In this document: positions 1 through 64,000 of the stretch, in pieces
Position numbering within the stretch: the first letter of the stretch is position 1
How the letters are laid out: each line of letters opens with the position of its first letter
Assembly: GCA_024404195.1 (NCBI GenBank)
Contig: JAKSQJ010000002.1
Span: 9,661-73,660, forward strand
Reading direction: 5' to 3'
Length of the DNA stretch: 64,000 nucleotides
Source of the DNA: Clostridia bacterium
GTDB lineage: Bacteria; Bacillota; Clostridia; Oscillospirales; Acutalibacteraceae
The notes under the pieces: generated by a model
What the model was told of the DNA's origin: nothing
The model's database searches: none
The model's input: the letters and a program-made list of their open reading frames with translations, nothing else
Made by a program: the position numbers and the translations under genes

Positions 1-1270
1 TGCCTATGTTATCAATGGTATCGTTAATGGCATCAACTTCGGTATAATCCTGCGCTACGACCAGTAAAACGGTTGAAACATACTCCGAAATCATTTCAGA
101 GTCGGAAACCAAGCCGCAAGGCGCACTGTCAAAAATAACGAAATCATACATTTCTTCAAGAGTTTTTATAAATTTCAAGAACTTTTCACTTCTTAAATAT
201 TCAAGGGAGTTCTTATAACTCTTTTTGTTTCCGTAAAGATATACCTTGCTTTCCTTGTCAAACTGAACTGTTTGGTCAAAGTCAATATCGCCTTTAATGT
301 ATTTTGCAAGGTCGTGATTTTCCTCTGAACTGAAACCTTTAAATCTCTTATGAATGGTAGGGCGCTTAAAGTCAATATCAACAAGCGCTACCTTATTGCC
401 CTCTGCGGCTAATGCGCAGGCGAGGTTTGAACTGACGGTGGTTTTGCCTTCGTTTTCAAAAACACTCGTTATAAGAACAGATTTAAGGTCGCTTGTTCTT
501 TTTAAGCTTTCAAGCTTAATTGCCATTTGGCTGAAGCTGTGATTGAAAAGATAGCTTGTCGTATGGTCGGAGAACAGGAAATAATCCTTATCGCTCTTTT
601 TATCATGTTTTTCTTCATAAACAACGCCGAATGCTTCGGAGCCCAACAAATGCTCAAAATCACTTTCGTTCTTAACGGTGTCACGGAAATATGAAAGAAT
701 AACAATTAAAAGTATTGCAAATATACCGCTGAAAATAGAATATTCTATTTCAAGAATAAGGTCGGTAAATTTATGCGAAGCAATGATATCCATATGCGGA
801 TTTTTGACTATGCTGAATATAACGCCGGGGAAACATTCCTCCGCCAGCTGCTCCTGATTGTCAAGAATGATTCCCAATTCTTCGTATGCTTTGTTAGGAT
901 CATCGCAGGTGCAGGAAACATGAACAAAGTTAGTGTCGGTATATTGCACCGAATAAACATGGGATGTAAACGGTTTTCCCGTTTTTTCGGATACAACGCT
1001 CAAAAAGGTGGGGTTTGAGATAACATCACTGACCTTATTGGCAAGCTGAATGGAATCCGATACATTTTGCGATGCTGCGGCAACGCCGTTTCGGCTGGTG
1101 TTTACCGAAATGGTCATTGAACTGCTGTATTCTTTTTTTTCAAAATAAGTGCAGTAAACACGGGAGGCCGAGAAACCTATCCAAATTGCAAGAAGAATAA
1201 AAATAATATTCTTTTTAAGGTCCTTAACGGTAGTGAACAGGTTAAAATATATAAATTTTAATTCTCTCAT
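1..1270 (-). CDS. Fused Wzz/CpsC-like chain-length determinant + CpsD/Wzc-type BY tyrosine kinase (3' end outside window)
   Basis: This gene is absent from the ORF track because it runs off the window. Reading the minus strand from the ATG at 1270..1268 (ATGA overlap with the stop of the upstream ORF) gives an uninterrupted frame to position 1. The translation starts MRELKFIYFNLF. Two hydrophobic segments (IIFILLAIWIGF and IFSGIFAILLIVILSYF) flank a roughly 140-aa loop. A P-loop domain follows with Walker A ENEGKTT, Walker A' VALVDIDFKRP and Walker B YDFVIFDSAP, as in BY-kinases. Confidence 0.8.
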   Translation of the reverse strand, partial: MRELKFIYFNLFTTVKDLKKNIIFILLAIWIGFSASRVYCTYFEKKEYSSSMTISVNTSRNGVAAASQNVSDSIQLANKVSDVISNPTFLSVVSEKTGKPFTSHVYSVQYTDTNFVHVSCTCDDPNKAYEELGIILDNQEQLAEECFPGVIFSIVKNPHMDIIASHKFTDLILEIEYSIFSGIFAILLIVILSYFRDTVKNESDFEHLLGSEAFGVVYEEKHDKKSDKDYFLFSDHTTSYLFNHSFSQMAIKLESLKRTSDLKSVLITSVFENEGKTTVSSNLACALAAEGNKVALVDIDFKRPTIHKRFKGFSSEENHDLAKYIKGDIDFDQTVQFDKESKVYLYGNKKSYKNSLEYLRSEKFLKFIKTLEEMYDFVIFDSAPCGLVSDSEMISEYVSTVLLVVAQDYTEVDAINDTIDNIG

Positions 1271-2067
1271 CTGTTATCACCTACCACTACGATTATACGG
1301 CTGAAGCCGTCGGGAGAGTTATCGTCATTTCCGACCCGATATAATACCTCGTAAGAGCCGTCCTTGTTCATATCAAGCGCTGAGTCGTCTATTTTGATGT
1401 TATTTTTGTTTGCGGTTGTATTCTTTATGTAAGATTTGAAATCGGGCTTTTTATCACCTTTTTTAACATAGATGATATAGTCCTTCAACTCAATTGTATA
1501 TTTGAGCGGTTCGGGGAAAACATATAACCTGAAATTGATATCAAGTGTCGTTCCGTAATAATTGCTTACCTTGGCTTGTGCCTTGTAACTTCCGATTTGA
1601 CGGTTGCTGAAATTGTTGGAAATAATCTTAACCCTTGAAGAGATATCACCGCTGAATTGGTCCTCGGCGGTAAGCGGGAAACGGCAAGTCCTGTCGTTAA
1701 GATAAAAAATACCGCTTGTTTTGGCATAAATCCTCGGACCTATGTAATCGGTGTAGATTATATCCTTTGTAAGCTTTGTGATGTTTTTATCGCTGTCTAT
1801 GGCAACAAAGGTGATTTTTGATTTGTTATCGGTCAAGAAATACATACGCTCAATGGCGATATTATCTATTTCTCCGTCCTGCGCATCGGTAGCGGTTACA
1901 TATTTAAGAAGCTCCTCATCCTTAGTATCACAGGTAACCTCAAAGATTTCCTTTTCGCATTTTATTTCGGGAGCCACATCAATATCGGATAAAGTCAAAT
2001 AAAGTCCGATACGAAGAAGCGTTACCACAACGGCAAGAACTGCCACAATCCATCTGAAAATTTTCAT
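1267..2067 (-). CDS. Membrane-anchored protein with Ig-like (DUF5011-type) repeats, function unknown
   Basis: A 266-aa ORF with an N-terminal TM helix (WIVAVLAVVVTLLRIGLYL). It has repeated TATDAQDGEI / TAEDQFSGDIS-type motifs typical of bacterial Ig-like domains. It is translationally coupled to the flanking capsule-regulatory genes. Confidence 0.55.
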   Translation of the reverse strand: MKIFRWIVAVLAVVVTLLRIGLYLTLSDIDVAPEIKCEKEIFEVTCDTKDEELLKYVTATDAQDGEIDNIAIERMYFLTDNKSKITFVAIDSDKNITKLTKDIIYTDYIGPRIYAKTSGIFYLNDRTCRFPLTAEDQFSGDISSRVKIISNNFSNRQIGSYKAQAKVSNYYGTTLDINFRLYVFPEPLKYTIELKDYIIYVKKGDKKPDFKSYIKNTTANKNNIKIDDSALDMNKDGSYEVLYRVGNDDNSPDGFSRIIVVVGDNR

Positions 2068-2077
2068 AAAACTTTTG

Positions 2078-2803
2078 TTACCACCTTACGCTGATTTCTT
2101 TTCCCGTAATAATTTTTTCGGGGTTTTCAAAAAACAGTTTTTCCGCATAGGATTTGGAAAAATTGCCGTAAATCCACATAAACGCTTTTTGCAGGTCGGT
2201 GTTGCGATATGTAATATCGTGCGCGTCACTTGCAACAACCGAGGCAAATTCATTTTGAAGAAGAAAGCAGGCAAATCGGGCGGCATTTTCGCCGTGCAGA
2301 CCCGCCAAGCTTGAAGTATTCACCTGAAAAAGAGCGCCTTTTGAAAGAACCGTCTTAACAAAGTATTCGTCAGTTCTCAAAAAAGTATATCTTTCGGGGT
2401 GAGCGATTATCGGCTTATAGCCGAAATCCTTTATTAGTTCAAGTGAAAAAATCATTCGGTCAAAATCGTCATGAAAATCAAACTCAACCAAAAGATAATC
2501 GGTGTTGTTTACCGTTAAAAAGTTATTTTCCTTTATTTCCCGTAAAAACCGGTCACTGCAAAAAACTTCGCTTCCGAGCAGAAGCTCAATGTCAATATCC
2601 TTTGCTTTTTCTCTTAATCTTTCATAAGAGGAAATAACATTCTTCTTATCAAGATATCCTATTCTCGGATTATAAAAATGAGGGGTCAAGACGATTTTGT
2701 TTGTTCCTGTTTTCTTAGCCAAGCGCAACAAATCCAGCGACTCCGCAAGGGTCGCCGAACCGTCATCCGTTTTAGGTAAAATATGGCTGTGAATATCTAT
2801 CAT
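2078..2803 (-). CDS. CpsB/YwqE-type PHP-family protein-tyrosine phosphatase
   Basis: The N-terminal MIDIHSHILPKTDDGS motif, the later HPERY and DAH motifs, and the ~240-aa length match Mn-dependent capsule tyrosine phosphatases. Confidence 0.85.
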   Translation of the reverse strand: MIDIHSHILPKTDDGSATLAESLDLLRLAKKTGTNKIVLTPHFYNPRIGYLDKKNVISSYERLREKAKDIDIELLLGSEVFCSDRFLREIKENNFLTVNNTDYLLVEFDFHDDFDRMIFSLELIKDFGYKPIIAHPERYTFLRTDEYFVKTVLSKGALFQVNTSSLAGLHGENAARFACFLLQNEFASVVASDAHDITYRNTDLQKAFMWIYGNFSKSYAEKLFFENPEKIITGKEISVRW

Positions 2804-2910
2804 AACTGCCTCAAAATTTATATATTCATATGTAAGTATTATATAATCAAATAAAGTATATCATATTCACCGAAAAAAAGCAAGAAATTTCTGGCGGTTT
2901 GTGTAAAAAC

Positions 2911-2939
2911 AACAAAAAAGACCTCCGAAAACGGAGGTC
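2911..2939 (-). terminator. Intrinsic terminator after the trehalase gene
   Basis: Hairpin GACCTCCG-AAAA-CGGAGGTC, followed on the minus strand by a U-run (plus-strand AACAAAAAA). Confidence 0.7.
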
Positions 2940-2963
2940 AAAATGTTAAATAAATATCAAACC

Positions 2964-4193
2964 TTAATTGTTCTTCAAAAGGTCAAGGGCTTCAATATAA
3001 ACGCCGGCGGTCCAGCCCATCATGGAAGGCATTGTCTTATGTCCGTCAGAGCTTTCGTCGGCAATATCTATACCGCCCGTTACAACATTGTATTTTTCCC
3101 AAAGGTTGCCGGTTTTTTCAAAGTTTCTTTCAATTAAATCAACATATTTTTTGGCAACTCTTTTTGCGTCCTCAACATAGCCGTAACGAAGCAAACCGTT
3201 ATAAACAAGGTTTTGCATCGGAGACCAGCCGTTCGGATACTGCCACTGATATGTATAACGGTCGGCGTCATACATTTTTTCGGTAACGGCAATACCGTAA
3301 TCGGTTTCAAGACGGTGAAGATTATCTTTAAGCGCCTTTGCCTGCTCGTCGTTAAGCATACCGAGTGTCATAGCATAAAAGCTTGCGCAGGTAAACTTAT
3401 CGCTTATTACATCATTTTTGAAGTCATAATCATAAAAAATGCCGTCTTTAAGCATATATTTTGTCATAAGCGCCTTGCGGTTTTCGGCTTTCTTTTCCCA
3501 TTCTTCCTTACCGTCAATGCCCAAAATTCCGCAGAACTTTGCCATATTCATTTCAAAGCCGTAAAGAAGGGAATTAAGCTCAACCGAGCAGAAATCTTCA
3601 ACATGGAAATCAAAACGGGGGTTAATATCCCAGCCGCTTTCGCAAATTGCAACATACTGCCAAGCGAGTTTTTCGTCAGATATGCCGTCGGGACGGTTTC
3701 CTATTCTCTCAAGAAAACCAACATTCATTCCCTCGTCAACAGCCATTTGTCTGTTACCCGTATATTGATTAAGACCGATTGGCGACATTCTCTTTGTCAT
3801 CCAAAAGTCATACTCTTTAAGCAAAACGCCGTATGCCTTTTTAAGCCACTCTTTATCCTTTGTTGCGGTATAAACATCGTCAACCATCATGGAAAGGAAG
3901 GGGGGTTGAGAGTTATGGAGATAGTATGTTCTGTTTCCGTTTGGCATAAACCCGTATTTTTCAACAAGGAAAAACATATTTTCGGTGTTGTTTTTTGCCT
4001 GTTCCACCCAACCTTTGAGGATAAGTCCTCTGTTAAGGAAATAAGTATCCCAATAATACATCTCTTGGAAATGGTCGGAAACGGTTGGAACATTATAGGG
4101 ATTCGGAAGACCTATAAGGGTGCCGTTGTCCTCGGGATTACAGCGGATTGTTTTCGGAAAATTTTCGTTAATAAACTTTTGAATATCGGGCAT
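2964..4193 (-). CDS. Cytoplasmic trehalase, glycoside hydrolase family 37
   Basis: GH37 signatures are present: HFQEMYYWDTYF (RFxExYxWDxY type), CESGWDINPRF (catalytic ESGWD) and QWQYPNGWSPMQ (QWDxPxGW[SAP]P type). No signal peptide is visible. I prefer the ATG at 4193, preceded by AAGGGGAG, over the GTG at 4220 used by the ORF track. Confidence 0.85.
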   Translation of the reverse strand: MPDIQKFINENFPKTIRCNPEDNGTLIGLPNPYNVPTVSDHFQEMYYWDTYFLNRGLILKGWVEQAKNNTENMFFLVEKYGFMPNGNRTYYLHNSQPPFLSMMVDDVYTATKDKEWLKKAYGVLLKEYDFWMTKRMSPIGLNQYTGNRQMAVDEGMNVGFLERIGNRPDGISDEKLAWQYVAICESGWDINPRFDFHVEDFCSVELNSLLYGFEMNMAKFCGILGIDGKEEWEKKAENRKALMTKYMLKDGIFYDYDFKNDVISDKFTCASFYAMTLGMLNDEQAKALKDNLHRLETDYGIAVTEKMYDADRYTYQWQYPNGWSPMQNLVYNGLLRYGYVEDAKRVAKKYVDLIERNFEKTGNLWEKYNVVTGGIDIADESSDGHKTMPSMMGWTAGVYIEALDLLKNN

Positions 4194-4274
4194 TTGAGCG
4201 CTCCCCTTTTGTAAAATCACAGTAATATTTTAACATTACGGCTCATTATTGTCAAACAAAAGATATAAAAATAA

Positions 4275-4303
4275 TTGACAAAATGCAAAATAGGTGTTAA
4301 TAT
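4275..4303 (+). promoter_or_regulatory. SigmaA-type promoter P1 (TTGACA-17-TAATAT)
   Basis: TTGACA at 4275-4280, a 17-nt spacer, and TAATAT at 4298-4303, directly upstream of T-box leader 1. Confidence 0.6.
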
Positions 4304-4309
4304 GGTTAA

Positions 4310-4590
4310 AATAATAAATGCGATGAAGATATTAAGCTTTGCTTTTATTGCTTTTCAGAGAGTCGGCGGCAGGTGAAAGCCGATAGGTCAGAAGCAAGGC
4401 ATCTCACATCTGAGCAGGAAGCCGGAAATTTAAGTATGGCTTTCCGGGTGAGCCCGTAACAGCTCGGGAGCTTGTTTGAGCTTCTTTGAGAGGTTGACAC
4501 CGTGCAACAATGTGGGTGGTACCGTGGTTAATTTTTTGTTAATCATCCCGCAGAAAGTTTAGGACTTTCTGCGGATTTTTCTTTTTTCGG
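4310..4590 (+). promoter_or_regulatory. T-box riboswitch leader 1, specifier CUC (Leu)
   Basis: The K-turn is UGC-GAU-GA ... GA-GCA. The AG bulge is AGAGAG and the distal loop is GGUGAAA. The specifier loop reads CUC-A (4403-4406), followed by CAUCU-GA-GCA. The T-box sequence AAUGUGGGUGGUACCGUGG lies at 4508-4526. The terminator CCGCAGAAAGU/ACUUUCUGCGG plus a U-run lies at 4547-4587. Confidence 0.85.
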
Positions 4591-4600
4591 AGGTATTGTT

Positions 4601-5983
4601 ATGAGAAAAATTAAGATTATTGACTATTCCTTAAAAGCGCTTAGCGACAAAAACTTGCTATTCAGGGAAAAGACGGCTATTGCCGAAAATGTGGATAATT
4701 TCGGGGTTGACGCAATAGAGCTTCCCGCCGCTCAAAACATCAAGGAAGATGCCATAATTTACGGAACAATATCCTCGGTTGCTCAAAACAGTGAAATTTG
4801 TCTTCCCGTCGGCTTTGACGAGGAGAAAATCGGCGAGGTTTTTGAGTGCATAAAGAGTGCCAAAAAGCCCTGCCTTCAGGTTGCGGTCCCCGTTTCAACA
4901 ACGACCATGGAATATACCTATCACTATAAAGCCGATAAAATGCTCAAAAAGGTTGACTCCCTTGTTAAAGCGGCAAAAAAATACTGCAAAAATATAGAAT
5001 TTGTCGCAATGGATGCAACAAGAGCCGACAAAGAATATCTTACCGAAATAATAAACACCGCAAAAAACGCAGGTGCAACGGCTGCAACCGTTTGCGACGA
5101 TGCGGGAATTATGACCCCCGAAGCTTTCGGTAATTTAATAAAAACTCTTACCGAAAAATGCGACCTGCCGATATATGTTAAGGTGTCAAACGAGCTTAAT
5201 ATGGCGGTGGCATGCGCTTACTATGCCGTTCTTTGCGGTGCGAGTGGAATAAAGGCGTCCGTTTCGGGCGAAAATGAGCTGAAAACCGCCGATATCGCCG
5301 CCGTTTTGGAGGCGCAAAAGGATGCTCTTCAAATATCCTTTAATCTTAAAACAACACAGCTTAAAAACGATATCGGTAAGCTTAAAAAGGTTGTTAAAAA
5401 AGTCCCCGAAACGAGCGAAACAAGCGCTTCGGACGACGGGCTTTTAATCAGTGCCGAAAGCACGCTTGCCGACATTGAAAAGGCGGCAAAAGCATTGGGT
5501 TATGAGCTTTCGGGCGAGGACATCGGAAAGGTTTATAAATCCCTTGTTCCTTTGTTTGAAAAAAGAACAGGTGTCGGAACAAAAGAGCTTGAAGCAATAA
5601 TAGCCATCGTGGCAAATGAGGCGCCCTCAACCTACCATCTTGACACATATAATATAAATATAAGCAATGTTTCGTCGTCTATGGCAAATGTTGTGCTTAA
5701 AAAGGACGATACTTTACTTGCCGGAATTGCAACGGGCGACGGCCCTATTGATGCCGCTTTCTTGGCTATTGAGCAGGGAACGGGACTTCATTATGAGCTT
5801 GACGGCCTTGAAATTTCGGCAGTTACCGAGGGTAAAGAGGCATTGGGCTCCGCCGTTGTCCGCCTTCGCAGCGAGGGTGTTCTCTATTCGGGAACGGGAC
5901 TTTCTTCCGATATTGTCGGAGCAAGTATAAGAGCATATATCAACGCCCTTAACAAAATCGTATATGAGGAGGGACTTGCTTGA
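4601..5983 (+). CDS. LeuA/HMGL-family protein with degenerate catalytic motifs but an intact LeuA C-terminal allosteric (dimerisation) domain
   Basis: The 460-aa protein has the overall layout of 2-isopropylmalate/citramalate synthase. DTTLRDGEQ is replaced by DYSLKALSD, and the HxHxD metal motif by VKVSNELNMAV. The C-terminal segment GDGPIDAAFLAIEQ...GTGLSSDIVGASIRAYINALNKI keeps the regulatory-domain pattern. The RBS is GGAGG. Confidence 0.7.
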   Translation: MRKIKIIDYSLKALSDKNLLFREKTAIAENVDNFGVDAIELPAAQNIKEDAIIYGTISSVAQNSEICLPVGFDEEKIGEVFECIKSAKKPCLQVAVPVSTTTMEYTYHYKADKMLKKVDSLVKAAKKYCKNIEFVAMDATRADKEYLTEIINTAKNAGATAATVCDDAGIMTPEAFGNLIKTLTEKCDLPIYVKVSNELNMAVACAYYAVLCGASGIKASVSGENELKTADIAAVLEAQKDALQISFNLKTTQLKNDIGKLKKVVKKVPETSETSASDDGLLISAESTLADIEKAAKALGYELSGEDIGKVYKSLVPLFEKRTGVGTKELEAIIAIVANEAPSTYHLDTYNINISNVSSSMANVVLKKDDTLLAGIATGDGPIDAAFLAIEQGTGLHYELDGLEISAVTEGKEALGSAVVRLRSEGVLYSGTGLSSDIVGASIRAYINALNKIVYEEGLA

Positions 5984-8427
5984 AGATAGTATTCTCAACA
6001 AAAGACCATAACGAAAAGTCCTTTGTAGAGCTTTGTAATTTTACAAAATCCTATAACTGCGCCGGTTTTGAGATTTTTGACGCAAAGAGTGAACAAAAAT
6101 ATCACAGCGACAGTATTTTCAGAAATAATCTTGTAAATGCAGGTAAAAGAAAGCTCTATAACAGAGGAATTTCCATTTCGGCGATTTCCTTTCCCTATGC
6201 GGTTGAAAGGGACGATGTTACCGCCGACCAGATATTGAGTTATGTTGATTTTGCCGTTGTTTCGGGTTGCGAAAATGTTATTCTTTTTATAGAAAATGAG
6301 CCCGATATTGAAAAGTTGACGGAAAAACTCGCTTTGGCGGTAAAAAAGGCGGAGGATAACGATATTTCCGTTCTTTTTGAAACAAAAAATTACCTTTCAA
6401 ATTCAAAAAACATCCTTAAAATAATAAACCATATTTCAAGCGCCGCTTTGGGTGCCGCCTGGAATATAAGAGAAACATATTTTGAGGCAAAAGAAACCGC
6501 CGACGAAACGATAGGAATTTTAGGCGCTTATATAAAATATGTGCGTTTAGGTGACCGAAAAGACGGCGTAAATACCCTTATAGGTCAGGGAAAATTACCG
6601 TTTGACGAGTTTTTGGATGCTTTGGCTTCGCTTAATTACGATTCTTTCGTTTGCGCTCTTTGGAATGACGAAATTACTGATGCGGATATTGTTATAACGC
6701 ATTTTGTAAACTTTATTTCCAGTGTTAAAGACGAGCGGAAAAATGCTAAAAAACTCTATTATAACCGTGATAAAAGCGGAACATTTCCGTATAAAAAATA
6801 TACCGTTGTAGATAAAACTTTTCCCCAAGTTCTTGATGATATGGTGGAATGTTATCCCGACCAATATGCCTTTAAGTATTCAACCCTCCAATATAAGAGG
6901 ACTTACAGCGAATTTCGTAAAGATGTTGATAAGGTTGCGGCGGCGCTTATTTCAATAGGTGTAAAGCCGGGGCATCATGTTGCGGTTTGGGCAACCAATG
7001 TTCCCGAATGGTTTTTAACCTTCTGGGCGGCAACAAAAATCGGCGCCGTTTTGGTTACCGTTAATACCGCTTATCGCATAAACGAGATTGAATATCTTTT
7101 GAGGCAGTCGGATACCCATACCCTTGTTATGATAGAAAACTGCAAGGATATTAACTACGGCGAAATAATAAGTGAGCTTTGCCCCGAGCTTAAAACCCTT
7201 AAAGCCGGTGAGCATTTATACAGTAAAAAACTGCCCTTCCTTAAAAATGTCATTACCGTCGGCTTTGATATGGCAGGTTGCCTTAATTGGAACAAGTTTT
7301 TGCTTCGTGCCGACAGTATTCCAAAAGCGGAGGTAAACAGGCGTGCCGCTATGGTTAAGCCCGACGATGTTGCGAATATGCAATATACATCGGGAACAAC
7401 CGGCTTCCCGAAGGGCGTTATGCTTACCCACCGAAACATTATAAATAACGGCAAGATAATAGGCGACCGTATGGACCTTTCAACCGCCGAGCGCATGATG
7501 ATTCAGGTGCCGATGTTCCATTGCTTCGGAATGGTGCTTTCAATGACATCAATGATGACTCACGGCGGAACATTATCACCGCTCCCCTATTTTTCGCCGA
7601 AGTCATCTCTTGCTTGCATAAACGCCGAAAAGATTACCTGCTTTAACGGTGTTCCAACTATGTTTATTGCGATGTTCTCTCACGAGGACTTCAAAAAAAC
7701 CGATTTTTCATATATGAGAACGGGTATTATGGCAGGGTCTAACTGCCCTCCCGAGCTTATGAAAAAGGCGGCAAAGGAAATGAATATGCGAGAAATCCTT
7801 TCGGTTTACGGTCAAACCGAGGCGTCCCCCGGTTGCACTATGGGCGAGGTAAACGAGGATTTGGAGCATAGAACAGAAACCGTCGGAAGTGCTTTTCCGC
7901 TTATTGAATGCAAAATCATTGACCCCGAAACGGGCGAGGATTTGCCGAACGGTCAAAGCGGCGAATTTGTTGTCCGTGGCTTTAATGTTATGAAGGGCTA
8001 TTATAAAATGCCCGCCGCAACAAAACAGGCGATTGATAAGGAAGGTTGGCTCCATTCGGGCGACCTTTGTATGAAAACCGAGGACGGCTATTATAAGGTA
8101 ACGGGCCGTCTTAAGGATATGATTATCCGAGGCGGAGAAAACATCTATCCCCGTGAAATTGAGGAATTTTATTTAACCCATGAAAAGATAAGGGATGTTC
8201 AGGTTGTCGGCGTTAAGGACGAAAGATACGGCGAAGAAGCATGTGCATTCATTATATTAAAGGAAAACGAAACCTCAACCGAAGCCGAAATGCGAGAGTT
8301 CGGTATGAAGCATATAGCAGGTCATAAGGTCCCCCGATATTTTGTATTTACCGATAGTTTCCCGATGAACGCCGCAGGAAAAATCTTAAAATACAAAATG
8401 AAGGAAGATTTTGAGAAAAATCTTTAA
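5980..8427 (+). CDS. Fusion protein: xylose-isomerase-like TIM-barrel domain + AMP-forming acyl-CoA ligase (FadD-like)
   Basis: An 815-aa ORF. Its TTG start overlaps the upstream stop (TTGA) and has a GAGGAGG RBS. The N-terminal ~245 aa resemble sugar-phosphate isomerase/epimerase TIM barrels. The C-terminal part has AMP-binding motifs YTSGTTGFPKGVMLTH, YGQTE, SGDLCMKTEDGYYKVTGRLKD and a terminal AAGKILK. Confidence 0.8.
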   Translation: MKIVFSTKDHNEKSFVELCNFTKSYNCAGFEIFDAKSEQKYHSDSIFRNNLVNAGKRKLYNRGISISAISFPYAVERDDVTADQILSYVDFAVVSGCENVILFIENEPDIEKLTEKLALAVKKAEDNDISVLFETKNYLSNSKNILKIINHISSAALGAAWNIRETYFEAKETADETIGILGAYIKYVRLGDRKDGVNTLIGQGKLPFDEFLDALASLNYDSFVCALWNDEITDADIVITHFVNFISSVKDERKNAKKLYYNRDKSGTFPYKKYTVVDKTFPQVLDDMVECYPDQYAFKYSTLQYKRTYSEFRKDVDKVAAALISIGVKPGHHVAVWATNVPEWFLTFWAATKIGAVLVTVNTAYRINEIEYLLRQSDTHTLVMIENCKDINYGEIISELCPELKTLKAGEHLYSKKLPFLKNVITVGFDMAGCLNWNKFLLRADSIPKAEVNRRAAMVKPDDVANMQYTSGTTGFPKGVMLTHRNIINNGKIIGDRMDLSTAERMMIQVPMFHCFGMVLSMTSMMTHGGTLSPLPYFSPKSSLACINAEKITCFNGVPTMFIAMFSHEDFKKTDFSYMRTGIMAGSNCPPELMKKAAKEMNMREILSVYGQTEASPGCTMGEVNEDLEHRTETVGSAFPLIECKIIDPETGEDLPNGQSGEFVVRGFNVMKGYYKMPAATKQAIDKEGWLHSGDLCMKTEDGYYKVTGRLKDMIIRGGENIYPREIEEFYLTHEKIRDVQVVGVKDERYGEEACAFIILKENETSTEAEMREFGMKHIAGHKVPRYFVFTDSFPMNAAGKILKYKMKEDFEKNL

Positions 8428-8437
8428 AAATTACCAC

Positions 8438-8466
8438 TTGACAAGTATTGTTTCGTGTGATACAAT
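8438..8466 (+). promoter_or_regulatory. SigmaA-type promoter P2 (TTGACA-17-TACAAT)
   Basis: TTGACA at 8438-8443, a 17-nt spacer, and TACAAT at 8461-8466. It begins 10 nt after the stop of the upstream ligase. Confidence 0.6.
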
Positions 8467-8472
8467 TTATCA

Positions 8473-8752
8473 GTAAATTGAATACCTATCAAACAAAAGC
8501 TATGATGAAGACGGAAAATTTATTGTAAAGCTTTTAGAGAGTCGGGGACGGTGGAAGCCCGACAGCCGGATATTTTTTCTTATCACTTCTGAGCCGAAAG
8601 GACGAAACAGCAGTAGTTCTTTCCGTGTGGGCTACGTTAACGCATACGACTTGTTAGAGTCTGAGGGGCACAGTTTTGTGCAATTTGAGTGGTAACGCGG
8701 GTTTAATTTTTAACTCGTCTCAAGGTTTCTTGGGACGGGTTTTATTTATTTT
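8473..8752 (+). promoter_or_regulatory. T-box riboswitch leader 2, specifier AUC (Ile)
   Basis: The AG bulge is AGAGAG and the distal loop is GGUGGAA. The specifier loop reads AUC-A (8582-8585), followed by CUUCU-GA-GC. The T-box sequence CAAUUUGAGUGGUAACGCGG lies at 8681-8700. The terminator CGUCUCAAG/CUUGGGACG plus a U-rich tail lies at 8714-8752. Confidence 0.85.
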
Positions 8753-8764
8753 CGGAGGTAATTT

Positions 8765-11032
8765 ATGAGCACACAAAATCCCATGTCGCAACTTTTGGAT
8801 ATTGCTTTTCGTATTAGAGAAATGCGAGAAATTATGGGTTATTCCGTCGCCGAAATGGCGGAAAAAACCGAGGTTTCCGTTGAGCAATACGAAAATTACG
8901 AAAACTGCAAAACCGATTTGCCTTTTACATTTGTTCATAAATGCGCACTTGTTTTCGGAATTGAGCTTACCGAACTTTTAGAGGGCAGAAGCGCCAAGCT
9001 TTCTTCCTATACCGTAACAAGAAAGGGCAACGGTCAGCAAACCGCCAAGGAAGACGGTATTGATATTGCAAACTTAGCACCCGAATTCAGAAATAAAATA
9101 GCCGAGCCATACTGGGTTAAGTATGATTATTCCGAGGAGCTTCAAAATAAGCCCATTCATTTAACTAACCACAGCGGTCAGGAATTTGACCTTGTTGTTT
9201 CGGGCTCTTTGATGGTGCAGGTAGGCACAAATACCGAAATTCTTAACGAGGGCGACAGTATTTACTATAATTCTTCAACACCTCACGGTATGATAGCCGT
9301 CGGCGGAAAGGATTGCGAATTTTTGGCAGTTGTTCTTCCGGGCGAGGACGAGCAGGAGGAAACTATCCGCACAAGTATTGCCGCCGCAAAACCCTCTAAA
9401 AAGTTGCTTTGCGAAAAATTCGTTAAGACAACCGAGGACGAAAACGGCGCTTTGCAGGATATTAAATTCGTTGATACCGATAAGTTTAATTTCGGCTTTG
9501 ATGTTGTTAATGCTATCGCAAATAAATACCCCGATAAGCTTGCGATGGTGCATATTGACAGAAACAAGAGGGAAAGACAGTTTACCTTTGACGATATAAA
9601 GAGAGAGTCGGCAAGATGCGCTAACTATTTTACAACTATGGGCATCAAAAAGGGCGACAAAGTAATGCTTGTTCTCAAAAGGCATTATCAGTTCTGGTTT
9701 GCTATGGTAGCACTTCATAAAATCGGCGCCGTCGCAATTCCCGCAACATTCTTACTTAAAGAGCACGATTTTGAGTATAGATTTAATGCCGCCGAAATTT
9801 CGGCTATTGTCTGCACTGCCGACGGCGATGTTGCCGAAATTGCCGAAAAAGCCGCAAAAAAATGCAAAACCGTTAAAACCAAAATCATGGTTGGCGGAAA
9901 TAGAGACGGTTGGCACGATTTTGATAATGAATATAAGGTTTATTCAAGCCATTTCCGCAGAAGTGCCGATACTCCCTGCGGTGATGACCCTGCAATCATC
10001 TTCTTCTCCTCGGGAACAACGGGCGAGCCAAAAATGGTTGAACATTCTCATACCTATCCGTTAGGTCATTTCGTAACCGCTAAATATTGGCATTGTTGCG
10101 AAAGGGACGGTCTTCACTTCACCATTTCCGACACCGGTTGGGGTAAATCCCTTTGGGGAAAACTTTACGGACAGTGGCTTTGCGAGGGTGCCGTATTTGT
10201 TTATGACTTTGACCGCTTTGACGCTTCTGATATTTTGCCGATGTTCAAAAAGTATAATGTTACAACATTCTGCGCTCCCCCTACCATGCTTCGTATGATG
10301 GTAAAAGAAGACCTTACAAAATATGATTTTTCGTCTGTTAAGCATATGACAACCGCAGGCGAGGCGCTTAATCCCGAGGTTGCAAAGCAGTTTAAGGAAG
10401 CAACCGGACTTACGATTTATGAGGGCTTCGGTCAAACCGAAACCACCCTTACGGTTGCAAATCTTGGCGGAACAAGGACAAAAATCGGCTCAATGGGCAA
10501 ACCTTCTCCGCAATATGAAATTGACATTGTTGACCATGACGATAAGCCGGTCGCAAACGGCGAAACGGGCGAAATCGTTATAAAACTTCAAAACGGCAAC
10601 CCCGTCGGTCTTTTCAGACAATACCTAAAAGAGCCCGAAAAAACCAAAGAGGTAAGAAGAAACAACCTTTATCATACGGGCGATACCGCTTGGCGAGATG
10701 AATCGGGATATTTTTGGTATGTCGGCAGGGTTGACGATATTATTAAATCGTCAGGTTACCGTATAGGGCCGTTTGAAATTGAAAATGTTATTATGGAGCT
10801 TCCGTATGTTCTTGAATGCGGTGTTTCCGCCGAGCCCGACGAAATAAGGGGTCAGATTGTTAAGGCAAGTATCGTTTTAACAAAGGGAACAAAGCCGAGC
10901 GAAGAACTCAAAAAGGAAATCCAGAATTATGTTAAGAGCCATACTGCTCCTTATAAATATCCCCGTCTTGTTGTGTTTAAGGACGAGCTTCCGAAAACCA
11001 ATAACGGAAAAATAATGCGCAGTTTACTGTAA
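8765..11032 (+). CDS. Fusion protein: XRE-family HTH + cupin domain + medium-chain (ACSM/MacS-like) AMP-forming acyl-CoA synthetase
   Basis: A 755-aa ORF. The N-terminus (IREMREIMGYSVAEMAEKTEVSVEQYENYE) is HTH_3-like. The cupin core is HSGQEFDLVVSGSLMVQVG...GDSIYYNSSTPHGM. The synthetase part has FFSSGTTGEPKMVEHSH, EGFGQTET, YHTGDTAWRDESGYFWYVGRVDD and a terminal NNGKIMR. Confidence 0.85.
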   Translation: MSTQNPMSQLLDIAFRIREMREIMGYSVAEMAEKTEVSVEQYENYENCKTDLPFTFVHKCALVFGIELTELLEGRSAKLSSYTVTRKGNGQQTAKEDGIDIANLAPEFRNKIAEPYWVKYDYSEELQNKPIHLTNHSGQEFDLVVSGSLMVQVGTNTEILNEGDSIYYNSSTPHGMIAVGGKDCEFLAVVLPGEDEQEETIRTSIAAAKPSKKLLCEKFVKTTEDENGALQDIKFVDTDKFNFGFDVVNAIANKYPDKLAMVHIDRNKRERQFTFDDIKRESARCANYFTTMGIKKGDKVMLVLKRHYQFWFAMVALHKIGAVAIPATFLLKEHDFEYRFNAAEISAIVCTADGDVAEIAEKAAKKCKTVKTKIMVGGNRDGWHDFDNEYKVYSSHFRRSADTPCGDDPAIIFFSSGTTGEPKMVEHSHTYPLGHFVTAKYWHCCERDGLHFTISDTGWGKSLWGKLYGQWLCEGAVFVYDFDRFDASDILPMFKKYNVTTFCAPPTMLRMMVKEDLTKYDFSSVKHMTTAGEALNPEVAKQFKEATGLTIYEGFGQTETTLTVANLGGTRTKIGSMGKPSPQYEIDIVDHDDKPVANGETGEIVIKLQNGNPVGLFRQYLKEPEKTKEVRRNNLYHTGDTAWRDESGYFWYVGRVDDIIKSSGYRIGPFEIENVIMELPYVLECGVSAEPDEIRGQIVKASIVLTKGTKPSEELKKEIQNYVKSHTAPYKYPRLVVFKDELPKTNNGKIMRSLL

Positions 11033-11039
11033 AAAACTG

Positions 11040-11068
11040 TTGACAAATAGGAATTCTTGTATTATACT
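11040..11068 (+). promoter_or_regulatory. SigmaA-type promoter P3 (TTGACA-17-TATACT)
   Basis: TTGACA at 11040-11045, a 17-nt spacer, and TATACT at 11063-11068. It begins 7 nt after the upstream stop codon. Confidence 0.6.
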
Positions 11069-11074
11069 TTGAGA

Positions 11075-11356
11075 ATAAAGGCAAAGACGAAGAGGACTTT
11101 ATTATTCCGAAATTTAGAGAGATAACGGTTGGTGAAAGTTATCGGTAGGGTAATTTGGTTGTAACTTCTGAGCTGAAGGGAAGAAAGCATTTTTGCAAGT
11201 AGAGCCCTTTCGTGTAGGCTGCGTTAATGCATACGGCTTGTTAGAGCCTGAGTGGCACTTTTTTGTGCAATTTGAGTGGTACCGCGGGTGTATTTTGATA
11301 TTTTTTACGCTCGTCTCAAAGTATTAAGCTTTGGGACGGGTGTTTTTTCGTTTTTT
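11075..11356 (+). promoter_or_regulatory. T-box riboswitch leader 3, specifier GUA (Val)
   Basis: The AG bulge is AGAGAG and the distal loop is GGUGAAA. The stem AGAGG/CUUCU closes the specifier loop, which reads GUA-A (11161-11164), followed by CUUCU-GA-GC. The T-box sequence CAAUUUGAGUGGUACCGCGGG lies at 11268-11287. The terminator CGUCUCAAAG/CUUUGGGACG plus a U-run ends near 11356. The 3' half is clearly paralogous to leader 2. Confidence 0.85.
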
Positions 11357-11378
11357 GTCCCGAACAGGAGGTTATGGT

Positions 11379-13667
11379 ATGCAAGAAATAAGCAATCTTG
11401 ATTATAAAATCAAGGAAATGGCGGGGCGTATTAAAGAGCTTCGTGAAATTGAGGGCGTTTCTCCCGAAGAAATGGCTCAAAAAACCGATGTTTCCGTCAG
11501 TGAATACCTTTCCTGCGAAAGCGGAGAAAGCGACTTAAACTTTGCATTTCTTTACCGTTGCGCATTGGCGCTTAATGTCAATGTTACCGATATAATTGAG
11601 GGTCACAGTCCTACCCTTAAGGCATTTACCGTTACAAAAAAAGGCAAGGGTCAGGAAATTGCGAATGCTCACGGTATGACATATTACAATATGGCTTATG
11701 CTTTCAAAAACAGAATTGCCGAGCCGCTTTATGTTAAATCAAATTACGACGAATCAGCCCAAACGAAAGAAATTGAGCTTACAACCCATGAGGGACAGGA
11801 GCTTGATATTATAATTTCTGGTCAGCTTCGTGTTCAGATAGGTGAGCATAGCGAGGTTTTAAGCGAGGGCGACAGTGTTTACTTTAATTCCTCAACCCCC
11901 CACGGTATGATAGCCGTCGGCGGTAAGGACTGCGAGTTTTATGCCATTGTCCTTAATCCTACGGGGGAACCCATTCCCGAGCTTATTCCGACAAAGGCGA
12001 TTGAGTTTGAAAAGGAAGTAAAGCAGGATACAAGCGACAGAGTTTACCGCAAGTATGTTGATATCGTTAAAAACGATAAGGGAACACCTACATCAATTAA
12101 ATTTAAGAACACAGATAAGTTTAACTTTGCCTTTGATGTTGTTGACGAAATGGCAAACAAAAACCCGAATAAACTCGCCATGCTTCATATTGACCGCAAC
12201 GAAACAGAGAGAAGATTTACCTTCCTTGATATGAAGAAAGAGTCGGCAAGATGCGCAAACTATTTCAGTTCTTTGGGAATTAAAAAGGGCGACAGAGTTA
12301 TGCTTGTTTTAAGGCGTAATTATCAGTTTTGGCCCATAATGTTAGGCCTTAATAAGTTGGGCGCTATTGCAATTCCCGCAACAAGCCAACTTCTTCCGCA
12401 TGACCTTGAATACAGATTTGATAAGGCGGGAGTTACCTCTATTGTCTGCACTTCGGACGATAATTCCCCCGATTCCGCCGACACTGCCGCCGCTACATAC
12501 GGTAAAATGAAAAACAAGATTATCGTAGGCGGTAAAAGAGACGGTTGGAGAGAATTTGATAAAGAATATAAGCGCTTCAGCTCAACCTATGAGCGAACAA
12601 AGGATTCTCCCTGCGGCGATGACCTTCTTCTTATGTTCTTTACTTCGGGAACTTCGGGTTATCCGAAAATTGCCGCTCATAACCATAAATATCCTTTCGG
12701 ACATTTTGTTACGGCTAAATATTGGCATTGCTGCGACCCCGACGGACTTCATTTTACAATTTCCGATACGGGCTGGGCTAAGGCAATGTGGGGCAAGCTT
12801 TACGGTCAGTGGTTCTGCGAAGCCGCAACCTTTGTTTATGACTTTGACCGTTTTGATGCATCAAAGATAATGCCGATGTTCGCAAAGCATAAAATAACAA
12901 CCTTTTGCGCTCCGCCTACTATGCTTCGTATGATGATAAAGCAGGATTTATCAAATTATGATTTTTCGTCCGTTAAGCATATGACAACCGCAGGCGAGGC
13001 ACTTAACCCCGAGGTTTATAAGCAATTTAAGAATTTGACGGGACTTCATATTATTGAGGGCTTCGGTCAAAGCGAATCTACCATGATGATAGGCAATCTT
13101 CGTGGCGCTCCGCATAAAATCGGCTCAATGGGTAAACCCTGCCCGATTTATGATATTGACCTTTTGGACAGCGACGGTAACCCCGTTGCCATCGGTGAAA
13201 CGGGCGAAATTTGCGTAAATGTTAAAAACGGTGCGCCCTGCGGACTGTTTACCGGTTACTATAACGACCCCGAAAAGACCGACGAGGCAATTCACGACGG
13301 TTATTACCATACCGGCGATACCGCTTGGAAGGACGAGGACGGTTTCTATTGGTTTGTCGGCAGAGTTGACGATGTTATTAAATCATCGGGCTACCGTATA
13401 GGACCCTTTGAAATAGAAAGCGTTATTATGGAGCTTCCCTATGTTCTTGAATGCGGCGTTTCCCCCGAGCCCGATGAAATAAGGGGACAAATTGTTAAAG
13501 CAAGTATTGTTTTAACAAAGGGAACTAAGCCGACCGAGGAACTTAAAAAAGAAATCCAAAACTATGTTAAACAGCATACCGCTCCTTATAAATACCCCCG
13601 TCTTGTTGTGTTCAGAGATGAACTTCCGAAAACAACAAGCGGTAAGATAATGCGAAATAAGCTTTAA
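11379..13667 (+). CDS. Fusion protein: XRE-family HTH + cupin domain + medium-chain AMP-forming acyl-CoA synthetase (paralog of 8765..11032)
   Basis: I prefer the ATG at 11379 (RBS AGGAGG) over the TTG at 11331, which lies inside the T-box terminator. The domain order matches the upstream paralog and the C-terminal ~90 aa are nearly identical. Motifs present are FFTSGTSGYPKIAAHNH, EGFGQSES and YHTGDTAWKDEDGFYWFVGRVDD. Confidence 0.85.
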   Translation: MQEISNLDYKIKEMAGRIKELREIEGVSPEEMAQKTDVSVSEYLSCESGESDLNFAFLYRCALALNVNVTDIIEGHSPTLKAFTVTKKGKGQEIANAHGMTYYNMAYAFKNRIAEPLYVKSNYDESAQTKEIELTTHEGQELDIIISGQLRVQIGEHSEVLSEGDSVYFNSSTPHGMIAVGGKDCEFYAIVLNPTGEPIPELIPTKAIEFEKEVKQDTSDRVYRKYVDIVKNDKGTPTSIKFKNTDKFNFAFDVVDEMANKNPNKLAMLHIDRNETERRFTFLDMKKESARCANYFSSLGIKKGDRVMLVLRRNYQFWPIMLGLNKLGAIAIPATSQLLPHDLEYRFDKAGVTSIVCTSDDNSPDSADTAAATYGKMKNKIIVGGKRDGWREFDKEYKRFSSTYERTKDSPCGDDLLLMFFTSGTSGYPKIAAHNHKYPFGHFVTAKYWHCCDPDGLHFTISDTGWAKAMWGKLYGQWFCEAATFVYDFDRFDASKIMPMFAKHKITTFCAPPTMLRMMIKQDLSNYDFSSVKHMTTAGEALNPEVYKQFKNLTGLHIIEGFGQSESTMMIGNLRGAPHKIGSMGKPCPIYDIDLLDSDGNPVAIGETGEICVNVKNGAPCGLFTGYYNDPEKTDEAIHDGYYHTGDTAWKDEDGFYWFVGRVDDVIKSSGYRIGPFEIESVIMELPYVLECGVSPEPDEIRGQIVKASIVLTKGTKPTEELKKEIQNYVKQHTAPYKYPRLVVFRDELPKTTSGKIMRNKL

Positions 13668-13677
13668 GAGGGCGTTT

Positions 13678-14400
13678 ATGAAAATATCGGTTATTCAAAT
13701 GGATGTTAAGCTTAATGCTCCCGATATTAACTTTAATAAGGCGAAAAAACTTATCAAAGAAGCGGTAAGTGAGGACCCCGATGTAATCGTTTTGCCCGAA
13801 ACCTTTAATGTCGGCTTTTTTCCGAAGGATATAAAAAGGGAATTTTGCGATATTGACGGAAAAAGGGTAAAAGAAGAAATCGGAAAACTTGCAAAAGAGT
13901 ATAATGTTAATATCGTTGCCGGCTCTGTTGCGAACATAAAAAACGGTAATCTTTATAATACCGCCTATGTTTTTTCAAGGTCGGGCGAGCAAATAGCCGA
14001 ATACGATAAAATCAATTTGTTTTCGGCTATGGACGAGGATAAATACTTTAATAAGGGCGATAAAACCGTTCGTTTTTATCTTGACGGGCATCCCTGCACA
14101 CTTATTATTTGCTATGATATCCGCTTCCCCGAAATTATAAGAAAAGCAACGGCAAATGAGCCGACTGACCTTTTGTTTATCTTATCCGAATGGCCGAAAG
14201 TCAGAATAAACGAACTAACCGCTCTTGTTACCGAAAGGGCAACGGAAAACAGAATGTTTGCCGTTTGCTCAAACTCCTGCGGAAAGGCAAACGATGTAAA
14301 ATATGGCGGAAATTCGGTTATTGTTGACCCGCTCGGCAATATTCTCATAAAAGCAGAAGAAACCGAAAGCATCATAACCGCAAACTGCGATATACAATAA
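13678..14400 (+). CDS. Carbon-nitrogen hydrolase (Nit/omega-amidase, YafV/MtnU-like)
   Basis: A 240-aa ORF. The E-K-C triad context is visible: VLPETFN, YDKINLF and LIICYDIRFPE. The start lies 10 nt after the upstream stop, so the gene is co-transcribed. Confidence 0.75.
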   Translation: MKISVIQMDVKLNAPDINFNKAKKLIKEAVSEDPDVIVLPETFNVGFFPKDIKREFCDIDGKRVKEEIGKLAKEYNVNIVAGSVANIKNGNLYNTAYVFSRSGEQIAEYDKINLFSAMDEDKYFNKGDKTVRFYLDGHPCTLIICYDIRFPEIIRKATANEPTDLLFILSEWPKVRINELTALVTERATENRMFAVCSNSCGKANDVKYGGNSVIVDPLGNILIKAEETESIITANCDIQ

Positions 14401-14420
14401 ATTTTAAGTAGGAATAAACA

Positions 14421-15092
14421 ATGCGAGATTATAAGCGACTTACAATAATATGCGGACATTACGGAAGCGGTAAAACAAATATCGCCGTAAATATGGCGTT
14501 AGAGCTTTGCAAAATCCGTGAAAATGTTGCCGTTGCCGACCTTGATATTGTTAATCCTTATTTCAGAACAAAGGACAGCGAGGAAGATTTTAAGGCAAAC
14601 GGAATAAAACTTATTTGTTCGCAGTTTGCAAATACAAATCTTGATTTACCGTCGCTTCCTGCCGATTTATATTCAATAACCGATGATAAGGAAACCTCGG
14701 TTATTCTTGATATCGGCGGTGATGACAGGGGTGCTTTTGCTTTGGGCAGATTAAGCCCCGAAATAATCAAAGAAAATAACTATGATATGTATTATGTCAT
14801 CAATAAATACCGTCCCTTAACTCCCGATGCCGAGTCGGCTTATGAGATAATGCTTGAAATTGAAGCGGCTTGCGGAATTAAGTTTACGGGAATTCTCAAC
14901 AACTCAAATTTGGGCTCGCAAACTTCGGCGGAAGATGTTCTTAATTCTTTGGAGTTTGCGGATAGATTATCCGAAATTTCTTCTTTGCCTGTTAAAGCCA
15001 CCTGCATAGAAAAACGGCTTGAAGACGAGCTTAAAGATAAAATTCCAAACTTGTTTTCAATGAAATTGCAAAACAAAATAATAGACGGTTAA
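14421..15092 (+). CDS. P-loop NTPase of unknown function, UreG/HypB (G3E)-like motif pattern
   Basis: A 223-aa ORF with Walker A GHYGSGKTN, a Walker B-like VILDIGGDDRG (compare UreG ESGGDNL) and INKY at the position of NKxD. Confidence 0.5.
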   Translation: MRDYKRLTIICGHYGSGKTNIAVNMALELCKIRENVAVADLDIVNPYFRTKDSEEDFKANGIKLICSQFANTNLDLPSLPADLYSITDDKETSVILDIGGDDRGAFALGRLSPEIIKENNYDMYYVINKYRPLTPDAESAYEIMLEIEAACGIKFTGILNNSNLGSQTSAEDVLNSLEFADRLSEISSLPVKATCIEKRLEDELKDKIPNLFSMKLQNKIIDG

Positions 15093-15184
15093 TAAACCGA
15101 TTATTGTGTTAAAAATTTTGAGGACTTGACAGCGAAATGTTGCCTTAGCTCTTAAAAGTATATAAATTGAAAGGAAAGATGATT

Positions 15185-15391
15185 ATGGCTAAACTTACTT
15201 TTAAAACAGATAATTGTAAGGGCTGCGGACTTTGCGTTGATGCTTGTCCGAAAAATCTGTTGCTTTTGGCGCAGGACAAAATAAACAAAAAGGGACATCA
15301 TCCTGTTGAAATTTCAAATATGGATGAATGCATAGGTTGCGCTTCCTGCGCTGTTATGTGCCCCGACTGTATAATAAAGGTAGAAAGGTGA
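15185..15391 (+). CDS. 2-oxoacid:ferredoxin oxidoreductase delta subunit (2x[4Fe-4S] ferredoxin)
   Basis: Two CxxCxxCxxxCP motifs are present (CKGCGLCVDACP and CIGCASCAVMCP). The start is uncertain: ATG at 15185, 15179, or TTG at 15167. Confidence 0.8.
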   Translation: MAKLTFKTDNCKGCGLCVDACPKNLLLLAQDKINKKGHHPVEISNMDECIGCASCAVMCPDCIIKVER

Positions 15392-15397
15392 TAAATT

Positions 15398-16465
15398 ATG
15401 GCAGACAAGGTTCTTATGAAAGGTAACGAAGCGATAGCCGAAGCCGCTATAATCGCCGGTTGCCGTCACTATTTCGGATATCCGATTACACCGCAAACCG
15501 AGGTTGCCGCATATATGGCAAAGAAGATGCCGAAAATCGGCGGAACATTTTTGCAGGCAGAAAGCGAAATTGCGGCTATCAGTATGGTTTACGGCGTATC
15601 CTCGGCAGGATACAGAGTTATGACCTCTTCTTCATCCCCCGGAATATCCTTAAAGCAAGAGGGAATATCCTATCTTGCTGGTTCCGACCTTCCGGCACTT
15701 ATTGTTAATGTTCAAAGAGGCGGTCCCGGACTCGGCGGTATTCAACCCTCTCAGTCGGATTATTTTCAGGCAACAAAGGGCGGCGGACACGGCGACTATC
15801 ATTTGATAGTTTTGGCTCCTGCCTCCGTTCAGGAAATGGCAGAGCTAACAATAAAGGGTTTTGACCTTGCCGATAAATACAGAATGCCGACAATGCTCCT
15901 TGCCGACGGCACTATGGGACAAATGATGGAGCCGGTATCTCTTGATGAGTATTCCGACATTAAAACATTTGATAAGCCCTGGGCAACCAACGGAACAAAG
16001 ATGAACAGAGAACATAATATTACAAACTCTTTGTCGCTCGTTCCCGAAGAACTTGAACAGTTGAATATAGCAAGATATGAGCGTTATAAAATTGTTGAAG
16101 AAAACGAAACCATGTATGAAGAATACTATATGGATGATGCCGAAATCTGCATTGCGGCTTTCGGTATTGCGGCAAGAGTTTCGCTCCATGCAGTAGAAAA
16201 GGCAAGAAAAGAAGGCATAAAGGTCGGTATGATAAGACCTATAACTCTTTGGCCGTTCCCGAGCGCACCGTTCAAAAAAGCGGCTCCGCATCTTAAACAC
16301 ATTATGTCGGTAGAGCTTTCTATGGGACAGATGATAGAGGATGTTAAACTCGCTTGTGAATGTTGTTGCCCTGTAACCCTTTGCAACCGTGTCGGCGGTA
16401 TGATTCCCGACCCGTTGCAGGTTCTTGAAAGAATTAAAGAAGTCAATAAGGAGGTAAACGGATAA
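15398..16465 (+). CDS. 2-oxoacid:ferredoxin oxidoreductase alpha subunit (VorB/KorA type)
   Basis: A 355-aa ORF. The N-terminus MKGNEAIAEAAIIAGCRHYFGYPITPQTE is typical of OFOR alpha subunits. The gene is followed by coupled beta and gamma genes. Confidence 0.85.
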   Translation: MADKVLMKGNEAIAEAAIIAGCRHYFGYPITPQTEVAAYMAKKMPKIGGTFLQAESEIAAISMVYGVSSAGYRVMTSSSSPGISLKQEGISYLAGSDLPALIVNVQRGGPGLGGIQPSQSDYFQATKGGGHGDYHLIVLAPASVQEMAELTIKGFDLADKYRMPTMLLADGTMGQMMEPVSLDEYSDIKTFDKPWATNGTKMNREHNITNSLSLVPEELEQLNIARYERYKIVEENETMYEEYYMDDAEICIAAFGIAARVSLHAVEKARKEGIKVGMIRPITLWPFPSAPFKKAAPHLKHIMSVELSMGQMIEDVKLACECCCPVTLCNRVGGMIPDPLQVLERIKEVNKEVNG

Positions 16466-17229
16466 TGGTAGTATTTGAAAAACCGCACGCACTAATTGAT
16501 GTGCCGCTTCATTATTGTCCGGGTTGTACTCACGGTATAGTGCATAGATTGGTAGCCGAAGTAATAGACGAATTAGGCATTGAAGGTCAAACCATAGGTA
16601 TAGCACCTGTTGGCTGTTCCGTTATGGCTTATAATTATTTTAATTGCGATATGATAGAGGCGGCTCACGGCAGAGCACCGGCAGTTGCTACCGGCGTTAA
16701 GCGAGCAGACCCCGATAACAATATCGTATTCACCTATCAGGGTGACGGCGACTTGGCATCCATCGGAACTGCCGAAACAGTTCACGCCGCCGCAAGAAAC
16801 GAAAATATAACCATAATCTTTATAAATAACGCAATTTACGGTATGACCGGCGGTCAAATGGCTCCTACCTCGCTTCCCGGTCAGATAACCCAGACCTCTC
16901 CCTACGGCAGAGACCCGAAGCTTTGCGGTTATCCGATTAAGGTTTGCGAAATGCTTTCCGAACTTGACGGCCCCGAATATTTAGAGCGTGTTGCCGTAAA
17001 TAATGTTAAGAATGTAAGAAATGCCAAAAAAGCCATTAAAAAGGCGTTCCAAAATCAGATAGATAAAAAGGGATTTTCTCTTGTAGAGGTTATTTCAACC
17101 TGCCCGACCAACTGGGGACTTACTCCTAAAAAGGCTCTTGAATGGGTTGACGAAAAGATGATTCCGTATTATCCGCTCGGCGTTTATAAGGATAGAAGCG
17201 CCGCACAGGACGAAAAGGAGGAAGGTTAA
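16465..17229 (+). CDS. 2-oxoacid:ferredoxin oxidoreductase beta subunit (TPP-binding)
   Basis: A 254-aa ORF with YCPGCTHG and the GDGD...NNxxYGMTGGQ TPP-binding motif. It has a TAATG overlap with the alpha gene. Confidence 0.85.
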   Translation: MVVFEKPHALIDVPLHYCPGCTHGIVHRLVAEVIDELGIEGQTIGIAPVGCSVMAYNYFNCDMIEAAHGRAPAVATGVKRADPDNNIVFTYQGDGDLASIGTAETVHAAARNENITIIFINNAIYGMTGGQMAPTSLPGQITQTSPYGRDPKLCGYPIKVCEMLSELDGPEYLERVAVNNVKNVRNAKKAIKKAFQNQIDKKGFSLVEVISTCPTNWGLTPKKALEWVDEKMIPYYPLGVYKDRSAAQDEKEEG

Positions 17230-17766
17230 ATGACTTCGCAGTTTTTGTTTTCCGGTTTCGGCGGACAGGGTATCTTGTTCGCAGGTAAATTTATGTCATA
17301 TAAGGGTATGACAGACGGTAAAAATGTATCATGGCTTCCCTCTTACGGCCCCGAAATGAGAGGCGGTACCGCAAGTTGCAGCGTTGTTGTCAGAGATAAG
17401 CCTATCGGCTCGCCGATAGTTGCTTTCCCCGATACTCTTATTGCTATGAATCTTCCGTCGCTTGATAAGTTTGAAGATTCAGTTCAGGAGGGCGGAACAA
17501 TATTTATTGATTCAACCCTTGTTGAAAGAAAGGTAAAGAGGGATGATGTAAATGTTTATTACATCCCTGCTACCAAGCTTGCAAACGATAATGGTATGCC
17601 TACTCTTGCAAATATGATTATCGTAGGCAAAATTCTTAAAGTCAGAAACGAATTTAACGAGGAAAGCATTAAAGCGGCTCTCGGAAAGGTTGTTTCCGCA
17701 AAGCATGCAGATTTATTTGATGTAAACCTTAAAGCATTACAAATCGGCGCTTCTTATGAGGGCTGA
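17230..17766 (+). CDS. 2-oxoacid:ferredoxin oxidoreductase gamma subunit
   Basis: A 178-aa [15 protein letters not shown] near the N-terminus is typical of OFOR gamma subunits. The start directly abuts the beta stop. Confidence 0.85.
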
Positions 17767-17787
17767 TACTGAAAGGAAGAGTTTTTT

Positions 17788-18849
17788 ATGGAAATTAAAA
17801 TTATCAAAAAGCAAAATCCTACCTTAAAGCCGGGCGAAGAATACGGCTTCGGACGAGTATTTACCGACCATATGTTTGTTATGGATTATGACAGCGAAAA
17901 CGGTTGGCATGATGCCCGTATAGTTCCGTTTGACAGAATTTCAATCCATCCTGCATCAACCGTTCTTCACTACGGCGCAGAAATATTTGAGGGACTTAAA
18001 GCATATAGGCGTGCCGACGGCGGCGTTCAGCTTTTCAGACCTATTGAAAATATCCGCCGTATGAACAACTCGGCCGAGCGTCTTTGCTTACCGCAGATTG
18101 ACGAAGATATGGCTATGGATATCCTTACAACCTTTATTTCTCACGAAAAAGAGTGGACTCCGTCCGACCCCGGCACTACACTTTACATCCGTCCGTTTAT
18201 GTATGGTAACGATGAACAGCTCGGTGTTCATGCCGTAAAGCATGCAACCTTTATGATAATCGCATCACCTACCGGAAGCTACTATAAGCAGGGCTTCCAG
18301 CCGGTTCGCATTATGATAGAAGATACCGATGTCCGAGCAGTTCGCGGCGGAACAGGTTATGCTAAATGCGGCGGTAACTATGCCGCAAGCACCCGTGCAG
18401 GCGAAAAGGCAGAACAGCAGGGCTATTCTCAGGTTCTTTGGCTTGACGGTGTTGAACATAAGTATGTTGAAGAAGTAGGCGCTATGAATGTTATGTTCAA
18501 GATTAACGGCGAGATAGTAACTCCGGCGCTTACCGGTTCTATTCTTCCGGGTGTTACAAGAAAGTCATGCGTTGAGGCTCTTAAGAAAGAGGGTTACACC
18601 GTAAACGAGCGCCTTTTGAGCATTGACGAGTTAGCAGAAGCTATGAAAAACGGCACCTTAGAGGAAGCTTGGGGTTGCGGAACTGCCGCAGTTATTTCAC
18701 CGATTGGCGAGCTTTGCTATAAGGGTGTTAAATATGCAATTAACGACGGTAAGATAGGTCCTGTTACCCAGCACCTTTACGATAAGCTTACCGGTATTCA
18801 GTGGGGCAGAGTTGAGGACGAGTTCGGTTGGACTTATCCGATTGACTGA
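17788..18849 (+). CDS. ilvE: Branched-chain amino acid aminotransferase
   Basis: A 353-aa fold-type IV aminotransferase. Motifs seen are EGLKAYR, TGYAKCGGNYAAS, EEVGAMNVMF and LPGVTRKS. Confidence 0.85.
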   Translation: MEIKIIKKQNPTLKPGEEYGFGRVFTDHMFVMDYDSENGWHDARIVPFDRISIHPASTVLHYGAEIFEGLKAYRRADGGVQLFRPIENIRRMNNSAERLCLPQIDEDMAMDILTTFISHEKEWTPSDPGTTLYIRPFMYGNDEQLGVHAVKHATFMIIASPTGSYYKQGFQPVRIMIEDTDVRAVRGGTGYAKCGGNYAASTRAGEKAEQQGYSQVLWLDGVEHKYVEEVGAMNVMFKINGEIVTPALTGSILPGVTRKSCVEALKKEGYTVNERLLSIDELAEAMKNGTLEEAWGCGTAAVISPIGELCYKGVKYAINDGKIGPVTQHLYDKLTGIQWGRVEDEFGWTYPID

Positions 18850-18864
18850 TAGCTGAAAAGCAGT

Positions 18865-18907
18865 AAAAAACGGAGCGCAGAAAGATTTTTCTGCACTCCG
18901 TTTTTTT
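18865..18907. terminator. Bidirectional intrinsic terminator between ilvE and metH
   Basis: A 13-bp hairpin CGGAGCGCAGAAA/TTTCTGCACTCCG with one mismatch, flanked by an A-run and a T-run. Confidence 0.75.
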
Positions 18908-18914
18908 AAGGTTT

Positions 18915-21299
18915 TTAATTAAACTGTTCGGCATACCTGACAGTTTCCATAGCGTCTTTTGCGTATTTATCGGCACCGATTTTTTCGGCATATTCGGGGT
19001 TTAATACCGCTCCGCCGACAACTGTTTTGCAAAACGGCGCTTTTTCGTGTATTAGTTTTATCGTTTCCTCCATTGCGGGAACTGTTGTCGTCATAAGTGC
19101 GCTAAGTCCCAAAACGGGGGCTTTTTCTTTTATTACGGCATTAAGTATCGCTTCGGGCGCAACATCTTTTCCAAGGTCAATAACCCTAAATCCGTAATTT
19201 TGCAAAAGAAGCTTAACGATGTTTTTTCCAATATCGTGAATATCGCCCTTAACCGTTGCGAGAACGACGGTGCATTTTGTAGATTCGCCCGATTTTACGG
19301 TGGCTTTTATCTCCTCAAAGGCGAATTTTGCCGCCTCGGCGCTCATAAGAAGTTGAGGCAAATATACCTTTTTTTCTTCAAAATCCTTACCCACATTATC
19401 AAGAGCCGGGATAATGTCATCATTTACGATTTTTAAGGCATTTTCGTTTGCAAGACGCATTTTCGTTATTCTTTTTGCATCATCTTTTAGTCCCTTTATA
19501 ATGGCATAAGAAAGGGTGATATTTTCGCTTTTTTCGGCGGTTTTTATCGGTTTTTCCGCCGTCATTATCTCTATGGCGGAATTTGCAAAATCAATGTAAT
19601 TTAAACAGTTTTCGTCCTTACCTTTAAGCAAAAGGAAGGTTTTATATGCCTTCATCATTTCGTCGGAATTAGGGTTCATAATAGCCGCCGAAAGTCCGTT
19701 TTCAAGGGCGAGAGTAAAGAAAATTCCGTTAACAAAATCCCTTTTGGGAAGACCGAAAGAAATGTTTGAAACGCCAAGCGAGGTATGGCAACCTAAATTT
19801 TCCTTTATCATTTTAAGCGCCTTTATTGTCTCGTTTGCGCTGTTTTGGTCGGTGGAAACGGTCATGGCAAGGGTATCAAAAACAAGGTCGTTCTTTGAAA
19901 TACCGTATTTTTTTGCCTCTTTTACTATTTTTTCGGCAATTTTGTATCGGTCCTCCGCCTTTTTCGGAATACCGTTTTCGTCAAGCGTCAGGGCAACAAT
20001 TACACCGCCGTATTTTTTGGCTATCGGGAAGATTTGTTCCATAACTTCCTTTTTGCCGTTTACGGAATTTATCATGGCTTTTCCGTTATAAACCCGAAGC
20101 GCTTTTTCCATAGCGATAGCATTAGAGGTATCAATCTGCAAAGGAAGAGAGCAAACCTCTTGAAGCGCCGTAACGGTTTCAAAAAGCTTCTTTTCCTCGT
20201 CAATATCGGGGATACCGACATTAACATCAAGAATATGGCAACCCTTTTCCTGCTCGTTTATACCCTCGTTAAGAATATAACCCATATCGTTTTCCATAAG
20301 GGCAAGTTTAAGCTTCTTTTTCCCCGTCGGGTTAATTCTTTCGCCTATTAAAAGCGGAATATCGCCGAAATATGCGGTATTCATATAGGAAGATACAACC
20401 GTTAAATTTTTACTTATTATCTCTTTCGGCTTAATATTTTCGGTCTTTTTAACTACCGCCTTTATATATTCGGGTGTAGTTCCGCAGCAACCGCCCAAAA
20501 GACCGACACCTTCCTTTGCGCAAGTCAAAAGAACATCGGAAAATTCTTCGGGCAGGACATTGAATACGGTTTTGCCGTCCTTATCCTCGGGAAGTCCTGC
20601 ATTCGGCTTAAATGCAACGGGTGTTGACGAGCATTTTAATATTCTTTCAACAACGCCTTTAAGTTGCTTTGGTCCTAAGGAACAGTTGACTCCGATAACA
20701 TCGGCGCCCAAACCCTCAAGCATACTTACCATAACCTCGGGGGTAGCGCCGGTCATTAACTTTTCGTCCTCGCCGTAGGCATTGTAAACAAAAACGGGCA
20801 AATCGGAGTTTTCCTTAACCGCCAAAACCGCCGCCTTTGTTTCCAAACTGTCGTTCATCGTTTCAATAACGAAAAGGTCAATATCTTTTTTGGTTGCTAT
20901 GCGGACATTTTTCGCAAAAACCTCAACCGCATCCTCAAAATCAAGGTCGCCGTACGGTTTTAACATTCTGCCCGTAGGTCCTATATCAAAGGCAATAAAT
21001 TTTTCCCTTTTTCCGCCCGATATTTTTTTGGCTTCGTTTGCGTTATCAATAGCCGAGTTTATGAGATTTTTTAGGGTTTCGCCGTCATATTTAAGGCAGT
21101 TTACCCCGAAGGTATTGGTCGTAACGATGTTCGTTCCGCTTTCAAAATAGGATTTATGAACATCTATTATATCTTCTTTATGGCTTAAATTCCAAGTTTC
21201 CGTAGCCTCGCCGGGTTTAAGTCCCCTTGCTTGAAGCAAAGTTCCCATTGCGCCGTCAAGATATGTAATATTTTCTTTAATATAGTCAAGAACTTTCAT
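18915..21299 (-). CDS. metH: Cobalamin-dependent methionine synthase, short form (Hcy-MT + pterin-binding + B12-binding, no activation domain)
   Basis: A 794-aa ORF with an N-terminal homocysteine S-methyltransferase domain (GGCCGTTPEY). The B12-binding motif GDIHDIGKNIV lies near the C-terminus. Confidence 0.85.
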   Translation of the reverse strand: MKVLDYIKENITYLDGAMGTLLQARGLKPGEATETWNLSHKEDIIDVHKSYFESGTNIVTTNTFGVNCLKYDGETLKNLINSAIDNANEAKKISGGKREKFIAFDIGPTGRMLKPYGDLDFEDAVEVFAKNVRIATKKDIDLFVIETMNDSLETKAAVLAVKENSDLPVFVYNAYGEDEKLMTGATPEVMVSMLEGLGADVIGVNCSLGPKQLKGVVERILKCSSTPVAFKPNAGLPEDKDGKTVFNVLPEEFSDVLLTCAKEGVGLLGGCCGTTPEYIKAVVKKTENIKPKEIISKNLTVVSSYMNTAYFGDIPLLIGERINPTGKKKLKLALMENDMGYILNEGINEQEKGCHILDVNVGIPDIDEEKKLFETVTALQEVCSLPLQIDTSNAIAMEKALRVYNGKAMINSVNGKKEVMEQIFPIAKKYGGVIVALTLDENGIPKKAEDRYKIAEKIVKEAKKYGISKNDLVFDTLAMTVSTDQNSANETIKALKMIKENLGCHTSLGVSNISFGLPKRDFVNGIFFTLALENGLSAAIMNPNSDEMMKAYKTFLLLKGKDENCLNYIDFANSAIEIMTAEKPIKTAEKSENITLSYAIIKGLKDDAKRITKMRLANENALKIVNDDIIPALDNVGKDFEEKKVYLPQLLMSAEAAKFAFEEIKATVKSGESTKCTVVLATVKGDIHDIGKNIVKLLLQNYGFRVIDLGKDVAPEAILNAVIKEKAPVLGLSALMTTTVPAMEETIKLIHEKAPFCKTVVGGAVLNPEYAEKIGADKYAKDAMETVRYAEQFN

Positions 21300-21889
21300 T
21301 TTTTGACACCTATTATTGCAGTAACCGATTTTGAAGGGGTCATAAGCAGGTTTTCGCCTAAACTTATGCCGATGTTTTTGTTCATCTGCAACACCTTAAA
21401 AATTTCCCTTTGAAACGAAAGGGGTAAATCTCCGTAACCGGGAGAAAAACGGGGTCTTGTTTCCCCGAAATCGCTTTTTATTGCGTCTGCAAAAACATCG
21501 CAGAGCTTTTCAATTCTTTCGGCGCCTATCGCCCCTAAAACAACCGATTTTGCAGGGGAAACGGCGGCATATTTTTTTATAAGGCGGTCAATTTCAAGCC
21601 CGACCGTTGCGGCAAAAATAACGCAGGTATCAAGTCCTGCAAGATTTTTTGATAAATCCTTGCTTTTTAACTCGCAAAAAGGAAAAATAACCGTATCGTT
21701 TTCAATATGAATATCAAAAACGGCATAGCAAACCTTATAGGAAAGCGCACTTTTTGCCTCGTCAAGACAAGAGCTTATTATATTTTTTGTATTTTGGTCG
21801 TTCTTTGCGCCGCAGTATCTTGATGCCTCGTCAATATCAACGGGAATATCCTTTAAAACCTCGGCAAAATCCTTTGTTTTAACCGTCAT
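21296..21889 (-). CDS. Stand-alone methionine synthase activation (AdoMet-binding)-domain protein
   Basis: A 197-aa ORF. RPRFSPGYGDLPL resembles the MetH reactivation-domain motif. It overlaps both flanking genes by 4 nt. Confidence 0.65.
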   Translation of the reverse strand: MTVKTKDFAEVLKDIPVDIDEASRYCGAKNDQNTKNIISSCLDEAKSALSYKVCYAVFDIHIENDTVIFPFCELKSKDLSKNLAGLDTCVIFAATVGLEIDRLIKKYAAVSPAKSVVLGAIGAERIEKLCDVFADAIKSDFGETRPRFSPGYGDLPLSFQREIFKVLQMNKNIGISLGENLLMTPSKSVTAIIGVKK

Positions 21890-22764
21890 TTTCCTATTAT
21901 AGCCGATAAATTTCGGTTTATTGTTTCGGCAACATCGGGCTTGTTCATTGAATAAATATGAACATTTGTAACCCCGTTTGCAAAAAGGTCAATAATCTGG
22001 TCGGTGGCATAGGCAATACCCGCCTGTTTCATGGCTTCGGGGTCGCCGCCGAACTTATCAACAATGCTTCTGAACCGCTGTGGCATAAGCGAGCCCGAAA
22101 GTTTTATGGCTCTTTCAACCTGATTTGCATTTGTTATGGGCATAATTCCCGCAACAACAGGTGCGGTTATACCTGCTTCCCTTATCTTATAAAGGAAATT
22201 ATAGAGAAGATTATTATCAAAAAACATCTGGGTAGTCAAAAATTCACAGCCGCAGTCAATCTTTTCTTTAAGATGCAAAATATCGTCTTTTTGATTTTTG
22301 CTTTCGGGGTGAATTTCGGGATAACAAGCGCCGCCGACCGTTATTTCGGGGGCAATTCGCTTAATATCTCTGATAAGGTCAGTTGCATGGTGATAGTCCC
22401 AAGTGCTTCTGTCCTCGTTTATTCTGTCAGCAGGAATATCGCCCCGAAGCGCCATAATATTATCAATACCGGCTTCTTTTATGGCTTTTATCTTTTCCTC
22501 AACGAATGCCCTTGAAGAAGAAACGCAGGTTAAATGCGCCAAAGTCGGAACACCGTATTTATCCTTTATATTTTTGGCGATATCAAGCGTATGCTGACTT
22601 GTTCCGCCGCCTGCGCCGTATGTAACGCTCATAAAGGTAGGTTTAAGTTTCGCTATTTCCTCGGTTGCAGTTTTAACCGACTCAAAGGAAGCGTCGGTTT
22701 TCGGAGGGAAAACCTCAAAGGAAACCGAAAGAGTATCTTTTTTAAGCAAATCAATAATTTTCAT
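21886..22764 (-). CDS. metF: 5,10-methylenetetrahydrofolate reductase
   Basis: A 292-aa ORF. The pattern SFEVFPPKT...SVTYGAGGGT...HLTC is typical of MetF. Confidence 0.85.
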   Translation of the reverse strand: MKIIDLLKKDTLSVSFEVFPPKTDASFESVKTATEEIAKLKPTFMSVTYGAGGGTSQHTLDIAKNIKDKYGVPTLAHLTCVSSSRAFVEEKIKAIKEAGIDNIMALRGDIPADRINEDRSTWDYHHATDLIRDIKRIAPEITVGGACYPEIHPESKNQKDDILHLKEKIDCGCEFLTTQMFFDNNLLYNFLYKIREAGITAPVVAGIMPITNANQVERAIKLSGSLMPQRFRSIVDKFGGDPEAMKQAGIAYATDQIIDLFANGVTNVHIYSMNKPDVAETINRNLSAIIGK

Positions 22765-22783
22765 TTTGCACCTTCGTAAAAAA

Positions 22784-23392
22784 TCACTTTTTCTTTTTAG
22801 GTCTAATAAACGACCAAAGAATAATAATTACCTGACCTGCAATTCCGAGTAAGAATATGAGAAGCATTGTTTTAATGTTTGACTTAAAATAGTAAAAGGT
22901 TGCGAAAACCGCAAGAAGCACCGACCAAATAAGCCCCGAAACAAAGTAATAATTTGTTCTTTTGTTAAACCAGATACTGTTAAGAACAACCGAAACTATT
23001 AAATCTATCGGCAAAGCATAAACAAAGTAAAGCCAGGAAAATTTAATATGTCCGCCGTTTATTATTACGGTTAAAACAAACATAAATAAAGCGACTGTCC
23101 AAATAAAAACATCAACAATAAGTTTAACGGCTTTGAGATTATGCTTTTTTTCGGGCACTTTTTCGTAAGGTTTAAGAATATCCTCCGATTTAACCAAATC
23201 GTCAAGCGAAACCGAAAAAAGCTCGCTTATTGAAATAAGGGCGGAAATATCGGGGATAGATTCGCCTCGCTCCCATTTTGAAACCGCCTTATCCGAATAA
23301 TGCAGTTTTTCCGCAAGCTCTAATTGCGTCATATTGTTATAAACTCTTAAAGCGCTTATGTTTTTGGCAATAACACTCTTAATTTCCGACAC
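22784..23392 (-). CDS. XRE-family HTH protein with C-terminal four-TM membrane domain
   Basis: A 202-aa ORF with a GTG start. The HTH is NMTQLELAEKLHYSDKAVSKWERGESIPD, followed by four hydrophobic helices. Its stop lies 19 nt upstream of metF. Confidence 0.7.
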   Translation of the reverse strand: MSEIKSVIAKNISALRVYNNMTQLELAEKLHYSDKAVSKWERGESIPDISALISISELFSVSLDDLVKSEDILKPYEKVPEKKHNLKAVKLIVDVFIWTVALFMFVLTVIINGGHIKFSWLYFVYALPIDLIVSVVLNSIWFNKRTNYYFVSGLIWSVLLAVFATFYYFKSNIKTMLLIFLLGIAGQVIIILWSFIRPKKKK

Positions 23393-23420
23393 CTTTTCAC
23401 CACCTACTATATCAAGATGT

Positions 23421-23449
23421 ATTATACTTTATTTTAATGTTTTTTTCAA
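23421..23449 (-). promoter_or_regulatory. SigmaA-type promoter (TTGAAA-17-TATAAT) for the HTH-metF-metH unit
   Basis: On the minus strand, TTGAAA at 23449-23444, a 17-nt spacer, and TATAAT at 23426-21. Confidence 0.6.
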
Positions 23450-23502
23450 GCAAATTTCTCCGTTTAAGTTTTTATATAATTATATCATATTCTTTAAAAA
23501 TA

Positions 23503-23511
23503 TGGTATAAT
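23503..23511 (+). promoter_or_regulatory. Extended -10 element (TGgTATAAT) upstream of tex
   Basis: TGGTATAAT lies 30 nt upstream of the tex ATG. The -35 hexamer is weak. Confidence 0.45.
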
Positions 23512-23540
23512 TATTTCAAACACGCAAAGGAATATGATTT

Positions 23541-25670
23541 ATGGAAATTTTTGAACAGTTATCAAACGAATTTAAGATTAAACCCGAACACTCAAAGAAT
23601 GTTATCAAAATGCTTGATGACGGCGATACAATTCCCTTTATCGCCCGTTACCGTAAGGAGTTGACCGGCTCTCTTGATGACCAGATTTTAAGAGGGTTTT
23701 CGGAGCGCCTTTCCTATATCCGCAACCTTAATGAAACAAAGGAAAAGTATAGGGCAACCATAGAGGAGCAGGGCGCTTTAACAGAGGAGCTTGAAAAAGC
23801 CCTGCAAAATGCCGTAACACTTGCAGAGCTTGAAGATATATACAGACCCTTTAGACCCAAAAGAAGAACGAGGGCAACCGTTGCAAAGGAAAAGGGATTA
23901 GAGCCGCTTGCAACCGCCGTTTATGAGCAACAAGACGGCATAAATCCTTATGAGCTTGCAAAGGAATATATTTCCGAACAGGTTGAAAATGAGGAAAATG
24001 CACTGCAAGGGGCAAGGGATATAATCGCCGAGATTATCGCCGATGACCCGAATGTGCGAAAACGGCTTAAATATGTTCTTAAAGCAAACGGGTTTTTGGT
24101 GTCGTCCGCCGCAAAAGAGGAGGACAGCGTTTATGCCAACTACTATGAATATAAAGAGCCGCTTTCAAAAATCCCCTCGCATAGAATTCTTGCCATAAAC
24201 CGTGGTGAAAAAGAGGAATTTTTAAAGGTAAAGGTTGAATTTTCGGAGGATTTGGCGCTTAATATCATCTTTTCCGAGCATATTAAGGGCGAAAACGAAT
24301 GCGCAAACGAGGTAATTGAAGCCGCAAAGGACAGTTATTCCCGACTTATTTTCCCCTCGGTTGAAAGGGAAATGCGAAACGATTTAACCGAAAGCGCAAG
24401 TGACAGCGCGATAAAGGTTTTCGGCGATAATTTGCGCCAACTTTTAATGCAGCCGCCCGTAAAAGGTAAAGTGACATTAGGTCTTGACCCCGGTTACAGA
24501 CACGGTTGCAAAACCGCCGTTATTGACGAAATCGGCAGGGTGCTTGATACGGGTATAATATTCCCCGTTGAGCAGTTCGGCAAGATAGAGGAAGCCAAAA
24601 AGGTTATAACAAACTTTATAAACAAGTATAATGTTGAGGTTATCGCAATAGGAAACGGCACCGCTTCGCATGAAACCGAGGTGTTTACCGCTAACCTTAT
24701 AAAAGAACTTAACAACCCGAAGGTTAAATATATGGTGGTAAGCGAGGCAGGAGCATCGGTTTATTCCGCATCAAAACTCGCCGCCGAAGAGTTCCCCGAT
24801 TATGATGTTAATCTTCGCTCGGCGGTATCAATAGCAAGAAGAACGGAGGACCCTCTTTCCGAGCTTGTAAAGATTGACCCTAAGGCAATAGGTGTCGGTC
24901 AGTATCAGCACGATTTGCCCCAAAAGCATCTTGAAGAAGCGCTAAACGGCGTTGTTGAGTCCTGCGTAAACTCGGTAGGCGTTGACCTTAATACCGCCTC
25001 GGCTCCGCTTCTTTTAAGGGTTGCCGGAATAAACAGCAGTGTCGCAACAAACATAGTTAAATTCAGAGAAGAAAACGGTATGTTTACTTCAAGAGCACAA
25101 CTTAAAAAAGTGCCGAAATTAGGCGCAAAGGCATTTGAACAGTGCGCAGGATTTTTAAGGGTCGCCGAAAGCAAAAACCCCTTTGACCGCACCGCCGTTC
25201 ACCCCGAAAGTTATGATGTTGCCGAAAAATTGCTTAAAAATTACGGACTTTCGGCGGACGATGTTTCGTCCCTTGAAGAAAGGGTTAATGCCGACGGAGT
25301 AGGCGCCGTTGCCGAGAAATTAGGCGTGGGCGAGCCGACACTTAAGGATATTATTTCCGAGCTTATGCATCCGGGCAGAGACCCCCGTGACGAATTACCC
25401 GCTCCGCTTTTGCGCACCGATGTTTTGGGAATGGAATCTCTGACACCGGGTATGGAGCTTATGGGAACGGTCAGAAATGTTATTGATTTCGGCGCATTTG
25501 TTGATATCGGTGTCCATCAGGACGGACTTGTTCATATTTCGCAAATAACCGATAGATTTATTAAACACCCGAGCGAGATATTAAAGGTCGGAGATATTGT
25601 TAAGGTTTGGGTTATTTCGGTGGACATCAACAAAAAGCGCATAAGCTTAACTATGAAAAAACCGAATTGA
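23541..25670 (+). CDS. tex: Tex-like transcription accessory protein (YqgF/HhH/S1 domains)
   Basis: A 709-aa ORF. It has the N-terminal IPFIARYRKE motif and a C-terminal S1 domain (GTVRNVIDFGAFVDIG...GLVHISQ). Confidence 0.9.
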   Translation: MEIFEQLSNEFKIKPEHSKNVIKMLDDGDTIPFIARYRKELTGSLDDQILRGFSERLSYIRNLNETKEKYRATIEEQGALTEELEKALQNAVTLAELEDIYRPFRPKRRTRATVAKEKGLEPLATAVYEQQDGINPYELAKEYISEQVENEENALQGARDIIAEIIADDPNVRKRLKYVLKANGFLVSSAAKEEDSVYANYYEYKEPLSKIPSHRILAINRGEKEEFLKVKVEFSEDLALNIIFSEHIKGENECANEVIEAAKDSYSRLIFPSVEREMRNDLTESASDSAIKVFGDNLRQLLMQPPVKGKVTLGLDPGYRHGCKTAVIDEIGRVLDTGIIFPVEQFGKIEEAKKVITNFINKYNVEVIAIGNGTASHETEVFTANLIKELNNPKVKYMVVSEAGASVYSASKLAAEEFPDYDVNLRSAVSIARRTEDPLSELVKIDPKAIGVGQYQHDLPQKHLEEALNGVVESCVNSVGVDLNTASAPLLLRVAGINSSVATNIVKFREENGMFTSRAQLKKVPKLGAKAFEQCAGFLRVAESKNPFDRTAVHPESYDVAEKLLKNYGLSADDVSSLEERVNADGVGAVAEKLGVGEPTLKDIISELMHPGRDPRDELPAPLLRTDVLGMESLTPGMELMGTVRNVIDFGAFVDIGVHQDGLVHISQITDRFIKHPSEILKVGDIVKVWVISVDINKKRISLTMKKPN

Positions 25671-25690
25671 AAATAAATATAAACCAAAAA

Positions 25691-25724
25691 CAATCGGGAG
25701 GGCTTTGCCCTCCCGATTGTTTTA
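25691..25724 (+). terminator. Intrinsic terminator after tex
   Basis: Hairpin CAATCGGGAGGG-CTTT-GCCCTCCCGATTG followed by TTTT. Confidence 0.8.
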
Positions 25725-25881
25725 TACAATAAAAATTGATATTCATAGGATGGTCGTTTGTCGCCACCGTTGATTTGTTGCAGAATGAAGTTTTGTCTGA
25801 CGAGGTATCGTCATGTAATACAATAAAATTTAATTATGCACAAAAATATAAAATGATTTAATATCGTTTCACAAATAGATA

Positions 25882-26550
25882 TTAGTCTTTTATGTCGGAA
25901 AAATCCTTTAGCTCTATAATGGTATCGTTTGGAATACAGTTGAAGCTTCTGCTTTTTAATCTTAAAATTGAAGCGACTTCCTCTTTTGTTTTGTTAACAG
26001 CTAATATTTTGAAACCGTAATTAAAAATCAAATTTGACAAAGGAATAGATTGAGTGCTTCTTACAGTTTTGCCCAACTTAAACCATTTAACCTTTTCTTC
26101 TAAAAACTCGCCTATTTCAAAGTTTTGACCATAACAAATAAAAAGCAAATCGCTTGCATTTTTCCATACTGCCAAAGCAAGATATACTTTTTTATCTTTA
26201 AATGCTTCAGCTTTTTCAATGGTAGTATCATTAAAAGTTGCTTGCCAAGATTGTGCGCTAAAGCTCGCAGATTTTACTTCTAAATAGCAAGGTTTTTCTG
26301 TTGATAATTTGCAATCAAAACCATGTTTATCCACATTTACTAAATCAAATCCTAAGGTATATCCGGCTATAGAGTCTCTTAATTCGTTAATAAAAGTATC
26401 GGTGTCTCCCTTATGAAATTTTTCCTGAACTTTTTGAACATTTTGCAAAACTTCATGACCTTCAATCATAAATTGTTTATCAATTGGCAAAAAAGTCCCT
26501 TTGTTGAACAAATCTAAGTTTTTGTCTTCCATTTTTTTACACATCCTCAA
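25882..26550 (-). CDS. Putative type II restriction endonuclease (PD-(D/E)xK-like)
   Basis: A 216-222-aa ORF immediately downstream of, and overlapping, the methyltransferase gene. GFDCKL...CYLEVKS is a candidate D...ExK motif. The DNA is AT-rich. The start is either TTG at 26550 or ATG at 26532. Confidence 0.5.
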   Translation of the reverse strand: MRMCKKMEDKNLDLFNKGTFLPIDKQFMIEGHEVLQNVQKVQEKFHKGDTDTFINELRDSIAGYTLGFDLVNVDKHGFDCKLSTEKPCYLEVKSASFSAQSWQATFNDTTIEKAEAFKDKKVYLALAVWKNASDLLFICYGQNFEIGEFLEEKVKWFKLGKTVRSTQSIPLSNLIFNYGFKILAVNKTKEEVASILRLKSRSFNCIPNDTIIELKDFSDIKD

Positions 26551-27737
26551 TTAAAATAATAACTATTAAAGTCAATTTCCTTTTTTTTCTTATCCAAAAA
26601 GCGGTTAATTCTAAATTTTAATATTTCATCTACCGACGGATTTATATTGAATTTTTCGCATTCTTTATAAACCTCACTTTTTGGATTTATTTTTTCTCTT
26701 ATTTGAATTAATACATAACTAATATTTTTATTGTCTTCTTCGTTCACTTCATAAACTGCTTGTGCCAAAGATCCAGATCCTGCAAAATAATCTAAAACCA
26801 CATCGTCTTTGTTAGTTGAAATTCTAATTAAAAACTTTAACATTTCCACCGGTTTTGGAGTATCAAACAAGTCATTGATTCCCAATTTTTTCAAATCGTT
26901 AGTTCCCTGCCTTGAAAAGAATCTCAACATTGACGGAACATTATCTTCAGATTCGTATAAATAATGCTTGCTATAGGGACGACCGTCTTTGAAACACAAC
27001 CTGTTTTCTTTATATAATTGAATAAATCTTTTATCGCTGGACCAACCTCTTGTGGGCAACGGATCAAGTTTCAAATTAATTTCGGGAATATCGACGGCTC
27101 TCGGTTTGCCTGGAGTTGACAAATCAACTGCAAAAAAAATATTTCCGTTTTCATCAACATTTGAATAGTTTTTCAACCAAGTTATATTGTAATTATAACA
27201 ATAATCTTTAATGATGGATTTTAATTTTTTATTTGCAACTTCAAGCCCTTCCAATTCAATTATTTTTTTAATTTCACTACTTAATTTTTCTATCATTTTT
27301 TTATCTTCGGGAATTTCCATGCGATTAATCACGAATTTATGCAATAGGTTTTTGTCTTTTGCAAAACACACAATGTATTCGTGGACGGTATTAATATGCT
27401 TGGCATTACTCCTTTGGGCTTGTTGAGTAATAAAAGTTCCGACGAAATTTTCCTTTTTGAAAACATCATCGCATATTAATTTCAAATTGGCATATTCATT
27501 GTCGTCTATGCTGATAAAAATAACGCCATCATTTTTTAGAAGTTTTCGTGAAGCAATAAGCCTTTTCCGCATAAAACTTCCCCATTCGTCGCTTGAATTT
27601 TTATCATTATAGCTTTTTTCTCCATTAGTGTTATAAGGAGGATCAATATAAATCATTTTGATTTTATCATTATATTTATCAAATGCCTGACTTGTCATGA
27701 CTTTTAGATTATCGCCAACATAAATTTCGTTTTTCAC
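26547..27737 (-). CDS. Beta-class N6-adenine/N4-cytosine DNA methyltransferase (type III Mod-like catalytic core)
   Basis: A 396-aa ORF. Motif IV IYIDPPYNT precedes motif I DYFAGSGSLAQAV, which is the beta-class order. The segment DEWGSFMRKRLIASRKLLKNDGVIFISIDDNE is typical of Mod/MboII-like enzymes. Confidence 0.85.
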   Translation of the reverse strand: MKNEIYVGDNLKVMTSQAFDKYNDKIKMIYIDPPYNTNGEKSYNDKNSSDEWGSFMRKRLIASRKLLKNDGVIFISIDDNEYANLKLICDDVFKKENFVGTFITQQAQRSNAKHINTVHEYIVCFAKDKNLLHKFVINRMEIPEDKKMIEKLSSEIKKIIELEGLEVANKKLKSIIKDYCYNYNITWLKNYSNVDENGNIFFAVDLSTPGKPRAVDIPEINLKLDPLPTRGWSSDKRFIQLYKENRLCFKDGRPYSKHYLYESEDNVPSMLRFFSRQGTNDLKKLGINDLFDTPKPVEMLKFLIRISTNKDDVVLDYFAGSGSLAQAVYEVNEEDNKNISYVLIQIREKINPKSEVYKECEKFNINPSVDEILKFRINRFLDKKKKEIDFNSYYFN

Positions 27738-27778
27738 GATATCACTCCAAATAATATTTTATAAAAACCCGACTTTTC

Positions 27779-29143
27779 TCACCTAATAAGTCCTACGGCT
27801 TCTTTTAGGTTTTTGACGGGGATAATTTCTATTCCGTCGGGAACGGATGTTAGCGCCTTATATGAGCTTTTAGGCATAATACAAGTTGTAAATCCCAAAG
27901 ATTTTGCCTCTTTTATTCGGGATAATGCACGGGGCACTGCCCTTATTTCGCCCGAAAGTCCGACCTCGCCGAAAGCTATAACATTGTCGCCAATCGGAAT
28001 ATCCCGAAGTCCCGAAACAAGCGACATACAAACCGCTAAATCAACGGCGGGCTCGTCCAACCTCATACCGCCTACAACATTAAGGTAGGTGTCAAGGTTT
28101 GAAAAGAAAAGTCCGAGCCGCTTTTCAAGCACGGCTAAAAGCATATTAAGACGGTTAAAATCATAACCGTTTGCCATTCTTCTCGGGTTGCCGAAGCCGG
28201 TTGTCGTAACAAGTCCCTGAATTTCCGAAAGAATAGGTCTTGTCCCCTCAATAACGCAGGTAATACAACCTCCCGAAACATTATTTATTCTTCCCGAAAG
28301 AAGCATTGCCGACGGGTTTTCAACCACCATAAGTCCTTTATCGGTCATTTCAAAAACGCCGATTTCATTAGTTGAGCCGAAACGGTTTTTAATGGCACGA
28401 AGAATCCTATACGACTGATTTCTCTCGCCCTCAAAATATAAAACGGTATCAACGATATGCTCAAGAACCTTAGGCCCTGCAATATCGCCGCCTTTATTGA
28501 CATGCCCTACGATTAAAATTGGGATTTCAAGGGCTTTTCCCGTGCGAAGAAGCATATTGGTTGACTCTCTGACCTGCACTAAACTGCCTGCCGACGAGGC
28601 AATTTCGGAAATTTGCATTGTTTGAATGGAATCTATCATTACGAGGTCGGGTTTTTGCGCCTTTATGTATTCGCAGACCGAAAGCGTATCGGTATCTGAA
28701 ACTATGGTTACATTATCGCCCTCAACCGAAAGACGGGAAGCACGAAGCTTTATTTGATTAGGCGACTCCTCGCCCGAAACATACATAATATTAAGTTTAT
28801 CGGAAAATGCCTTGCAAATCTGCAAAAGAATGGTTGATTTACCTATTCCGGGGTCACCCGAAAGCAAAACGACACTGCCCTTTACAATACCGCCGCCAAG
28901 CACTCTGTCAAGCTCGGAAATACCCGTAACATACCGTTGCTCGTCCGCAGAAGAAATTTTAGAAAGGGTTTTGGCGGAAGTTATATTTTCGGCGGAAACC
29001 GACAGGGGTTTTGAAGTGCTTTGCACCGAAAGATGCTCTTCCATACTGTTCCAAGCGCCGCAGCTTGCGCATTTTCCCGCCCATTTCGGACTTTGGGCGC
29101 CACATTCGTTACAAACGAAAACCGTTTTTTGTTTTGGTGGCAT
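27779..29143 (-). CDS. radA: DNA repair protein RadA/Sms
   Basis: A 454-aa ORF with an N-terminal zinc ribbon (CNECGAQSPKWAGKCASCGAWNS), Walker A GDPGIGKST, KNRFG and a Lon-like C-terminal domain. Confidence 0.9.
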   Translation of the reverse strand: MPPKQKTVFVCNECGAQSPKWAGKCASCGAWNSMEEHLSVQSTSKPLSVSAENITSAKTLSKISSADEQRYVTGISELDRVLGGGIVKGSVVLLSGDPGIGKSTILLQICKAFSDKLNIMYVSGEESPNQIKLRASRLSVEGDNVTIVSDTDTLSVCEYIKAQKPDLVMIDSIQTMQISEIASSAGSLVQVRESTNMLLRTGKALEIPILIVGHVNKGGDIAGPKVLEHIVDTVLYFEGERNQSYRILRAIKNRFGSTNEIGVFEMTDKGLMVVENPSAMLLSGRINNVSGGCITCVIEGTRPILSEIQGLVTTTGFGNPRRMANGYDFNRLNMLLAVLEKRLGLFFSNLDTYLNVVGGMRLDEPAVDLAVCMSLVSGLRDIPIGDNVIAFGEVGLSGEIRAVPRALSRIKEAKSLGFTTCIMPKSSYKALTSVPDGIEIIPVKNLKEAVGLIR

Positions 29144-29152
29144 AAAATCAAC

Positions 29153-29863
29153 TCACTTGTAAAAATTTTCAATTCCGTTTTCAATGGCAAACGCCATTTT
29201 GTTTTGATATTCTTCCTGCTTTAACAGTTTTAGGTCCTGATTATTGCTTAAAAATCCACATTCAACGATAACGGCAGGGATATTTGCATTATAAAGAAGA
29301 TATGCCGCACTTGTTGCCTTTTTTATCACCCGTTTATTATCCTTTTGGACAAGCGAAACTACACTTTTTTGGATAAAATCCGCCAAATCTTTTGATTTAT
29401 CATTATTCCCCGAATAAAATGTTTGTGTGCCGAAGGCGGCAGAGGTGGTATATTTATTTAAGTGGATACTGACGAATATCGCATTCGGGTTTTCCCTCAT
29501 AATTTCAAGTCGGTTTTGCATATCGCTTCGCTTTTTATGGCGGATTTTCGTGCCCGAATCGTTGGTGGCGGTGTCGGTAGTCCTCGTCATAATCGTTTTA
29601 TAGCCGTTAAATATCAAAAGACGGTTTAATTTTTTGGCAATAATAAGGTTTATATCCTTTTCGTTTGTGCCGTCTATGGCGACGGCGCCGCCGTCAAAAC
29701 CGCCGTGACCTGCGTCAATAATAACGGTAGGAGCACTATTTTTTACCCTTGCCGAAGCGGTAACCGATTTGTTACTGCGAGTGGCAAAAAATCCGAAAAC
29801 AAGCGCCAAGCCAAAAAATAAAATCGGCAAAAACTTTTTTATATAACCCTTCAAATCTATCAC
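29153..29863 (-). CDS. cwlD: N-acetylmuramoyl-L-alanine amidase, CwlD-like
   Basis: A 236-aa ORF with an N-terminal TM helix. The Amidase_3 pattern is present: IIDAGHGGFDGGA...SIHLN. Confidence 0.75.
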   Translation of the reverse strand: MIDLKGYIKKFLPILFFGLALVFGFFATRSNKSVTASARVKNSAPTVIIDAGHGGFDGGAVAIDGTNEKDINLIIAKKLNRLLIFNGYKTIMTRTTDTATNDSGTKIRHKKRSDMQNRLEIMRENPNAIFVSIHLNKYTTSAAFGTQTFYSGNNDKSKDLADFIQKSVVSLVQKDNKRVIKKATSAAYLLYNANIPAVIVECGFLSNNQDLKLLKQEEYQNKMAFAIENGIENFYK

Positions 29864-29924
29864 CCGAACATAAAAGATAATAGATTTTATTCAGAGCGGC
29901 GGCTTTTTATTACCGAATGGGGAA

Positions 29925-30869
29925 TTATCCTATTTTTTTGATGTTTTCATCGTTTGTTTGCGAAATAATATAGTGCGGTCGGCGTTTTGTTTCGGAGTAG
30001 GTTTTTGAAAGATACTGTCCCATAACTCCGATACAAAAGAGTTGAATGCCGCCGATAAAAAGGATAAAACATATCGTTGACGGCCAACCGGCAACGGGGT
30101 CGCCGAACAAAATTTTCTTAAAGATTATAACGAGCATAACCAAAAAAGAAATAACGGTCATAATAATTCCGAACCACGAAGCAAGATTTAGCGGAACCTG
30201 CGAAAAATTGATTATGCCGTCTATCGCATACTTAAATAATTTCCAAAAACTCCATTTTGTTTCTCCGGCTATTCGTTCATTGTTTTCATAAGAAAGCCAA
30301 TAGGTCTTAAAGCCGATCCAACCGAAAATGCCTTTTGAAAAGCGGTTTGCCTCGCCCATGGCGACAACGGCATCAACCATTTCTCTTTTCATAAGGCGGA
30401 AATCTCTTGCCCCGTCAACAATATCGGCATCGGAAAAGCGGTTAATAAGCTTATAGAACATTCTCGCAAAAAAGCTTCTTATTACCGGCTCACCTTTTCT
30501 TGAAACCCTGCGTGTCGCAACGCTGTCATAATCATTGTTTTCAAGCAATTCAAGCATATCGGGAAGAAGCGAAGGCGGATCCTGCATATCGGCGTCCATA
30601 ACGGCAACAAAGTCCCCCGAAGCATTGGAAAAACCGGCATACATAGCGGCTTCTTTTCCGAAATTTCTTGAAAATGAAATATATTTAATGTTTTTGTTTT
30701 CCTTTGAAATTTCTTTTAATATTTTAAGGGTGTTATCGGTTGAGCCGTCATCAATAAAAAGCAGTTCGTAATCATACTTTATCTTTGACAAAACTTTTAT
30801 GACTTCTTTATAAAATAAGGCGACGGTTTTTCCCTCGTTAAAGCATGGAACGATAAGCGAAATTTTCAT
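29925..30869 (-). CDS. GT2 polyprenyl-phosphate glycosyltransferase (GtrB/CsbB-like) with C-terminal TM helices
   Basis: MKISLIVPCFNEG...LFIDDGSTDNT...MDADMQDPP. There are two C-terminal TM helices. I prefer the ATG at 30869, preceded by GGAGG. Confidence 0.8.
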   Translation of the reverse strand: MKISLIVPCFNEGKTVALFYKEVIKVLSKIKYDYELLFIDDGSTDNTLKILKEISKENKNIKYISFSRNFGKEAAMYAGFSNASGDFVAVMDADMQDPPSLLPDMLELLENNDYDSVATRRVSRKGEPVIRSFFARMFYKLINRFSDADIVDGARDFRLMKREMVDAVVAMGEANRFSKGIFGWIGFKTYWLSYENNERIAGETKWSFWKLFKYAIDGIINFSQVPLNLASWFGIIMTVISFLVMLVIIFKKILFGDPVAGWPSTICFILFIGGIQLFCIGVMGQYLSKTYSETKRRPHYIISQTNDENIKKIG

Positions 30870-30977
30870 ATAAAAACCTCCTGCGCCTAAAAATAACACT
30901 TAAAGCAATCGGCGGTATAATACCGCCGATTACACATAATTAGTATATCATAAAAAAGTCGCTTTTTCAATAATGCG

Positions 30978-33005
30978 TTACGAATTTTTGCCGCTTACGA
31001 TTTTTAAGTAGGCATTTGAGGTGATTTTATAAACAACCGCATAAAAAAGTGAGAAAATAAGGGCGGTCGCAAGGGTTGTAAATACGAGAAGCGCCGTATT
31101 TGTTATACCGAAAAGAATTAAGATTTTCTTAATAAGGGGAAAGGCAAAGGCGGTATGCATAACGGCAAAGACGATAGGCAGAAAAAAGACGGTCAGCATC
31201 TGCGAATTAACGCTTCTTTTGATGTCTTTTTTTGTCATTCCGATTTTTTGCATTATTAAGAAGCGGTCGGCATCTTCAAAGCCCTCGGTTATCTGCTTAT
31301 AGTAAATGATAATTACTGCCGCAACAAGAAACATTATGCTCAACATAACCGCAAGGAAGAAAAATCCGCCGAATGTTCCGTAAAAGTCGTTTTTCTCCTG
31401 CTCGGCACTTGTAACGGTTAAACGGACATTATTGCCGTAACCTACCGCTTTTCTTGCGGTTTCGGCAAGTTCTTTAGTGATTTTTTCCTGCGTTTTAAGG
31501 TCTTTAACGGTATCAAATGCGTATTCATAATTATAGCTGATAAGAGGGTCTTCTGCGTTTTCATCTTTTACGGCAAGGGCGTTTGTAACATCGCTTAAAT
31601 TATTAACAATAACAAAAAGGTTAGGGTTGACGGCAACATTTGAGGAGCCGTTGATTTTTAGTTTTTTAAGCTTTTTGACGGTTTTTATTTTAAGTCCCGA
31701 AATATCGTAATGCTTTTGAATTTTGCCCTTATGCGTTGCAAAAATAAGCGCCTCGCCCGATTTTAACTTTTCGTTTTTGCCCATCATTTTATTATAATCC
31801 TTAAGCGAAATAAAATGCAGAGTAACGATATCCTTAAAGCTGTAAACCGTTTCGTTTTCGCTGTCAATTATTATTTTGCCGTTATCTTTTAAAAGTCCCG
31901 AAACATAGATTTCAAAATAGTCCCAGCCGTTGTTTTTTGTGTTGTATTTTTTTGCGGCGGTATCAAAATCGCTTCGCAATTTCCCCGTTTTTTCTTCGCT
32001 TAAAACATTTCTGTAAGAGGTTGAAGCGTTAAACATAATATCCCTCGGATACCTGTTATTTAAGCTATCCTCTGAGCCGATAAAAAGGCAACCCGTTGAG
32101 GAAAGCATAACAAGAACCATAGTAAGAAGAATACAGATAGAGGCAAGTCCTGCGCCGTTTCGTCTCATTCTGAAGGTCATACTTGAAACCGAAACAAAAT
32201 GATTTTTCTTATAGTAATATCTTTTGTTCTTTGAAAGAAGTCGGCAAAGCATAACCGAGCCCGAAATAAAGACGAGATACGAGCCGATTATTACCATAAT
32301 AACCGCAACCAAAAACCATATCGCCGCTTCAATGGGACTTTCAATGGAAACCGCAATATAATAGGCGCCGCCCAAAATAACAAATCCCAAAATGCCTAAA
32401 AGAATATTGGCTTTCGGCGGTTTTTCGCCGAGATTTGCGCTCTTTGTAAGGTTAAGCGCACTGCTTGAGCGAATCTGCCTTATACTGTTGAGAAGAATAA
32501 GAAGAAAAATTCCCAAAAACAAAACAAAGGTTTTGATTATTGCCGAAAGGGAGAGAGAAAATGTGAATTTTGCGTTTTCGCCGATAAGCTTAATTAAGGA
32601 AAGTTCAAAAAGCTTTGAAAATGCGATACCGACAACCGTTCCCGAAACAAACGAAATAGCGAAAAGAAAACCGCTTTCAAAAAGCAGGATTTTACCTATT
32701 CCCTTTTTATCCATTCCGAGAATGTTATAAAGACCGAACTCTTTTTTGCGGTTTTTTATCAAAAATGAGTTGGTATAAAATAAGAAAATAACCGAAAATA
32801 CGGCTATAACCCAAACGCCGAGCCCCAAAAGCGTTTTAAGCGATTCGGCTTTCGGTATTTCATCTATTATTTTTGCATCGCAAAGGTATGCCATAATATA
32901 GAACATCGCAACCGAAAGAACGCAGGTTAAAATATAGGGAAAATAGGTTTTCTTGTTCTTTTTTATACCCTCCGACGCAAGCTTCGGATAAAAGACGGTG
33001 TTCAT
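30978..33005 (-). CDS. BceB-type FtsX-family ABC permease (10 TM, large extracellular domain)
   Basis: A 675-aa ORF with the architecture and length of peptide-antibiotic-sensing BceB permeases. Its ATG overlaps a TAA that is in frame with the upstream ATPase tail (TAATG). Confidence 0.8.
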   Translation of the reverse strand: MNTVFYPKLASEGIKKNKKTYFPYILTCVLSVAMFYIMAYLCDAKIIDEIPKAESLKTLLGLGVWVIAVFSVIFLFYTNSFLIKNRKKEFGLYNILGMDKKGIGKILLFESGFLFAISFVSGTVVGIAFSKLFELSLIKLIGENAKFTFSLSLSAIIKTFVLFLGIFLLILLNSIRQIRSSSALNLTKSANLGEKPPKANILLGILGFVILGGAYYIAVSIESPIEAAIWFLVAVIMVIIGSYLVFISGSVMLCRLLSKNKRYYYKKNHFVSVSSMTFRMRRNGAGLASICILLTMVLVMLSSTGCLFIGSEDSLNNRYPRDIMFNASTSYRNVLSEEKTGKLRSDFDTAAKKYNTKNNGWDYFEIYVSGLLKDNGKIIIDSENETVYSFKDIVTLHFISLKDYNKMMGKNEKLKSGEALIFATHKGKIQKHYDISGLKIKTVKKLKKLKINGSSNVAVNPNLFVIVNNLSDVTNALAVKDENAEDPLISYNYEYAFDTVKDLKTQEKITKELAETARKAVGYGNNVRLTVTSAEQEKNDFYGTFGGFFFLAVMLSIMFLVAAVIIIYYKQITEGFEDADRFLIMQKIGMTKKDIKRSVNSQMLTVFFLPIVFAVMHTAFAFPLIKKILILFGITNTALLVFTTLATALIFSLFYAVVYKITSNAYLKIVSGKNS

Positions 33006-33088
33006 TAGGCATTACCCCCTGCAAGTAGGGTTACGGTGTCGGTTATTTTTTGGTAAAACTGCTCGTTTGTGTCCTCGCCCTTGAAAAT

Positions 33089-33763
33089 TTAATGAAAAAC
33101 CTCGCCGTCCTTAATGAAAAGCACCCGTTTTGCATGACTTGCGGCACGGACCGAATGGGTTACCATAAGAATTGTCTGACCTTTTTCGTTTATGCTTGAA
33201 AATTGCCTTAAAAGCTCGTCGGATGATTTTGAATCAAGCGCACCCGTCGGCTCGTCGGCAAGGATAATGTGAGGGTTTGTTATAATCGCTCTTGCAACGG
33301 CGGCGCGTTGCTTTTGTCCGCCCGAAACCTCATAAGGATATTTTTTAAGCAGGTCAAAAATGCCCAAATCCTTTGCTATCGGCTCTAATCTTTTCCGCAT
33401 TACCTTATAGTCCGTTCCCGAAAGGACAAGCGGAAGATAGATGTTATCTTCAAGGGTAAAGGTGTCAAGCAGGTTAAAATCCTGAAAAACAAAACCCAAA
33501 TTATCCCTGCGAAAAGCCGAAACGGCGGAGTCCTTAATTCCCGAAAAGTCAATGCCGCCGAGTGTTATTGTTCCGGCGGTCGGCTTATCAATGGCGGCTA
33601 AAATGTTAAGAAGTGTCGTTTTGCCGCTTCCCGACTCGCCCATAATGGCAACATATTCGCCCTCCTCAACCGAAAAATTGACATTTTTAAGCGCTTCAAC
33701 GGTGTTTGCGCCGAAACGGGTTCTGTAAACCTTTTTAATGCCTTTGGCTTCAAGTAAACTCAT
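33089..33763 (-). CDS. BceA-type ABC ATPase, truncated by an in-frame TAA 27 codons before the family-typical end
   Basis: Walker A GESGSGKTT, the signature SGGQKQR and Walker B ILADEPT are present. After ...FIKDGEVFH there is a TAA at 33089-33091. The same frame continues as IFKGEDTNEQFYQKITDTVTLLAGGNA to the TAATG at 33003-33007. Confidence 0.8.
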   Translation of the reverse strand: MSLLEAKGIKKVYRTRFGANTVEALKNVNFSVEEGEYVAIMGESGSGKTTLLNILAAIDKPTAGTITLGGIDFSGIKDSAVSAFRRDNLGFVFQDFNLLDTFTLEDNIYLPLVLSGTDYKVMRKRLEPIAKDLGIFDLLKKYPYEVSGGQKQRAAVARAIITNPHIILADEPTGALDSKSSDELLRQFSSINEKGQTILMVTHSVRAASHAKRVLFIKDGEVFH

Positions 33764-33873
33764 AAAAAATTACCTCGCTTTTTGCTTTTATGCCCCGATT
33801 ATAACAAAAAAAGGCGATTCATTCCATTGAATCACCTTACATTTTCGGCTCAAAACTAACGGTTTTGTCACAT

Positions 33874-34857
33874 TTAATCGCAAATTCCTGATTTTCTGCT
33901 TAAATCTATATAAACAGTCGTTCCCTTATCAAGTTTTGACTCTATATAGATGTTATGCCCTAAATTATCGCAAATTCTTTTGCAAAGATAAAGACCTATT
34001 CCGCTTGCTTTTTTATCGTTCCTGCCGTTAAGTCCCGTAAAGCCGTTTTCAAAAATTCTGGGCAGCTCGGACGGCAAAATCCCGATACCCGTATCGGATA
34101 TTGAAAGAATATCGTTTTCGTCAAGCGCAACCGTTACTCCGCCCTTGTTTGTGTATTTAACGGCGTTTGAGATAACCTGTTCAACAACAAACGAGAGCCA
34201 TTTTTCGTCGGTTAAAACCTGCTTTTTTGTATCGGAATAATTAAAGCTTAATTTCTTTGAAATAAACTGCGCCGAAAACTTTTTGACCGAGCTTTTTACC
34301 AAACTGTCTATATCGCAGTTCTTAAACACAAAGTCGGTTGTTTTACTGTCAAGGCGCAAAAAGGTCAAAACCATATTGACATAATTTTCTATCCTCAAAA
34401 GGTCGTAACTTAACCTTTTTGAATTTTCATTATCCTCATTTTGAATATTTAGGCGCATTGAGGCAATAGGCGATTTTATTTGATGAACCCATAAGGTATA
34501 GTAATTTATCATATTATCGTATTTTTCGTCCGACTGTTTTATGAAAATACGGTTATTTTCCTCTAATAACTCAATTATTTCCTTATAGGTTTCTTCGCAA
34601 AAAGAGGCGGATTTCGGCAGGGTATCAATTAAAACCGCCCCCGTTTTTTTGATTTTTTGAAGCTCATTATACCGCTTTAATTCAACAAAATAATCAATAA
34701 TCAAGATAACGGCGCCTATACCGATACATAAAAACAAAGGATAAAGAATTGTGTTTACGGATATACCGTAAAGATAAAAGGTAAACCCGAAAATAACGGC
34801 AAAAACAAAAAAAGCGGTTATCGCTTTATACTTTTGTTTTAAGTATTTTATAAGCAT
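33874..34857 (-). CDS. BceS-type intramembrane-sensing histidine kinase
   Basis: A 327-aa ORF. Two N-terminal TM helices have almost no external loop. The H-box is WVHQIKSPI, and the HATPase motifs are NAVKYT and DTGIGI. Confidence 0.8.
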   Translation of the reverse strand: MLIKYLKQKYKAITAFFVFAVIFGFTFYLYGISVNTILYPLFLCIGIGAVILIIDYFVELKRYNELQKIKKTGAVLIDTLPKSASFCEETYKEIIELLEENNRIFIKQSDEKYDNMINYYTLWVHQIKSPIASMRLNIQNEDNENSKRLSYDLLRIENYVNMVLTFLRLDSKTTDFVFKNCDIDSLVKSSVKKFSAQFISKKLSFNYSDTKKQVLTDEKWLSFVVEQVISNAVKYTNKGGVTVALDENDILSISDTGIGILPSELPRIFENGFTGLNGRNDKKASGIGLYLCKRICDNLGHNIYIESKLDKGTTVYIDLSRKSGICD

Positions 34858-34879
34858 AAATAACCACCCTTTTTTTATT

Positions 34880-35551
34880 TTATGAAATTATATATCCGAC
34901 ACCGAATTTTGTTGTAATAAACCCGTCAAGTCCGACATTTTCAAGCTTTTTGCGAAGCCGTCCGACATTTACCGTAAGAGTATTTTCATCAACAAAACTG
35001 TCGGTTTCCCAAAGTGCCTGCATAAGCGTTTCTCTGCTGACGGTTTTGCCCTTATTCTGCAAAAGCGTTAAAAGAATACGGTATTCGTTTTTTGAAAGGT
35101 CAATGTTTTCGCCTTTATAGTTTAATGTTCCGTCACCTAAATTAAGAACGGCGCCCTTATGCTCAATAATGCTTGAACTGCCTGCAAAATCATAGGTTCT
35201 TCTGAGAATTGCCTGAACCTTCGCGAGTAAAACATTTTTATCAAAGGGCTTCGGGATAAAATCGTCCGCCCCCATATTTATTGCATAAACGATATTCATA
35301 TTATCCGAAGCCGAGGAAATAAAGACAATCGGAACAGAGCTTATGTTTCTTATTTCCCTGCAAAAATGGTAGCCATCCTTAAAGGGTAGGGAAATATCCA
35401 TTAAAACAAGGTGCGGACAGTAGGCGGAAAATTCGCCTATGATATTTTTGAAATCGTTTACACCCGAAACCTCAATATCCCATGGCGAAAGGGTGTCCTT
35501 AATGCCCGTTAAAATGCCTGCGTCGTCCTCAACTGCCAAAACCTTATACAT
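34880..35551 (-). CDS. OmpR-family response regulator (BceR-like)
   Basis: A 223-aa ORF. The receiver domain carries DISLPFKDG, and a C-terminal winged-helix domain follows. Confidence 0.85.
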   Translation of the reverse strand: MYKVLAVEDDAGILTGIKDTLSPWDIEVSGVNDFKNIIGEFSAYCPHLVLMDISLPFKDGYHFCREIRNISSVPIVFISSASDNMNIVYAINMGADDFIPKPFDKNVLLAKVQAILRRTYDFAGSSSIIEHKGAVLNLGDGTLNYKGENIDLSKNEYRILLTLLQNKGKTVSRETLMQALWETDSFVDENTLTVNVGRLRKKLENVGLDGFITTKFGVGYIIS

Positions 35552-35553
35552 TT

Positions 35554-36348
35554 TCAGTTTTCCTCTTTATCAAAATGGACATCCAACTGATTATACGGAA
35601 TAACAATATTTTCTTCGTCTAATATCTTTTGTATTTCATATAAAACCTCTCGGCGAACGGCGGCTTTTTTGGTGGAGTCGCAAAGGATTAAAATGCGGTA
35701 AAGTATTGAAGATTCGCCGAAATTCTCTGTTCCGAGGAAGCGACATTCTTTAACATCTTCAATTTTTTGAATTCTCTCGCAGTTATCGCCGAACAACTTA
35801 TGTATTCTTTCAAAATCCTCGTCATAAGACAAAGGAATATCAACAACAAAACGGCTTCTTATCCTATGAACTTCGGTTATGTTGCGGTTACAAATCGTTG
35901 TTATGGAGCGGTCATTAAGGTCGCCTAACTTTGTAGTTGTAAGGTTAAAGCTTACAACAATACCCTCTCTGCCGTTTATTTCAACACATTCGCCTACCGT
36001 AAAAAACTTATCGGACAAAATATGTATTCCCATTATAACATCTTTAAGGTAATCCTGAAGCGCAAGACCGACAACGGCACTCGCAATTCCGAGACCTGCA
36101 ATAACGGACATTAAATTAACACCGTTTATTTGGCAAATAATAAGAAAGCCGAACGCAATTACAAACACACGAATAACAAGAAAAAGCCGTCTTGTTATAA
36201 TAACCTTCGGGTCCTGCAAGCTTTCAATTTTTTGAGTTATTTTCTTTTTATATTTGCCGAGAATGGCGCAAATAACAACGCAAACGATAAAAATAACACA
36301 GCTTATTATAAATCGGCTGCTTTTTAAGTAATTAAGAATTTCGGGCAT
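35554..36348 (-). CDS. MscS-family mechanosensitive channel
   Basis: The TM helices are followed by the conserved MscS beta domain (VGECVEINGREGIVVSFNLTTTKL). I prefer the ATG at 36348 with RBS GGTG. Confidence 0.75.
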   Translation of the reverse strand: MPEILNYLKSSRFIISCVIFIVCVVICAILGKYKKKITQKIESLQDPKVIITRRLFLVIRVFVIAFGFLIICQINGVNLMSVIAGLGIASAVVGLALQDYLKDVIMGIHILSDKFFTVGECVEINGREGIVVSFNLTTTKLGDLNDRSITTICNRNITEVHRIRSRFVVDIPLSYDEDFERIHKLFGDNCERIQKIEDVKECRFLGTENFGESSILYRILILCDSTKKAAVRREVLYEIQKILDEENIVIPYNQLDVHFDKEEN

Positions 36349-36444
36349 ATATTTCACCTTCCGATATTTTTTATCAATTATACCACAACAAATGATTAAA
36401 TTAAAGTTTTTTTATTAAAATCGGGCGGCTTTTGAAAAAAACTA

Positions 36445-36473
36445 TTGACAAAACACCCTATATAGTTGATAAT
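36445..36473 (+). promoter_or_regulatory. SigmaA-type promoter (TTGACA-17-GATAAT) for rsmD-coaD
   Basis: TTGACA at 36445-36450, a 17-nt spacer, and GATAAT at 36468-36473. Confidence 0.5.
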
Positions 36474-36505
36474 ATAATAGATATTATATAGTTTGGTGTG
36501 ATGTT

Positions 36506-37057
36506 ATGCGGGTTATAACGGGTTTGGCTCGTGGCAAACGGTTGATAACCGTGCCCGGTAACGACCTTGTCCGCCCGACAAGTGAAAAGGTTAAGGAATC
36601 TATATTCAGTTCCATTCAGTTTGATATTGAGGGCAGAAGAATTTTAGACCTTTTTGCCGGAAGCGGTCAAATGGGTATTGAGGCATTAAGCCGAGGCGCC
36701 GAAAGTGCCGTCTTTGTTGACTCTTCCGATGTTTCGTTAGGGGTTGTCAGGCAAAACCTTTCGGGAACCGTTTTTGAAGACAAGGCAAAAATCGTTAAAT
36801 CCGATTATAAAACTTTTCTTTCAAGAGAAAATGTTTTTGATATTGCGTTTTTGGACCCTCCATATAATAAGGGAATTTTGAAAGAAGCATTGCCCCTTGT
36901 TTGCAAAGTTATGAGCGATTACGGTATAATTATCTGCGAACACGAATCAGAAGAAATTATGCCAAAGGCGGTCGGTGATTTTGCCATATACCGTGAGTAT
37001 AAATTCGGCAAGATTAAGGTTACCGTTTATAAAAAAGGAGAAATGGCAAATGACTGA
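36506..37057 (+). CDS. rsmD: 16S rRNA (guanine966-N2)-methyltransferase
   Basis: A 183-aa ORF with MRVITG..RG, LDLFAGSG and DPPY motifs. It shows the conserved rsmD-coaD pairing. Confidence 0.85.
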   Translation: MRVITGLARGKRLITVPGNDLVRPTSEKVKESIFSSIQFDIEGRRILDLFAGSGQMGIEALSRGAESAVFVDSSDVSLGVVRQNLSGTVFEDKAKIVKSDYKTFLSRENVFDIAFLDPPYNKGILKEALPLVCKVMSDYGIIICEHESEEIMPKAVGDFAIYREYKFGKIKVTVYKKGEMAND

Positions 37058-37541
37058 AAAAATTGCGATTTGTCCGGGCAGTTTTGACCCTATAACATTC
37101 GGTCATATTGATATTATTCAAAGAGCCGCCTTGATGTTTGATGAAATCATCGTGGTTATTATGAAAAACATAAGCAAAACTTCGGGGTCTTTTACTCCCG
37201 AAGAGCGAAAAGAGTTTATTCTTAAATGTGTCGGCGATATTCCGAATGTCCGTGTTGATATTTATGATGGACTTTTAGCCGACTATGCAAGGCAGAAAAA
37301 TGCCTGTGCGATTATTAAGGGTCTTCGCGCCATGTCTGATTTTGAATATGAATTTCAGATGGCGCTGACTAATAAAAAGCTTAACCCCGAGGTTGAAACG
37401 ATTTTCCTTACGACGAGTGCGGAAAATATGTATTTAAGCTCAAGTATGGTTAAGCAAATTGCAAGTATGGGCGGGGATATATCCGATTTTGTCCCTAAAG
37501 AAATACTTGGCGAAATTTCAAGTCGTTTAAGAAAAGATTAA
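37050..37541 (+). CDS. coaD: Phosphopantetheine adenylyltransferase
   Basis: It starts MTEKIAICPGSFDPITFGHIDII (the T/HxGH motif). The longer ORF from 36975 is an upstream extension that overlaps rsmD. Confidence 0.9.
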   Translation: MTEKIAICPGSFDPITFGHIDIIQRAALMFDEIIVVIMKNISKTSGSFTPEERKEFILKCVGDIPNVRVDIYDGLLADYARQKNACAIIKGLRAMSDFEYEFQMALTNKKLNPEVETIFLTTSAENMYLSSSMVKQIASMGGDISDFVPKEILGEISSRLRKD

Positions 37542-37562
37542 AGATAAACGGAGGATAAAAAA

Positions 37563-38021
37563 ATGACACTTGATGAATTACTTGAACAGTTTGACGAGGT
37601 GCTTGACAGCGGTATTAAAATCCCCGGCAAAAAAACGGTAGTTGACATTGAAAAATTGCGTGCGGTTGTTGACGATATCCGTCTTAACATTCCGAGCGAA
37701 ATCAAGCAGGCAAGAGGAATCGTTGCCGACAGAACCGAGATTATCACCAATGCCAAGAAGGAAGCCGACAGCATTATCCGTAATGCCGACGAGCGTGCAA
37801 AGGCAATGGTTGCCGAGCAGGAAATCGTTAAACTCGCTCAGGAAAAGGCAACCGAGATTATCGCAAATGCTCAGGCAAAGACCCGTGATATGAGAAAGGC
37901 CGCTCAGGACTTTGTTGACGACATTATGAAGCGTGCCGATGAGGGACTTACCGCTAATCTTGCCGAAATCCGCAAGACAAGAGCCGCTTTGCACAGTCAG
38001 GCCCCTATGAATAAAGAATAA
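37563..38021 (+). CDS. Coiled-coil protein of unknown function
   Basis: A 152-aa ORF with charged heptad-rich sequence (AKKEADSIIRNADERAKAMVAEQEIVKLAQEKATEIIANAQ). No enzymatic motif is visible. Confidence 0.5.
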   Translation: MTLDELLEQFDEVLDSGIKIPGKKTVVDIEKLRAVVDDIRLNIPSEIKQARGIVADRTEIITNAKKEADSIIRNADERAKAMVAEQEIVKLAQEKATEIIANAQAKTRDMRKAAQDFVDDIMKRADEGLTANLAEIRKTRAALHSQAPMNKE

Positions 38022-38080
38022 TCATTAAAAAATAGGGCAGTAGCATCTGGCTATTGCCTTTTTTAAGTAAGGTGAGAAAA

Positions 38081-38758
38081 ATGAAAAAAATCGTATCTTT
38101 GCTTATTTGTTTGGCGCTTGTTTTAGGAATCGGATTTGTTATGACGGGTTGCAAAGGCGGTGATACAGATACTGCAAATGCAGGAAAAAAAGAAGCTCCG
38201 TCCATCGTTGCAAAATGGGAAGCAACCGTTGACTGCACCAATGCCGTAAAGGAAAAACTTGCAACCGTTAATCATCAAATGGCTGATTATTTTGATTTTG
38301 ACGGTCTTACCGTTAAATATTCTTATGTTTTTGATAAAGAGGGCAACTATGTTTTGAGCGTTGACTCCAAAAAGTTTGACAAGCAAACGGCAAAAATAAA
38401 GAGCTCAACAAAAAAAGCGGTTGTATCGTATTTAGAAGACATTATTAAAGCGCACGGCGAGAATATGACCCCCGAAGAAATGTGCAAACAGTCGGATAAT
38501 ATGACTCTTGACGAGGTTTGCGAGGATTTCCTTAACAAATGGGATATCGCTTCCTGCAAACCTGCCGCTTCAAAAGGAAAATATAAGCTTGACGGCGATA
38601 AATTATATATCGGCGAAAGCGAACAAGGCCTGCAAAACGGTCCGTTCTATACCGTCGGCTTGGAATCTAATAAATTGACCTTAAAGGAATATAGCATTAA
38701 GGACAATTCAAGAGCCGAAAACAAATTGTTACCCATAATATTTAAAAGAATAAAATAA
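38081..38758 (+). CDS. Lipoprotein of unknown function
   Basis: The signal peptide MKKIVSLLICLALVLGIGFVMTGC carries a lipobox. RBS GGTGAG. It shares a KWEA motif with the next gene. Confidence 0.7.
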   Translation: MKKIVSLLICLALVLGIGFVMTGCKGGDTDTANAGKKEAPSIVAKWEATVDCTNAVKEKLATVNHQMADYFDFDGLTVKYSYVFDKEGNYVLSVDSKKFDKQTAKIKSSTKKAVVSYLEDIIKAHGENMTPEEMCKQSDNMTLDEVCEDFLNKWDIASCKPAASKGKYKLDGDKLYIGESEQGLQNGPFYTVGLESNKLTLKEYSIKDNSRAENKLLPIIFKRIK

Positions 38759-38780
38759 TTAAAAAAGAGGAGAAATTATT

Positions 38781-39422
38781 ATGAAAAAATTAGTTTCACT
38801 TGTTCTTGCGGTATGTCTTGCTATCGGTATGATGGCAACAATGTCGGGTTGCTTCGGCAACAAATTGGTCGGCAAATGGGAAGCCGATATTGATATGCGT
38901 GACTATATGTTGAAAGAACTCGGGAGTAACGAAGAAATCAATATTGCAAAGTATTTAAAGCTTGACAGTTTTAATATTCCGATGATTGTTGAGTTCGGCA
39001 AAGACGGCAAATACAATGTTAACATTGACGAAAAGAAGTTCGCAAAGGAAATAGATAAGTTTAAGGGCGCATTAAAGGACGCGCTTTACGGTATATTTAA
39101 GGATATGTTGAAGGTTGACAGCAACGATGCGGTTGATGTTGCCATTAAAGCGCAGGGAATGTCAATGGAAGACCTTATGAAGTCATTTGACAGTGAGGTT
39201 AACTTGGATTCTTTGTTTGACAAGGTAAAGTCAAAGGGCAAATATGAATATGATGCCAAGGACGGCGAGCTTTCGTTTGAAGAATCCGGCTCCGATGACG
39301 AGGAAACCTGGACGATTAAGTTAAAGGGCGACAAGTTTAAGGTTACCGACTATGAAAGCGATGACGACGACGAAGCCGAAATGTTCAAAAACCTTCTCCC
39401 GATAACATTTGAAAAACAGTAA
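38781..39422 (+). CDS. Lipoprotein of unknown function (paralog of the preceding gene)
   Basis: The signal peptide MKKLVSLVLAVCLAIGMMATMSGC carries a lipobox. The GKWEADID motif and the acidic C-terminal region parallel the upstream gene. Confidence 0.7.
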   Translation: MKKLVSLVLAVCLAIGMMATMSGCFGNKLVGKWEADIDMRDYMLKELGSNEEINIAKYLKLDSFNIPMIVEFGKDGKYNVNIDEKKFAKEIDKFKGALKDALYGIFKDMLKVDSNDAVDVAIKAQGMSMEDLMKSFDSEVNLDSLFDKVKSKGKYEYDAKDGELSFEESGSDDEETWTIKLKGDKFKVTDYESDDDDEAEMFKNLLPITFEKQ

Positions 39423-39431
39423 TAAAACAGT

Positions 39432-39473
39432 AAAAATCCCGTTGTGTTGATAAATAACACAACGGGATTTTTT
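39432..39473. terminator. Bidirectional intrinsic terminator
   Basis: A 13-bp perfect hairpin ATCCCGTTGTGTT/AACACAACGGGAT flanked by A- and T-runs, between convergent genes. Confidence 0.8.
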
Positions 39474-39489
39474 GTCAGTGTTTTGCGAA

Positions 39490-40638
39490 TTAAAGATTCG
39501 TAACCGTTTCCATTAAATAGTCGGCAAATTCTTTACAGGTGGCGCCGTCTCTGTCGCCCGTAACGATAACCTTCTTTTCGGTTTCGGTGCAAATAGTTAT
39601 TGCTTTGTTGAGCTTTTCGGCTTGCGCCTTAAAGCCGATATGGTTAAGCATCATTTCGGTTGCCTTAAAAATGCTTGTCGGGTTGGCATATTCGCCGATG
39701 CCCTGTTCTATCATACGGGGAGCCGAGCCGTGAATCGGCTCAAACATAGCATATTTATCCCCTATGTTGGCGCTTCCCGCCGTTCCGACACCGCCTTGAA
39801 TTTGCGCCGCCTCGTCGGTAATTATATCACCGTAAAGGTTGGGCATTAAAAACACCTCAAAATTGCTTCTGATAGCGGTGTTTACAAGGTTTGCGGTCAT
39901 AATATCAATATACCATTCCTCAACCGTTATATCGGGATAATCCTTTGCGATTTCATGGCAAATCTGCGAGAATTTACCGTCGGTTTTCTTCATAATGTTC
40001 GCCTTTGTAACAATGGCGACATTTTTTTTGCCGTTATTTTTTGCAAACTCAAAAGCGGCACGGGCAATTCGCCTTGTTCCGGCATTTGTTGTAACCTTAA
40101 AATCAAAGGCAAGTTTTTCGGGGATTTCAACACCGCGCGAGCCTAAAACATACTCGCCCTCGGTGTTTTCTCTAAAGAAAGTCCAGTCAATATTCTCGCT
40201 CGGAACACATACGGGGCGGACATTCGCATAAAGGTCAAGCTCTCGCCTCATTGCAACATTTGCGCTTTCAAGAGTTCCGCCTTTAAGGGTGGTTGTAGGC
40301 GCCTTTAAAATAACATTACAGCTTTTGATTTCGGCTAAAACATCATCGGGAATGGCTTTATTCTTTGCAATTCTGTTTTCAATGGTCAGTCCCTCAATGT
40401 TTTTAATCTCAACCTTGCCGTTTGCGATTTCGTCTTTAAGCAAAAAGTTTATAAGGCGGTCGGATTCCTTTGAAATAATGGGACCTATGCCGTCACCCGA
40501 GCAAATACCGATTACAATTTTACTTAGTTTCTGATAATCGGTAGCCGAGGTGTCATTTTCCATTTTGTCCTGTCTTGCGATTTGCTCTGTTAAAAGCGTT
40601 CTGAACTGCTCAACCGCACTGTCTATATATTCCTGCAT
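39490..40638 (-). CDS. icd: Isocitrate dehydrogenase (isocitrate/isopropylmalate dehydrogenase family)
   Basis: A 382-aa ORF with the family motif NLYGDIITDEAAQIQGGVGTAGSANIG. It is adjacent to the aconitase and citrate synthase genes. Confidence 0.75.
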   Translation of the reverse strand: MQEYIDSAVEQFRTLLTEQIARQDKMENDTSATDYQKLSKIVIGICSGDGIGPIISKESDRLINFLLKDEIANGKVEIKNIEGLTIENRIAKNKAIPDDVLAEIKSCNVILKAPTTTLKGGTLESANVAMRRELDLYANVRPVCVPSENIDWTFFRENTEGEYVLGSRGVEIPEKLAFDFKVTTNAGTRRIARAAFEFAKNNGKKNVAIVTKANIMKKTDGKFSQICHEIAKDYPDITVEEWYIDIMTANLVNTAIRSNFEVFLMPNLYGDIITDEAAQIQGGVGTAGSANIGDKYAMFEPIHGSAPRMIEQGIGEYANPTSIFKATEMMLNHIGFKAQAEKLNKAITICTETEKKVIVTGDRDGATCKEFADYLMETVTNL

Positions 40639-40640
40639 TT

Positions 40641-42566
40641 TTAATTCTCCTTTGTGTAGGCCAAAAGTCCGCCTGCCTTAAGTATTGCTTTTTGACGCTC
40701 TGTAAAGTTGCAAACAAGGGTAATTTCCTTGCCGTTTGTTTCGTTTTTAAGGGTGATTTCGCCCTTATCCATACCGTTATATATATCGGTAAGGGATAAC
40801 TTGTCCCCTTGGTTTAAGGTATCGTAATCGTCGGGATTTTTGAAGGTTAAGGGCATAATTCCGGCATTTATAAGGTTTGCAACATGAATTCTTGCAAAGC
40901 TTTTTGTAATAACGCAGCGGACGCCCAAATACATCGGCACCAAAGCAGCATGCTCTCTTGAAGAGCCCTGACCGTAGTTTGCGCCGCCGATTACTATGCT
41001 TTCTCCGAGCGCCTTTGCTCTTTCGGGGAACGACTTATCGCAAACACCGAAGCAGAACTGCGAAAGATGTGGAATATTTGAACGGTAGGGAAGAATTTTA
41101 GCACCTGCCGGCATAATATGGTCGGTTGTAATATTATCGCCGACTTTAAGGGAAATTTCGGCGCTTAAACTGTCTAAAACCTTTTTAGAGGTTGGAAACG
41201 GCTTAATATTGGGGCCTCTTAAAATCTCCAAATCACCCGACTTTTCCTCACATTCGGGGTCTAAAACCGCAGTGTCGTTTATTTTGAACTTTTCGGGCAT
41301 CTTTATTTCGGGCATTTCGCCTAAAAGACGGGGGTCGGTAATTTCACCCGTAAGCGCTGCCGCAACGGCGGTTTCGGGGGAAACAAGGTAAACTCCCGCA
41401 TCGGCAGTTCCGCTTCTTCCCTCAAAGTTACGGTTAAATGTTCTAAGTGACACACCTGCGGAATTAGGCGAAAAGCCCATTCCGATACAAGGTCCGCAGG
41501 CACATTCAAGAAGTCGTGCGCCCGAAGCCAAAATATCGCTTAATGCTCCGCAGTCCGAAAGCATTGTAAGAACCTGCTTTGAGCCGGGGGAAACCGACAT
41601 ACTGACAGAGGGCAAAACGGTCTTTCCTTTAAGAAGCGCCGCAACCTTTAACATATCAAGAAGCGAAGAATTAGTGCAGGAGCCGACACAAACCTGGTCA
41701 ACCTTTGTGCCTTTAAGCGAGGCAACCTCAACAACATTGTCGGGGCTGTGCGGACAGGCGATTAGCGGAACAAGAGTATCAAGGTTAATATCAATAATCT
41801 TATCGTATTTTGCATCGGGGTCGCTTGAAAGCGGAATATAGTCATTTTCTCTGCCCTGCGCCTTTAAAAACTGTCTTGTTATTTCGTCGGATGGGAAAAT
41901 TGAGGTTGTAGCACCAAGCTCTGTTCCCATATTGGTTATGGTTGCTCTTTCGGGAACGGAAAGCGTTTTAATTCCCTCACCGCCCCATTCAATTATGGCA
42001 CCGACACCGCCCTTAACCGACAAAATTCTTAAAATTTCAAGCGAAATATCCTTTGCCGAAACAAAGGGTTTAAGTTTACCCGTAAGGTTAACCTTATACA
42101 TTTTGGGCATTGTTATATAGTATGCGCCGCCGCCCATAGCAACCGCAACATCAAGACCGCCGGCACCCATGGCAAGCATACCGATACCGCCGCCCGTCGG
42201 GGTATGACTGTCGGAGCCGATTAGGGTTTTACCGGGGATACCGAAGCGTTCAAGCTGAACCTGATGGCAAATTCCGTTGCCGGGACGGGAGAAATAAATA
42301 CCGTGTTTTTTTGCAACCGACTGTATGTAACGGTGGTCATCGGCATTTTCAAAACCGGACTGCAAGGTGTTATGGTCAATATATGCAACGCTTTTTTCGG
42401 TCTTTACCCTTTTAAGCCCCATGGTTTCAAATTCAAGATACGCCATAGTTCCCGTTGCATCCTGCGTTAGGGTCTGGTCAATTTTTAAGGCGATTTCACT
42501 TCCTACCGTCATATCACCGCTTATAAGGTGATTTTTGATTATCTTTTGTGCTATCGTAAGTCCCAT
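40641..42566 (-). CDS. Aconitate hydratase
   Basis: A 641-aa ORF. The Fe-S ligand contexts are GSDSHT, VGSCTNSS and CGPCIGMG, and a C-terminal swivel domain is present. Confidence 0.85.
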   Translation of the reverse strand: MGLTIAQKIIKNHLISGDMTVGSEIALKIDQTLTQDATGTMAYLEFETMGLKRVKTEKSVAYIDHNTLQSGFENADDHRYIQSVAKKHGIYFSRPGNGICHQVQLERFGIPGKTLIGSDSHTPTGGGIGMLAMGAGGLDVAVAMGGGAYYITMPKMYKVNLTGKLKPFVSAKDISLEILRILSVKGGVGAIIEWGGEGIKTLSVPERATITNMGTELGATTSIFPSDEITRQFLKAQGRENDYIPLSSDPDAKYDKIIDINLDTLVPLIACPHSPDNVVEVASLKGTKVDQVCVGSCTNSSLLDMLKVAALLKGKTVLPSVSMSVSPGSKQVLTMLSDCGALSDILASGARLLECACGPCIGMGFSPNSAGVSLRTFNRNFEGRSGTADAGVYLVSPETAVAAALTGEITDPRLLGEMPEIKMPEKFKINDTAVLDPECEEKSGDLEILRGPNIKPFPTSKKVLDSLSAEISLKVGDNITTDHIMPAGAKILPYRSNIPHLSQFCFGVCDKSFPERAKALGESIVIGGANYGQGSSREHAALVPMYLGVRCVITKSFARIHVANLINAGIMPLTFKNPDDYDTLNQGDKLSLTDIYNGMDKGEITLKNETNGKEITLVCNFTERQKAILKAGGLLAYTKEN

Positions 42567-42568
42567 TT

Positions 42569-43204
42569 TTATACCCCTTTTATGTGGTTATAAGCATTGT
42601 TTATATGCTCAACCGATAATTTTGAAGCCAAATCGCCGTCGCCCTTTGCTATTGCCTCATAGAGCGCTCTGTGTTCGCTGACCGAGGCACCTGCACGGCT
42701 CTTGTTGGTTACTGCCGCACGGCGGTATTTTTGGATTTTTTTATGAAGTGTTACAAGAATTTCATAGAAAATTGTTTTTTTGCTGATTTTATATATCATC
42801 TCATGGAATTGGTTATCCATAGCTTTTATGCCGTCAGGGTCGTTCTTTTCGGTGTAGTATTCCTGAAGCTCAACGATTTTTTCAAGCTCTGAAAGTTGGC
42901 TCTCGGTATGATTTTCGGCGGCAACCTTGCAAACGATACCCTCTAACTGCCGTCTTATCAGAAAAATATCATCAAGGTCATCCTCGCTTATGCCGATAAC
43001 AACCGAGCCCTTGCCCGATTCTTCTATAAGATGCTCCTGTTCAAGTCGGCGAAGCGCCTCTCTTATCGGAGTTCGGCTGACACCTAATTCCAAGCTTAAC
43101 TTGCTTTCGGTTAATACATCACCTTTTTTATATGTGCCGCTTAAAATATCGTTTTCTATGTGTTCAAAAACCTGGTCGGCAAGTGAAACGGTTTTATGTT
43201 GCAT
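42569..43204 (-). CDS. GntR-family (FadR/FCD subfamily) transcriptional regulator
   Basis: A 211-aa ORF. The winged HTH is ESKLSLELGVSRTPIREALRRLEQEHLI, followed by a helical C-terminal FCD-like domain. Confidence 0.8.
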   Translation of the reverse strand: MQHKTVSLADQVFEHIENDILSGTYKKGDVLTESKLSLELGVSRTPIREALRRLEQEHLIEESGKGSVVIGISEDDLDDIFLIRRQLEGIVCKVAAENHTESQLSELEKIVELQEYYTEKNDPDGIKAMDNQFHEMIYKISKKTIFYEILVTLHKKIQKYRRAAVTNKSRAGASVSEHRALYEAIAKGDGDLASKLSVEHINNAYNHIKGV

Positions 43205-44586
43205 TATTTGCTACCTCCCTTAAAATTACCGCCGGAAAATTCGTTTATCTTTTCTTCAATTTCTTCGGCGGAAAGAAGTGTCTGTCTGCCGTCCTCATAT
43301 TCCTTGTCTATCCATTCCTTCATTTTAACAACAAGGTCACTCTTTTTATCTACCTGATTTTCGCCTTTAAGACGGTAGTTTTGGTTAATCCAGTAGGCAA
43401 TTCCGGCAAGCCCCGATGCCTTACCCAAAAGAACGGAGGCAGGGCGGTTAAGGATTTTTTCGGTATTGAAAATATTATAGATTTCTTCGTCTTTTAACAG
43501 TCCGTCGGCGTGAATACCTGCTCTTGTAACATTGAAATTTCTGCCGACAAACGGCGTCATAGGCGGAATTTTATAGCCGATTTCATTCTTAAAGTATTCG
43601 GCAATTTCGGTTATAACCGAGGGGTCCATTCCGTCAAAGGAGCCCCGAAGCGAAGCATATTCCATAACCATTGCTTCAAGCGGAACATTACCCGTTCTCT
43701 CGCCGATACCTAAAAGCGAACAGTTAACGGCGCTCGCTCCGTAAAGCCAAGCGGTAGCGGCATTTGATACCGCCTTATAAAAGTCATTATGACCGTGCCA
43801 TTCAAGAAGCTCGCTCGGAACATCGGCATACTGCCTTAAACCGTAAATAATACCGGGAACGCTTCTCGGCAAAACGGTTCCGGGATAGGAAACGCCGTAA
43901 CCCATAGTATCACAAGCACGGATACGAACGGGAATACCGGCATCTCTTGACATCTTCATAAGCTCATTTACAAACGGAACAACAAAGCCGTAAAAATCGG
44001 CTCTTGTTATATCCTCTAAATGACAACGGGGCATAACTCCTGCCTCAAATGCTTCGGCAACCGATGCCAAATATGTATCCATAGCTTGTTTTCTTGTCAT
44101 TTTGAGTTTCTTGAATATATGATAATCGCTGCACGAAACCAAAATTCCCGTTTCACGAATACCCAAATCCTTAACAAGCTTAAAGTCCTCTTTTTTGGCT
44201 CTTATCCAGGTTGTTATTTCAGGGAATTTAAGGCCCAATTCCTGACATTTTTCTATTGCCTCACGGTCTTTTTTGCTATATACGAAAAATTCGGTCTGAC
44301 GGATAATGCCGTAAGGACCGCCTAATCTTGACATATATTTATAAAGCTCAACTATTTGTTTTACCGAATACGGCTCAACCGACTGCTGACCGTCACGAAG
44401 CGAGGTATCGGTTATCCAAATATCCTTTGGCATTCCGATAGGCACATGGCGGTGGTTAAACGCAACCTTCGGCACCTCCTCATAGTTGTAAAAATCTCTG
44501 TATAAATTAGGGTCGGGAATATCCTGCAAGGAATATTTATAACTGTCCCTTTCAAGCAAATTGCTGTTGTTTGATAATTCAAGCAT
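43204..44586 (-). CDS. Re-face citrate synthase candidate (homocitrate/isopropylmalate synthase family)
   Basis: The HMGL-like catalytic motifs are intact (ITDTSLRDGQQ and WHGHNDFYKAVSNA). The context with aconitase and IDH supports the call. I prefer the ATG at 44586 with RBS AAAGAGG. Confidence 0.65.
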   Translation of the reverse strand: MLELSNNSNLLERDSYKYSLQDIPDPNLYRDFYNYEEVPKVAFNHRHVPIGMPKDIWITDTSLRDGQQSVEPYSVKQIVELYKYMSRLGGPYGIIRQTEFFVYSKKDREAIEKCQELGLKFPEITTWIRAKKEDFKLVKDLGIRETGILVSCSDYHIFKKLKMTRKQAMDTYLASVAEAFEAGVMPRCHLEDITRADFYGFVVPFVNELMKMSRDAGIPVRIRACDTMGYGVSYPGTVLPRSVPGIIYGLRQYADVPSELLEWHGHNDFYKAVSNAATAWLYGASAVNCSLLGIGERTGNVPLEAMVMEYASLRGSFDGMDPSVITEIAEYFKNEIGYKIPPMTPFVGRNFNVTRAGIHADGLLKDEEIYNIFNTEKILNRPASVLLGKASGLAGIAYWINQNYRLKGENQVDKKSDLVVKMKEWIDKEYEDGRQTLLSAEEIEEKINEFSGGNFKGGSK

Positions 44587-44649
44587 AATAATACCTCTTT
44601 TCGCAATTTGTATAATTGTATGCAATTATACTCGTATATATGAATTCTG

Positions 44650-46266
44650 TCAAGGGTTTTTGACGATTTTTTCGGCAATTTCCTTAAAAATTTGACCGCA
44701 GGAAATTTCGTTTGTGCCTTCGGAAAAAACGACCCCAACATATTGTGGTTTATCATAGGGGAAGAAACCGCAAAACCAACTGTTTGTAATCTCGGTTTTT
44801 CGGTTATATTTGCCCGTTTGCGCCGTTGCGGTTTTTCCTGCTATTTGAACTTTTTCGGAGGCAGCATCGGTGCCCGTTCCCTTTACGACCGTTCCTCTTA
44901 AACCTGTTTTTAACTTATCGGCGGCGACTTTTGACATAGCATAGGTTTTTTCGCCGATATTATAGGGTGTTTTAATGCCGTTTTTTATAGTTGCTTCAAC
45001 TATTGAGGGGATATGGTAACCGCCGTCACCTGCAATAGATAAATAAAGCGGCAAAATGCCGACGGGCGAAACGGTTATATCACCCTGACCTATCGCAAAG
45101 TTTGCTATTTGCGCATCGGCGGTAAGGTTATCTGTTTTGGTTAAATTTCCGCCCGAAACCGACAAGTTTTTACATATATTAAAGGAATTTCCGAAATTAA
45201 AGTTTGAACTGTATTTTCGGATTTTTTCGCTTCCTAAATTTATGGCAAGGTTATAAAAATAGGTGTTGCAGGAAAAGGCGAGGGCGCCGTTTAGGTCAAC
45301 AGTGCCGTGTCCGTCGTGCTTATGGCAGTAAAAATACCGGTGCGATAAAAGACATCTGCCCTTACAAGTATATGAAAATCCCGAAAGGTTATTATCAATG
45401 GCTGCGGCGGCTATTGTCGGCTTAAATACCGAGCCGACCGCAAAGCTTAAAAGCGCTCGGTTTATTAAGGGCGAGTTTTTGTCATTAAGCGAAGCGCTTA
45501 AATTTTGAGGGTCATAAGACGGGGTGCTTACAAGAGCCCTTATTTTGCCGTTTTTTGCATCGGCAATAATTATTGCGCCCTTTTTAAGCTTATTGCCTGC
45601 CTCAAATACTGCCTTTTGAATGTTTGTGTCAAGCGTTAAAACAACACCGTCCTTTACTGCTCTTATATCGTTTTCAAAATAGGGTTTTTCGCCGAGCAAG
45701 GACTGACCGTTTCCCGAAATCCGATAAACACCCTTAACATATTTATCGGTGTAAAGAATATCGTCATAAGCCGCTTCAATCCCCGAAACACCGTGTCCGT
45801 TTTCTCCCAAATAGCCGACAATATGCGGAAAAATGAAGTTTTTATAGTCGGTTTTATAGATGTATGTTGTTGCGATATTTTCGTTTTTAATTATCATATC
45901 GGGTTTGCAAAGGGCAACCTTTTTTTCTTTAAGGGTTTTAATTGCGCTTTCCTTTTCGCTTCCCGAAAGGTAGTCACTTACCGAAATAACGGCATCGGGC
46001 GAGGGCGGAATAAGGGCAAAATAATCGCGTTTGTTGTTTGTAATCGGCAGCATATTAGTATTGTAAACCGTCCACCTTATTCTCATTATGTTTTGAGTTT
46101 TGAGGGACTGTGAATTTTGAGCGGCGCTTAGGTTTTCGGTGGTTGAAATCTCATAAATGCGAAGAGCGGTCAAGAAAAAAAGGCAGGCAAAAAGCCCGTA
46201 ACAAACAATAATCCTGACCGAAAGAATTTCAAAGAAATTTTTATCTTTTTTGGCTCTTTTTTCCAT
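44650..46266 (-). CDS. Class B penicillin-binding protein (PBP2/SpoVD-like transpeptidase)
   Basis: An N-terminal TM anchor is present. The motifs are SxxK (GSVFKP), SxN (FSCN) and a KTG-like AGKTATA. I prefer the ATG at 46266 after GAGGTG. Confidence 0.8.
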   Translation of the reverse strand: MEKRAKKDKNFFEILSVRIIVCYGLFACLFFLTALRIYEISTTENLSAAQNSQSLKTQNIMRIRWTVYNTNMLPITNNKRDYFALIPPSPDAVISVSDYLSGSEKESAIKTLKEKKVALCKPDMIIKNENIATTYIYKTDYKNFIFPHIVGYLGENGHGVSGIEAAYDDILYTDKYVKGVYRISGNGQSLLGEKPYFENDIRAVKDGVVLTLDTNIQKAVFEAGNKLKKGAIIIADAKNGKIRALVSTPSYDPQNLSASLNDKNSPLINRALLSFAVGSVFKPTIAAAAIDNNLSGFSYTCKGRCLLSHRYFYCHKHDGHGTVDLNGALAFSCNTYFYNLAINLGSEKIRKYSSNFNFGNSFNICKNLSVSGGNLTKTDNLTADAQIANFAIGQGDITVSPVGILPLYLSIAGDGGYHIPSIVEATIKNGIKTPYNIGEKTYAMSKVAADKLKTGLRGTVVKGTGTDAASEKVQIAGKTATAQTGKYNRKTEITNSWFCGFFPYDKPQYVGVVFSEGTNEISCGQIFKEIAEKIVKNP

Positions 46267-46300
46267 AAAAAACACCTCGGTAAATAAATTATTACCGAGG
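46267..46300 (-). terminator. Hairpin + U-run immediately upstream of the PBP start codon
   Basis: On the minus strand, CCTCGGTAA-TAATTTA-TTACCGAGG is followed by TGTTTTTT and then ATG. The 3' arm contains the PBP Shine-Dalgarno sequence. Confidence 0.55.
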
Positions 46301-46382
46301 TTTTAATGTTTTATTCCGATTGATTATACGACTTATGCAATATCAATATTTATTGCATAAACCGTCCGCAGTCCGTTGTCCG

Positions 46383-47621
46383 CTATCTGCTATCTGCTGC
46401 CTTCATTCTGAGCATTGACCCCTTTTTAACGGGTCTTTCAAACGGGATTTTTATTATCTGCATCGGGTGGGGAGCGGAATCTATCTGCTCATCGTTTTCG
46501 TCAAACATAATATCGGTTGATATCCAAAACGGCTCGTTTCCCGCCTCTAAACAGTTAAGCTTTGTTCCCGAAAGGAATTTGTTTTTAAGAACGGCGGTAA
46601 TTTTGCCGTCCTCATAACCCTCAACAATGGCGGCAAGAGCATAATCTCTTATGTAACCTGCGTCCTTGTAGGTCTGGGCATTTTCGGGTCTGCCGAAATA
46701 AAAACCTGTTGAATATGTGCGGTGGCTTATGGTGTTAAGTTCTTCTTCTACCCAACTCGGCAACACCCAGTTATCAAGACCGCCTTTTAAGCTGTCAAGG
46801 GCGCCTCTGTAAGCATTGGCGGTAACGGCAACATAGTATTCGGTTTTGGCTCTGCCCTCAATTTTAATGCTTGAAACACCTGCCTTTACCATTTTATCAA
46901 GGTAAGGCGCCATACACATATCATTGGCATTAAGAATATAAGTTCCCTTTTCGTTTTCGGTAATATCAAAATATTGACCGGGGCGAGTTTGCTCCATTAA
47001 GGAATAACTCCAACGGCAGGGTTGAGCGCAGTCGCCGCGGTTTGCGTCCCTGCCCGTCATATAGCTTGATAAAAGACATCTTGCCGAGAAGGAAACACAC
47101 ATAGCGCCGTGTCCGAATGCTTCAAGTTCAAGTTCTTTCGGTGTTTTAGCCCTAATGGTTGCGATTTCTTCAAGCGATAATTCCCTTGCAAGAACAACCC
47201 GTTTTGCCCCCATATTGTAAAACTCGTTGGCGGTTACGGAATTAACCGTTCCCGACTGCACCGAGATATGAAGTTCGCAGTTTGGCGCATACTTTTTAAC
47301 AAGCGAAATCGTGCCCAAATCGGAGGCAATAACGGCATCCGCTCCTAAATCGTTAAGGGCGGTAAGATATTCGGGCAAGCGTTCCATTTCGTCTTCGTGC
47401 GGAATGGTGTTGCAGGTTATATGCACCTTTTTGCCGAACTTATGGGCATAATCAATACCCTCTTTTAACTCTGAAAAATCAAAGTTTTTTGAGGCGGTTC
47501 TCATTCCGAACTCTTTTCCTGCAATATATACCGCATCGGCGCCGAAATCAACGGCGGTTTTAAGGCGGTCAAGGTCACCGGCAGGGCATAAAAGCTCGGG
47601 AATTATTATATCATTCTTCAT
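46383..47621 (-). CDS. Peptidase U32 family protein
   Basis: A 412-aa ORF. The N-terminus PELLCPAGDLDRLKTAVDFGADAVY and the Cys-rich centre are typical of the U32 family. Confidence 0.8.
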   Translation of the reverse strand: MKNDIIIPELLCPAGDLDRLKTAVDFGADAVYIAGKEFGMRTASKNFDFSELKEGIDYAHKFGKKVHITCNTIPHEDEMERLPEYLTALNDLGADAVIASDLGTISLVKKYAPNCELHISVQSGTVNSVTANEFYNMGAKRVVLARELSLEEIATIRAKTPKELELEAFGHGAMCVSFSARCLLSSYMTGRDANRGDCAQPCRWSYSLMEQTRPGQYFDITENEKGTYILNANDMCMAPYLDKMVKAGVSSIKIEGRAKTEYYVAVTANAYRGALDSLKGGLDNWVLPSWVEEELNTISHRTYSTGFYFGRPENAQTYKDAGYIRDYALAAIVEGYEDGKITAVLKNKFLSGTKLNCLEAGNEPFWISTDIMFDENDEQIDSAPHPMQIIKIPFERPVKKGSMLRMKAADSR

Positions 47622-48813
47622 AAATCCAGTTTTTCTCCGATTTGAGTTTTGCTATAATTCTGTTATGCTCGTTAAGGGTTTTTGTATAGTAAAATTTCAT
47701 TTTTGCATCGGTTACAAAGAAATAATAATCAAAGTTTTCCTTTGGCTCTATTGAGGCCATAATCGCATTTATATCGGGCGAACAAAGCGGACCTACGGGA
47801 AGACCTTTGCACTGATAGGTATCATAACTTCCGTCACCGTAGGGATATTTCCTTGTCGGCGAGGAGCCGAGAGTCGGGAAATCGGGATTATCCATTCTCT
47901 TAAAGAAAATTGCCGCAACCTTTGACATTTCTTTCGGGTATTTTCCTGCCTCTAACTCAACAATAGACGACATACTCATTATTTCGTGGAAAGAATAACT
48001 CTTTCCCATAACCGAAATATTATTTATATCAACATTTTTATCAAGAAGCTTTTTATTGAGTGTTGAAAGCATTTTTTCAACCGCTAAATGCGCACATTCC
48101 TTTGAATCATAGCAGGAAAACTTATAGGTTTCGGGGTATAAATAACCTTCAAGACGGTAATATACCGAATCGGTCGGAATTTGCTTTACAAAATCAAAGT
48201 CAAATTCACCCTCCTGAACCTCATAAATAAAGTCCTCCTTCGTGCAGACGCCTTTTTTGTCTAAAAGCTCGGCAATTTCGTCAACCATTGCGCCCTCAAC
48301 TATTGTTACCTTAACATTTTTGGCTTCCTTGCCGTTTTGCATAAGGATTTGAGCGATACCGTCATAACCGAGTTCGGGGTTAAAGTGGTGGTAACCGTCA
48401 CGGAATTTGCCGTCATAGTGCTTCGCTTTGGCAAAAAGACGGAACAAAAGCGCCGATTTAACCGCACCCGTTTCTTTAAGCTCCGAAGCGATTTCGGTTG
48501 TTGTGGCGCCCGAAGTAATAGTTACCTCGCATTCGCCTAAATTCTCCCTGCCGAAGCCGATACCCAAATAGTCGGCTCCTGCAAAAATAATGCCGAAAGC
48601 CAAAATAAGTGCTACCAAAACAATGGAAACTATCCATATTATAGGGTTTGACTTCTTTTCTCTTTTTTCGCCCTTTTTCTTGCTGTGAGAAGTAGGGGTG
48701 TAGGGAGTATCGTCAATCTTAAAGCCGTCGGCAATACTAAATTCGTCTCGGACTTTGTTTTCTTCTTCGTTTGTTTGCAAATTTTCTTTGTTTTCTTCCA
48801 TATTATTCTCCAA
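47611..48813 (-). CDS. mltG: Endolytic murein transglycosylase MltG (YceG-like)
   Basis: A 400-aa ORF with a single TM helix after a charged N-terminus. The YceG motif is YRLEGYLYPETYKF. Confidence 0.8.
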   Translation of the reverse strand: MENNMEENKENLQTNEEENKVRDEFSIADGFKIDDTPYTPTSHSKKKGEKREKKSNPIIWIVSIVLVALILAFGIIFAGADYLGIGFGRENLGECEVTITSGATTTEIASELKETGAVKSALLFRLFAKAKHYDGKFRDGYHHFNPELGYDGIAQILMQNGKEAKNVKVTIVEGAMVDEIAELLDKKGVCTKEDFIYEVQEGEFDFDFVKQIPTDSVYYRLEGYLYPETYKFSCYDSKECAHLAVEKMLSTLNKKLLDKNVDINNISVMGKSYSFHEIMSMSSIVELEAGKYPKEMSKVAAIFFKRMDNPDFPTLGSSPTRKYPYGDGSYDTYQCKGLPVGPLCSPDINAIMASIEPKENFDYYFFVTDAKMKFYYTKTLNEHNRIIAKLKSEKNWIYEE

Positions 48814-49348
48814 AACGCATTGATTTGCGGATATTTTCGGCGGTGTTTTTATCCTTTAATGCCGCCAGAATTTCAAAGCCGAACAAAAATGCGGCTCCGG
48901 CTCCGAAAGCGGTTATGATGTTACCGTCTTTTACTACGGGGGCTGATAAAACATTCGCACCCGTAAGCTCTTTTTCAAAACCCAAATAGCAGGTGGCATT
49001 TTTATTTTTCAAAATTCCCTTGTGTCCCAAAATAGAAGGAGCGGCGCAAATTGCCGAAATAAGAACACCGTTTTCGTCGCAAAAATCAATAAATTTCTGC
49101 ACTTTTTCGTTCTTTTCAAGGTTAATCGTTCCCGGCATACCGCCCGGCAGGATAATCGCCTCAATTTCGCCATTCGGCATAACTTCATCTACCGTTTTAT
49201 CGCATAAAACGGGGATATTATGAGAACCCGTTACCGTTTTCCCCGTTACACCGACGGTTAAAACTTCAACCTTTGCCCTTCTTAAAATATCAATGGGGGC
49301 GAGGGCTTCAAGCTCCTCAAAACCGTCCGCTAAAAATACATATACCAT
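48803..49348 (-). CDS. DJ-1/PfpI/ThiJ-family protein
   Basis: A 181-aa ORF with FLADGFEELEA, ILPGG and the nucleophile-elbow AICAAP. Confidence 0.8.
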   Translation of the reverse strand: MVYVFLADGFEELEALAPIDILRRAKVEVLTVGVTGKTVTGSHNIPVLCDKTVDEVMPNGEIEAIILPGGMPGTINLEKNEKVQKFIDFCDENGVLISAICAAPSILGHKGILKNKNATCYLGFEKELTGANVLSAPVVKDGNIITAFGAGAAFLFGFEILAALKDKNTAENIRKSMRFGE

Positions 49349-49357
49349 TTATTTCAC

Positions 49358-50020
49358 CTATAAAACCTTTAACACTTCTTCTAAAATATCCTTTGAAATA
49401 TCCTCAACGCTTCGGGGCATCCCGTCTTTAGCGCAGGGGATAACCGTCCAACCCGAATATTTTGCGGTAAAATATGCGGCATCACGGCACTTTTTAAGGT
49501 AATCAACATCGCTTTCGTGAATATCCTTTTTGTTTTCGTCACCCTCGTATCTTCCCGACAAAAGTTTTTGAGAAACCTCTATCGGCATATCAAGGAAAAT
49601 AACCTTATCGGGCTTCGGAATAGCAACCTTTTTATATTCAAAATCATAAAGCCAGTCAAGAAAATTCTTCCATTCGCTTTCGGGCAGTTTTGAGGTTTGG
49701 TGAACGGCATTTGAGGTAGTATATCTTCCCGAAACGATGATACCGCCGCCGTTATAATATTCTCCCCAATTTTTCTTAAAAGAGGCAAAGCGGTCAACGG
49801 TATAAAAAACCGAAGCGGCATAGGCGTTAACATCATTCGGTTTGCTTCCGAACTCACCGCCTAAATACATCTTTATTAGGGCACTTGAATTGCTTTCATA
49901 ATCGGGGAAAGAAACACTTTTTGAGTCAAAGCCCTTTTCTTTTAATGCCTTCGGTAAAAGGGCAAGTTGTGTAGATTTTCCGCTTCCGTCAAGCCCCTCA
50001 ATAACAATAAGTTTACCCAT
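49358..50020 (-). CDS. tmk: Thymidylate kinase family protein
   Basis: The P-loop [12 protein letters not shown] is present. The length is 220 aa, and the gene overlaps thyX. Confidence 0.7.
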
Positions 50021-50786
50021 TTTTCTTTAATTCCTCGTAAAATTCACGCATTTCTTTGGCTTTTCCGCAGGTCATTTTACCCTCGGGACAAGCCCCTGCA
50101 ACGCAGGAAGGTCCTGCCTTTTTAAACAGGTTCGGAGCAACCGCACAAACCTCTTTAAGCATTAAATCGGCTACCTCTTTTATCTCCCATTGGGCACGGC
50201 TGCAACAACGGTGATGAAAGAAATTCATAAGCGTTCTTGCATTCATGGTAACAACTATTTTTGTTTCGCAGGCATTGGGAAGAACGAAACGGGCATCCTC
50301 TATTGCCTTTTTTTCAGCCATTCTTGAGGCAGTTTTCTCGTCAAAACCCTCTTTAATAAAGGTTTTTTCGTGCTTCTTCTTTAATACCTCGGCGAGTTTA
50401 TCATATGCCTTTTGGTCGGCGTCCATTGTATCCTTAAAGAGTTTAAGCGCTTCGTCATTATCGGCAATTTCGGGAGGAACGATATACTCAAATGCCCCCT
50501 CGGTAACATATCTTTGGCTCTTTTGACTGTAAGATGCGATACGGTGACGGACAAGCTGATGCGTGCAGGCACGGCTAATGCCCTCAATTCCGAATGTAAA
50601 GGAAACATGCTCAATCGGGCTTTCGTGTCCCATATCGGCAAGCATTTTAACAAAAGAACTTATTTTTTCTTCGGTCAAACCGTCTCTTAAATCTTCTATA
50701 CCCGAACTGCTGTAACATAACTTTGCGGCAAACGCAACCGTTCTTTCGGGGTCGGGAGTGTGGGCTAAAAGAGTAACTTTAGGCAT
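50013..50786 (-). CDS. thyX: FAD-dependent thymidylate synthase
   Basis: The ThyX signature [14 protein letters not shown] (RHRxxSxxxxSxRY) is present. Confidence 0.9.
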
Positions 50787-50960
50787 AATAATCCTCCTAA
50801 AAATATATACTTGTTTAATTATAACAAAAAGTTAAGATATTATCAAATAAATTTTTTAATAAAAATTTAAAAAAATTAGCAAAAAGGTCTTTTTATGTTG
50901 AAAGAAGTGTGGTATTATATACATATAGAAAATTTAATTTACGGTTCGGAGGAATTATGG

Positions 50961-52088
50961 ATGTCTAACATTGATTTTAAGCACACACCTTACGGCGACC
51001 TTGCCATAGTAAGCATGAAGGGTTGCGAAGAAATTTCGTCAAAGGTTGACTATTATCTTAAGCAGTGGAGAAATATTCCCGAGGATGAGAGTTTTGTTGT
51101 CGGCGCTAACTGTCCCCGTTTCGGAACAGGCGAAGCGAAGGCAGTTCTTAACCATACTGCCCGCGGTCTTGACGCATTTATTATTTGCGACTGTTTTAAC
51201 TATAATGTTACATATAAAATGTATGGACAAACCGTTCCGATGAGCCCCGATGACCATTTTCAGGACTTAAAGCGTGTTATTGCCGCTTTCGGAGGCAAGG
51301 CAAGAAGAATTACCGTTATTATGCCTATGCTTTACGAGGGCAGACAGCATAGAAGAACGACCCGTGAATCTATGGACTGCGCTATGGCTTTGCAGGAGCT
51401 TATCGCAATGGGTGTTAAGAATATCATTACCTTTGATGCGCATGACCCCCGTGTAAACAATGCCATTCCGCTTGACGGTTTTGATAATGTTCAGGCAGCA
51501 TATCAGATGATTAAGGCGCTTCTTAAATCCGTTCCCGATGTTAAGCTTGATAAGGAGCATACGATGGTTGTTTCTCCCGATGAGGGCGGTATGGGAAGAT
51601 GTATTTACTATTCCTCCGTTTTGGGTCTTGACCTCGGTATGTTCTATAAGAGAAGAAATTATTCTATCGTTGTAAACGGCAGAAACCCGATAGAAGCTCA
51701 TGAGTTTTTAGGTAACGATATAACAGGCAAAGACCTTGTTTTGGTTGACGATATGATTTCTTCGGGCGATTCCATGCTTGATATTGCCAAAAAGCTTAAA
51801 GAAAAAGGCGCAAGAAGAATTTTTGTTTTCGCAACCTTCGGTCTTTTTGTTGAAGGTTTAGATAAATTTGATGAGTATTATAAAAACGGTATGATAGATA
51901 AGGTATTTACTACCAACCTTATTTATCAAACCCCCGAACTTTTGTCAAGAGAATGGTATGTAAATGTTAATATGTCAAAGTATATTGCCCTTCTTGTTGA
52001 TACCCTTAATAACGATAATTCAATCAGTTCGCTCCTTGACCCTGCCGACAGAATTAAGAAAATCGTTGCAAAATACGATGCAAACTGA
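50961..52088 (+). CDS. prs: Ribose-phosphate pyrophosphokinase family protein (long form)
   Basis: The PRPP-binding loop is LVLVDDMISSGDS, with FDAHD and SPDEGG motifs. I prefer the ATG at 50961 after GGAGG. Confidence 0.75.
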   Translation: MSNIDFKHTPYGDLAIVSMKGCEEISSKVDYYLKQWRNIPEDESFVVGANCPRFGTGEAKAVLNHTARGLDAFIICDCFNYNVTYKMYGQTVPMSPDDHFQDLKRVIAAFGGKARRITVIMPMLYEGRQHRRTTRESMDCAMALQELIAMGVKNIITFDAHDPRVNNAIPLDGFDNVQAAYQMIKALLKSVPDVKLDKEHTMVVSPDEGGMGRCIYYSSVLGLDLGMFYKRRNYSIVVNGRNPIEAHEFLGNDITGKDLVLVDDMISSGDSMLDIAKKLKEKGARRIFVFATFGLFVEGLDKFDEYYKNGMIDKVFTTNLIYQTPELLSREWYVNVNMSKYIALLVDTLNNDNSISSLLDPADRIKKIVAKYDAN

Positions 52089-52124
52089 TAATTAAAGCAA
52101 AAATTAAATATCACAATATAATTT

Positions 52125-52158
52125 CCCGTAAAGGTAAAAACCTTTGCGGGATTTTTTT
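52125..52158 (+). terminator. Intrinsic terminator after prs
   Basis: Hairpin CCCGTAAAGGT-AAAA-ACCTTTGCGGG followed by ATTTTTTT. Confidence 0.75.
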
Positions 52159-52258
52159 ATGAATTGTCATAAAGAGAATACCGTCAAATATCTGTTTCGG
52201 GCAGTTTTAAGAATAAAAGGGGGCTTTGGCGACATAAATATAAATAGGAGGCGAAGAT

Positions 52259-53281
52259 ATGAAAATAAACGGACAAAAGGTGATATTTTTTATATATTCG
52301 CTTTTCGGGATATTCCTTTTTTCAGGGATTTTTTATTTTATGTTTTTTGTTGATATTAAAACAACTACCGGTGTTTTTGATATCCCAGCAAATGCAGGAG
52401 AAATGATGGAAACGGCGGAAATAAGCGCAAAACCCACCGAAAAAGCGGCAGTTTCCACCACAAAAATCACCGATGTTGCGGCGAAGGGAAGCGCCATAGG
52501 CAAGATTACCGAGCGATACATTTCGCCCTATACCGCCAACACTTCGTATAAGAACATCTACCTTAAAAACAACACCGAATTAAAGGTTGACCTAAAATCG
52601 CTTTTTTTGGCAAAAACGGGGTATCATATAGAAAAAAACGGCTCACCGCAGGTGCTTATCCTACATACCCATGCGACCGAGTCGTATATGCCGACAAGCA
52701 GAGATTATTACACCAATAAGGATGTTACAAGGTCAACCGACAACTCAAAAAATATGGTTGCGATAGGCGAAATCGTCACGAAAAAACTAAACGCAAAGGG
52801 TATAAACACACTTCACAGCAAGACACAGCACGATTATCCGTCCTATAACGAGAGTTACGGCAGAGCGGCGGACACGATTTGTTCATACAAGCGAAAATAT
52901 AAAAATTTGAAGGTCGTAATAGATATTCACAGGGACGCAATTTCCGACGGAAAAACCGACAAAATCAAACTGACAAAGGATATAAACGGAAAACCTGCGG
53001 CGCAGATTATGCTCGTTATGGGGTCGCAGTCGGGAGGGGTCAAAAACTTCCCGAATTACAAGGAAAACCTTAAACTTGCGGTTAAAATTCAAAGCAAGGC
53101 AGAGCAGATGTATCCCGGTCTTGCAAGAAGCATTTGTCTTATGTCAAAAAATTATAACGAGTCGCTGACAAACGGCTCGGTTTTAATAGAAATCGGCACC
53201 GATGCCAACAGTTTTGAGGAGGCGAAATATTCGGCAGAGCTTTTGGGGAACATACTTTGCGAGGTCTTGCCGACACTTTGA
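52259..53281 (+). CDS. spoIIP: Stage II sporulation protein P
   Basis: A 340-aa ORF with an N-terminal TM helix. The motifs ILHTHATESY and VIDIHRDA are typical of SpoIIP. RBS AGGAGG. Confidence 0.8.
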   Translation: MKINGQKVIFFIYSLFGIFLFSGIFYFMFFVDIKTTTGVFDIPANAGEMMETAEISAKPTEKAAVSTTKITDVAAKGSAIGKITERYISPYTANTSYKNIYLKNNTELKVDLKSLFLAKTGYHIEKNGSPQVLILHTHATESYMPTSRDYYTNKDVTRSTDNSKNMVAIGEIVTKKLNAKGINTLHSKTQHDYPSYNESYGRAADTICSYKRKYKNLKVVIDIHRDAISDGKTDKIKLTKDINGKPAAQIMLVMGSQSGGVKNFPNYKENLKLAVKIQSKAEQMYPGLARSICLMSKNYNESLTNGSVLIEIGTDANSFEEAKYSAELLGNILCEVLPTL

Positions 53282-53283
53282 TA

Positions 53284-53490
53284 ATGAAAAGCTTTTTGGG
53301 ATTTTTAAAAGGAATGATTTTAACATTTTTTGTGATTTTCGCCGTGGCTTTCACTTCGTTCGCCGTCGCAAAGGCATACGAAAATACGGTTTATCTTGCA
53401 TTCGGCGTCAAAAAATCCGCCACCGAAATAACCGATGACGGAATAAGAATACTTGATTTTGAAATTAAACTTAAAAATTTCAAGTTTTAA
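53284..53490 (+). CDS. Small membrane protein of unknown function
   Basis: A 68-aa ORF (MKSFLGFLKGMILTFFVIFAVAFTSFAVA...) that starts 2 nt after the spoIIP stop. No homology was recognised. Confidence 0.4.
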   Translation: MKSFLGFLKGMILTFFVIFAVAFTSFAVAKAYENTVYLAFGVKKSATEITDDGIRILDFEIKLKNFKF

Positions 53491-54053
53491 GTTTCCAGTA
53501 AAACGAAGTTTGCGAGTTCGCTTTTAAGACGCGAAACAGGCAGTCCTACAACATTGAAATAATCGCCGTCTATTCCCTTAATAAGCTGGCTTCCTTTGCC
53601 CTGAATACCGTAACCTCCTGCCTTGTCAAAGGGCTCCTTTGTGGCAATATACTCTAAAATTTCGGATTTTGAAAGCGGATAAAATGTTACAAGGGTTTTC
53701 ACCGAAAAGCTGTGAATTCTATCGCCGAAAACGATGGCGCAACCGGTTATTACCGTATGAGTTTTGCCCGAAAGGGAGCAAAGCATATTAAATGCCTCGC
53801 TTTCCGATTTCGGCTTTCCGAGCATTTTATCCCCTGAAAATACGGCAGTATCGGCACCTATGACGATGCTGTTTTTATTTTTTTCGGCAATATGCTTTGC
53901 CTTTAATTTTGCCAAATATTCAGGTCGTTTTTGAAGCAAAATATCCTCGGGACAAACCTCGTCTATATCGGCGGTCACACAACTGTATTCGTCAACTATT
54001 TGTTTAAGAAGTTCTTTTCTGCGAGGCGATGACGACGCTAAAATATAATCCAT
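53487..54053 (-). CDS. maf: Maf-like nucleoside triphosphate pyrophosphatase
   Basis: It starts MDYILASSSPRRKELL, with later GADT and GAYGIQG-like (GGYGIQG) motifs. I prefer the ATG at 54053 after GGTG. Confidence 0.85.
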   Translation of the reverse strand: MDYILASSSPRRKELLKQIVDEYSCVTADIDEVCPEDILLQKRPEYLAKLKAKHIAEKNKNSIVIGADTAVFSGDKMLGKPKSESEAFNMLCSLSGKTHTVITGCAIVFGDRIHSFSVKTLVTFYPLSKSEILEYIATKEPFDKAGGYGIQGKGSQLIKGIDGDYFNVVGLPVSRLKSELANFVLLET

Positions 54054-54311
54054 ATTTTTCACCTTTTCACATTTTATCACACCTTTTTCGGAAATACAAA
54101 TAAAATTTGCAATATTTGCAATATAAATTGATACCGCAGAGAACGGGCTTGCTCGTTCCGCTTTTTATTCCCTACGGTCTAATGTCTGATATCTATTTCG
54201 GCAGGAGTGAACCCCTGCCCTACGCTCGCCGTTCATTATCCGTAAACCTTAAAGCTTTTCGGCGTTATTACGGTTTTATTATATATAATATAATAATATT
54301 TATTTTATCAG

Positions 54312-54340
54312 TTGAAAAAAATGCAATGCTATGGTATAAT
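54312..54340 (+). promoter_or_regulatory. SigmaA-type promoter with extended -10 (TTGAAA-17-TGgTATAAT) for the polymer locus
   Basis: TTGAAA at 54312-54317, a 17-nt spacer ending in TGG, and TATAAT at 54335-54340. Confidence 0.6.
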
Positions 54341-54380
54341 TGGGAAGATAGTAAATTTTAGTAGGGTGAAAATTTATTTT

Positions 54381-56846
54381 ATGGATGTTTTAACAAAAAA
54401 GGATTTTAAGTATGCGGCTTTATTTGACCCCGATACCGGAGAATATGTTTCCGACGGACTGAAAAGCGGTCTTATAATGGGCAAAGAGACCAAAAAGCGC
54501 TTTGACAGTAACTCTGACGACTGCGCCGTTACGGTCTGCTGCATTACATATAAGCACGAGGACCTTATTTCAAAGACTCTTGACGGCTTTTTGATGCAAA
54601 AAACCAACTTTAAGTTCAAGGTTTTCGTCGGCGAGGACCACGGTCCCGACGGCACCGCCGATGTTATTAGGGAATATGCAAAAAAATACCCCGATATAAT
54701 AGTTCCCTTTATCCGTGAAAACAATATGGGCGCCCAAACAAACCTTATTGACCTTTGTAACCATGCTAACAGCCCGTATATTGCCTTTTGTGAGGGCGAT
54801 GACTTCTGGATAGACGAATATAAGCTCCAAAAGCAGTTTGACTATATGCAAAAACACACCGAAGTCCGTATGTGCTACACCCATACCGAGATTTTGGCTC
54901 CTGAGGACTGGCACCTCAACTCCTACTACAAGCATGACAAAGACGGAAAAATGATAATCCCCCGTTGCACACCGGGATTCAAGTATAAAAAGTATTATTT
55001 AGCGGAGGATTTTGTTGAGGTTTTCCCGAATCACACCTCCTCTGCGTTCTACCGTTGGAACTATGACTTAAACATTCCCGACTGGTATTTTAAGGGTCTT
55101 ATCGGCGATACACCCATTACCATTATGCAAATGGGCGAGGGTAGAGCAGCATATCTTCCCGATGTGACATCGGTTTACAGAAGAAGCGATGTCGGCGTAT
55201 TTATGAACAAGTCGGATATGGACCATTTTGCCAACACAAGACTTGACTATGTTCGTTTGCTTAAAGGTTTAAGGGAATATTTCAGCGATAATTTCGGAAA
55301 TTATATTGACGGTGTTTACCGCTTGAGAATAACAAAGGAAATCGCCAACTATTTAAGTGCCGCCGAGAATTACGGCAACAAGGAAATGATATTACGGCTT
55401 TTGGAGGAATATCCTTCTGAATATTTTGAGTCAACACATACATTTGTCGGCGCTTTCAATATTTTTTCCTCGCTTAAAAAGAGGTTTAAGCACGATGACC
55501 TTTACCACTTATATTCAACAAGAACCGCCTTCCTTTTCGCCCTGCCTGGTCTTGCAGTATATTCTATCCTGAGCGGTGCGGTCGTTAAGGCGAAAAAGGC
55601 CGTAAAATATATTGTAAGGACACTTAAAAACCATAGGGGCTATTGGAAATATTCAAAGGTTCCGAAAGAGAAAAATTTATGGGTTTTCTCGGGATTTAGA
55701 CATAATAATTATATGGATAATACAATGTATTTTTACGAATACATTGTTAAAAACCGTCCGGAAATCAATGCGGTTTGGCTTACGACCAACCCGAAGATCT
55801 ACTGCGAACTGAAAGCAAAAGGTATGCCCGTTCTCAAAATGGACAGTCCCGAGGGTATAAGCACGGTAGCAAGAGCGGAAATTGCCGTTACCGACCACTT
55901 TGTTATGAGCGACTTTCCGCCGATGTTCGGATTTAACGACAAGACAAAGGTTGTTCAGCTTTGGCACGGTGTCGGCTTTAAGTCAATGGGAGATAAGGAC
56001 GGTGTCCGCAACACTAAGGAACGGGGCGTTGTCCGAAGCGGAGATATTCTTATTCAGGACGGCGATAACTTTATTGTTCGTGGTTTCAAAAAAATCAAAT
56101 ACTATTTTTTGGCTCCCTTCCGTGAGTGCTTTGAAAAGTATTTCCTTTTTGTATGTCCCGGTCAAGAACGGCTTGATATGATAGCCGATGTTTGGAACAT
56201 TCCGCATGAAAACTGCTTTTTGGCAGGTCATCCGAGGGATATTCCCGTTTATGAAAGCGAAATTTCAAAAGACCCCGTTAAGATTATGTATGCTCCTACC
56301 TACCGCTTTGATTTCAGAAGAGAAAGCGAAATGGTGCGTGAATTTTTACAAAAAGCCCCCGAAATTCAAGCTCTTATGGAAGATATCGGCGGAGAGTTTT
56401 ATCTTCGTATGCATCCGCACACCTGGAGAAACTACAAGGCGAAAATTTTGGAAAAGCTTTTCAGTTTTGACCGCATTTTTCTTGACGACTCAAAGGATGT
56501 TTACACCGAGATAGGAACATTATCGGTTATGATTTCCGACTATTCAAGTATTGCCCTTGATTTTGCAATGCTTGACCGTCCCGTAATATTCCACGGCTCC
56601 GACTATGACTGGTTTGTTGAAAACGAGGCGGGCTTTAACCTTGATTTCCCGAATGTCATTCCCGGTCCTCTTACGAAAAGCTGGGACGAAACACTTAAAA
56701 AGGTCAAAGAATATATTGAAAATCCTCAAAAGGACAGCGAACTCCGTAAGGAAAAAATCAAATATTTCTTTGATGCAGAGGTTAACGGTATAGACAACTC
56801 CGAAAGAATTGTAAACGAGATAGAAAAACGCATAAATCTAAATTGA
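54381..56846 (+). CDS. Fusion protein: GT2 glycosyltransferase + TagF/TagB-type CDP-glycerol glycerophosphotransferase
   Basis: The N-terminal GT2 domain has VCCITYKHE...GEDHGPDGT...CEGDDFW. The C-terminal domain has the TagF motifs VQLWHGVGFK and MYAPTYR. I prefer the ATG at 54381. Confidence 0.8.
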   Translation: MDVLTKKDFKYAALFDPDTGEYVSDGLKSGLIMGKETKKRFDSNSDDCAVTVCCITYKHEDLISKTLDGFLMQKTNFKFKVFVGEDHGPDGTADVIREYAKKYPDIIVPFIRENNMGAQTNLIDLCNHANSPYIAFCEGDDFWIDEYKLQKQFDYMQKHTEVRMCYTHTEILAPEDWHLNSYYKHDKDGKMIIPRCTPGFKYKKYYLAEDFVEVFPNHTSSAFYRWNYDLNIPDWYFKGLIGDTPITIMQMGEGRAAYLPDVTSVYRRSDVGVFMNKSDMDHFANTRLDYVRLLKGLREYFSDNFGNYIDGVYRLRITKEIANYLSAAENYGNKEMILRLLEEYPSEYFESTHTFVGAFNIFSSLKKRFKHDDLYHLYSTRTAFLFALPGLAVYSILSGAVVKAKKAVKYIVRTLKNHRGYWKYSKVPKEKNLWVFSGFRHNNYMDNTMYFYEYIVKNRPEINAVWLTTNPKIYCELKAKGMPVLKMDSPEGISTVARAEIAVTDHFVMSDFPPMFGFNDKTKVVQLWHGVGFKSMGDKDGVRNTKERGVVRSGDILIQDGDNFIVRGFKKIKYYFLAPFRECFEKYFLFVCPGQERLDMIADVWNIPHENCFLAGHPRDIPVYESEISKDPVKIMYAPTYRFDFRRESEMVREFLQKAPEIQALMEDIGGEFYLRMHPHTWRNYKAKILEKLFSFDRIFLDDSKDVYTEIGTLSVMISDYSSIALDFAMLDRPVIFHGSDYDWFVENEAGFNLDFPNVIPGPLTKSWDETLKKVKEYIENPQKDSELRKEKIKYFFDAEVNGIDNSERIVNEIEKRINLN

Positions 56847-56855
56847 GGAAGATAT

Positions 56856-58148
56856 ATGGATAACATAAATATTATGGTGTTCCCCTGCGGCTCCGAAATC
56901 GGGCTTGAGCTTCACCGTTGCTTAAAGGATATAAGATTTATAACCCTTTTCGGCGGTTCAAGTGTTGTTGACCACGGTGCCTATGTTTATAAGAATTATA
57001 TCGGGGATTTGCCCTATATTACCGACGAAAAGTTTATAACAAAGTTCAACGAGGAAATTGATAAGCATAATATTGACTTTATTTTCCCCGCTTTTGACAG
57101 TGTTATTGCATTTTTAAGTAAGAATAGGGACAAGCTTCATGCAAAGCTTTTAACCTGCTCTGACGATGCGGTTCAGATTTGCCGAAGCAAAGCAAAAACC
57201 TATGAGCGACTTAAAGGTTGTTACTTTTTGCCGAAAACCTATAAATCGGTTGAGGAGATTAAAAATTATCCCGTTATCATAAAACCTGCCGAATCGCAGG
57301 GGGCTCTGGGCTTTATGATATTAAAAAGCGAGGACGAGCTTAAATATGAGCTTTCATCTCGCACCGAAGAACAGGTTATATGCGAGTATCTTCCGGGCGA
57401 GGAATATACTATTGACTGCTTTACCGACCGCCACGGGAAACTTCGCTATGCCTCATGCCGTAACCGTCATAGAATTAAGAACGGTATAAGCGTTAATTCT
57501 TCTCTTATGGAGCCCGACGGCGAAATTATTAAAATTGCCGAAGAAATAAACGGCAAAATGGATTTAAGAGGTGTTTGGTTTTTCCAGTTAAAAAGAAATA
57601 CTCTTGGAGAATACCGACTGCTTGAATGTGCTACCCGTGTTGCGGGAACAATGTGTGTTGAAAGGGCGGCAGGAATAAATCTTGCTCTGCTTACCGTTTT
57701 TGATGCGCTTAATATGGATGTTGATATTGCCCCGCAAATTAAAAATGTAACGGTTGACCGAGCACTTCATAATGTTTTCTCGCTTGACCTTGATTTTGAC
57801 GAGGCATATATTGATTTTGACGATACCCTCATTATTAAGGACAAGGTTAATTTAACCGTTCTTAATTTCATATATCAGTGTGTCGCAAAGGGAATAAAGG
57901 TCATTCTTTTAACCCGACACGATACCGATGTTAAAGAGGATATGAAAAAATACCGCATTTTCCCCGAGCTTTTTGACGAGATTATATGTCTGCCGAGAAG
58001 CGAAAGAAAAATTGACCATGTTTCGCCGTCAGAAAAAGCCGTTTTTATTGACGACTCGTTTGCCGAAAGAAAGGCAATGAGCGAAAAATACGGCACCTTG
58101 TCATTCGGCGTTGAAACGGTTGAAGCATTACTTGATAATAAACAGTAA
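56856..58148 (+). CDS. Fusion protein: ATP-grasp ligase domain + HAD-like phosphatase domain
   Basis: A 430-aa ORF. The ATP-grasp core is VIIKPAESQGALGF...EYLPGEEYTIDCF...FFQLK...LLECATRVAG. The C-terminal HAD motifs are I (YIDFDDTL) and IV (FIDDS). Confidence 0.7.
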   Translation: MDNINIMVFPCGSEIGLELHRCLKDIRFITLFGGSSVVDHGAYVYKNYIGDLPYITDEKFITKFNEEIDKHNIDFIFPAFDSVIAFLSKNRDKLHAKLLTCSDDAVQICRSKAKTYERLKGCYFLPKTYKSVEEIKNYPVIIKPAESQGALGFMILKSEDELKYELSSRTEEQVICEYLPGEEYTIDCFTDRHGKLRYASCRNRHRIKNGISVNSSLMEPDGEIIKIAEEINGKMDLRGVWFFQLKRNTLGEYRLLECATRVAGTMCVERAAGINLALLTVFDALNMDVDIAPQIKNVTVDRALHNVFSLDLDFDEAYIDFDDTLIIKDKVNLTVLNFIYQCVAKGIKVILLTRHDTDVKEDMKKYRIFPELFDEIICLPRSERKIDHVSPSEKAVFIDDSFAERKAMSEKYGTLSFGVETVEALLDNKQ

Positions 58149-58159
58149 AAGAGGCATTT

Positions 58160-58927
58160 ATGAAAACAAAACTTAAAGAATACAAGTTCTTATTTTCCGA
58201 GCTTGTTAAAAGAGATTTCAAGAAAAAATACAAGAGAACGGTTCTCGGTATGCTTTGGAGCGTTTTATCTCCGTTACTTAATGTGCTTGTTCTTTTGCTC
58301 GTCTTTTCTCAAATATTCGGCAAAAACTCTCCGCACTTCATCATCTATATTTTCAGCGGAACTCTTGTTATGTCATTTTACACCGAGGCAACACAGGGTT
58401 GTATGAGAGGTCTTATGGCAAACGCCTCAATTTTCACCAAAATAAATGTTCCGAAATACCTGTTTTTGTTTTCAAAGGCATTTCAGGCATTCATAAATTT
58501 CCTTTTGACCTTGGGGCTTTATATTGTATTCTGCATATTTGACGGAATTAAGTTCAATGTTAATATGCTGATGCTCTTTTATCCGATTATTATGCTTTTG
58601 ATATTCAGCTTGGGTGTCGGTATGATACTTTCTGCTTTGTTTGTGTTTTTCAGGGATATTGAGTATCTTTACGGTGTTTTCCTGATTCTTCTTAACTATG
58701 TTTCGGCGATTTTCTATCCTATTACCATAGTGCCCGAACAGTTCCGCAAGATTTTTATGCTTAACCCCGTTTATGTTTATATTCATTATTTCCGTGTTGT
58801 TGTCATTGACGGCACAATGCCATCACTCGGACATCACGCGCTTTGCGCACTCTATGCGCTTATTGCCATAGCCATCGGCTGCGGTATTTACAGAAAATAT
58901 AACCACGAATTCCTATACTATGTATAA
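58160..58927 (+). CDS. tagG: ABC-2 type polymer export permease (TagG/Wzm-like)
   Basis: A 255-aa ORF with six TM helices. The N-terminus LVKRDFKKKYKRTVLGMLWSVLSPLL is typical of ABC-2 permeases. Confidence 0.8.
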   Translation: MKTKLKEYKFLFSELVKRDFKKKYKRTVLGMLWSVLSPLLNVLVLLLVFSQIFGKNSPHFIIYIFSGTLVMSFYTEATQGCMRGLMANASIFTKINVPKYLFLFSKAFQAFINFLLTLGLYIVFCIFDGIKFNVNMLMLFYPIIMLLIFSLGVGMILSALFVFFRDIEYLYGVFLILLNYVSAIFYPITIVPEQFRKIFMLNPVYVYIHYFRVVVIDGTMPSLGHHALCALYALIAIAIGCGIYRKYNHEFLYYV

Positions 58928-58942
58928 AGAGAGGTAACCGTC

Positions 58943-59911
58943 TTGCCTATTGTTGATTGCAAAAATGTTTCAATTAGATATAAAACAGGCGACCTTAAAG
59001 CCATTGGTCTTAAGGACTATGTCATTAAGAAAATCTCGGGTAAATATAAAGTTGTTGAGTTTTGGGCGGATAAAAATGTTACTTTTTCGCTTGAAAAGGG
59101 CGACATGCTCGGCATAGTCGGAACAAACGGCGCCGGAAAATCAACACTCCTTAAAGCCGTTACGGGTATAATGGTGCCTACCGAGGGCTCGGTTACGGTA
59201 AACGGAAATATTGCCGCTTTACTTGAGCTTGCCTCGGGCTTTGACGACGAGCTTACCGTCAGAGAAAACACCTATCTTCGCGGCGCTTTGCTCGGATACA
59301 CCAAGGAATTTATGGAAAAGAAATACAAGGAAATTATCGCCTTTGCCGAGCTTGAAGATTTTCAGGAATATATGTTCAAACAGCTTTCAAGCGGTATGAA
59401 AAGCCGTCTTGCTTTCTCTATTGCCTGTCTTGTTGAGCCCGATGTTTTAATTCTTGACGAAGTTTTATCGGTCGGCGACGAGGGCTTTAAGGACAAAAGT
59501 TCAAGAAGGATAAAGGGTATTCTTGCCAACGGCGTTACGGGTATTCTTGTTTCTCATTCCGTTCAACAGGTCCGTGACCTATGCAACAAATGCCTTTGGC
59601 TTGACCACGGTAAACAGGTTGCCTTCGGCCCTGCAAATGTTGTTTGCAATGCATACAGCGCATACCTTTTTACCCCGAAGGACAAGCGAAAGCTTCCCGA
59701 AAATGAGGAAGAACTCTATAAGGTTTCGGATGATTTCCGTATTGCTTGGCGAATAGGTGTTAAAGAAAGAGAGCATCCCGAAAACTTCTCTTATGAAATA
59801 CCGAAAAACGAGTCGGAAACGGCAAGAATTTGGCGACTTCTCAATATTGTTAAAGAATTATCGCCGGAAGAAAGACAGAAAATTGCCGACGAGATAGATA
59901 AAAAAAGATAG
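58943..59911 (+). CDS. tagH: Polymer export ABC ATPase (TagH/Wzt-like)
   Basis: It has a TTG start. Walker A GTNGAGKST, the signature LSSGMKSRL and Walker B LILDEV are present, plus a ~90-aa C-terminal extension. Confidence 0.8.
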   Translation: MPIVDCKNVSIRYKTGDLKAIGLKDYVIKKISGKYKVVEFWADKNVTFSLEKGDMLGIVGTNGAGKSTLLKAVTGIMVPTEGSVTVNGNIAALLELASGFDDELTVRENTYLRGALLGYTKEFMEKKYKEIIAFAELEDFQEYMFKQLSSGMKSRLAFSIACLVEPDVLILDEVLSVGDEGFKDKSSRRIKGILANGVTGILVSHSVQQVRDLCNKCLWLDHGKQVAFGPANVVCNAYSAYLFTPKDKRKLPENEEELYKVSDDFRIAWRIGVKEREHPENFSYEIPKNESETARIWRLLNIVKELSPEERQKIADEIDKKR

Positions 59912-59929
59912 AAAAGGACGGTAGCTTTA

Positions 59930-60811
59930 ATGAAAGGAATTATTTTAGCAGGCGGTTCCGGAACTCGGCTTTATCCGCTTACAAAGGTAACCTCAAAACA
60001 ACTATTGCCGATATACGATAAACCGATGATTTTTTATCCGCTTTCAACCCTTATGCTTGCAGGTATCAGGGATATTCTTGTTATTTCAACCCCTGCCGAC
60101 ACCCCTCGTTTTAAGGAACTTTTAGGCGACGGCCATCAATACGGTGTTAACCTTTCTTATGCCGTTCAGCCGAGTCCCGACGGCTTGGCTCAGGCATTCC
60201 TTATCGGCGAGGAATTTATCGGAAACGACTCCTGCGCTTTGGTGCTCGGTGACAATATCTTTTACGGCGGTTATTTTTCAAAGCATTTATCGGAGGCCGC
60301 CCAAAATGCCGAAAACGGTTTTGCTACCATATTCGGCTACTATGTTCCCGACCCCGAACGCTTCGGTATTGTTGAGTTTGATAAGGATATGAATGTTTTG
60401 TCGGTTGAAGAAAAACCGAAAAACCCGAAATCAAACTACTGCATTACGGGACTTTATTTTTACGACAACCGCATTGTTGAAATGGCAAAAAAGGTTAAGC
60501 CGTCAGACCGCGGCGAGCTTGAAATAACCGACCTTAACCGCCTTTATCTTGAAGATAATTCCTTAAAGGCGCAGATTTTAGGAAGAGGATTTGCATGGCT
60601 TGATACGGGAACTATGGACAGTCTTATGGAGGCATCATCCTTTGTTCAGACCGTTCAAAACCGTCAGGGACTTGTTATCTCGGCTCCCGAGGAAATTGCC
60701 TACCGCAAAAAATGGATTTCAAAGGAAGAACTGCTTAATTCCGCTGATATATACGGTAAATCACCATACGGCGAATATCTGCGCCGTGTGTCGCTTGATA
60801 AATTGATTTAA
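59930..60811 (+). CDS. rfbA: Glucose-1-phosphate thymidylyltransferase
   Basis: [18 protein letters not shown]...[17 protein letters not shown]-type N-terminus. Length 293 aa. Confidence 0.9.
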
Positions 60812-60821
60812 GGAGAAAAAT

Positions 60822-61841
60822 ATGACTGTTATCGTAACCGGAGGAGCCGGATTTATCGGCTCAAACTTTATTTTTCATATGCTCAAAGCTCATCCCGATT
60901 ATAGAATTATCTGTTTAGATAAGCTTACCTATGCCGGCAACCTTTCAACACTTAAGGACATTATGGATAACAAAAATTTCCGCTTTGTTAAGGCGGATAT
61001 TTGCGACCGTGATGCCGTTTACAAACTCTTTGAGGAGGAAAAACCCGATATGGTGGTAAACTTTGCCGCCGAAAGTCATGTTGACCGTTCTATTGAAGAC
61101 CCGGGTATTTTCCTTCAAACGAACATCATGGGAACGGCAACACTTATGGATGCCTGCCGTAAATACGGTATCAAACGCTACCATCAGGTTTCAACCGACG
61201 AGGTTTACGGCGATTTGCCGCTTGACCGACCTGACCTTTTCTTTACCGAAACAACACCTATTCATACAAGCAGTCCGTATAGCAGTTCAAAGGCGGCTGC
61301 CGACCTTCTTGTTTTGGCGTATCAGAGAACATACGGTCTGCCCGTAAGTATCAGTCGTTGCTCAAATAACTACGGACCTTACCATTTCCCCGAAAAGCTT
61401 ATCCCATTGATGATAGCAAATGCGCTTAATGATAAGCCGCTTCCCGTTTACGGTAAGGGCGAAAATGTTCGTGACTGGCTCTATGTTGAGGACCACTGCA
61501 AAGCCATTGACCTTATTATCCATAAGGGAAGAGTCGGCGAGGTTTACAATATCGGCGGTCATAATGAAATGAAGAATATTGATATTGTTAAAATCATTTG
61601 CAAGGAATTAAATAAGCCCGAAAGCTTGATTACCTATGTTACCGACCGTAAGGGACATGATATGCGTTATGCCATTGACCCGACAAAAATCCATAACGAG
61701 CTCGGATGGCTGCCCGAAACAAAGTTTAAGGACGGCATAAAAAAGACGATTAAGTGGTATCTTGACAACCGTGAGTGGTGGGAAACGATTATCAGCGGCG
61801 AATATACAAAATACTACGAAAAAATGTATAAAAACAGATAA
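60822..61841 (+). CDS. rfbB: dTDP-glucose 4,6-dehydratase
   Basis: The Rossmann motif VTGGAGFIGSNF is present, with the catalytic YSSSKAAAD (YxxxK). Length 339 aa. Confidence 0.9.
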   Translation: MTVIVTGGAGFIGSNFIFHMLKAHPDYRIICLDKLTYAGNLSTLKDIMDNKNFRFVKADICDRDAVYKLFEEEKPDMVVNFAAESHVDRSIEDPGIFLQTNIMGTATLMDACRKYGIKRYHQVSTDEVYGDLPLDRPDLFFTETTPIHTSSPYSSSKAAADLLVLAYQRTYGLPVSISRCSNNYGPYHFPEKLIPLMIANALNDKPLPVYGKGENVRDWLYVEDHCKAIDLIIHKGRVGEVYNIGGHNEMKNIDIVKIICKELNKPESLITYVTDRKGHDMRYAIDPTKIHNELGWLPETKFKDGIKKTIKWYLDNREWWETIISGEYTKYYEKMYKNR

Positions 61842-61867
61842 TCCCCAATCCGAAAGGAAGAAAAAAA

Positions 61868-62536
61868 TTGGCGATATTTCTTGAATTGGCGGCTTTCGCC
61901 GTTACGGCGTCGGTCTTTATCTTCGGCGCTTTTAATCTTTTCAAAAAAGAAATACCGAAATATTTTAAGCTTTATGTCTGCGCCGCAGGGTGCTATATGC
62001 TTGAAGAATTATGGGTTATCGTCAACGCCCTTTTGGGAAACGGCAAAGCTGACGGGCTTTCAACCGTTCGGTTGGTCGGAATTTTCGGTTGCCTTTGTTT
62101 TATGCTTTCTGCCAATGTAAACGAGTTTGACAAGGTTGTTGACGACGGCGAAAACAAAAAAGCAAAACTGTTATCCCTTATTGCGCCGGCGATTTTAATT
62201 GCTTTGTGCGCCGTTTCCGTTTTCTCGCCGCTCAACAGTATGACGGCAGTAGAAAAAGTAATGGGAACTTTAAGCATTTTACCGGCACTTTTCGGCTCAT
62301 ATTATAGCTTAAAACATCTGCTTTTGCCCGAAGATTCCATGGGCTTTTTAAGGGCAACGAGGAAAATAGATGTTCTCGCCCTCGCTTTTTATCTTCTTAC
62401 ATATTTATATTCCCTTGCAAATTTGTTTTTTTCAAATTTGATAATGAGTTTATACGATTTTTTAATTACAATTGTTTTTTTAGGCATTATCGTATTTTGC
62501 AAAAAGGGGGCCAATAAATGGAAAGCCCTGATTTGA
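61868..62536 (+). CDS. Polytopic membrane protein of unknown function
   Basis: A 222-aa ORF with a TTG start and about six hydrophobic helices. It overlaps the next gene by 19 nt. Confidence 0.5.
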   Translation: MAIFLELAAFAVTASVFIFGAFNLFKKEIPKYFKLYVCAAGCYMLEELWVIVNALLGNGKADGLSTVRLVGIFGCLCFMLSANVNEFDKVVDDGENKKAKLLSLIAPAILIALCAVSVFSPLNSMTAVEKVMGTLSILPALFGSYYSLKHLLLPEDSMGFLRATRKIDVLALAFYLLTYLYSLANLFFSNLIMSLYDFLITIVFLGIIVFCKKGANKWKALI

Positions 62537-63144
62537 TGCTTTTTATATGCCTTGCCGCCCCGCTTTCAATGATGCTTTTTGTTTTTAAGGGAAAATCAAG
62601 AGCAATTCTCGGATTTTTGCTTACGGGGATTTTTATGTGCCTTTTTGCGGGGGAAATTGACGGATTTATCCTATCCCGAACAAACTTATCTGTCCGCTTT
62701 TTGACCGTTAATGTCACCCCGATAGTTGAGGAAATATTAAAAGCTCTTCCCATTGTTTTCATTGCTTTTCTTATAAAACCCGACCGCCAGTTTTTGCTTG
62801 AGGGCGCTATTGCCGTCGGTGTCGGATTTGCGACAATGGAAAACGCCTGCCTGCTTCTGAATTCATCGGTTGCGCTTTCGGTGGGACTGACGGTTGCAAG
62901 GGGCTTCGGCGCAGGTATGCTCCACGGTGTCAGCACTTTGGCTGTCGGATATTCTATGACACTCGCAAGTAAAGACAAAAAACTGTCATTTACCGGAACG
63001 GTTGCCGCCTTATCCACCGCCATTATTTACCACTCTATTTATAATATTTTAGTTCAGTCAAAATATCCCGCTCTCGGAATTTTAATGCCGATATTAACCT
63101 TTATTCCGATTGTTTTGGCATTGAGAAGAAAAAGCAAAGCATAA
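62518..63144 (+). CDS. PrsW-family intramembrane protease candidate
   Basis: A 208-aa polytopic protein with EEILK (EExxK), FATMEN (FxxxEN) and GMLHG motifs, in the order seen in PrsW-type proteases. Confidence 0.55.
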   Translation: MESPDLMLFICLAAPLSMMLFVFKGKSRAILGFLLTGIFMCLFAGEIDGFILSRTNLSVRFLTVNVTPIVEEILKALPIVFIAFLIKPDRQFLLEGAIAVGVGFATMENACLLLNSSVALSVGLTVARGFGAGMLHGVSTLAVGYSMTLASKDKKLSFTGTVAALSTAIIYHSIYNILVQSKYPALGILMPILTFIPIVLALRRKSKA

Positions 63145-63149
63145 AAAAC

Positions 63150-63197
63150 AAAAATATAACGGCTCTTTTGGGTTTTACTCCAAGAGAGCCGTTTTTT
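63150..63197. terminator. Bidirectional intrinsic terminator
   Basis: A 12-bp hairpin CGGCTCTTTTGG/CCAAGAGAGCCG with one G-U pair, flanked by an A-rich run and TTTTTT, between convergent genes. Confidence 0.75.
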
Positions 63198-63198
63198 A

Positions 63199-63717
63199 TT
63201 AAAATTTCGTTATAAAGGTCATAATATAATCAACCATTTCCTCGGGCGACTCCTTTTTGCCCTGCGCCATCCATTGTTTGATGATGTTTACGATAAGACC
63301 TATTTTCCCGAACGGTATATATTTTTCGCTTATTGTTTTATCGGTATCGGAAGTTTTCGGAAGCTTTGCCGAAATTCTTATAAAAAGCTCCTCTATATTT
63401 TCGGGTCTTTTGCCGTTTTTTAACGAATGATGCTTCGGGAACCGATAAAACATAGTTGTTAAGAGCTTTCGCCAACCCTCTTCGTCGTTACTGTTTAATA
63501 CCGGCAGTATTTCCGACACGAGCTCATCAAAAATATCGTTTGCAATATCATCAAAAACCTCGGCAACCGAACTGAAATTTCTGTAAAAGGAAACCCTTGC
63601 GACACCTGCTTTTTTTGCAACATCGGTTACGGTTATATCCATATACGATTTTTCGCTCAAAAGGTTTACCGAAGCCATTTTTATTTTGTCCTTAACGGTG
63701 AGGTTTTTCTTATCCAT
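63199..63717 (-). CDS. TetR-family transcriptional regulator
   Basis: A 172-aa ORF with the N-terminal HTH YMDITVTDVAKKAGVARVSFYRNF. Confidence 0.8.
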   Translation of the reverse strand: MDKKNLTVKDKIKMASVNLLSEKSYMDITVTDVAKKAGVARVSFYRNFSSVAEVFDDIANDIFDELVSEILPVLNSNDEEGWRKLLTTMFYRFPKHHSLKNGKRPENIEELFIRISAKLPKTSDTDKTISEKYIPFGKIGLIVNIIKQWMAQGKKESPEEMVDYIMTFITKF

Positions 63718-63861
63718 GATACATCTTTCCCCTATACTGTTTCATTTAATAATTTATCTGTTGACGAGTTAAATTCCCTTTGATATAATGCTCTTTGCGT
63801 GTTACACATTGTAACATCCGAAAAACATTTTGTCAATATTATCAAAAGGAGAAACGATTGA

Positions 63862-64000
63862 ATGTTTAAGTTACTTAAATACACCAAAAAGAAGGACTGG
63901 CTTTTTGCCGTTCTTGCGGTGGGATTTATCGTTGTTCAGGTCTGGCTTGAACTTAAAATGCCCGACTATATGAACATAATCACTCAAATTGCTCAGGGTA
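63862..64000 (+). CDS. ABC exporter (fused TMD-NBD type), N-terminal fragment, continues beyond window
   Basis: The ATG at 63862 follows AAAGGAG. MFKLLKYTKKKDWLFAVLAVGFIVVQVWLEL is typical of MsbA/LmrA-type half-transporter N-termini. It is divergent from the TetR gene. Confidence 0.5.
   Translation, partial: MFKLLKYTKKKDWLFAVLAVGFIVVQVWLELKMPDYMNIITQIAQG

Follow-up and report, generated by a model that had tools for sequence, protein, structure and literature searches.

The window, the whole 64,000-nucleotide stretch of DNA analysed here, comes from a gut Clostridia genome and carries a conserved gene cluster that most likely turns branched fermentation acids back into branched-chain amino acids (BCAA). 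From its sequence, the locus was read as a starvation-induced route that would rebuild Leu, Ile and Val from branched short-chain acids, and this reading was considered probable. If it is true, isovalerate, 2-methylbutyrate and isobutyrate, all products of fermentation, are returned to Leu, Ile and Val with built-in sensors. No published description of such a locus was found in the literature. An earlier note on this DNA had outlined the route; its observations were partly confirmed overall, and its interpretation was supported, as every in silico test run pointed the same way.

Locus layout, promoters and T-box leaders

The elements lay on the plus strand in the order promoter P1, Leu T-box, pseudo-LeuA gene, TIM-ligase gene, promoter P2, Ile T-box, ligase gene, promoter P3, Val T-box, ligase gene, amidase gene, P-loop NTPase gene, vorDABG and ilvE. 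Inside the chained units, the T-box terminators were the sole terminators, so vor and ilvE stand behind the Val gate only. The idea that each branch has its own T-box thus held for the ligases and failed for vor and ilvE. The third unit ended, as had been noted, at a strong terminator; this was a bidirectional intrinsic terminator with a 19-bp stem (18865..18906), common to the convergent metH operon.

A search of the species-level genome collection met relatives of the HTH-cupin ligase in at least 575 stretches. The layout was compared in 80 related species-level loci, from Acutalibacteraceae/Oscillospiraceae gut and rumen MAGs, and was conserved among them. The arrangement of Ile ligase, Val ligase, P-loop NTPase, vorDABG and ilvE was thus kept across at least 80 species-level genomes.

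Three strong sigma-A-type promoters, one for each T-box leader, were found as first described, all with a TTGACA box and 17-nt spacing. P1 (4275..4303, TTGACA-17-TAATAT with a TG extension) had a TTGACA/extended -10 layout that was kept upstream of 27 orthologous Leu leaders. P2 (8438..8466, TTGACA-17-TACAAT with a TG extension) began 11 nt past the stop codon of the Leu-unit ligase, and P3 (11040..11068, TTGACA-17-TATACT) began 8 nt past that of the Ile-unit ligase. No operator for the ligase HTH was found near the promoters.

The search with Rfam RF00230 (gathering score 93) agreed with the claim of three complete T-box leaders. Leader 1 (4314..4585) and leader 2 (8493..8750) gave full-model matches above the gathering score, at 4314-4553 (112.4 bits) and 8493-8725 (102.6 bits). 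Leader 3 (11075..11352) matched at 11075-11321 with 86.8 bits (E 1.8e-19), below the gathering score; the full model was nevertheless covered in local search, and the orthologous Val leaders in loci L050, L001 and L013 passed the gathering score. The model alignment and the sequence agreed on the specifiers that had been read before: CUC (Leu) at 4403-4405, AUC (Ile) at 8582-8584 and GUA (Val) at 11161-11163, each followed by A. The leaders were accordingly predicted to read tRNA-Leu (codon CUC), tRNA-Ile (AUC) and tRNA-Val (GUA). The T-box sequence of leader 1 included UGGU. The leader terminators were located at 4548-4574 (followed by a T-run), 8712-8741 and 11307-11343.

The 80 orthologous loci held 171 T-boxes with conserved specifiers, which is more than chance. 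An AUC leader preceded 78 of the 80 Ile-type ligases, all 62 leaders of Val-type ligases read GUA (60) or GUC (2), and 24 of 27 Leu units had a CUC leader. The Rfam cross-check on the orthologous loci agreed with this coupling. Specifier and ligase paralogue go together almost without exception. As each paralogue is tied to one specifier, this in silico pairing independently supports the proposal of the earlier note that each amino acid has its own ligase. Leaders 2 and 3 shared 70.6% identity, which points to a tandem duplication with a subsequent specifier switch.

The three ligases and their additional domains

A ligase directly followed leaders 2 and 3, as had been stated; behind leader 1 a LeuA-like ORF came first and the ligase was the second gene. 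The three ligases had been described as AMP-forming acyl-CoA ligases, but none was a plain ligase: all carried an additional N-terminal region of ~220-280 aa (a TIM barrel, or an HTH plus a cupin). The LeuA-like gene, the TIM-ligase fusion and the HTH-cupin domains had been missed.

Pfam analysis showed that the Ile-unit ligase (8765..11032) consisted of an XRE-type HTH, a cupin and a Macs/MbcS-like acyl-CoA synthetase; its sequence was identical to MCQ2450508.1, annotated as 'AMP-binding protein'. The Val-unit ligase (11379..13667) had the same HTH, cupin and Macs/MbcS-like domains (Pfam, NCBIfam) and shared 62% identity with its paralogue, the Ile ligase. Its true start was ATG 11379, since the mechanical ORF start at 11331 falls inside the leader 3 terminator. 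The best NCBIfam match of both was MbcS (Ile ligase: 450 bits, equivalog cut-off 850), and both ligase domains were 52% identical to Macs of M. acetivorans (PDB 3ETC; E 3e-186 for the Ile ligase). Conserved positions specific to either the Ile or the Val paralogue numbered 21. The HTH-cupin region contained 16 of them (p about 8e-6); the remaining 5 were a few to ~20 residues from the AKYW pocket motif, with one further downstream.

These two closest relatives are branched short-chain acyl-CoA synthetases characterised by experiment: Macs prefers 2-methylbutyrate (PMC10455477), and MbcS acts selectively on 2-methylbutyrate and isobutyrate and makes poor use of isovalerate (PMC10026030). From the homology to Macs (52%) and the T-box labels, we propose that the Ile-unit enzyme is a 2-methylbutyrate-CoA ligase and the Val-unit enzyme an isobutyrate-CoA ligase.

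The first gene of the Leu unit (4601..5983) encoded a LeuA-like protein of 460 aa with Pfam HMGL-like and LeuA_dimer matches, which fell below every NCBIfam cut-off and is a 'hypothetical protein' at NCBI. Both the window protein and the orthologues aligned with it had lost the RDGEQ, HxH and GERAGN motifs and carried a deletion of the catalytic subdomain, in a test that included an internal positive control. The C-terminal LeuA_dimer regulatory domain was kept at full length with conserved GDGPIDA and EGKEALG motifs. By sequence, the protein is a pseudoenzyme, a DRE-TIM barrel without catalytic motifs, and is proposed to be a leucine sensor.

The TTG start of the Leu-unit ligase (5980..8427; Pfam AP_endonuc_2, AMP-binding and AMP-binding_C) overlapped the TGA stop of the LeuA-like gene. 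Residues 1-~255 formed a TIM barrel in the structure model, and residues ~273-815 an AMP-forming acyl-CoA ligase. The barrel was xylose-isomerase-like (AF2 model pLDDT 91, Foldseek matches) and is degenerate, keeping just 1 of 4 canonical metal ligands. The best NCBIfam match of the protein was PRK12583 (655 bits), again under the equivalog cut-off (832), and no close characterised relative of the ligase domain was found. Sequence places the domain in an ANL subfamily other than Macs/MbcS. The weak use of isovalerate by MbcS fits a Leu unit having another ligase family, and we propose that the enzyme is an isovalerate-CoA ligase.

Two additional conserved domains in the Leu unit are neither needed nor explained by this simple route. 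It is conceivable, although unlikely, that the proposal is right for the Ile and Val units but that the Leu unit does not simply activate isovalerate; its TIM barrel and LeuA-like protein would then take part in another catalytic route that yields a Leu precursor, or act on a different acid. The LeuA-like gene and the TIM-ligase were strictly co-inherited and translationally coupled, the ligase domain stands apart from characterised enzymes, and the TIM domain had many invariant polar residues (including E31, H42, D44, R57, R62, E134, N162, R164, E172 and D192), which suggest a real ligand or active site. However, the LeuA-like protein had no catalytic motif of its superfamily and the barrel had lost most of its metal ligands; isovalerate needs just a ligase and the common VOR and IlvE to become Leu, and the substrate range of MbcS-type enzymes already explains the different ligase family.

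VOR, IlvE and the accessory genes

Pfam and NCBIfam bore out the gene content given before for the third unit. The four-subunit 2-oxoacid:ferredoxin oxidoreductase of VOR type (15185..17766; Pfam Fer4, POR_N/PFOR_II, TPP_enzyme_C and POR) comprised the delta subunit with 2x[4Fe-4S] (15185-15391), the alpha subunit (15398-16465; NCBIfam VorB, 539 bits, cut-off 399), the beta subunit (16465-17229) and the gamma subunit (17230-17766). The branched-chain amino acid aminotransferase IlvE (17788..18849; TIGR01123) passed its NCBIfam equivalog cut-off (NF009897, 467 bits vs 307).

The CN_hydrolase (nitrilase-superfamily) amidase (13678..14400, Pfam) had conserved presumed catalytic Glu, Lys and Cys residues (PETF, YDK and CYD contexts); its second-best NCBIfam match was PRK10438 'amidohydrolase' (101 bits vs 249). 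The amidase is not a constant part of the locus: of the 80 loci only 6 had it, in 5 directly upstream of ilvE and in the sixth as a 29%-identity match upstream of the Ile ligase gene. It is proposed to be an omega-amidase removing 2-oxoglutaramate.

The P-loop NTPase (14421..15092) was of the SIMIBI class, with weak Pfam CbiA and ParA matches; Foldseek matched its AF2 model to SRP GTPases, HypB, MinD and CooC at TM about 0.5. A search for conserved Cys in this protein found none. In every one of 61 loci, vorD was the next gene downstream of the NTPase gene, and the product is proposed to be, probably, a VOR assembly or maturation factor.

Direction of the route and comparison with known systems

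In the proposed route, neighbouring protein fermenters would supply the branched short-chain acids. Uncharged cognate tRNA would let the antiterminator form and the ligase be made; the Ile-type, Val-type and Leu-unit ligases would then activate 2-methylbutyrate, isobutyrate and isovalerate, respectively. The VOR-type enzyme, with reduced ferredoxin and CO2, would convert the acyl-CoAs into the three 2-oxoacids by reductive carboxylation, and IlvE would transaminate these to Leu, Ile and Val. Should glutamine donate the amino group, the amidase may pull the transamination by clearing 2-oxoglutaramate. As vor and ilvE follow the Val leader, starvation for Leu or Ile only would not obviously induce them. 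A second layer of control is likely. A presumed ligand-sensing module accompanies each ligase: HTH-cupin for Ile and Val, and for Leu the dead LeuA with its intact Leu-regulatory domain and the degenerate TIM barrel. Such modules would be consistent with the end product acting back on the committed step, and possibly with DNA binding.

The ligases might instead scavenge branched acids as FabH starters for membrane lipids, as MbcS does in S. aureus, with the T-boxes reporting scarce BCAA-derived primers and amino-acid synthesis secondary or absent. The best match of the Ile and Val ligases, MbcS, has a demonstrated role in branched-chain fatty acid synthesis, which it makes possible from exogenous 2-methylbutyrate and isobutyrate (PMC10026030). 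A few loci (L044, L069, L076 and L079) had an Ile ligase without adjacent vor, and in L069 it adjoined an AMP-binding/PP-binding protein and an acyltransferase. However, among the 54 loci with sufficient downstream sequence, 50 had vor, with the ligases co-directional with and directly upstream of vorDABG, and usually ilvE also. For a cell short of Val, inducing an oxidoreductase and a transaminase is sensible only if both run in the synthetic direction, and primer supply needs no three separate amino-acid-specific gates; the lipid-primer explanation is quite improbable.

T-box induction on starvation and AMP-forming activation favoured the biosynthetic direction, in line with the earlier note. 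That IlvE and VOR oxidise BCAA to acyl-CoA for energy metabolism is very improbable: both enzymes are reversible, and VOR-type enzymes run oxidatively in hyperthermophilic archaea and proteolytic clostridia, but T-boxes respond to scarcity of the amino acid by turning genes on, AMP-forming ligases spend ATP on acyl-CoA and conserve no energy, and the Pfam/NCBIfam scan found no ADP-forming acyl-CoA synthetase, phosphotransacylase or kinase in the locus.

The biosynthetic route resembles the reductive carboxylation by which, in classical tracer work, rumen and gut anaerobes (ruminococci, Prevotella/Bacteroides and Megasphaera) made BCAA from branched-chain volatile fatty acids. The proposed steps (acid to acyl-CoA, ferredoxin-dependent 2-oxoacid synthase, transamination) and the habitat are the same, and the taxa with the locus belong to the Oscillospirales, an order that includes the classical ruminococci. 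That pathway was established through labelling rather than genes, whereas this locus offers a complete conserved gene set, three ligases labelled by T-box specifiers, and sensor domains. The ilv-leu operon of B. subtilis, which serves all three BCAA behind a single tRNA-Leu T-box, is similar in its T-box control of BCAA supply and in placing common enzymes behind one amino acid's leader; it differs in de novo synthesis from pyruvate and in having one leader, where this locus has three serial leaders of different specificity in one co-directional array.

At the protein level, the Ile and Val ligases share with MbcS/Macs a homologous catalytic domain with a conserved AKYW pocket tryptophan context, and the alpha-branched C4/C5 acid substrates of MbcS/Macs match the Ile and Val labels. 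Unlike MbcS/Macs, they are extended at the N terminus by ~220 aa of HTH and cupin, come under T-box control and would pass their products to a VOR/IlvE operon; MbcS serves lipid synthesis, and its equivalog cut-off was not reached by the window ligases. The LeuA-like protein has the HMGL-like TIM-barrel fold family and LeuA_dimer of 2-isopropylmalate synthase (LeuA), and its gene, like many leuA genes, follows a Leu T-box; the protein differs from LeuA in the missing motifs and catalytic subdomain. Trigger enzymes are enzyme-regulator fusions such as BirA and PutA. Like BirA, the Ile and Val ligases are adenylate-forming enzymes fused to a putative DNA-binding HTH, which suggests by analogy that catalysis is coupled to gene control; unlike BirA and PutA, they combine an XRE-type HTH with a cupin sensor.

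T-box leaders and organization of the locus

The locus occupies 4275-18906 of the window. The Rfam covariance check that the earlier note had proposed for its three T-box leaders gave full-model matches to RF00230 for all of them. Leader 1 (Leu, 4314-4553) scored 112.4 bits and leader 2 (Ile, 8493-8725) scored 102.6 bits, both over the full-length model and above the gathering score of 93 bits. Leader 3 (Val, 11075-11321) was found in a local search at 86.8 bits, below the gathering score, with an E-value of 1.8e-19 over the full model. This deficit was mainly due to an 18-nt insertion in the antiterminator loop, and orthologues of leader 3 in the loci L050, L001 and L013 of other species passed the gathering score with 110.2, 98.4 and 94.2 bits, respectively.

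The specifiers previously read as CUC, AUC and GUA were recovered at the model-aligned position in leaders 1, 2 and 3 as CUC-A (4403-4406), AUC-A (8582-8585) and GUA-A (11161-11164), the purine after each specifier being A; UGGU was present in all three T-box sequences. Near-consensus promoters lay ahead of the leaders at 4275-4303, 8438-8466 and 11040-11068, as had been described. Terminator hairpins with a T-run were located at 4548-4574, 8712-8741 and 11307-11343, and each stem began within the 3' end of the Rfam match of its leader. The next promoter began 11 nt past the stop of the Leu-unit ligase and 8 nt past that of the Ile ligase, so the T-box terminators are the only ones inside the array. 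The strong terminator said to close the array corresponded to a 19-bp bidirectional stem at 18865-18906, common to the convergent metH/MTHFR operon. The spacer of the Val-unit promoter (11040-11068 in the window, and its orthologues) was moderately conserved beyond the extended -10, with a non-palindromic consensus of about aaAGtTgtGaTAtAAT.

An acyl-CoA ligase gene had been placed directly behind each leader. This held for leaders 2 and 3, which were followed by ligases of 755 and 762 aa (Ile and Val ligase), in both of which an XRE-type HTH and a cupin precede the AMP-binding ligase domain. Behind leader 1, a LeuA-like ORF of 460 aa (4601-5983), not mentioned in the earlier note, came first; its TGA stop was overlapped by the TTG start of the TIM-ligase (815 aa, 5980-8427), in which an AMP-binding ligase is fused to a TIM barrel of the xylose-isomerase-like type. 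The true start of the Val ligase was the ATG at 11379, which matches the public record. Aminoacyl-tRNA synthetases were ruled out as the identity of the 755-815 aa ORFs, all three being AMP-binding/ANL ligases with extra N-terminal domains. The proteins of the locus are on public record under the Clostridia MAG GCA_024500545.1, where each ligase is called 'AMP-binding protein' and the LeuA-like protein is listed as 'hypothetical protein'.

A scan with one genome per species returned at least 575 stretches with relatives of the HTH-cupin ligase, and the best 80 of these loci were mapped by tblastn and compared. All 80 came from gut or rumen MAGs, mostly labelled Acutalibacteraceae, Oscillospiraceae, Clostridia or Eubacteriales. 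Their conserved order was Ile ligase, Val ligase, an optional amidase, the P-loop gene, vorDABG and ilvE, with ilvE ahead of the P-loop gene in some loci; the LeuA-like gene and the TIM-ligase were always paired, either upstream or downstream of this core. In 54 loci the sequence continued for more than 6 kb past the Ile ligase; vor was found in 50 of these and the Val ligase in 46.

An nhmmer survey of the best 80 loci detected 171 T-boxes with a conserved specifier column, each leader preceded by a TTGACA/extended -10 promoter of its own; Rfam separately confirmed ten of these leaders, among them Val leaders at 94-110 bits. The specifier was AUC in 78/80 leaders of Ile-type ligases, GUA in 60/62 and GUC in 2/62 leaders of Val-type ligases, and CUC in 24/27 leaders of LeuA-like genes. 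The proposal of one ligase per amino acid was supported by a strict coupling of specifier and paralogue across species (AUC 78/80, GUA/GUC 62/62, CUC 24/27), which is the strongest evidence that each ligase would serve one amino acid. Leaders 2 and 3 were 70.6% identical, each being about 51% identical to leader 1, and the Ile and Val ligases were 62% identical. These identities point to a tandem duplication that gave rise to the Ile unit and the Val unit and was accompanied by a change of specifier.

Some loci departed from the common pattern. Locus L027 (JAEDOD010000052.1), binned as Sphaerochaetaceae, carried a typical Clostridia-type locus at 73% identity, which points to a binning error or horizontal transfer. 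In a few species, vor was missing behind the Ile-T-box ligase. In L076 (3771-7541), an ACT-domain/metallo-beta-lactamase protein came after this ligase. In L069 (10001-18860), the genes after it encoded an AMP-binding/PP-binding protein, an MFS transporter, an acyltransferase and a phosphopantetheinyl transferase. The acyl-CoA may have another fate in such loci.

Domain analysis of the ligases and the LeuA-like protein

The best NCBIfam family for the Ile and Val ligases was MbcS, yet the scores of 449.7 and 443.6 bits were below its cut-off of 850. The catalytic domain of both aligned with Macs of M. acetivorans (PDB 3ETC) over 522 residues at 52% identity (E 3e-186), and the context of the pocket Trp, AKYW, was conserved. 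Macs prefers 2-methylbutyrate (PMC10455477), and purified MbcS of S. aureus is selective for 2-methylbutyrate and isobutyrate, poor on isovalerate and inactive on acetate (PMC10026030). These substrates fit the Ile and Val labels that the T-boxes would give to the two ligases. The poor handling of isovalerate by MbcS-type enzymes would explain why the Leu unit uses a ligase of another subfamily.

The HTH of the Ile and Val ligases matched Pfam HTH_19 or HTH_3 above the gathering score, and Cupin_2 scored 46-49 bits against a threshold of 27. The HTH-cupin region was strongly conserved across species. Out of 21 paralogue-specific positions (same within and different between the Ile and Val families), 16 fell in the N-terminal 215 residues containing the HTH and cupin (binomial p about 8e-6); the other five lay a few to about 20 residues from AKYW, with one further downstream. 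An alignment of 166 promoter regions of the three promoter classes, anchored at the -35 box, showed conservation of the UP element, the -35 and the extended -10 only, and no conserved palindrome that could serve as an HTH operator was found in these regions.

In the LeuA-like protein of the window and its aligned orthologues, K-ALSD, KVS and GENEL stood in place of RDGEQ, HxH and GERAGN, and the subdomain with the catalytic His was deleted. In LeuA/DRE-TIM enzymes, RDGEQ supplies the substrate Arg and the metal Asp, and HxH the metal ligands. The protein scored below every NCBIfam cut-off. Its C-terminal LeuA_dimer regulatory domain (PF08502) scored 88 bits over profile positions 5-130 of 131, and the motifs of this domain were kept across orthologues. 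As an internal control, the second HMGL-like gene of the window retained all catalytic motifs. Judged from these motifs, the LeuA-like protein is a pseudoenzyme with a full-length LeuA regulatory domain. A working synthase for a leuBCD route was ruled out by the missing catalytic motifs.

The TIM domain of the TIM-ligase matched Pfam AP_endonuc_2 (47 bits, cut-off 31), and its AF2 model (pLDDT 91) showed a ketose-epimerase-like barrel. Foldseek returned only generic sugar isomerase/epimerase barrels, namely ketose 3-epimerases, UlaE and AsbF at TM 0.72-0.77. In a profile alignment with MJ1311 (3WQO), at about 15% identity and with shifts of a few residues possible, E134 was kept, and N162, Y187 and A226 stood at the other three positions of the Glu-Asp-His-Glu set, which we presume from our own mapping to be the metal ligands of MJ1311. 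The TIM domain therefore looks degenerate in this alignment, with one of four canonical metal ligands left; it nevertheless has many invariant polar residues. A sequence search for stand-alone relatives of the domain gave only fragments of the same fusion family, and a sequence search of the PDB gave no match. The ligase domain of the Leu unit had PRK12583 as its best NCBIfam match, outside the subfamily of the Ile and Val ligases, and no close solved structure was found for it. Activation of isovalerate may not be the only function of the Leu unit.

Shared enzymes, control and direction of the route

The gene content ascribed to the third unit was confirmed. After the Val ligase came, in this order, a CN_hydrolase amidase, a P-loop protein of 223 aa, a delta subunit of the 2x[4Fe-4S] type, alpha, beta and gamma subunits, and IlvE. 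Pfam assigned the four OFOR subunits as Fer4 (delta), POR_N and PFOR_II (alpha), TPP_enzyme_C (beta) and POR (gamma). The alpha subunit matched NCBIfam VorB at 538.8 bits (cut-off 399), a model of the type 'subfamily', so that the name VOR reflects annotation rather than a measured specificity. IlvE was above the equivalog cut-offs of NF009897 (466.9 versus 307 bits) and TIGR01123 (387.9 versus 250 bits).

The P-loop protein belonged to the SIMIBI class of NTPases, and both sequence and fold searches gave generic SIMIBI NTPases only. Its gene was directly upstream of vorD in 61/61 loci within the best 80 of at least 575. The most economical reading of this obligate place is that the protein acts in VOR assembly. 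A NifH/Mrp-like Fe-S role is unlikely, as no Cys was conserved. In the amidase, a putative triad that we assigned as Glu-Lys-Cys was conserved in seven sequences, and the match to NCBIfam PRK10438 'amidohydrolase' scored 101 bits, below the cut-off of 249. Within the best 80 of at least 575 loci, a close amidase match occurred in only five others, always adjoining ilvE; a sixth match was weak (29% identity) and lay upstream of the Ile ligase. Our guess is that the amidase is an omega-amidase removing 2-oxoglutaramate.

The earlier note had further proposed that each branch is gated by its own T-box. This stood for the activation step, where the three ligases are gated one by one; it did not stand for the whole route, since vor and ilvE lie behind the Val leader alone in the window. 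The Val-type ligase was missing in the loci L005, L008, L027, L049, L052 and L065, where vor/ilvE directly followed the Ile ligase behind the AUC leader, so the amino acid gating the shared enzymes differs between lineages.

The ligases may also supply lipid primers on the side, as MbcS has been shown to do; this leaves the co-induction of VOR and IlvE and the three amino-acid-specific gates unexplained. Operation of the locus in the catabolic direction conflicts with the T-box logic and with the ATP-consuming ligases. In the biosynthetic direction, isovalerate, 2-methylbutyrate and isobutyrate would be converted through their acyl-CoAs and 2-oxoacids to Leu, Ile and Val. The locus may then form an alternative, self-contained route to BCAAs under three tiers of regulation, in which the committed ligase of each branch has its own end-product or substrate sensor, a reading that we put forward tentatively and consider somewhat improbable in its full form. 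We infer from the domain architecture that the HTH-cupin, LeuA-like and TIM modules could sense ligands at the committed step of each branch. The ligands of the cupins in the Ile and Val ligases would be related to Ile or Val, and the XRE HTH would make these ligases DNA-binding 'trigger enzymes'. The catalytically dead LeuA would survive only as a leucine-binding regulatory subunit and, with the degenerate TIM barrel, would gate isovalerate activation. If this is true, an isopropylmalate synthase has been reused purely for allosteric sensing on behalf of an unrelated enzyme, of which we know no earlier case.

Relation to known pathways and neighbouring genes

[quoted passage not shown] The chemistry of the route is classical, and T-boxes are likewise well known. 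No description of T-box-regulated acyl-CoA ligases, of this locus, of the HTH-cupin-ligase fusion or of the LeuA pseudoenzyme was found in the literature searched, whose coverage was incomplete, so an earlier description is possible. CoA, ferredoxin and oxidoreductase do not occur in the text of the survey of T-box regulons from 2008, and a literature search gave no usable nutritional data for R. bromii.

The locus represents a complete, conserved candidate gene set for an old pathway in a large group of Clostridia from gut and rumen, with relatives in at least 575 stretches of the collection of one genome per species. The T-box specifiers would act as labels that predict the acid used by each ligase, making the pathway testable and allowing it to be annotated in metagenomes. 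The locus could offer a genetic handle on cross-feeding between proteolytic fermenters and Oscillospirales of the saccharolytic type, as well as on the supplementation of ruminants with isoacids. It also exposes unusual architectures, namely the HTH-cupin-ligase fusions, the LeuA pseudoenzyme and a P-loop protein apparently dedicated to VOR, and may illustrate cleanly how the specificity of a T-box switches after tandem duplication.

The flanking genes were unrelated to the locus, with a trehalase-family gene upstream on the other strand and metH downstream. The genes at 18915-23392 (minus strand) are convergent with ilvE and share its terminator. They encode a B12-dependent methionine synthase that is split into a protein of 794 aa and one of 197 aa with the activation domain, as well as MTHFR and an HTH protein of the XRE type; no riboswitch was found upstream of these genes at the Rfam gathering score.

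An operon-like cluster of four genes was located at 39490-44625 (minus strand). It comprised an HMGL-like synthase (43204-44625) with intact catalytic motifs and without LeuA_dimer, a GntR/FCD regulator, an aconitate hydratase (PRK07229, 968 versus 612 bits) and a protein of the isocitrate/isopropylmalate-dehydrogenase family. The cluster could pass wrongly for leuA-leuCD-leuB. Its aconitase and Iso_dh genes were rejected as leuCDB, and we read the cluster as a Re-citrate-synthase/aconitase/ICDH branch making 2-oxoglutarate.

At 25882-29143 (minus strand), an N6/N4 DNA methylase (26547-27737) adjoined a 222-aa ORF without a Pfam match and a protein with KaiC/AAA_25, DnaB_C and ChlI-type domains, which we take to be RadA/Sms-like.

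Follow-up and report, generated by a model that had tools for sequence, protein, structure and literature searches.

Three T-box leaders with leucine, isoleucine and valine specifier codons in one predicted acyl-CoA ligase gene cluster

Three leaders in a single gene cluster of the window (the whole 64,000-nucleotide stretch of DNA analysed here) are almost certainly T-boxes with the specifiers CUC (Leu), AUC (Ile) and GUA (Val). Judged by its downstream genes, each would gate an AMP-forming acyl-CoA ligase, not leuS, ileS or valS, and the cluster probably serves a tRNA-gated salvage in which branched-chain fatty acids, one assigned to each ligase, are converted to Leu, Ile and Val by reductive carboxylation. 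The explanation as a whole, comprising the three T-boxes, their specifiers and a salvage function for the tRNA-gated ligases, is very likely to hold.

All three leaders match the Rfam T-box family RF00230 (Table 1), with alignments that span the full model (positions 1-219). Leaders 1 and 2 reach the family's gathering score of 93 bits and leader 3 alone falls under it; midway along Stem I its alignment has several pairs that are non-canonical, whereas orthologous Val-type leaders from other genomes score 95.6-101.6 bits, above the gathering score. In every leader the base of Stem I forms a K-turn, Stems II, IIA/B and III are present, and the antiterminator carries a UGGU bulge; a terminator with a U-run competes with this antiterminator and shares sequence with its 3' arm, making the two structures mutually exclusive. 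Direct reading finds AGAGAG and GGUGAAA or GGUGGAA, in keeping with the AG bulge and GNUGNRA motifs of T-boxes, in 3/3 leaders, and the AGAGA bulge and GGUGNRA distal loop would form the platform for the tRNA elbow in each. The three best plus-strand sigma-70-like promoters and the three best plus-strand terminators in the window flank these leaders. For comparison, we assembled 173 Stem I matches, all on the gene strand, from 81 genomes (the window plus 80 species-level loci); a T-box motif followed by a U-run is present in all 173 leaders (UGGU in 168, UGGC in 5). Across 150 homologues, 94.1% of Stem I cells are paired, as against 69.6% after shuffling and 22-46% with slid partners, percentages that are somewhat inflated because the model behind the alignment came from the window's own leaders; compensatory (double) changes occur at 20 of 21 pairs. 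Leader 3 is a paralogue of leader 2, with 69% identity overall and 79% over the 3' half.

Table 1. Elements and genes of the cluster, in window coordinates.
Feature	Position	Strand	Details
Promoter, leader 1	4275-4303	+	TTGACA-17-TAATAT, TG-extended
T-box leader 1 (Leu)	4314-4553	+	RF00230 covariance model, 112.4 bits, E 4.8e-24
Leader 1 Stem I	4314-4416	+	
Leader 1 K-turn	4322-4327 and 4411-4413	+	5' strand GAUGAA opposite UGA
Leader 1 AGAGA bulge	4357-4361	+	
Leader 1 distal loop	4368-4378	+	GGCAGGUGAAA
Leader 1 specifier	4403-4405	+	CUC (Leu; anticodon GAG), then A4406
Leader 1 acceptor-binding bulge	4517-4520	+	UGGU
Leader 1 terminator	4548-4589	+	hairpin (4548-4574), 12 bp, and U-run
LeuA-like protein	4601-5983	+	HMGL-like barrel and LeuA_dimer regulatory domain
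TIM barrel-ligase fusion	5980-8427	+	xylose-isomerase-like TIM barrel fused to AMP-forming acyl-CoA ligase; candidate isovalerate-CoA ligase
Promoter, leader 2	8438-8466	+	TTGACA-17-TACAAT
T-box leader 2 (Ile)	8493-8725	+	RF00230 covariance model, 102.6 bits, E 1.6e-21; UGGU bulge 8690-8693
Leader 2 specifier	8582-8584	+	AUC (Ile; anticodon GAU), then A8585
Leader 2 terminator	8712-8757	+	hairpin (8712-8741), 13 bp, and U-rich tail
HTH(XRE)-cupin-acyl-CoA ligase, Ile-type	8765-11032	+	candidate 2-methylbutyrate-CoA ligase
Promoter, leader 3	11040-11068	+	TTGACA-17-TATACT
T-box leader 3 (Val)	11075-11321	+	RF00230, 86.8 bits, E 1.8e-19 (601-nt search); UGGU bulge 11277-11280
Leader 3 specifier	11161-11163	+	GUA (Val; anticodon UAC), then A11164
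Leader 3 terminator	11307-11356	+	hairpin (11307-11343), 16 bp, and U-run
HTH(XRE)-cupin-acyl-CoA ligase, Val-type	11379-13667	+	candidate isobutyrate-CoA ligase
Carbon-nitrogen hydrolase	13678-14400	+	nitrilase/omega-amidase-like
P-loop NTPase	14421-15092	+	ParA/Mrp-like
2-oxoisovalerate:ferredoxin oxidoreductase (VOR) genes	15185-17766	+	
VOR delta	15185-15391	+	ferredoxin; start 15179 or 15185
VOR alpha/VorB	15398-16465	+	
VOR beta	16465-17229	+	
VOR gamma	17230-17766	+	
Branched-chain amino acid aminotransferase	17788-18849	+	IlvE class II
Terminator, end of cluster	18865-18906	.	strong, bidirectional, 19 bp

The first open reading frames begin 48, 40 and 58 nt beyond the ends of the Rfam matches for leaders 1, 2 and 3, each behind a GGAGG ribosome-binding site. 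Leaders 2 and 3 precede two paralogues resembling the acyl-CoA ligases MbcS (the methylbutyryl-CoA synthetase of S. aureus) and MacsMa (from M. acetivorans), each fused to an N-terminal HTH-cupin module of roughly 215 residues that is additional to those proteins. The Ile-type ligase matches MacsMa (PDB 3etc) with E 1.5e-186, and the MbcS equivalog NF047394 is the best NCBIfam match for both paralogues, at 449.7 and 443.7 bits, below its cut-off of 850. Pfam finds the AMP-binding and C-terminal domains, and the pocket agrees with that of short branched-chain acyl-CoA synthetases: G556, in EGFGQTE, is a Gly where Acs has its pocket Trp, and W464, which aligns to MacsMa Trp259, conserves the alternative Trp of the pocket (numbering anchored on G459-Y460-K461 = G664-Y665-R666). 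Ile- and Val-type proteins differ at G460/A467, adjoining the pocket, and form distinct orthologue groups in which the nearest neighbour belongs to the same class in 134/134 cases. Of their characterised relatives, MacsMa prefers 2-methylbutyrate (PMC10455477), and MbcS, which accepts isobutyrate as well as 2-methylbutyrate, barely uses isovalerate (PMC10026030).

The Leu leader is followed by a LeuA-like gene and then by a gene translationally coupled to it, which encodes a TIM barrel fused to a ligase of another subfamily. In the LeuA-like protein the H-x-H metal-ligand positions read K-V-S; among its 29 homologues they are K/Q/A/F-x-S/N/D. The protein also lacks the RDGEQ motif, whose place is taken by variable residues. 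The best score, 231 bits, lies below the 2-isopropylmalate synthase cut-off of 532, and the LeuA_dimer domain is retained; the protein is presumed to be catalytically dead, a pseudoenzyme or sensor. The coupled ligase is PRK12583-like with a score below the cut-off, and a homology search returned no characterised close relative of it. The poor use of isovalerate by MbcS fits a Leu-gated ligase drawn from a different subfamily.

Downstream of the Val-type ligase lie genes for a VOR and a branched-chain aminotransferase. VorB scores 538.8 bits against the NF005507 cut-off of 399, and the VOR genes together carry the Pfam domains POR_N, PFOR_II, TPP_enzyme_C and POR plus a 2x[4Fe-4S]-type ferredoxin reading frame; IlvE, a class IV aminotransferase, passes both NF009897 (466.9 against 307) and TIGR01123 (387.9 against 250). 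The ParA/Mrp-like NTPase holds a conserved position directly 5' of the oxidoreductase genes, and the carbon-nitrogen hydrolase is an accessory gene that few related loci carry. At least 575 relatives occur in species-representative genomes, and the related loci come largely from Oscillospirales of rumen and gut, some of which bear the label Ruminococcus. The cluster is conserved across loci, and each leader type stays tied to its own gene, also in loci with a relocated Leu module. The genes that follow the Val ligase are tightly packed, the median gap to the next gene being 0.5-27 nt, and most loci keep ligase, VOR and IlvE in tight linkage. No canonical ilv/leu pathway is encoded within the 64-kb window.

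By the established mechanism of T-boxes, read-through depends on tRNA. Uncharged tRNA-Leu(GAG), tRNA-Ile(GAU) or tRNA-Val(UAC) would pair through its anticodon with the specifier, and its free NCCA end would pair with the UGGU bulge, stabilizing the antiterminator and letting RNA polymerase read into the operon; with charged tRNA this would fail, and the terminator would form. Because neither the window nor 24 related loci contain a tRNA gene with anticodon GAG, GAU or UAC, the identity of the tRNA partners, and of their discriminator bases, is assumed. The Leu-gated ligase would then activate isovalerate, the Ile-gated ligase 2-methylbutyrate and the Val-gated ligase isobutyrate, whereupon the adjacent VOR would reductively carboxylate the acyl-CoAs to 2-oxo acids and the adjacent IlvE aminotransferase would convert these to Leu, Ile and Val. 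With such gating placed on a ligase-VOR-IlvE route, a shortage of one branched-chain amino acid would turn on the activation of exactly the fatty acid from which it is made. We infer these substrates from T-box logic and distant homology. Co-transcription of VOR and IlvE apparently involves the Val-gated ligase only, a point against the salvage reading, which would need both enzymes under starvation for Leu or Ile alone as well. A second layer of feedback, allosteric or transcriptional, might be provided by the HTH-cupin modules for the Ile and Val ligases and, for Leu, by the dead isopropylmalate synthase with its retained Leu-binding domain. The wider proposal, that the codons label the substrates of three ligases that could not otherwise be annotated, that a complete salvage regulon of uncultured gut and rumen Oscillospirales underlies the branched-chain volatile fatty acid (VFA) requirement of ruminococci described in the 1960s and that degenerate sensor modules add feedback, is possible and is offered tentatively.

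The T-boxes and their codons could be read correctly and the ligases nevertheless supply branched acyl-CoA primers for lipids, or serve catabolism with VOR and IlvE working oxidatively. We consider this unlikely. VOR enzymes are reversible and frequently oxidative in amino-acid fermenters, but AMP-forming ligases drive the conversion of acid to acyl-CoA, the wrong direction for an ATP-yielding fermentation. The lipid version can point to MbcS of Staphylococcus aureus, the sole physiologically characterised relative, which supplies FabH for lipid synthesis (PMC10026030). Against both versions, T-box induction signals that the cognate tRNA is uncharged and the amino acid scarce, and T-box-controlled genes serve the supply of the specified amino acid in surveys (PMC2494555). 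For lipid primers or catabolism there would moreover be no point in giving each of three ligases its own amino-acid-specific switch, and the tight linkage of ligase, VOR and IlvE also favours salvage.

The codon assignments depend on the reading register. A preliminary description of this DNA had placed all three leaders on one template, codon-A-(C[U/A]UCU)-GA-GC, with codons for Leu, Ile and Val; the leaders indeed read CTC-A-CATCT-GA-GC-A (4403-4416), ATC-A-CTTCT-GA-GC-C (8582-8595) and GTA-A-CTTCT-GA-GC-T (11161-11174). In 3/3 Rfam alignments the proposed triplets occupy the specifier columns, model positions 91-93, with the next A at position 94, the final unpaired base ahead of a 4-bp helix that runs to the K-turn, and there is no shift towards UGU or CAC, the outcome that the description had named as damaging. 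The positional rule of the T-box database TBDB, which takes as specifier nucleotides 2-4 of the specifier bulge, counted from its 3' end, selects the same triplets (PMC7778990).

A register off by one, giving UCU, UAU and UGU (Ser, Tyr and Cys) in the -1 frame or UCA, UCA and UAA in the +1 frame, is very improbable, even though a U precedes all three codons in the window, TBDB considers both frames for ambiguous leaders (PMC7778990), and 23/79 Ile-type leaders have C instead of the usual purine after the codon. When triplets are compared with the first downstream gene in the 173 leaders, ATC accompanies an Ile-type ligase in 79/79 cases, CTC a LeuA-like gene in 29/29, and the 65 Val-type ligases follow GTA (62) or GTC (3), which bears out the reading as Leu, Ile and Val. 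Codon positions are thus invariant within each class, the sole exception being the synonymous GUA/GUC. The flanking bases vary, both 5' of the codon (Ile class, C 47 and U 32; Leu class, U 22, A 4 and C 3) and 3' of it (Ile, A 56 and C 23; Leu, G 18, A 7 and C 4; Val, G 52 and A 13), and therefore only frame 0 yields a single amino acid per class. The -1 frame mixes CAU with UAU (His/Tyr) in the Ile class and UCU, ACU and CCU (Ser/Thr/Pro) in the Leu class, and the +1 frame of the Val class gives the stop codons UAG or UAA. In TBDB, AUC accounts for a share of 0.99 of Ile specifiers, CUC for 0.77 of Leu, and GUA and GUC for 0.61 and 0.29 of Val, as against 0.00-0.01 for UGU, UAU and UAA; Ser, Tyr and Cys are also unrelated to the downstream genes.

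The preliminary description had further likened the leaders to those of aminoacyl-tRNA synthetase (aaRS) genes, a comparison that stands for codon choice and fails for gene content, since none of the three directly precedes such a gene; identity as leuS, ileS or valS leaders was rejected on the genes downstream. That the leaders are of aaRS type, or relics uncoupled from their genes, has next to no likelihood: the codons are the commonest in T-boxes generally, aaRS leaders included (TBDB), but the first downstream genes encode a LeuA-like protein and acyl-CoA ligases, a domain search found no aaRS domain anywhere in 4000-19000, and the leader-gene pairing is kept in 80 other species with promoter, antiterminator and terminator intact.

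T-boxes themselves are textbook material, and the value of these leaders lies in the annotation evidence they give for the genes behind them. As specifiers reliably report the amino acid served, three leaders that differ in codon predict the acid of each ligase, a directly testable prediction that applies to widespread uncultured Clostridia of gut and rumen. If correct, the salvage reading would supply genes and regulation for a pathway known only physiologically since the work of Allison, and would bear on branched-chain VFA supplementation in ruminant nutrition and on the exchange of branched-chain fatty and amino acids in the gut. The Ile and Val leaders with their genes appear to have arisen by tandem duplication of leader plus gene and a switch of codon, a clean natural case of T-box specificity switching by duplication and then codon change; a single substitution turns AUC into GUC, and three lineages among the more divergent Val-type ones still have GUC.

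The leaders belong to a known riboswitch family, and the regulon is apparently undescribed. With the structure of the glyQS and tyrS leaders of Bacillus subtilis they share the base of Stem I (codon, one base, short helix, GA/K-turn) and the UGGN-NCCA pairing. The glyQS leader lacks Stem II and IIA/B and has UGGA, for a U73 discriminator, whereas the window's leaders align through both elements and have UGGU; on this comparison glyQS would not be their best structural analogue. Closer are the transcriptional T-box leaders of branched-chain amino-acid genes in Firmicutes and relatives (ilv-leu, leuA, brnQ-type transporters), among them a Leu/GAG T-box on Geobacter leuA (PMC2700814). RF00230 membership, architecture, attenuation logic and the preferred specifiers CUC, AUC and GUA/GUC (TBDB) are common to both, as is the principle that the amino acid served downstream can be predicted from the specifier (PMC2494555). 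Unlike those leaders, the ones in the window control AMP-forming acyl-CoA ligases and a probably dead LeuA homologue, and combine three specificities in one cluster. A T-box-regulated class of acyl-CoA ligases was found neither in the text of the 2008 T-box survey and the searched part of its supplement nor in the other literature searched.

MbcS and MacsMa share homology with the ligase domains encoded behind the Ile and Val leaders. Their substrates, 2-methylbutyrate and isobutyrate, are known, whereas those proposed here come from sequence and T-box logic; the window's ligases also differ in being two specialised paralogues with an N-terminal HTH-cupin and, unlike MbcS with its tie to lipid synthesis, in being T-box-controlled and linked to VOR and IlvE. 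A search of the literature on reductive carboxylation found neither a gene cluster nor substrate-specific enzymes for the activation step nor any regulation for the route. By carboxylation, rumen bacteria including ruminococci form Leu from isovalerate, Ile from 2-methylbutyrate and Val from isobutyrate (PMC7356843), as documented in the physiological and isotopic work of Allison and co-workers between 1962 and 1971 (cited in PMC7356843). The route has the same chemistry as predicted for the cluster, leading from acid through acyl-CoA and 2-oxo acid to amino acid, and its hosts match the rumen and gut Oscillospirales in which the cluster's relatives are largely found.

Leaders 1-3 are three complete T-box leaders with the specifiers CUC (Leu), AUC (Ile) and GUA (Val), each tied to a particular AMP-forming acyl-CoA ligase gene (the Leu-, Ile- and Val-gated ligases, behind leaders 1, 2 and 3). 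With Rfam 15 at gathering thresholds, the window as a whole yielded two T-boxes, leaders 1 and 2; leader 3 came from a focused search, with a score slightly below the gathering score of 93, and Val-type leaders orthologous to it in other genomes score 95.6-101.6 bits against the same model, RF00230. All three align at full length (model positions 1-219). The preliminary description had fitted a common template, codon-A-(C[U/A]UCU)-GA-GC, to the leaders by eye, and direct reading of the sequence finds it in each: CTC-A-CATCT-GA-GC-A from 4403, ATC-A-CTTCT-GA-GC-C from 8582 and GTA-A-CTTCT-GA-GC-T from 11161. In all three the triplet occupies model positions 91-93 and the A after it position 94, the final unpaired specifier-loop base; 3' of this lie a 4-bp helix, the K-turn 3' strand (UGA) and closing G-C pairs. 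The covariance model and the TBDB positional rule, which places the specifier at nucleotides 2-4 from the 3' end of the specifier bulge (PMC7778990), thus both give the triplets first proposed, and not the register that would read UGU or CAC. The leader promoters are the three top-ranked plus-strand sigma-70-like promoters in a scan of 4000-19200, the terminators are the three strongest on that strand, each overlapping the 3' arm of the antiterminator, and a GGAGG ribosome-binding site precedes every gene start behind the leaders.

Features of the three leaders, the genes behind them and neighbouring genes (window coordinates)
Feature	Coordinates	Strand	Remarks
Trehalase-family glycoside hydrolase	2964-4220	-	divergent from leader 1
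Strong promoter-like site	4227-4255	-	TTGACA-17-TAAAAT; back-to-back with leader 1 promoter
Promoter, leader 1	4275-4303	+	sigma-70-like, TTGACA-17-TAATAT; 11 nt upstream of Rfam match
T-box leader 1	4314-4553		RF00230, 112.4 bits
Acceptor-binding bulge, leader 1	4517-4520		UGGU
Terminator, leader 1	4548-4574	+	12-16 bp (range for the three leaders), U-run
LeuA-like protein	4601-5983		460 aa; HMGL-like barrel, LeuA_dimer regulatory (leucine-binding) domain
Leu-gated ligase	5980-8427		fusion of xylose-isomerase-like TIM barrel and AMP-forming acyl-CoA ligase; translationally coupled to LeuA-like gene
TIM-barrel module	5980-6795		first ~270 residues; Pfam AP_endonuc_2
Promoter, leader 2	8438-8466	+	sigma-70-like, TTGACA-17-TACAAT; 27 nt upstream of Rfam match
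T-box leader 2	8493-8725		RF00230, 102.6 bits
Acceptor-binding bulge, leader 2	8690-8693		UGGU
Terminator, leader 2	8712-8741	+	as leader 1
HTH-cupin module, Ile-gated ligase	8765-9409		N-terminal
Promoter, leader 3	11040-11068	+	sigma-70-like, TTGACA-17-TATACT; 7 nt upstream of Rfam match
T-box leader 3	11075-11321		RF00230, 86.8 bits, E 1.8e-19 for searched stretch
Acceptor-binding bulge, leader 3	11277-11280		UGGU
Terminator, leader 3	11307-11343	+	as leader 1
HTH-cupin module, Val-gated ligase	11379-12041		N-terminal
Carbon-nitrogen hydrolase	13678-14400		nitrilase/omega-amidase/deaminated-glutathione-amidase-like; between Val-gated ligase and remaining operon
P-loop ParA/Mrp-like NTPase	14421-15092		weak matches to NUBPL/Mrp iron-sulfur carriers
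Ferredoxin	15185-15391		
2-oxoacid:ferredoxin oxidoreductase, alpha, beta and gamma subunits			3' of ferredoxin; alpha passes VorB model, 538.8 bits against 399
Branched-chain aminotransferase (IlvE)			behind oxidoreductase genes; 466.9 bits against cut-off of 307
Strong bidirectional terminator	18865-18906		end of cluster
B12-dependent methionine synthase (794 aa), separate small activation-domain ORF, methylenetetrahydrofolate reductase	18915-22764	-	converge on cluster terminator
HMGL-type synthase without LeuA_dimer, GntR-like regulator, aconitate hydratase (967.7 bits against 612), IDH-like enzyme	39490-44625	-	operon-like

The codons hold across homologous leaders. Close relatives of the protein behind leader 2 number in the thousands among MAGs of Oscillospiraceae, Ruminococcaceae and other Clostridia; at least 575 were confirmed in species-representative genomes, and the best 80 of their loci, mostly from gut or rumen Acutalibacteraceae and Oscillospiraceae MAGs, were compared. 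A Stem I covariance model, built from the three window leaders on the Rfam-derived structure, matched 173 sites in the window and these loci, every one on the coding strand. Downstream genes were classed by tblastn against the window proteins, and the triplet was taken at the position first proposed. It is ATC in 79/79 leaders whose first downstream gene is an Ile-type ligase and CTC in 29/29 ahead of a LeuA-like gene; ahead of Val-type ligases it is GTA in 62 of 65 and GTC in the other 3, so that the only variation within a class is between two valine codons.

Because the bases on either side of the codon vary among homologues, neither alternative frame holds. Before the codon, the Ile class has C (47) or U (32) and the Leu class U (22), A (4) or C (3); after it, the Ile class has A (56) or C (23), the Leu class G (18), A (7) or C (4), and the Val class G (52) or A (13). 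Read one nucleotide earlier, single orthologous classes would mix His with Tyr, or Ser with Thr and Pro; read one later, the Val class would present UAG or UAA. Among frames -1, 0 and +1, only the proposed one gives a single sense codon family per class. In TBDB, AUC makes up 99% of Ile, CUC 77% of Leu, and GUA and GUC 61% and 29% of Val specifiers, with UGU, UAU and UAA at 0-1%. Flanking-base variation, stop codons and this usage together rule out a specifier shifted by one nucleotide. The C after AUC in 23 of the 79 Ile-type leaders stands where a purine is usually conserved.

Stem I shows covariation in an alignment that had been fitted to the model: pairing reaches 94.1% of cells, compared with 69.6% after column shuffling and 22-46% with slid partners, and 20 of its 21 pairs show double (compensatory) changes. 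Each of the 173 leaders carries the T-box motif (UGGU in 168, UGGC in 5) with a downstream U-run; opposite a UGGC bulge one would expect either G73 as the discriminator or a mismatched pair. Covariance model, homologues and codon usage thus support the assignment to Leu, Ile and Val. No tRNA gene with anticodon GAG, GAU or UAC was found in the window and 24 related loci, where the tRNA genes seen are Lys-UUU, Pro-CGG, Leu-UAA and Thr-CGU only.

By the established T-box mechanism, uncharged tRNA-Leu(GAG), tRNA-Ile(GAU) or tRNA-Val(UAC) would pair with the matching specifier, and pairing of its NCCA end with the UGGU bulge would stabilize the antiterminator and permit read-through. The genes placed under this control depart from the analogy with aminoacyl-tRNA synthetase leaders. 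AMP-forming ligases drive the conversion of acids to acyl-CoAs. T-box-controlled genes serve the supply of the specified amino acid, according to the text of a 2008 genome-wide survey (PMC2494555). From these two premises, the Leu-, Ile- and Val-gated ligases most likely activate isovalerate, 2-methylbutyrate and isobutyrate, respectively. The acyl-CoAs would then be converted to 2-oxo acids by reductive carboxylation through 2-oxoisovalerate:ferredoxin oxidoreductase (VOR), and the 2-oxo acids would be aminated by IlvE, both encoded downstream in the cluster. Allison and colleagues, as cited in PMC7356843, used isotopes to demonstrate such an acid-to-amino-acid route in rumen bacteria, ruminococci among them. 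No canonical ilv/leu pathway genes were found within the window. The HMGL-type synthase, aconitase and Iso_dh genes at 39490-44625 were considered as leuA, leuCD and leuB and rejected, their scores being those of an aconitate hydratase and an IDH-like enzyme; these genes probably make up an oxidative TCA branch of the Re-citrate-synthase type, leading to 2-oxoglutarate.

The Ile- and Val-gated proteins, of ~760 residues each, combine an XRE-type HTH, a cupin and an AMP-forming acyl-CoA ligase. Their top NCBIfam match is MbcS (~445 bits, far below the equivalog cut-off of 850), and the closest solved structure is MacsMa (PDB 3etc, E 1.5e-186). MacsMa prefers 2-methylbutyrate (PMC10455477), and MbcS activates 2-methylbutyrate and isobutyrate (Km <10 uM) but barely isovalerate (Km >500 uM; PMC10026030). 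The two proteins fall into separate orthologue groups, with a same-class nearest neighbour in 134/134 cases and identities of 0.61-0.99 within a class against 0.56-0.68 between classes. The sole strictly class-specific residue of the ligase domain is G460 (Ile-type) or A467 (Val-type) in the motif SDTGW[G/A]KSLW; W464, four residues after G460, aligns with Trp259 in the pocket of MacsMa (numbering anchored on G459-Y460-K461). The G460/A467 position itself is homologous to the Val/Ile pocket position in acetyl-CoA synthetase. That the bulkier residue belongs to the enzyme predicted for the smaller acid is consistent with the substrate assignment without proving it; as a sign of different substrates, one such exchange is suggestive but too little for proof.

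MbcS and MacsMa lack the N-terminal HTH-cupin module of the Ile- and Val-gated ligases. Five of the six strict Ile/Val class-specific residues (L10I, E96A, I101Y, Y116L and L214R) fall in it, which hints that the module may distinguish something class-specific. DNA binding and the sensing of amino acids or acyl groups are candidate functions for it. An AlphaFold2 model of residues 1-215 from a 25-sequence alignment is too poor for use (mean pLDDT 57, only the HTH confident), and a PDB sequence search with the module gave only weak matches to the HTHs of SinR and 434 repressor. A locus labelled Sphaerochaetaceae (spirochaete MAG; L027, 4124-6690) carries an HTH-cupin-ligase at 73% identity, and Stem I is matched there only weakly (E 0.0011); mis-binning of the contig or horizontal transfer may account for this locus.

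The Leu module is built differently. Its LeuA-like protein is without the H-x-H metal ligands and the RDGEQ motif in 29/29 homologues (the H-x-H positions read K-V-S in the window protein and K/Q/A/F-x-S/N/D across the homologues), and is therefore very probably not a synthase, as judged from these motifs; it may sense leucine as a regulatory subunit. The TIM-barrel-ligase gene always follows, with a 4-nt overlap. This ligase is PRK12583-like, of an AMP-binding subfamily distinct from that of the Ile- and Val-gated enzymes, which fits the poor use of isovalerate by MbcS. A PDB sequence search with its TIM-barrel module detected no relative. In related loci the Leu module sits upstream or downstream of the remaining genes, and the CUC leader is always kept.

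The cluster is likewise kept across related loci, where the genes behind the Val-type ligase are separated by median gaps of 0.5-27 nt and the VOR subunit genes overlap. Downstream of the Val-gated ligase there is no strong terminator before 18865, and a promoter-like site near 15167 is weak. VOR and ilvE seem to depend on the Val leader for transcription, which does not account for their supply under starvation for leucine or isoleucine only. In 57 related loci the ParA/Mrp-like NTPase gene is placed directly 5' of the genes for ferredoxin and VOR; its product may serve the oxidoreductase in maturation or Fe-S delivery. The carbon-nitrogen hydrolase occurs in just a handful of related loci; speculatively, an omega-amidase could pull glutamine-dependent transamination forward. 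Upstream of the converging methionine synthase genes, no riboswitch was found at Rfam gathering thresholds.

Identity between leaders 2 and 3 is 69% over the whole length and 79% in the 3' half, against 50-55% between either of them and leader 1, and the ligase genes behind them are paralogues; together these similarities point to tandem duplication of a leader with its gene, followed by a switch of specifier. AUC and GUC differ by one substitution, and GUC occurs in Val-type leaders of three loci (L075, 13393-13495; L058, 2573-2674; L071, 12439-12540) whose Val-type ligases are 63-73% identical to that of the window, making GUC a plausible intermediate in the switch from AUC to GUA. Across species, Stem I sequences group by class in 146/150 cases with the codon columns masked.

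In the literature searched we found no T-boxes linked to acyl-CoA ligases or to genes for assimilating branched-chain volatile fatty acids. CoA ligase genes are absent from the text and part of the tables of the 2008 survey, whose supplementary table, in the part consulted, gives amino-acid type without codons (PMC2494555). Apparently, the regulon is the new part, the T-box RNAs themselves being known. The observation is of value mainly because the codons inform on the ligases downstream and on the proposed salvage cluster. As RNAs, the three leaders are ordinary T-boxes with the commonest specifiers of the family, and the closest precedents are the Leu T-boxes on genuine leuA (for example in Geobacter, PMC2700814) and those on ilv-leu and branched-chain amino-acid transporter genes.

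What the first reader, a model, noticed from the sequence alone, without database searches (positions are those of the whole stretch)
4601..5983. LeuA paralog that has lost its catalytic motifs but kept the leucine-binding regulatory domain, as first gene behind the Leu T-box
I compared the protein with the LeuA sequence from memory.
- The DTTLRDGEQ substrate/metal motif is DYSLKALSD here. Arg becomes Lys, the metal Asp becomes Ala, and Glu and Gln are lost.
- The VHxHxDxGLAV metal motif is VKVSNELNMAV, so both His are lost.
- GERAGN is GENELK.
- The C-terminal ~130 aa still follow the LeuA allosteric-domain pattern (GDGPIDAAFLAIEQ, EGKEALGSAVVRL, GTGLSSDIVGASIRAYINALNKI).

The stop overlaps the TTG start of the TIM-barrel-ligase gene (TTGA), which implies translational coupling and possibly a complex.

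Inference: this is a pseudoenzyme repurposed as a leucine-sensing (feedback) subunit for the downstream ligase. That would give the Leu branch protein-level control on top of the T-box.
Basis: partly seen in the sequence, partly recalled or inferred. Interest (0 to 1): 0.75.

Follow-up and report, generated by a model that had tools for sequence, protein, structure and literature searches.

The report
Dead LeuA copy partnered with isovalerate-type ligase
This gene encodes a copy of the leucine-pathway enzyme LeuA that has lost its catalytic machinery but kept its amino-acid-sensing domain, and in hundreds of gut and rumen bacteria it is always made together with an acyl-CoA ligase behind a leucine-starvation RNA switch, so it probably acts as the leucine sensor of a pathway that builds leucine from isovalerate.

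Summary
ORF 4601-5983 has a LeuA fold (HMGL-like barrel plus LeuA_dimer domain). It lacks the Arg and metal Asp of DTTLRDGEQ, both metal His residues and part of GERAGN. It also lacks the whole 33-residue subdomain I that carries the catalytic His motif.

It is not a decaying gene. At least 584 species genomes carry a relative, and about 106 clusters at 50% identity belong to the family. None of these has both His residues or subdomain I. The former active-site positions vary freely, while the regulatory domain is the most conserved part (58% mean pairwise identity against 33% for the barrel).

In 78 of 78 loci that could be evaluated, a fusion of a xylose-isomerase-like TIM barrel and an acyl-CoA ligase follows, usually 1 nt after the stop. 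A T-box with a CUC (Leu) specifier precedes the gene in 60 of 76 upstream regions examined.

The window holds three T-boxes (Leu, Ile, Val). Each leads a different acyl-CoA ligase, and a 2-oxoacid:ferredoxin oxidoreductase and a branched-chain aminotransferase follow. This looks like a locus that makes branched-chain amino acids from branched short-chain acids.

Leucine sensing and feedback control of the ligase is the best-supported mechanism, but it is inferred and not shown. I found no description in the searched literature.

The parts
4275..4303 (+). sigma-70-like promoter TTGACA-17-TAATAT upstream of the Leu T-box
   Evidence: consensus scan, 10 of 12 matches with a TG extension; a consensus match only
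4314..4553 (+). T-box leader with specifier codon CUC (Leu) at 4403-4405
   Evidence: Rfam RF00230, 112.4 bits against a cutoff of 93. The specifier was read from the 8-nt specifier loop GCAUCUCA in the cmscan alignment
4548..4584 (+). T-box terminator hairpin (12-bp stem) followed by a T-run
   Evidence: terminator scan and sequence
4601..5983 (+). LeuA-like pseudoenzyme, 460 aa (P0001, annotated 'hypothetical protein MJ080_00825', Clostridia bacterium MAG)
4601..5365 (+). degenerate DRE-TIM (HMGL-like) barrel, residues 1-255. The metal Asp, both His and part of GERAGN are lost. Family-specific conserved residues are F21, P97, E104, Y105 and K110
   Evidence: Pfam HMGL-like covers residues 21-253; alignments; Foldseek match to 3ewb at rmsd 1.8 A
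5366..5620 (+). linker plus retained subdomain II, residues 256-340. Subdomain I is deleted, and residues 266-280 are predicted disordered
   Evidence: alignment to E. coli LeuA; pLDDT profile
5621..5980 (+). LeuA allosteric/dimerisation domain, residues 341-460. G379, G381, G433, D437, A449 and N451 are invariant; G416 is conserved in 99% of representatives and aligns with E. coli G462
   Evidence: Pfam LeuA_dimer covers residues 328-453 at 6e-25; conservation across 106 cluster representatives
5966..5973 (+). Shine-Dalgarno GAGGAGGG for the ligase, embedded in the last codons (YEEG) of the LeuA-like gene
   Evidence: sequence. The same GAGGAG lies before the ligase start in the related loci whose junction sequences were printed
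5980..8427 (+). 815-aa fusion of a xylose-isomerase-like TIM barrel (5980-6789) and an AMP-forming acyl-CoA ligase (6790-8427). The TTG start overlaps the TGA stop of the LeuA-like gene
   Evidence: Pfam AP_endonuc_2, AMP-binding and AMP-binding_C; NCBIfam PRK12583 at 655 bits; AF2 model pLDDT 90.7 and Foldseek matches to ketose 3-epimerases; putative metal ligands are E/N/R/L here
8493..8725 (+). second T-box, specifier AUC (Ile)
   Evidence: Rfam 102.6 bits
8765..11032 (+). HTH_3 + Cupin_2 + MbcS-like acyl-CoA ligase, 755 aa
11075..11321 (+). third T-box, specifier GUA (Val); below the Rfam gathering score
   Evidence: 86.8 bits against a cutoff of 93, E = 1e-19
11331..13667 (+). HTH_3 + Cupin_2 + MbcS-like acyl-CoA ligase, 778 aa
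15167..17766 (+). 2-oxoacid:ferredoxin oxidoreductase: delta 15167-15391, alpha 15398-16465, beta 16465-17229, gamma 17230-17766
   Evidence: Pfam POR_N/PFOR_II, TPP_enzyme_C and POR; NCBIfam delta-subunit-like hit
17788..18849 (+). branched-chain amino acid aminotransferase
   Evidence: NCBIfam NF009897, 466.9 bits against a cutoff of 307

Best explanation
The gene encodes a non-catalytic descendant of 2-isopropylmalate synthase.

**What the protein keeps and what it has lost.** It keeps the TIM barrel, subdomain II and the C-terminal LeuA allosteric/dimerisation domain. It has lost the metal site, the substrate Arg and the whole of subdomain I.

**How it is expressed.** It is co-translated in a fixed two-gene module with an acyl-CoA ligase that carries an extra N-terminal xylose-isomerase-like TIM barrel.

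**Proposed pathway.** The module is induced by uncharged tRNA-Leu through a CUC T-box. It forms the leucine branch of a pathway that activates exogenous branched short-chain acids and converts them to amino acids:
1. Isovalerate is activated to isovaleryl-CoA.
2. A ferredoxin oxidoreductase reductively carboxylates the CoA ester to the 2-oxoacid, here 2-ketoisocaproate.
3. A branched-chain aminotransferase converts the 2-oxoacid to the amino acid.

**Proposed mechanism.** The LeuA-like protein dimerises through its regulatory domains. It binds free L-leucine in the pocket between the N-termini of the two conserved helices (GDGPID and G.G.S.DIV). Through its barrel and subdomain II it then restrains the ligase, probably by contact with the ligase's TIM domain. 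[quoted passage not shown]

**Shown.**
- The fold and the loss of catalytic residues.
- The conservation pattern across the family.
- The gene pairing and translational coupling.
- The T-box specificity.
- The locus content.

**Inferred.**
- Isovalerate as the ligase substrate.
- Leucine binding.
- Complex formation.
- Inhibition of the ligase.
For: **Loss of catalysis.**
- The alignment to E. coli LeuA shows R to K, metal D to A, HxH to KxS, a 4-residue deletion in GERAGN and deletion of subdomain I.
- None of the 106 cluster representatives has both His residues or subdomain I, and the former active-site positions vary freely across the family.
- LeuA equivalog models score far below their cutoffs.
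- A review table lists R80A and R80K among the M. tuberculosis IPMS substitutions that destroy activity (PMC10464499).
- The accessory domain is needed for IPMS catalysis (PMC9860122).
- An intact DRE-TIM paralog in the same window (43204-44625) keeps every motif, which serves as an internal control.

**The gene is functional, not decaying.**
- At least 584 species genomes carry a relative.
- Full-length homologs run from 28% to 68% identity.
- The regulatory domain has 58% mean pairwise identity, against 33% for the barrel.

**Sensor features are retained.**
- LeuA_dimer matches at 6e-25.
- G379, G381, G433, D437 and N451 are invariant.
- G416 aligns with E. coli G462, the position of the feedback-deregulated allele G462D.
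- In M. tuberculosis IPMS the leucine carboxylate sits between the N-termini of two helices of this domain (PMC11057210). Those helix starts are the most conserved motifs here.
- An excised PF08502 domain works as an autonomous amino-acid recognition element (PMC13381585).

**Partnership with the ligase.**
- A TIM-ligase fusion lies directly downstream in 78 of 78 evaluable loci.
- The same arrangement holds for distant members at 38%, 39%, 33% and 28% identity.
- The gap between stop and start is 1 nt in 47 of 78 loci, and at most 11 nt or overlapping in 74 of 78. In the junctions printed, the ligase Shine-Dalgarno lies inside the last codons of the LeuA-like gene.

**Leucine logic.**
- The CUC specifier is present in 60 of 76 upstream regions.
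- Rfam finds a T-box directly upstream in 15 of 19 loci tested.

**Pathway context.**
- Leu, Ile and Val T-boxes each lead a different ligase, followed by the oxidoreductase and the aminotransferase.
- The oxidoreductase alpha and beta subunits (12 loci each) and the aminotransferase (14 loci) lie within 6 kb of the module.
- In L086 the oxidoreductase, the aminotransferase and the module lie consecutively on one strand, 12 to 96 nt apart.
- Leucine synthesis by carboxylation of isovalerate is known rumen physiology (PMC7356843).
Against: - There is no direct evidence of leucine binding, of a complex, or of any effect on the ligase.
- PF08502 domains can be Ile-specific (CimA), so the ligand is not proven.
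- No natural fusion of the LeuA-like protein with the ligase appeared among the 120 closest homologs or the 150 cluster representatives.
- One distant member (P0234, L083) is not next to a ligase.
- A 255-residue barrel with its own family-specific invariant residues (F21, E104, Y105, K110) is more than a pure leucine sensor needs, so the barrel may have a second role.
- The Ile and Val ligases have no such partner.
- The ligase substrate is unassigned. It falls below every NCBIfam cutoff, and its closest solved structures are generic acyl- or feruloyl-CoA ligases.
Confidence: 0.5

Rival explanations
1. The protein is an obligate structural or activating subunit of the ligase and does not act as an amino-acid sensor. 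On this view the dead barrel and the LeuA_dimer domain only provide dimerisation, stability, substrate specificity, or a docking platform that hands isovaleryl-CoA to the ferredoxin oxidoreductase.
For: - Strict pairing and translational coupling.
- The barrel has its own conserved residues at the C-terminal ends of its strands and in the beta4-alpha4 loop: P97, S99, E104, Y105, K110 and D138.
- The ligase TIM domain is also degenerate in this clade, which suggests two former enzymes now used as interaction modules.
- The oxidoreductase is often adjacent.
Against: - The regulatory domain is by far the most conserved part, and what is conserved are exactly the LeuA ligand-pocket glycines and helix N-termini, not only surface residues.
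- Dimerisation alone would not need G416 or the GDGP motif to stay conserved at 93 to 100% across the family.
Confidence: 0.22
2. The protein is a leucine (or 2-ketoisocaproate) sensor that acts on a target other than the ligase. Candidate targets are the oxidoreductase, the aminotransferase or a transporter. On this view the protein is merely co-expressed with the ligase.
For: - Regulatory-domain conservation.
- The Leu T-box.
- One family member is not adjacent to a ligase.
Against: - Adjacency to the ligase is 78 of 78, whereas the oxidoreductase and aminotransferase are within 6 kb in only about 14 of 80 loci.
- A 1-nt stop-to-start spacing is typical of subunits made in fixed ratio.
Confidence: 0.12
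3. The protein is still an enzyme with new, metal-independent chemistry in the remodelled barrel. It might act, for example, on isovaleryl-CoA, isovaleryl-AMP or 2-ketoisocaproate.
For: - Conserved polar residues remain at barrel strand ends: D8, E40, S99, D138, R141, D166, S196 and K218 within the close subfamily.
- Distant members keep the Arg, the metal Asp and the EDA Glu (P0167, P0178).
Against: - Across the whole family the former active-site positions are not conserved. The Arg site is R, K, C, Q and others, and the His sites are many different residues.
- Subdomain I, which caps the active site and supplies the catalytic His in LeuA, is deleted in all members.
- The barrel evolves much faster than the sensor domain.
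Confidence: 0.1
4. The gene is a decaying leuA pseudogene or a mis-called ORF with no function.
For: - Loss of all catalytic motifs.
- Annotation as 'hypothetical protein'.
Against: - Intact full-length ORFs exist in at least 584 species genomes and in about 106 clusters at 50% identity.
- The AF2 model is confident.
- Synteny, the T-box and the embedded Shine-Dalgarno are all conserved.
Confidence: 0.01

Closest known systems
2-isopropylmalate synthase LeuA (DRE-TIM metallolyase, EC 2.3.3.13), short bacterial form (TIGR00973 / PRK00915)
   Same: - HMGL-like TIM barrel, subdomain II and the C-terminal PF08502 regulatory/dimerisation domain.
- The closest sequence and structure matches are LeuA.
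- The regulatory-domain hallmark residues are shared, including the position of the E. coli feedback-resistance mutation G462D.
   Different: - No metal ligands, no substrate Arg, a truncated GERAGN motif and no subdomain I.
- Scores less than half of every LeuA cutoff.
- Not in a leuBCD operon; always next to a TIM-barrel/acyl-CoA ligase fusion.
- The conservation pattern is unusual: the regulatory domain is far more conserved than the barrel.
HisZ, the catalytically dead histidyl-tRNA synthetase paralog that acts as the histidine-sensing regulatory subunit of short-form ATP phosphoribosyltransferase HisG (from established knowledge, not tested here)
   Same: The logic is the same. A paralog of an enzyme that recognises the pathway's amino acid has lost catalysis. 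It is proposed to serve as the allosteric end-product sensor for the first committed enzyme of that amino acid's synthesis.
   Different: - Unrelated fold and a different partner enzyme.
- For HisZ the complex and the histidine inhibition are experimentally established. Here both are inferred.
Citramalate synthase CimA regulatory (LA, PF08502) domain
   Same: It belongs to the same domain family. The isolated domain has been shown to act as an autonomous, amino-acid-specific recognition element (PMC13381585).
   Different: CimA binds isoleucine and regulates its own catalytic barrel. Here the barrel is dead, and the genetic context (CUC T-box) points to leucine.
MbcS / short branched-chain acyl-CoA synthetases (S. 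aureus; NF047394)
   Same: The two neighbouring ligases behind the Ile and Val T-boxes have MbcS as their best match (about 445 bits). MbcS activates branched short-chain carboxylic acids (PMC10026030 and PMC11167679, listed).
   Different: - MbcS feeds fatty-acid synthesis and has no HTH/cupin domain, no TIM domain and no LeuA-like partner.
- The ligase paired with the LeuA-like protein belongs to a different subfamily (PRK12583-like).
Reductive carboxylation of isovalerate to leucine in rumen bacteria
   Same: The locus content fits the physiology described for rumen microbes (PMC7356843): a ligase, a 2-oxoacid:ferredoxin oxidoreductase, a branched-chain aminotransferase and amino-acid-specific T-boxes. 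The carriers are rumen and hindgut Clostridia.
   Different: The physiology is old knowledge. I found no paper that assigns these genes, the T-box control or a LeuA-like accessory protein to it.

Membership tests
2-isopropylmalate synthase (LeuA), DRE-TIM metallolyase | HMGL-like (beta/alpha)8 barrel | tested here: met
   Pfam PF00682 at 1.3e-32; Foldseek match to the LeuA barrel 3ewb at rmsd 1.8 A
2-isopropylmalate synthase (LeuA), DRE-TIM metallolyase | Divalent-metal ligands: the Asp of DTTLRDGEQ and the two His of HxHxDxG | tested here: not met
   The Asp is Ala and the HxH is KxS in the query. None of the 106 family representatives has both His
2-isopropylmalate synthase (LeuA), DRE-TIM metallolyase | Substrate-binding Arg and the Glu of the D-R-E signature | tested here: not met
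   The Arg is Lys and the Glu/Gln are Ser/Asp (DYSLKALSD). R80K is listed among activity-destroying substitutions in M. tuberculosis IPMS
2-isopropylmalate synthase (LeuA), DRE-TIM metallolyase | Accessory subdomain I with the catalytic His motif (AHxSGIHQDG) | tested here: not met
   There is a 33-residue deletion relative to E. coli LeuA, and subdomain I is absent in all 106 representatives
2-isopropylmalate synthase (LeuA), DRE-TIM metallolyase | C-terminal PF08502 regulatory/dimerisation domain | tested here: met
   Pfam LeuA_dimer at 6e-25, covering profile positions 5-130 of 131
2-isopropylmalate synthase (LeuA), DRE-TIM metallolyase | Score above the curated equivalog cutoffs | tested here: not met
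   The best hit, NF002086, scores 231 bits against a cutoff of 532. TIGR00973 scores 198 bits against a cutoff of 599
2-isopropylmalate synthase (LeuA), DRE-TIM metallolyase | Claisen condensation of acetyl-CoA with 2-ketoisovalerate | not testable with these tools
   This needs an enzyme assay. The sequence predicts no activity
T-box-regulated leucine-supply gene | T-box leader with a Leu specifier codon and a terminator directly upstream | tested here: met
   RF00230 at 112 bits with specifier CUC, and a terminator at 4548-4574. The T-box motif together with the CUC specifier is present in 60 of 76 upstream regions examined (window plus 75 related loci)
Pseudoenzyme allosteric regulatory subunit (HisZ-like logic) | Loss of catalytic residues under continued purifying selection | tested here: met
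Pseudoenzyme allosteric regulatory subunit (HisZ-like logic) | Retained binding of the end-product amino acid | tested here: inconclusive
   The pocket-forming motifs and the residue equivalent to E. coli G462 are conserved in 93 to 100% of representatives. However, I had no coordinates or binding data, and PF08502 can bind Ile as well as Leu
Pseudoenzyme allosteric regulatory subunit (HisZ-like logic) | Stoichiometric complex with the regulated enzyme | not testable with these tools
   There is only genetic evidence: adjacency in 78 of 78 loci and a 1-nt stop-to-start spacing. Complex prediction was not possible with the tools available
Pseudoenzyme allosteric regulatory subunit (HisZ-like logic) | End-product inhibition of the partner that depends on the pseudoenzyme | not testable with these tools
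   This needs ligase kinetics with and without the protein and with and without leucine
Pathway from branched short-chain acids to branched-chain amino acids by reductive carboxylation | Acyl-CoA ligase, 2-oxoacid:ferredoxin oxidoreductase and branched-chain aminotransferase encoded together | tested here: met
   Window 5980-18849. The same genes lie consecutively on one strand in L086 and are adjacent in about 14 loci
Pathway from branched short-chain acids to branched-chain amino acids by reductive carboxylation | Ligase specificity for isovalerate and oxidoreductase activity in the carboxylating direction | not testable with these tools
   The ligase falls below all NCBIfam cutoffs. The substrate is inferred from the Leu T-box and the locus context

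The most novel reading that the evidence does not exclude
A large, unannotated family of LeuA-derived pseudoenzymes acts as the free-leucine sensor of a previously unassigned gene set for the classic rumen route from isovalerate to leucine. The protein docks onto a second degenerate TIM barrel fused to the isovalerate-CoA ligase. In this clade the former metal site of that barrel has been rebuilt with invariant Arg/Asn/Tyr residues. The protein switches the ligase off when leucine is bound. An allosteric domain would thus have been transplanted from the first enzyme of the de novo pathway to the first enzyme of the salvage pathway, layered on T-box control. The HTH-cupin modules fused to the Ile and Val ligases would play the analogous role for those branches.
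Probability: 0.35. Interest if true: 0.8.

Novelty: new variant of a known kind. Interest (0 to 1): 0.68.

Why it matters
If the proposed mechanism is right, four things follow.
- It shows an allosteric module being moved between pathways through a pseudoenzyme. The sensor of the de novo leucine route (LeuA) would have been recycled to control a salvage route whose first enzyme is an acyl-CoA ligase. No amino-acid-sensing subunit is known to me for that enzyme class.
- It gives gene-level handles for the conversion of branched short-chain acids into branched-chain amino acids. These handles are three amino-acid-specific T-boxes, three ligases, the oxidoreductase and the aminotransferase. The process matters for rumen nutrition and for gut amino-acid and branched short-chain fatty acid budgets, and it is carried here by hundreds of mostly uncultured Clostridia species.
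- It would correct annotation. The family is currently labelled 'hypothetical protein' or, wrongly, '2-isopropylmalate synthase'. The wrong label inflates predicted leucine prototrophy in metabolic models of gut bacteria.
- The protein is a natural, compact candidate for leucine-specific biosensor design, which was named as an unmet need in PMC13381585.

Tried and rejected
**Literature.** Nine full-text searches covered reductive carboxylation with isovalerate and leucine, T-box with isovalerate and ferredoxin oxidoreductase, pseudoenzyme with isopropylmalate synthase, MbcS, and IPMS regulatory domain. None found a paper describing this protein family or module.

**Papers not held.** The primary structural paper on leucine-bound M. 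tuberculosis LeuA and two kinetic papers are not held. I therefore could not map individual leucine-contact residues. I used only the general description in PMC11057210 and the E. coli G462D allele.

**Homolog search with the ligase TIM domain.** It returned only 79 contig-end fragments of the same ligase family. It could not show whether TIM-ligases exist without a LeuA-like partner.

**Complex prediction.** Model coordinates are not exposed either, so I could not inspect the pocket or an interface.

**leuABCD in carrier genomes.** I therefore could not test whether the carrier genomes lack leuABCD.

**Glu to Met in the EDA motif.** I considered this change as evidence of inactivity and rejected it. 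An otherwise intact LeuA representative (P0255) also has Met there.

**Decaying pseudogene.** I considered this reading and rejected it on the conservation data.

**Degradation or lipid-primer function.** I considered this for the ligases and consider it unlikely. T-boxes induce genes when the cognate tRNA is uncharged, and an aminotransferase and an oxidoreductase share the locus.
Full report
**1.

The ORF 4601..5983 (+) encodes 460 aa. It starts at an ATG with a GGAGG 7 nt upstream.

Pfam finds an HMGL-like barrel (residues 21-253, 1.3e-32) and the LeuA allosteric/dimerisation domain PF08502 (residues 328-453, 6e-25). The best LeuA equivalog model in NCBIfam scores only 231 bits against a cutoff of 532.

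I took E. coli LeuA from the annotated K-12 record rather than from memory and aligned it with the query and 119 homologs. The alignment shows the following:
- DTTLRDGEQ becomes DYSLKALSD. The Arg becomes Lys, the metal Asp becomes Ala, and the Glu and Gln are lost.
- HTHDDLG becomes VKVSNELN, so both metal His residues are lost.
- GIGERAGN carries a 4-residue deletion.
- A 33-residue deletion removes subdomain I with the AHSSGIHQDG motif.

Direct phmmer alignments to the Listeria and Neisseria LeuA structures show the same His losses.

An AlphaFold2 model (mean pLDDT 83.5) is a LeuA fold. Its top Foldseek matches are M. tuberculosis LeuA (3hps, 1sr9, 3fig) and the Listeria LeuA barrel (rmsd 1.8 A over 271 columns).

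A second DRE-TIM protein in the same window (43204-44625, minus strand) keeps DTSLRDGQQ, HGHND, GIGERTGN and AGIHADG. The degeneration is therefore specific to this gene and is not a property of the genome.

One correction is needed. The Glu to Met change in the EDA motif is not diagnostic, because an otherwise intact LeuA representative also has Met there.

**2. It is a large, conserved family and not a decaying gene**

- The exact protein is a 'hypothetical protein' of a Clostridia bacterium MAG, and more than 100 homologs of about 460 aa share 49-68% identity with it.
- A scan of one genome per species found at least 584 genomes that encode a relative. The best 80 are almost all rumen or hindgut Clostridia MAGs (Oscillospiraceae, Acutalibacteraceae, Ruminococcaceae, Monoglobaceae), with one Sphaerochaetaceae and one Lachnospiraceae.
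- An exhaustive HMMER search of 1.84 billion cluster representatives returned about 106 full-length clusters of 453-497 aa at 28-47% identity. True LeuA sequences (503-516 aa, matched in two stretches) appear only below these.
- In none of the 106 representatives are both His ligands present, and all lack subdomain I. The former active-site positions vary freely. The Arg position is R, K, C, Q and others, and the metal Asp is present only sporadically.
- The C-terminal regulatory domain is the most constrained part. Its mean pairwise identity is 58%, against 33% for the barrel and 32% for the linker.
- G379, G381, G433, D437, A449 and N451 are invariant.
- G416 is conserved in 99% of representatives. 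It aligns with E. coli G462, the site of the feedback-deregulated allele G462D used in PMC6345581.
- In M. tuberculosis LeuA, leucine binds in a hydrophobic pocket at the regulatory-domain dimer interface, with its carboxylate between the N-termini of two helices (PMC11057210). The two helix starts of this domain (GDGPID, G.G.S.DIV) are the most conserved motifs in the family.
- The barrel also has family-specific conserved residues that LeuA lacks: F21 and K110 are invariant, and P97, E104 and Y105 are present in 97 to 99% of representatives.

**3. The gene is one half of a fixed two-gene module**

- Of the 80 related loci, two contigs end right after the LeuA-like gene and could not be evaluated.
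- In the other 78, the next gene on the same strand is a fusion of a xylose-isomerase-like TIM barrel with an AMP-forming acyl-CoA ligase.
- The ligase part is about 78% identical across these loci, against about 51% for its TIM domain and about 50% for the LeuA-like protein.
- The gap between the LeuA-like stop and the ligase start is 1 nt in 47 of 78 loci. It is at most 11 nt or overlapping in 74 of 78.
- In the junctions printed, the ligase Shine-Dalgarno (GAGGAG) lies inside the last codons of the LeuA-like gene.
- In the window the arrangement is TTGA, with the TTG at 5980-5982, the TGA at 5981-5983 and GAGGAGGG at 5966-5973.
- The pairing persists in distant family members: P0178 (38%), P0167 (39%), P0217 (33%) and P0254 (28%). 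One distant member, P0234, has no ligase beside it.
- No natural fusion of the two proteins was seen.

**4. Regulation and pathway context**

The upstream element is a T-box (112 bits). Its 8-nt specifier loop, GCAUCUCA, gives the codon CUC (Leu) followed by the usual purine. A 12-bp terminator with a T-run and a promoter-like site complete the leader.

I examined 76 upstream regions: the window plus 75 loci with at least 330 nt of upstream sequence. Of these, 62 carry the T-box sequence motif and 60 have CTC in the specifier column. Rfam confirms a T-box directly upstream in 15 of 19 loci tested.

The window has two further T-boxes:
- One with specifier AUC (Ile) lies at 8493-8725.
- One with specifier GUA (Val) lies at 11075-11321. 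It scores 86.8 bits, just under the gathering score.
- Each leads an MbcS-like acyl-CoA ligase that carries N-terminal HTH and cupin domains.

Behind the Val ligase come the following genes:
- a CN-hydrolase;
- a P-loop protein;
- a four-subunit 2-oxoacid:ferredoxin oxidoreductase;
- a branched-chain aminotransferase, which passes its NCBIfam cutoff (467 against 307 bits).

The oxidoreductase alpha and beta subunits (12 loci each) and the aminotransferase (14 loci) lie within 6 kb of the module, and the HTH-cupin ligases in about 30. In L086 the oxidoreductase, the aminotransferase, an Amidohydro_2 gene, the LeuA-like gene and the TIM-ligase lie consecutively on one strand, 12 to 96 nt apart.

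The simplest reading is a locus that turns exogenous isovalerate, 2-methylbutyrate and isobutyrate into Leu, Ile and Val. The steps would be CoA activation, reductive carboxylation and transamination. Each ligase would be induced when its cognate tRNA is uncharged. Leucine formation by carboxylation of isovalerate is long-known rumen physiology (PMC7356843). The substrate assignments of the three ligases are inference.

**5. The partner's extra domain**

The ligase's N-terminal 270 residues model confidently (pLDDT 90.7) as a xylose-isomerase-like TIM barrel. The closest structures are ketose 3-epimerases, UlaE and YcjR (TM about 0.7-0.78).

The four positions that align with the epimerase metal ligands (Glu, Asp, His, Glu) behave differently in different lineages:
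- They are intact in the distant relatives L082 and L086.
- They read E/N/R/L in the window. In the 69 close loci they read E (68 of 69), N (66), R (65) and A, D or L, with R164 and Y187 invariant.

The identity of the epimerase ligands rests on my memory of the D-tagatose 3-epimerase literature. In this clade both halves of the module therefore contain a former enzyme barrel that has lost its metal site.

**6. Mechanism**

The best-supported explanation is that the LeuA-like protein is a non-catalytic accessory subunit of the leucine-branch ligase, and that its conserved business end is the LeuA regulatory domain. The most likely role is sensing free leucine and feeding back on the ligase.

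The case rests on these points:
- The ligand-pocket motifs are the most constrained part of the protein.
- The module is tied to a Leu-specific T-box.
- A PF08502 domain excised from CimA works as a stand-alone amino-acid recognition element (PMC13381585).

That same paper shows that PF08502 can be Ile-specific, so the ligand is inferred and not shown.

In LeuA, leucine binding rigidifies the accessory and regulatory domains against the partner barrel (PMC9860122). By analogy, the retained barrel and subdomain II could clamp the ligase's TIM domain or its mobile C-terminal domain. That step is speculation.

My confidence by step is as follows:
- Not a Claisen-condensing enzyme: about 0.9.
- Functional partner of the ligase: about 0.8.
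- Leucine-dependent feedback regulator: about 0.5.

**7. Rivals**

- A purely structural, activating or channelling subunit (0.22). It is favoured by the barrel's own conserved residues and by the doubly degenerate barrels. It is disfavoured by the pocket-specific conservation.
- A leucine sensor with another target (0.12). It is disfavoured by the 78 of 78 ligase adjacency against about 14 of 80 for the oxidoreductase and aminotransferase.
- A new metal-independent enzyme (0.10). It is disfavoured by the free variation of the former active-site positions and by the universal loss of subdomain I.
- A pseudogene (about 0.01). It is excluded by conservation.

**8. Comparison with known systems and novelty**

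The protein descends from LeuA but fails four defining features of the enzyme: the metal ligands, the D-R-E residues, subdomain I and the equivalog scores. It should not be annotated as 2-isopropylmalate synthase, as one source does.

In logic it resembles HisZ, the dead histidyl-tRNA synthetase paralog that confers histidine feedback on HisG. That comparison rests on established knowledge and was not tested here.

Nine literature searches found no description of a LeuA pseudoenzyme, of its pairing with an acyl-CoA ligase, or of T-box control of such ligases. I rate it a new variant of a known kind: a pseudoenzyme regulator built on the LeuA family.

Interest is 0.68. The family is large, unannotated and ecologically relevant, and the hypothesis is directly testable. 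The key functional claims are still inferred.

**9. Limits**

- I could not predict the complex.
- I could not inspect model coordinates.
- I could not map individual leucine-contact residues, because the primary papers are not held.
- I could not test whether carrier genomes lack leuABCD.
- The homolog search with the TIM domain returned only fragments.

Noticed in passing
window 8493-13667: Two more T-boxes, with specifiers AUC (Ile) and GUA (Val), each precede an MbcS-like acyl-CoA ligase fused to N-terminal HTH_3 and Cupin_2 domains. This fusion of a DNA-binding/cupin module to a ligase is unusual. It may be the regulatory counterpart of the LeuA-like protein for the other two branches. 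The Val T-box scores 86.8 bits, below the Rfam gathering score of 93.
   Followed up: partly
window 5980-6789; L082 2319-3150; L086 6410-7250: The xylose-isomerase-like TIM domain fused to the ligase has lost three of its four putative metal ligands. They read E/N/R/L in the window; in the 69 close loci they read E (68 of 69), N (66), R (65) and A, D or L, and R164 and Y187 are invariant. Distant relatives keep E/D/H/E. The original catalytic function of this domain is unknown.
   Followed up: partly
L082 2-448; L086 4111-4905: In the two loci whose ligase TIM domain is intact, an Amidohydro_2 (PF04909) gene sits immediately upstream of the LeuA-like gene. It is absent from the window.
   Followed up: no
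L084 2968-4533: A distant copy of the module (28% identity) lies in an organism that reads TGA as Trp. In-frame TGA codons fall exactly at conserved Trp positions of the ligase.
   Followed up: partly
L012, L014, L019, L022, L023, L024, L027, L030: This subgroup of loci lacks the T-box upstream of the LeuA-like gene. In seven of the eight the aminotransferase, the P-loop gene and the oxidoreductase follow the ligase directly; the L023 contig ends inside the ligase. Protein-level control, if it exists, may be the only leucine-specific control here.
   Followed up: partly
window 39490-44625 (minus strand): An intact DRE-TIM synthase without a regulatory domain (43204-44625) lies beside a GntR regulator, an aconitate hydratase (passes the PRK07229 cutoff) and an isocitrate/isopropylmalate-dehydrogenase-family protein. 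This is probably a Re-citrate-synthase-type branch to 2-oxoglutarate.
   Followed up: partly
window 13678-15092: A CN-hydrolase (nitrilase superfamily) and a weakly ParA/CbiA-like P-loop protein sit between the Val ligase and the oxidoreductase. The P-loop gene precedes the oxidoreductase in 13 related loci, which suggests a conserved accessory role.
   Followed up: no
P0248 (L085 6001-7536), P0268, P0269: These LeuA-length proteins (503-516 aa) retain subdomain I but have partly degenerate motifs. P0248 reads DTTLCDGEQ and has RxY in place of HxH. It lies next to an aconitase-family gene. They may be intermediates or alignment artefacts.
   Followed up: no
window 18915-22764 (minus strand): A split cobalamin-dependent methionine synthase (794 aa plus a separate 197-aa activation-domain protein) and a methylenetetrahydrofolate reductase converge on the BCAA locus.
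   Followed up: no
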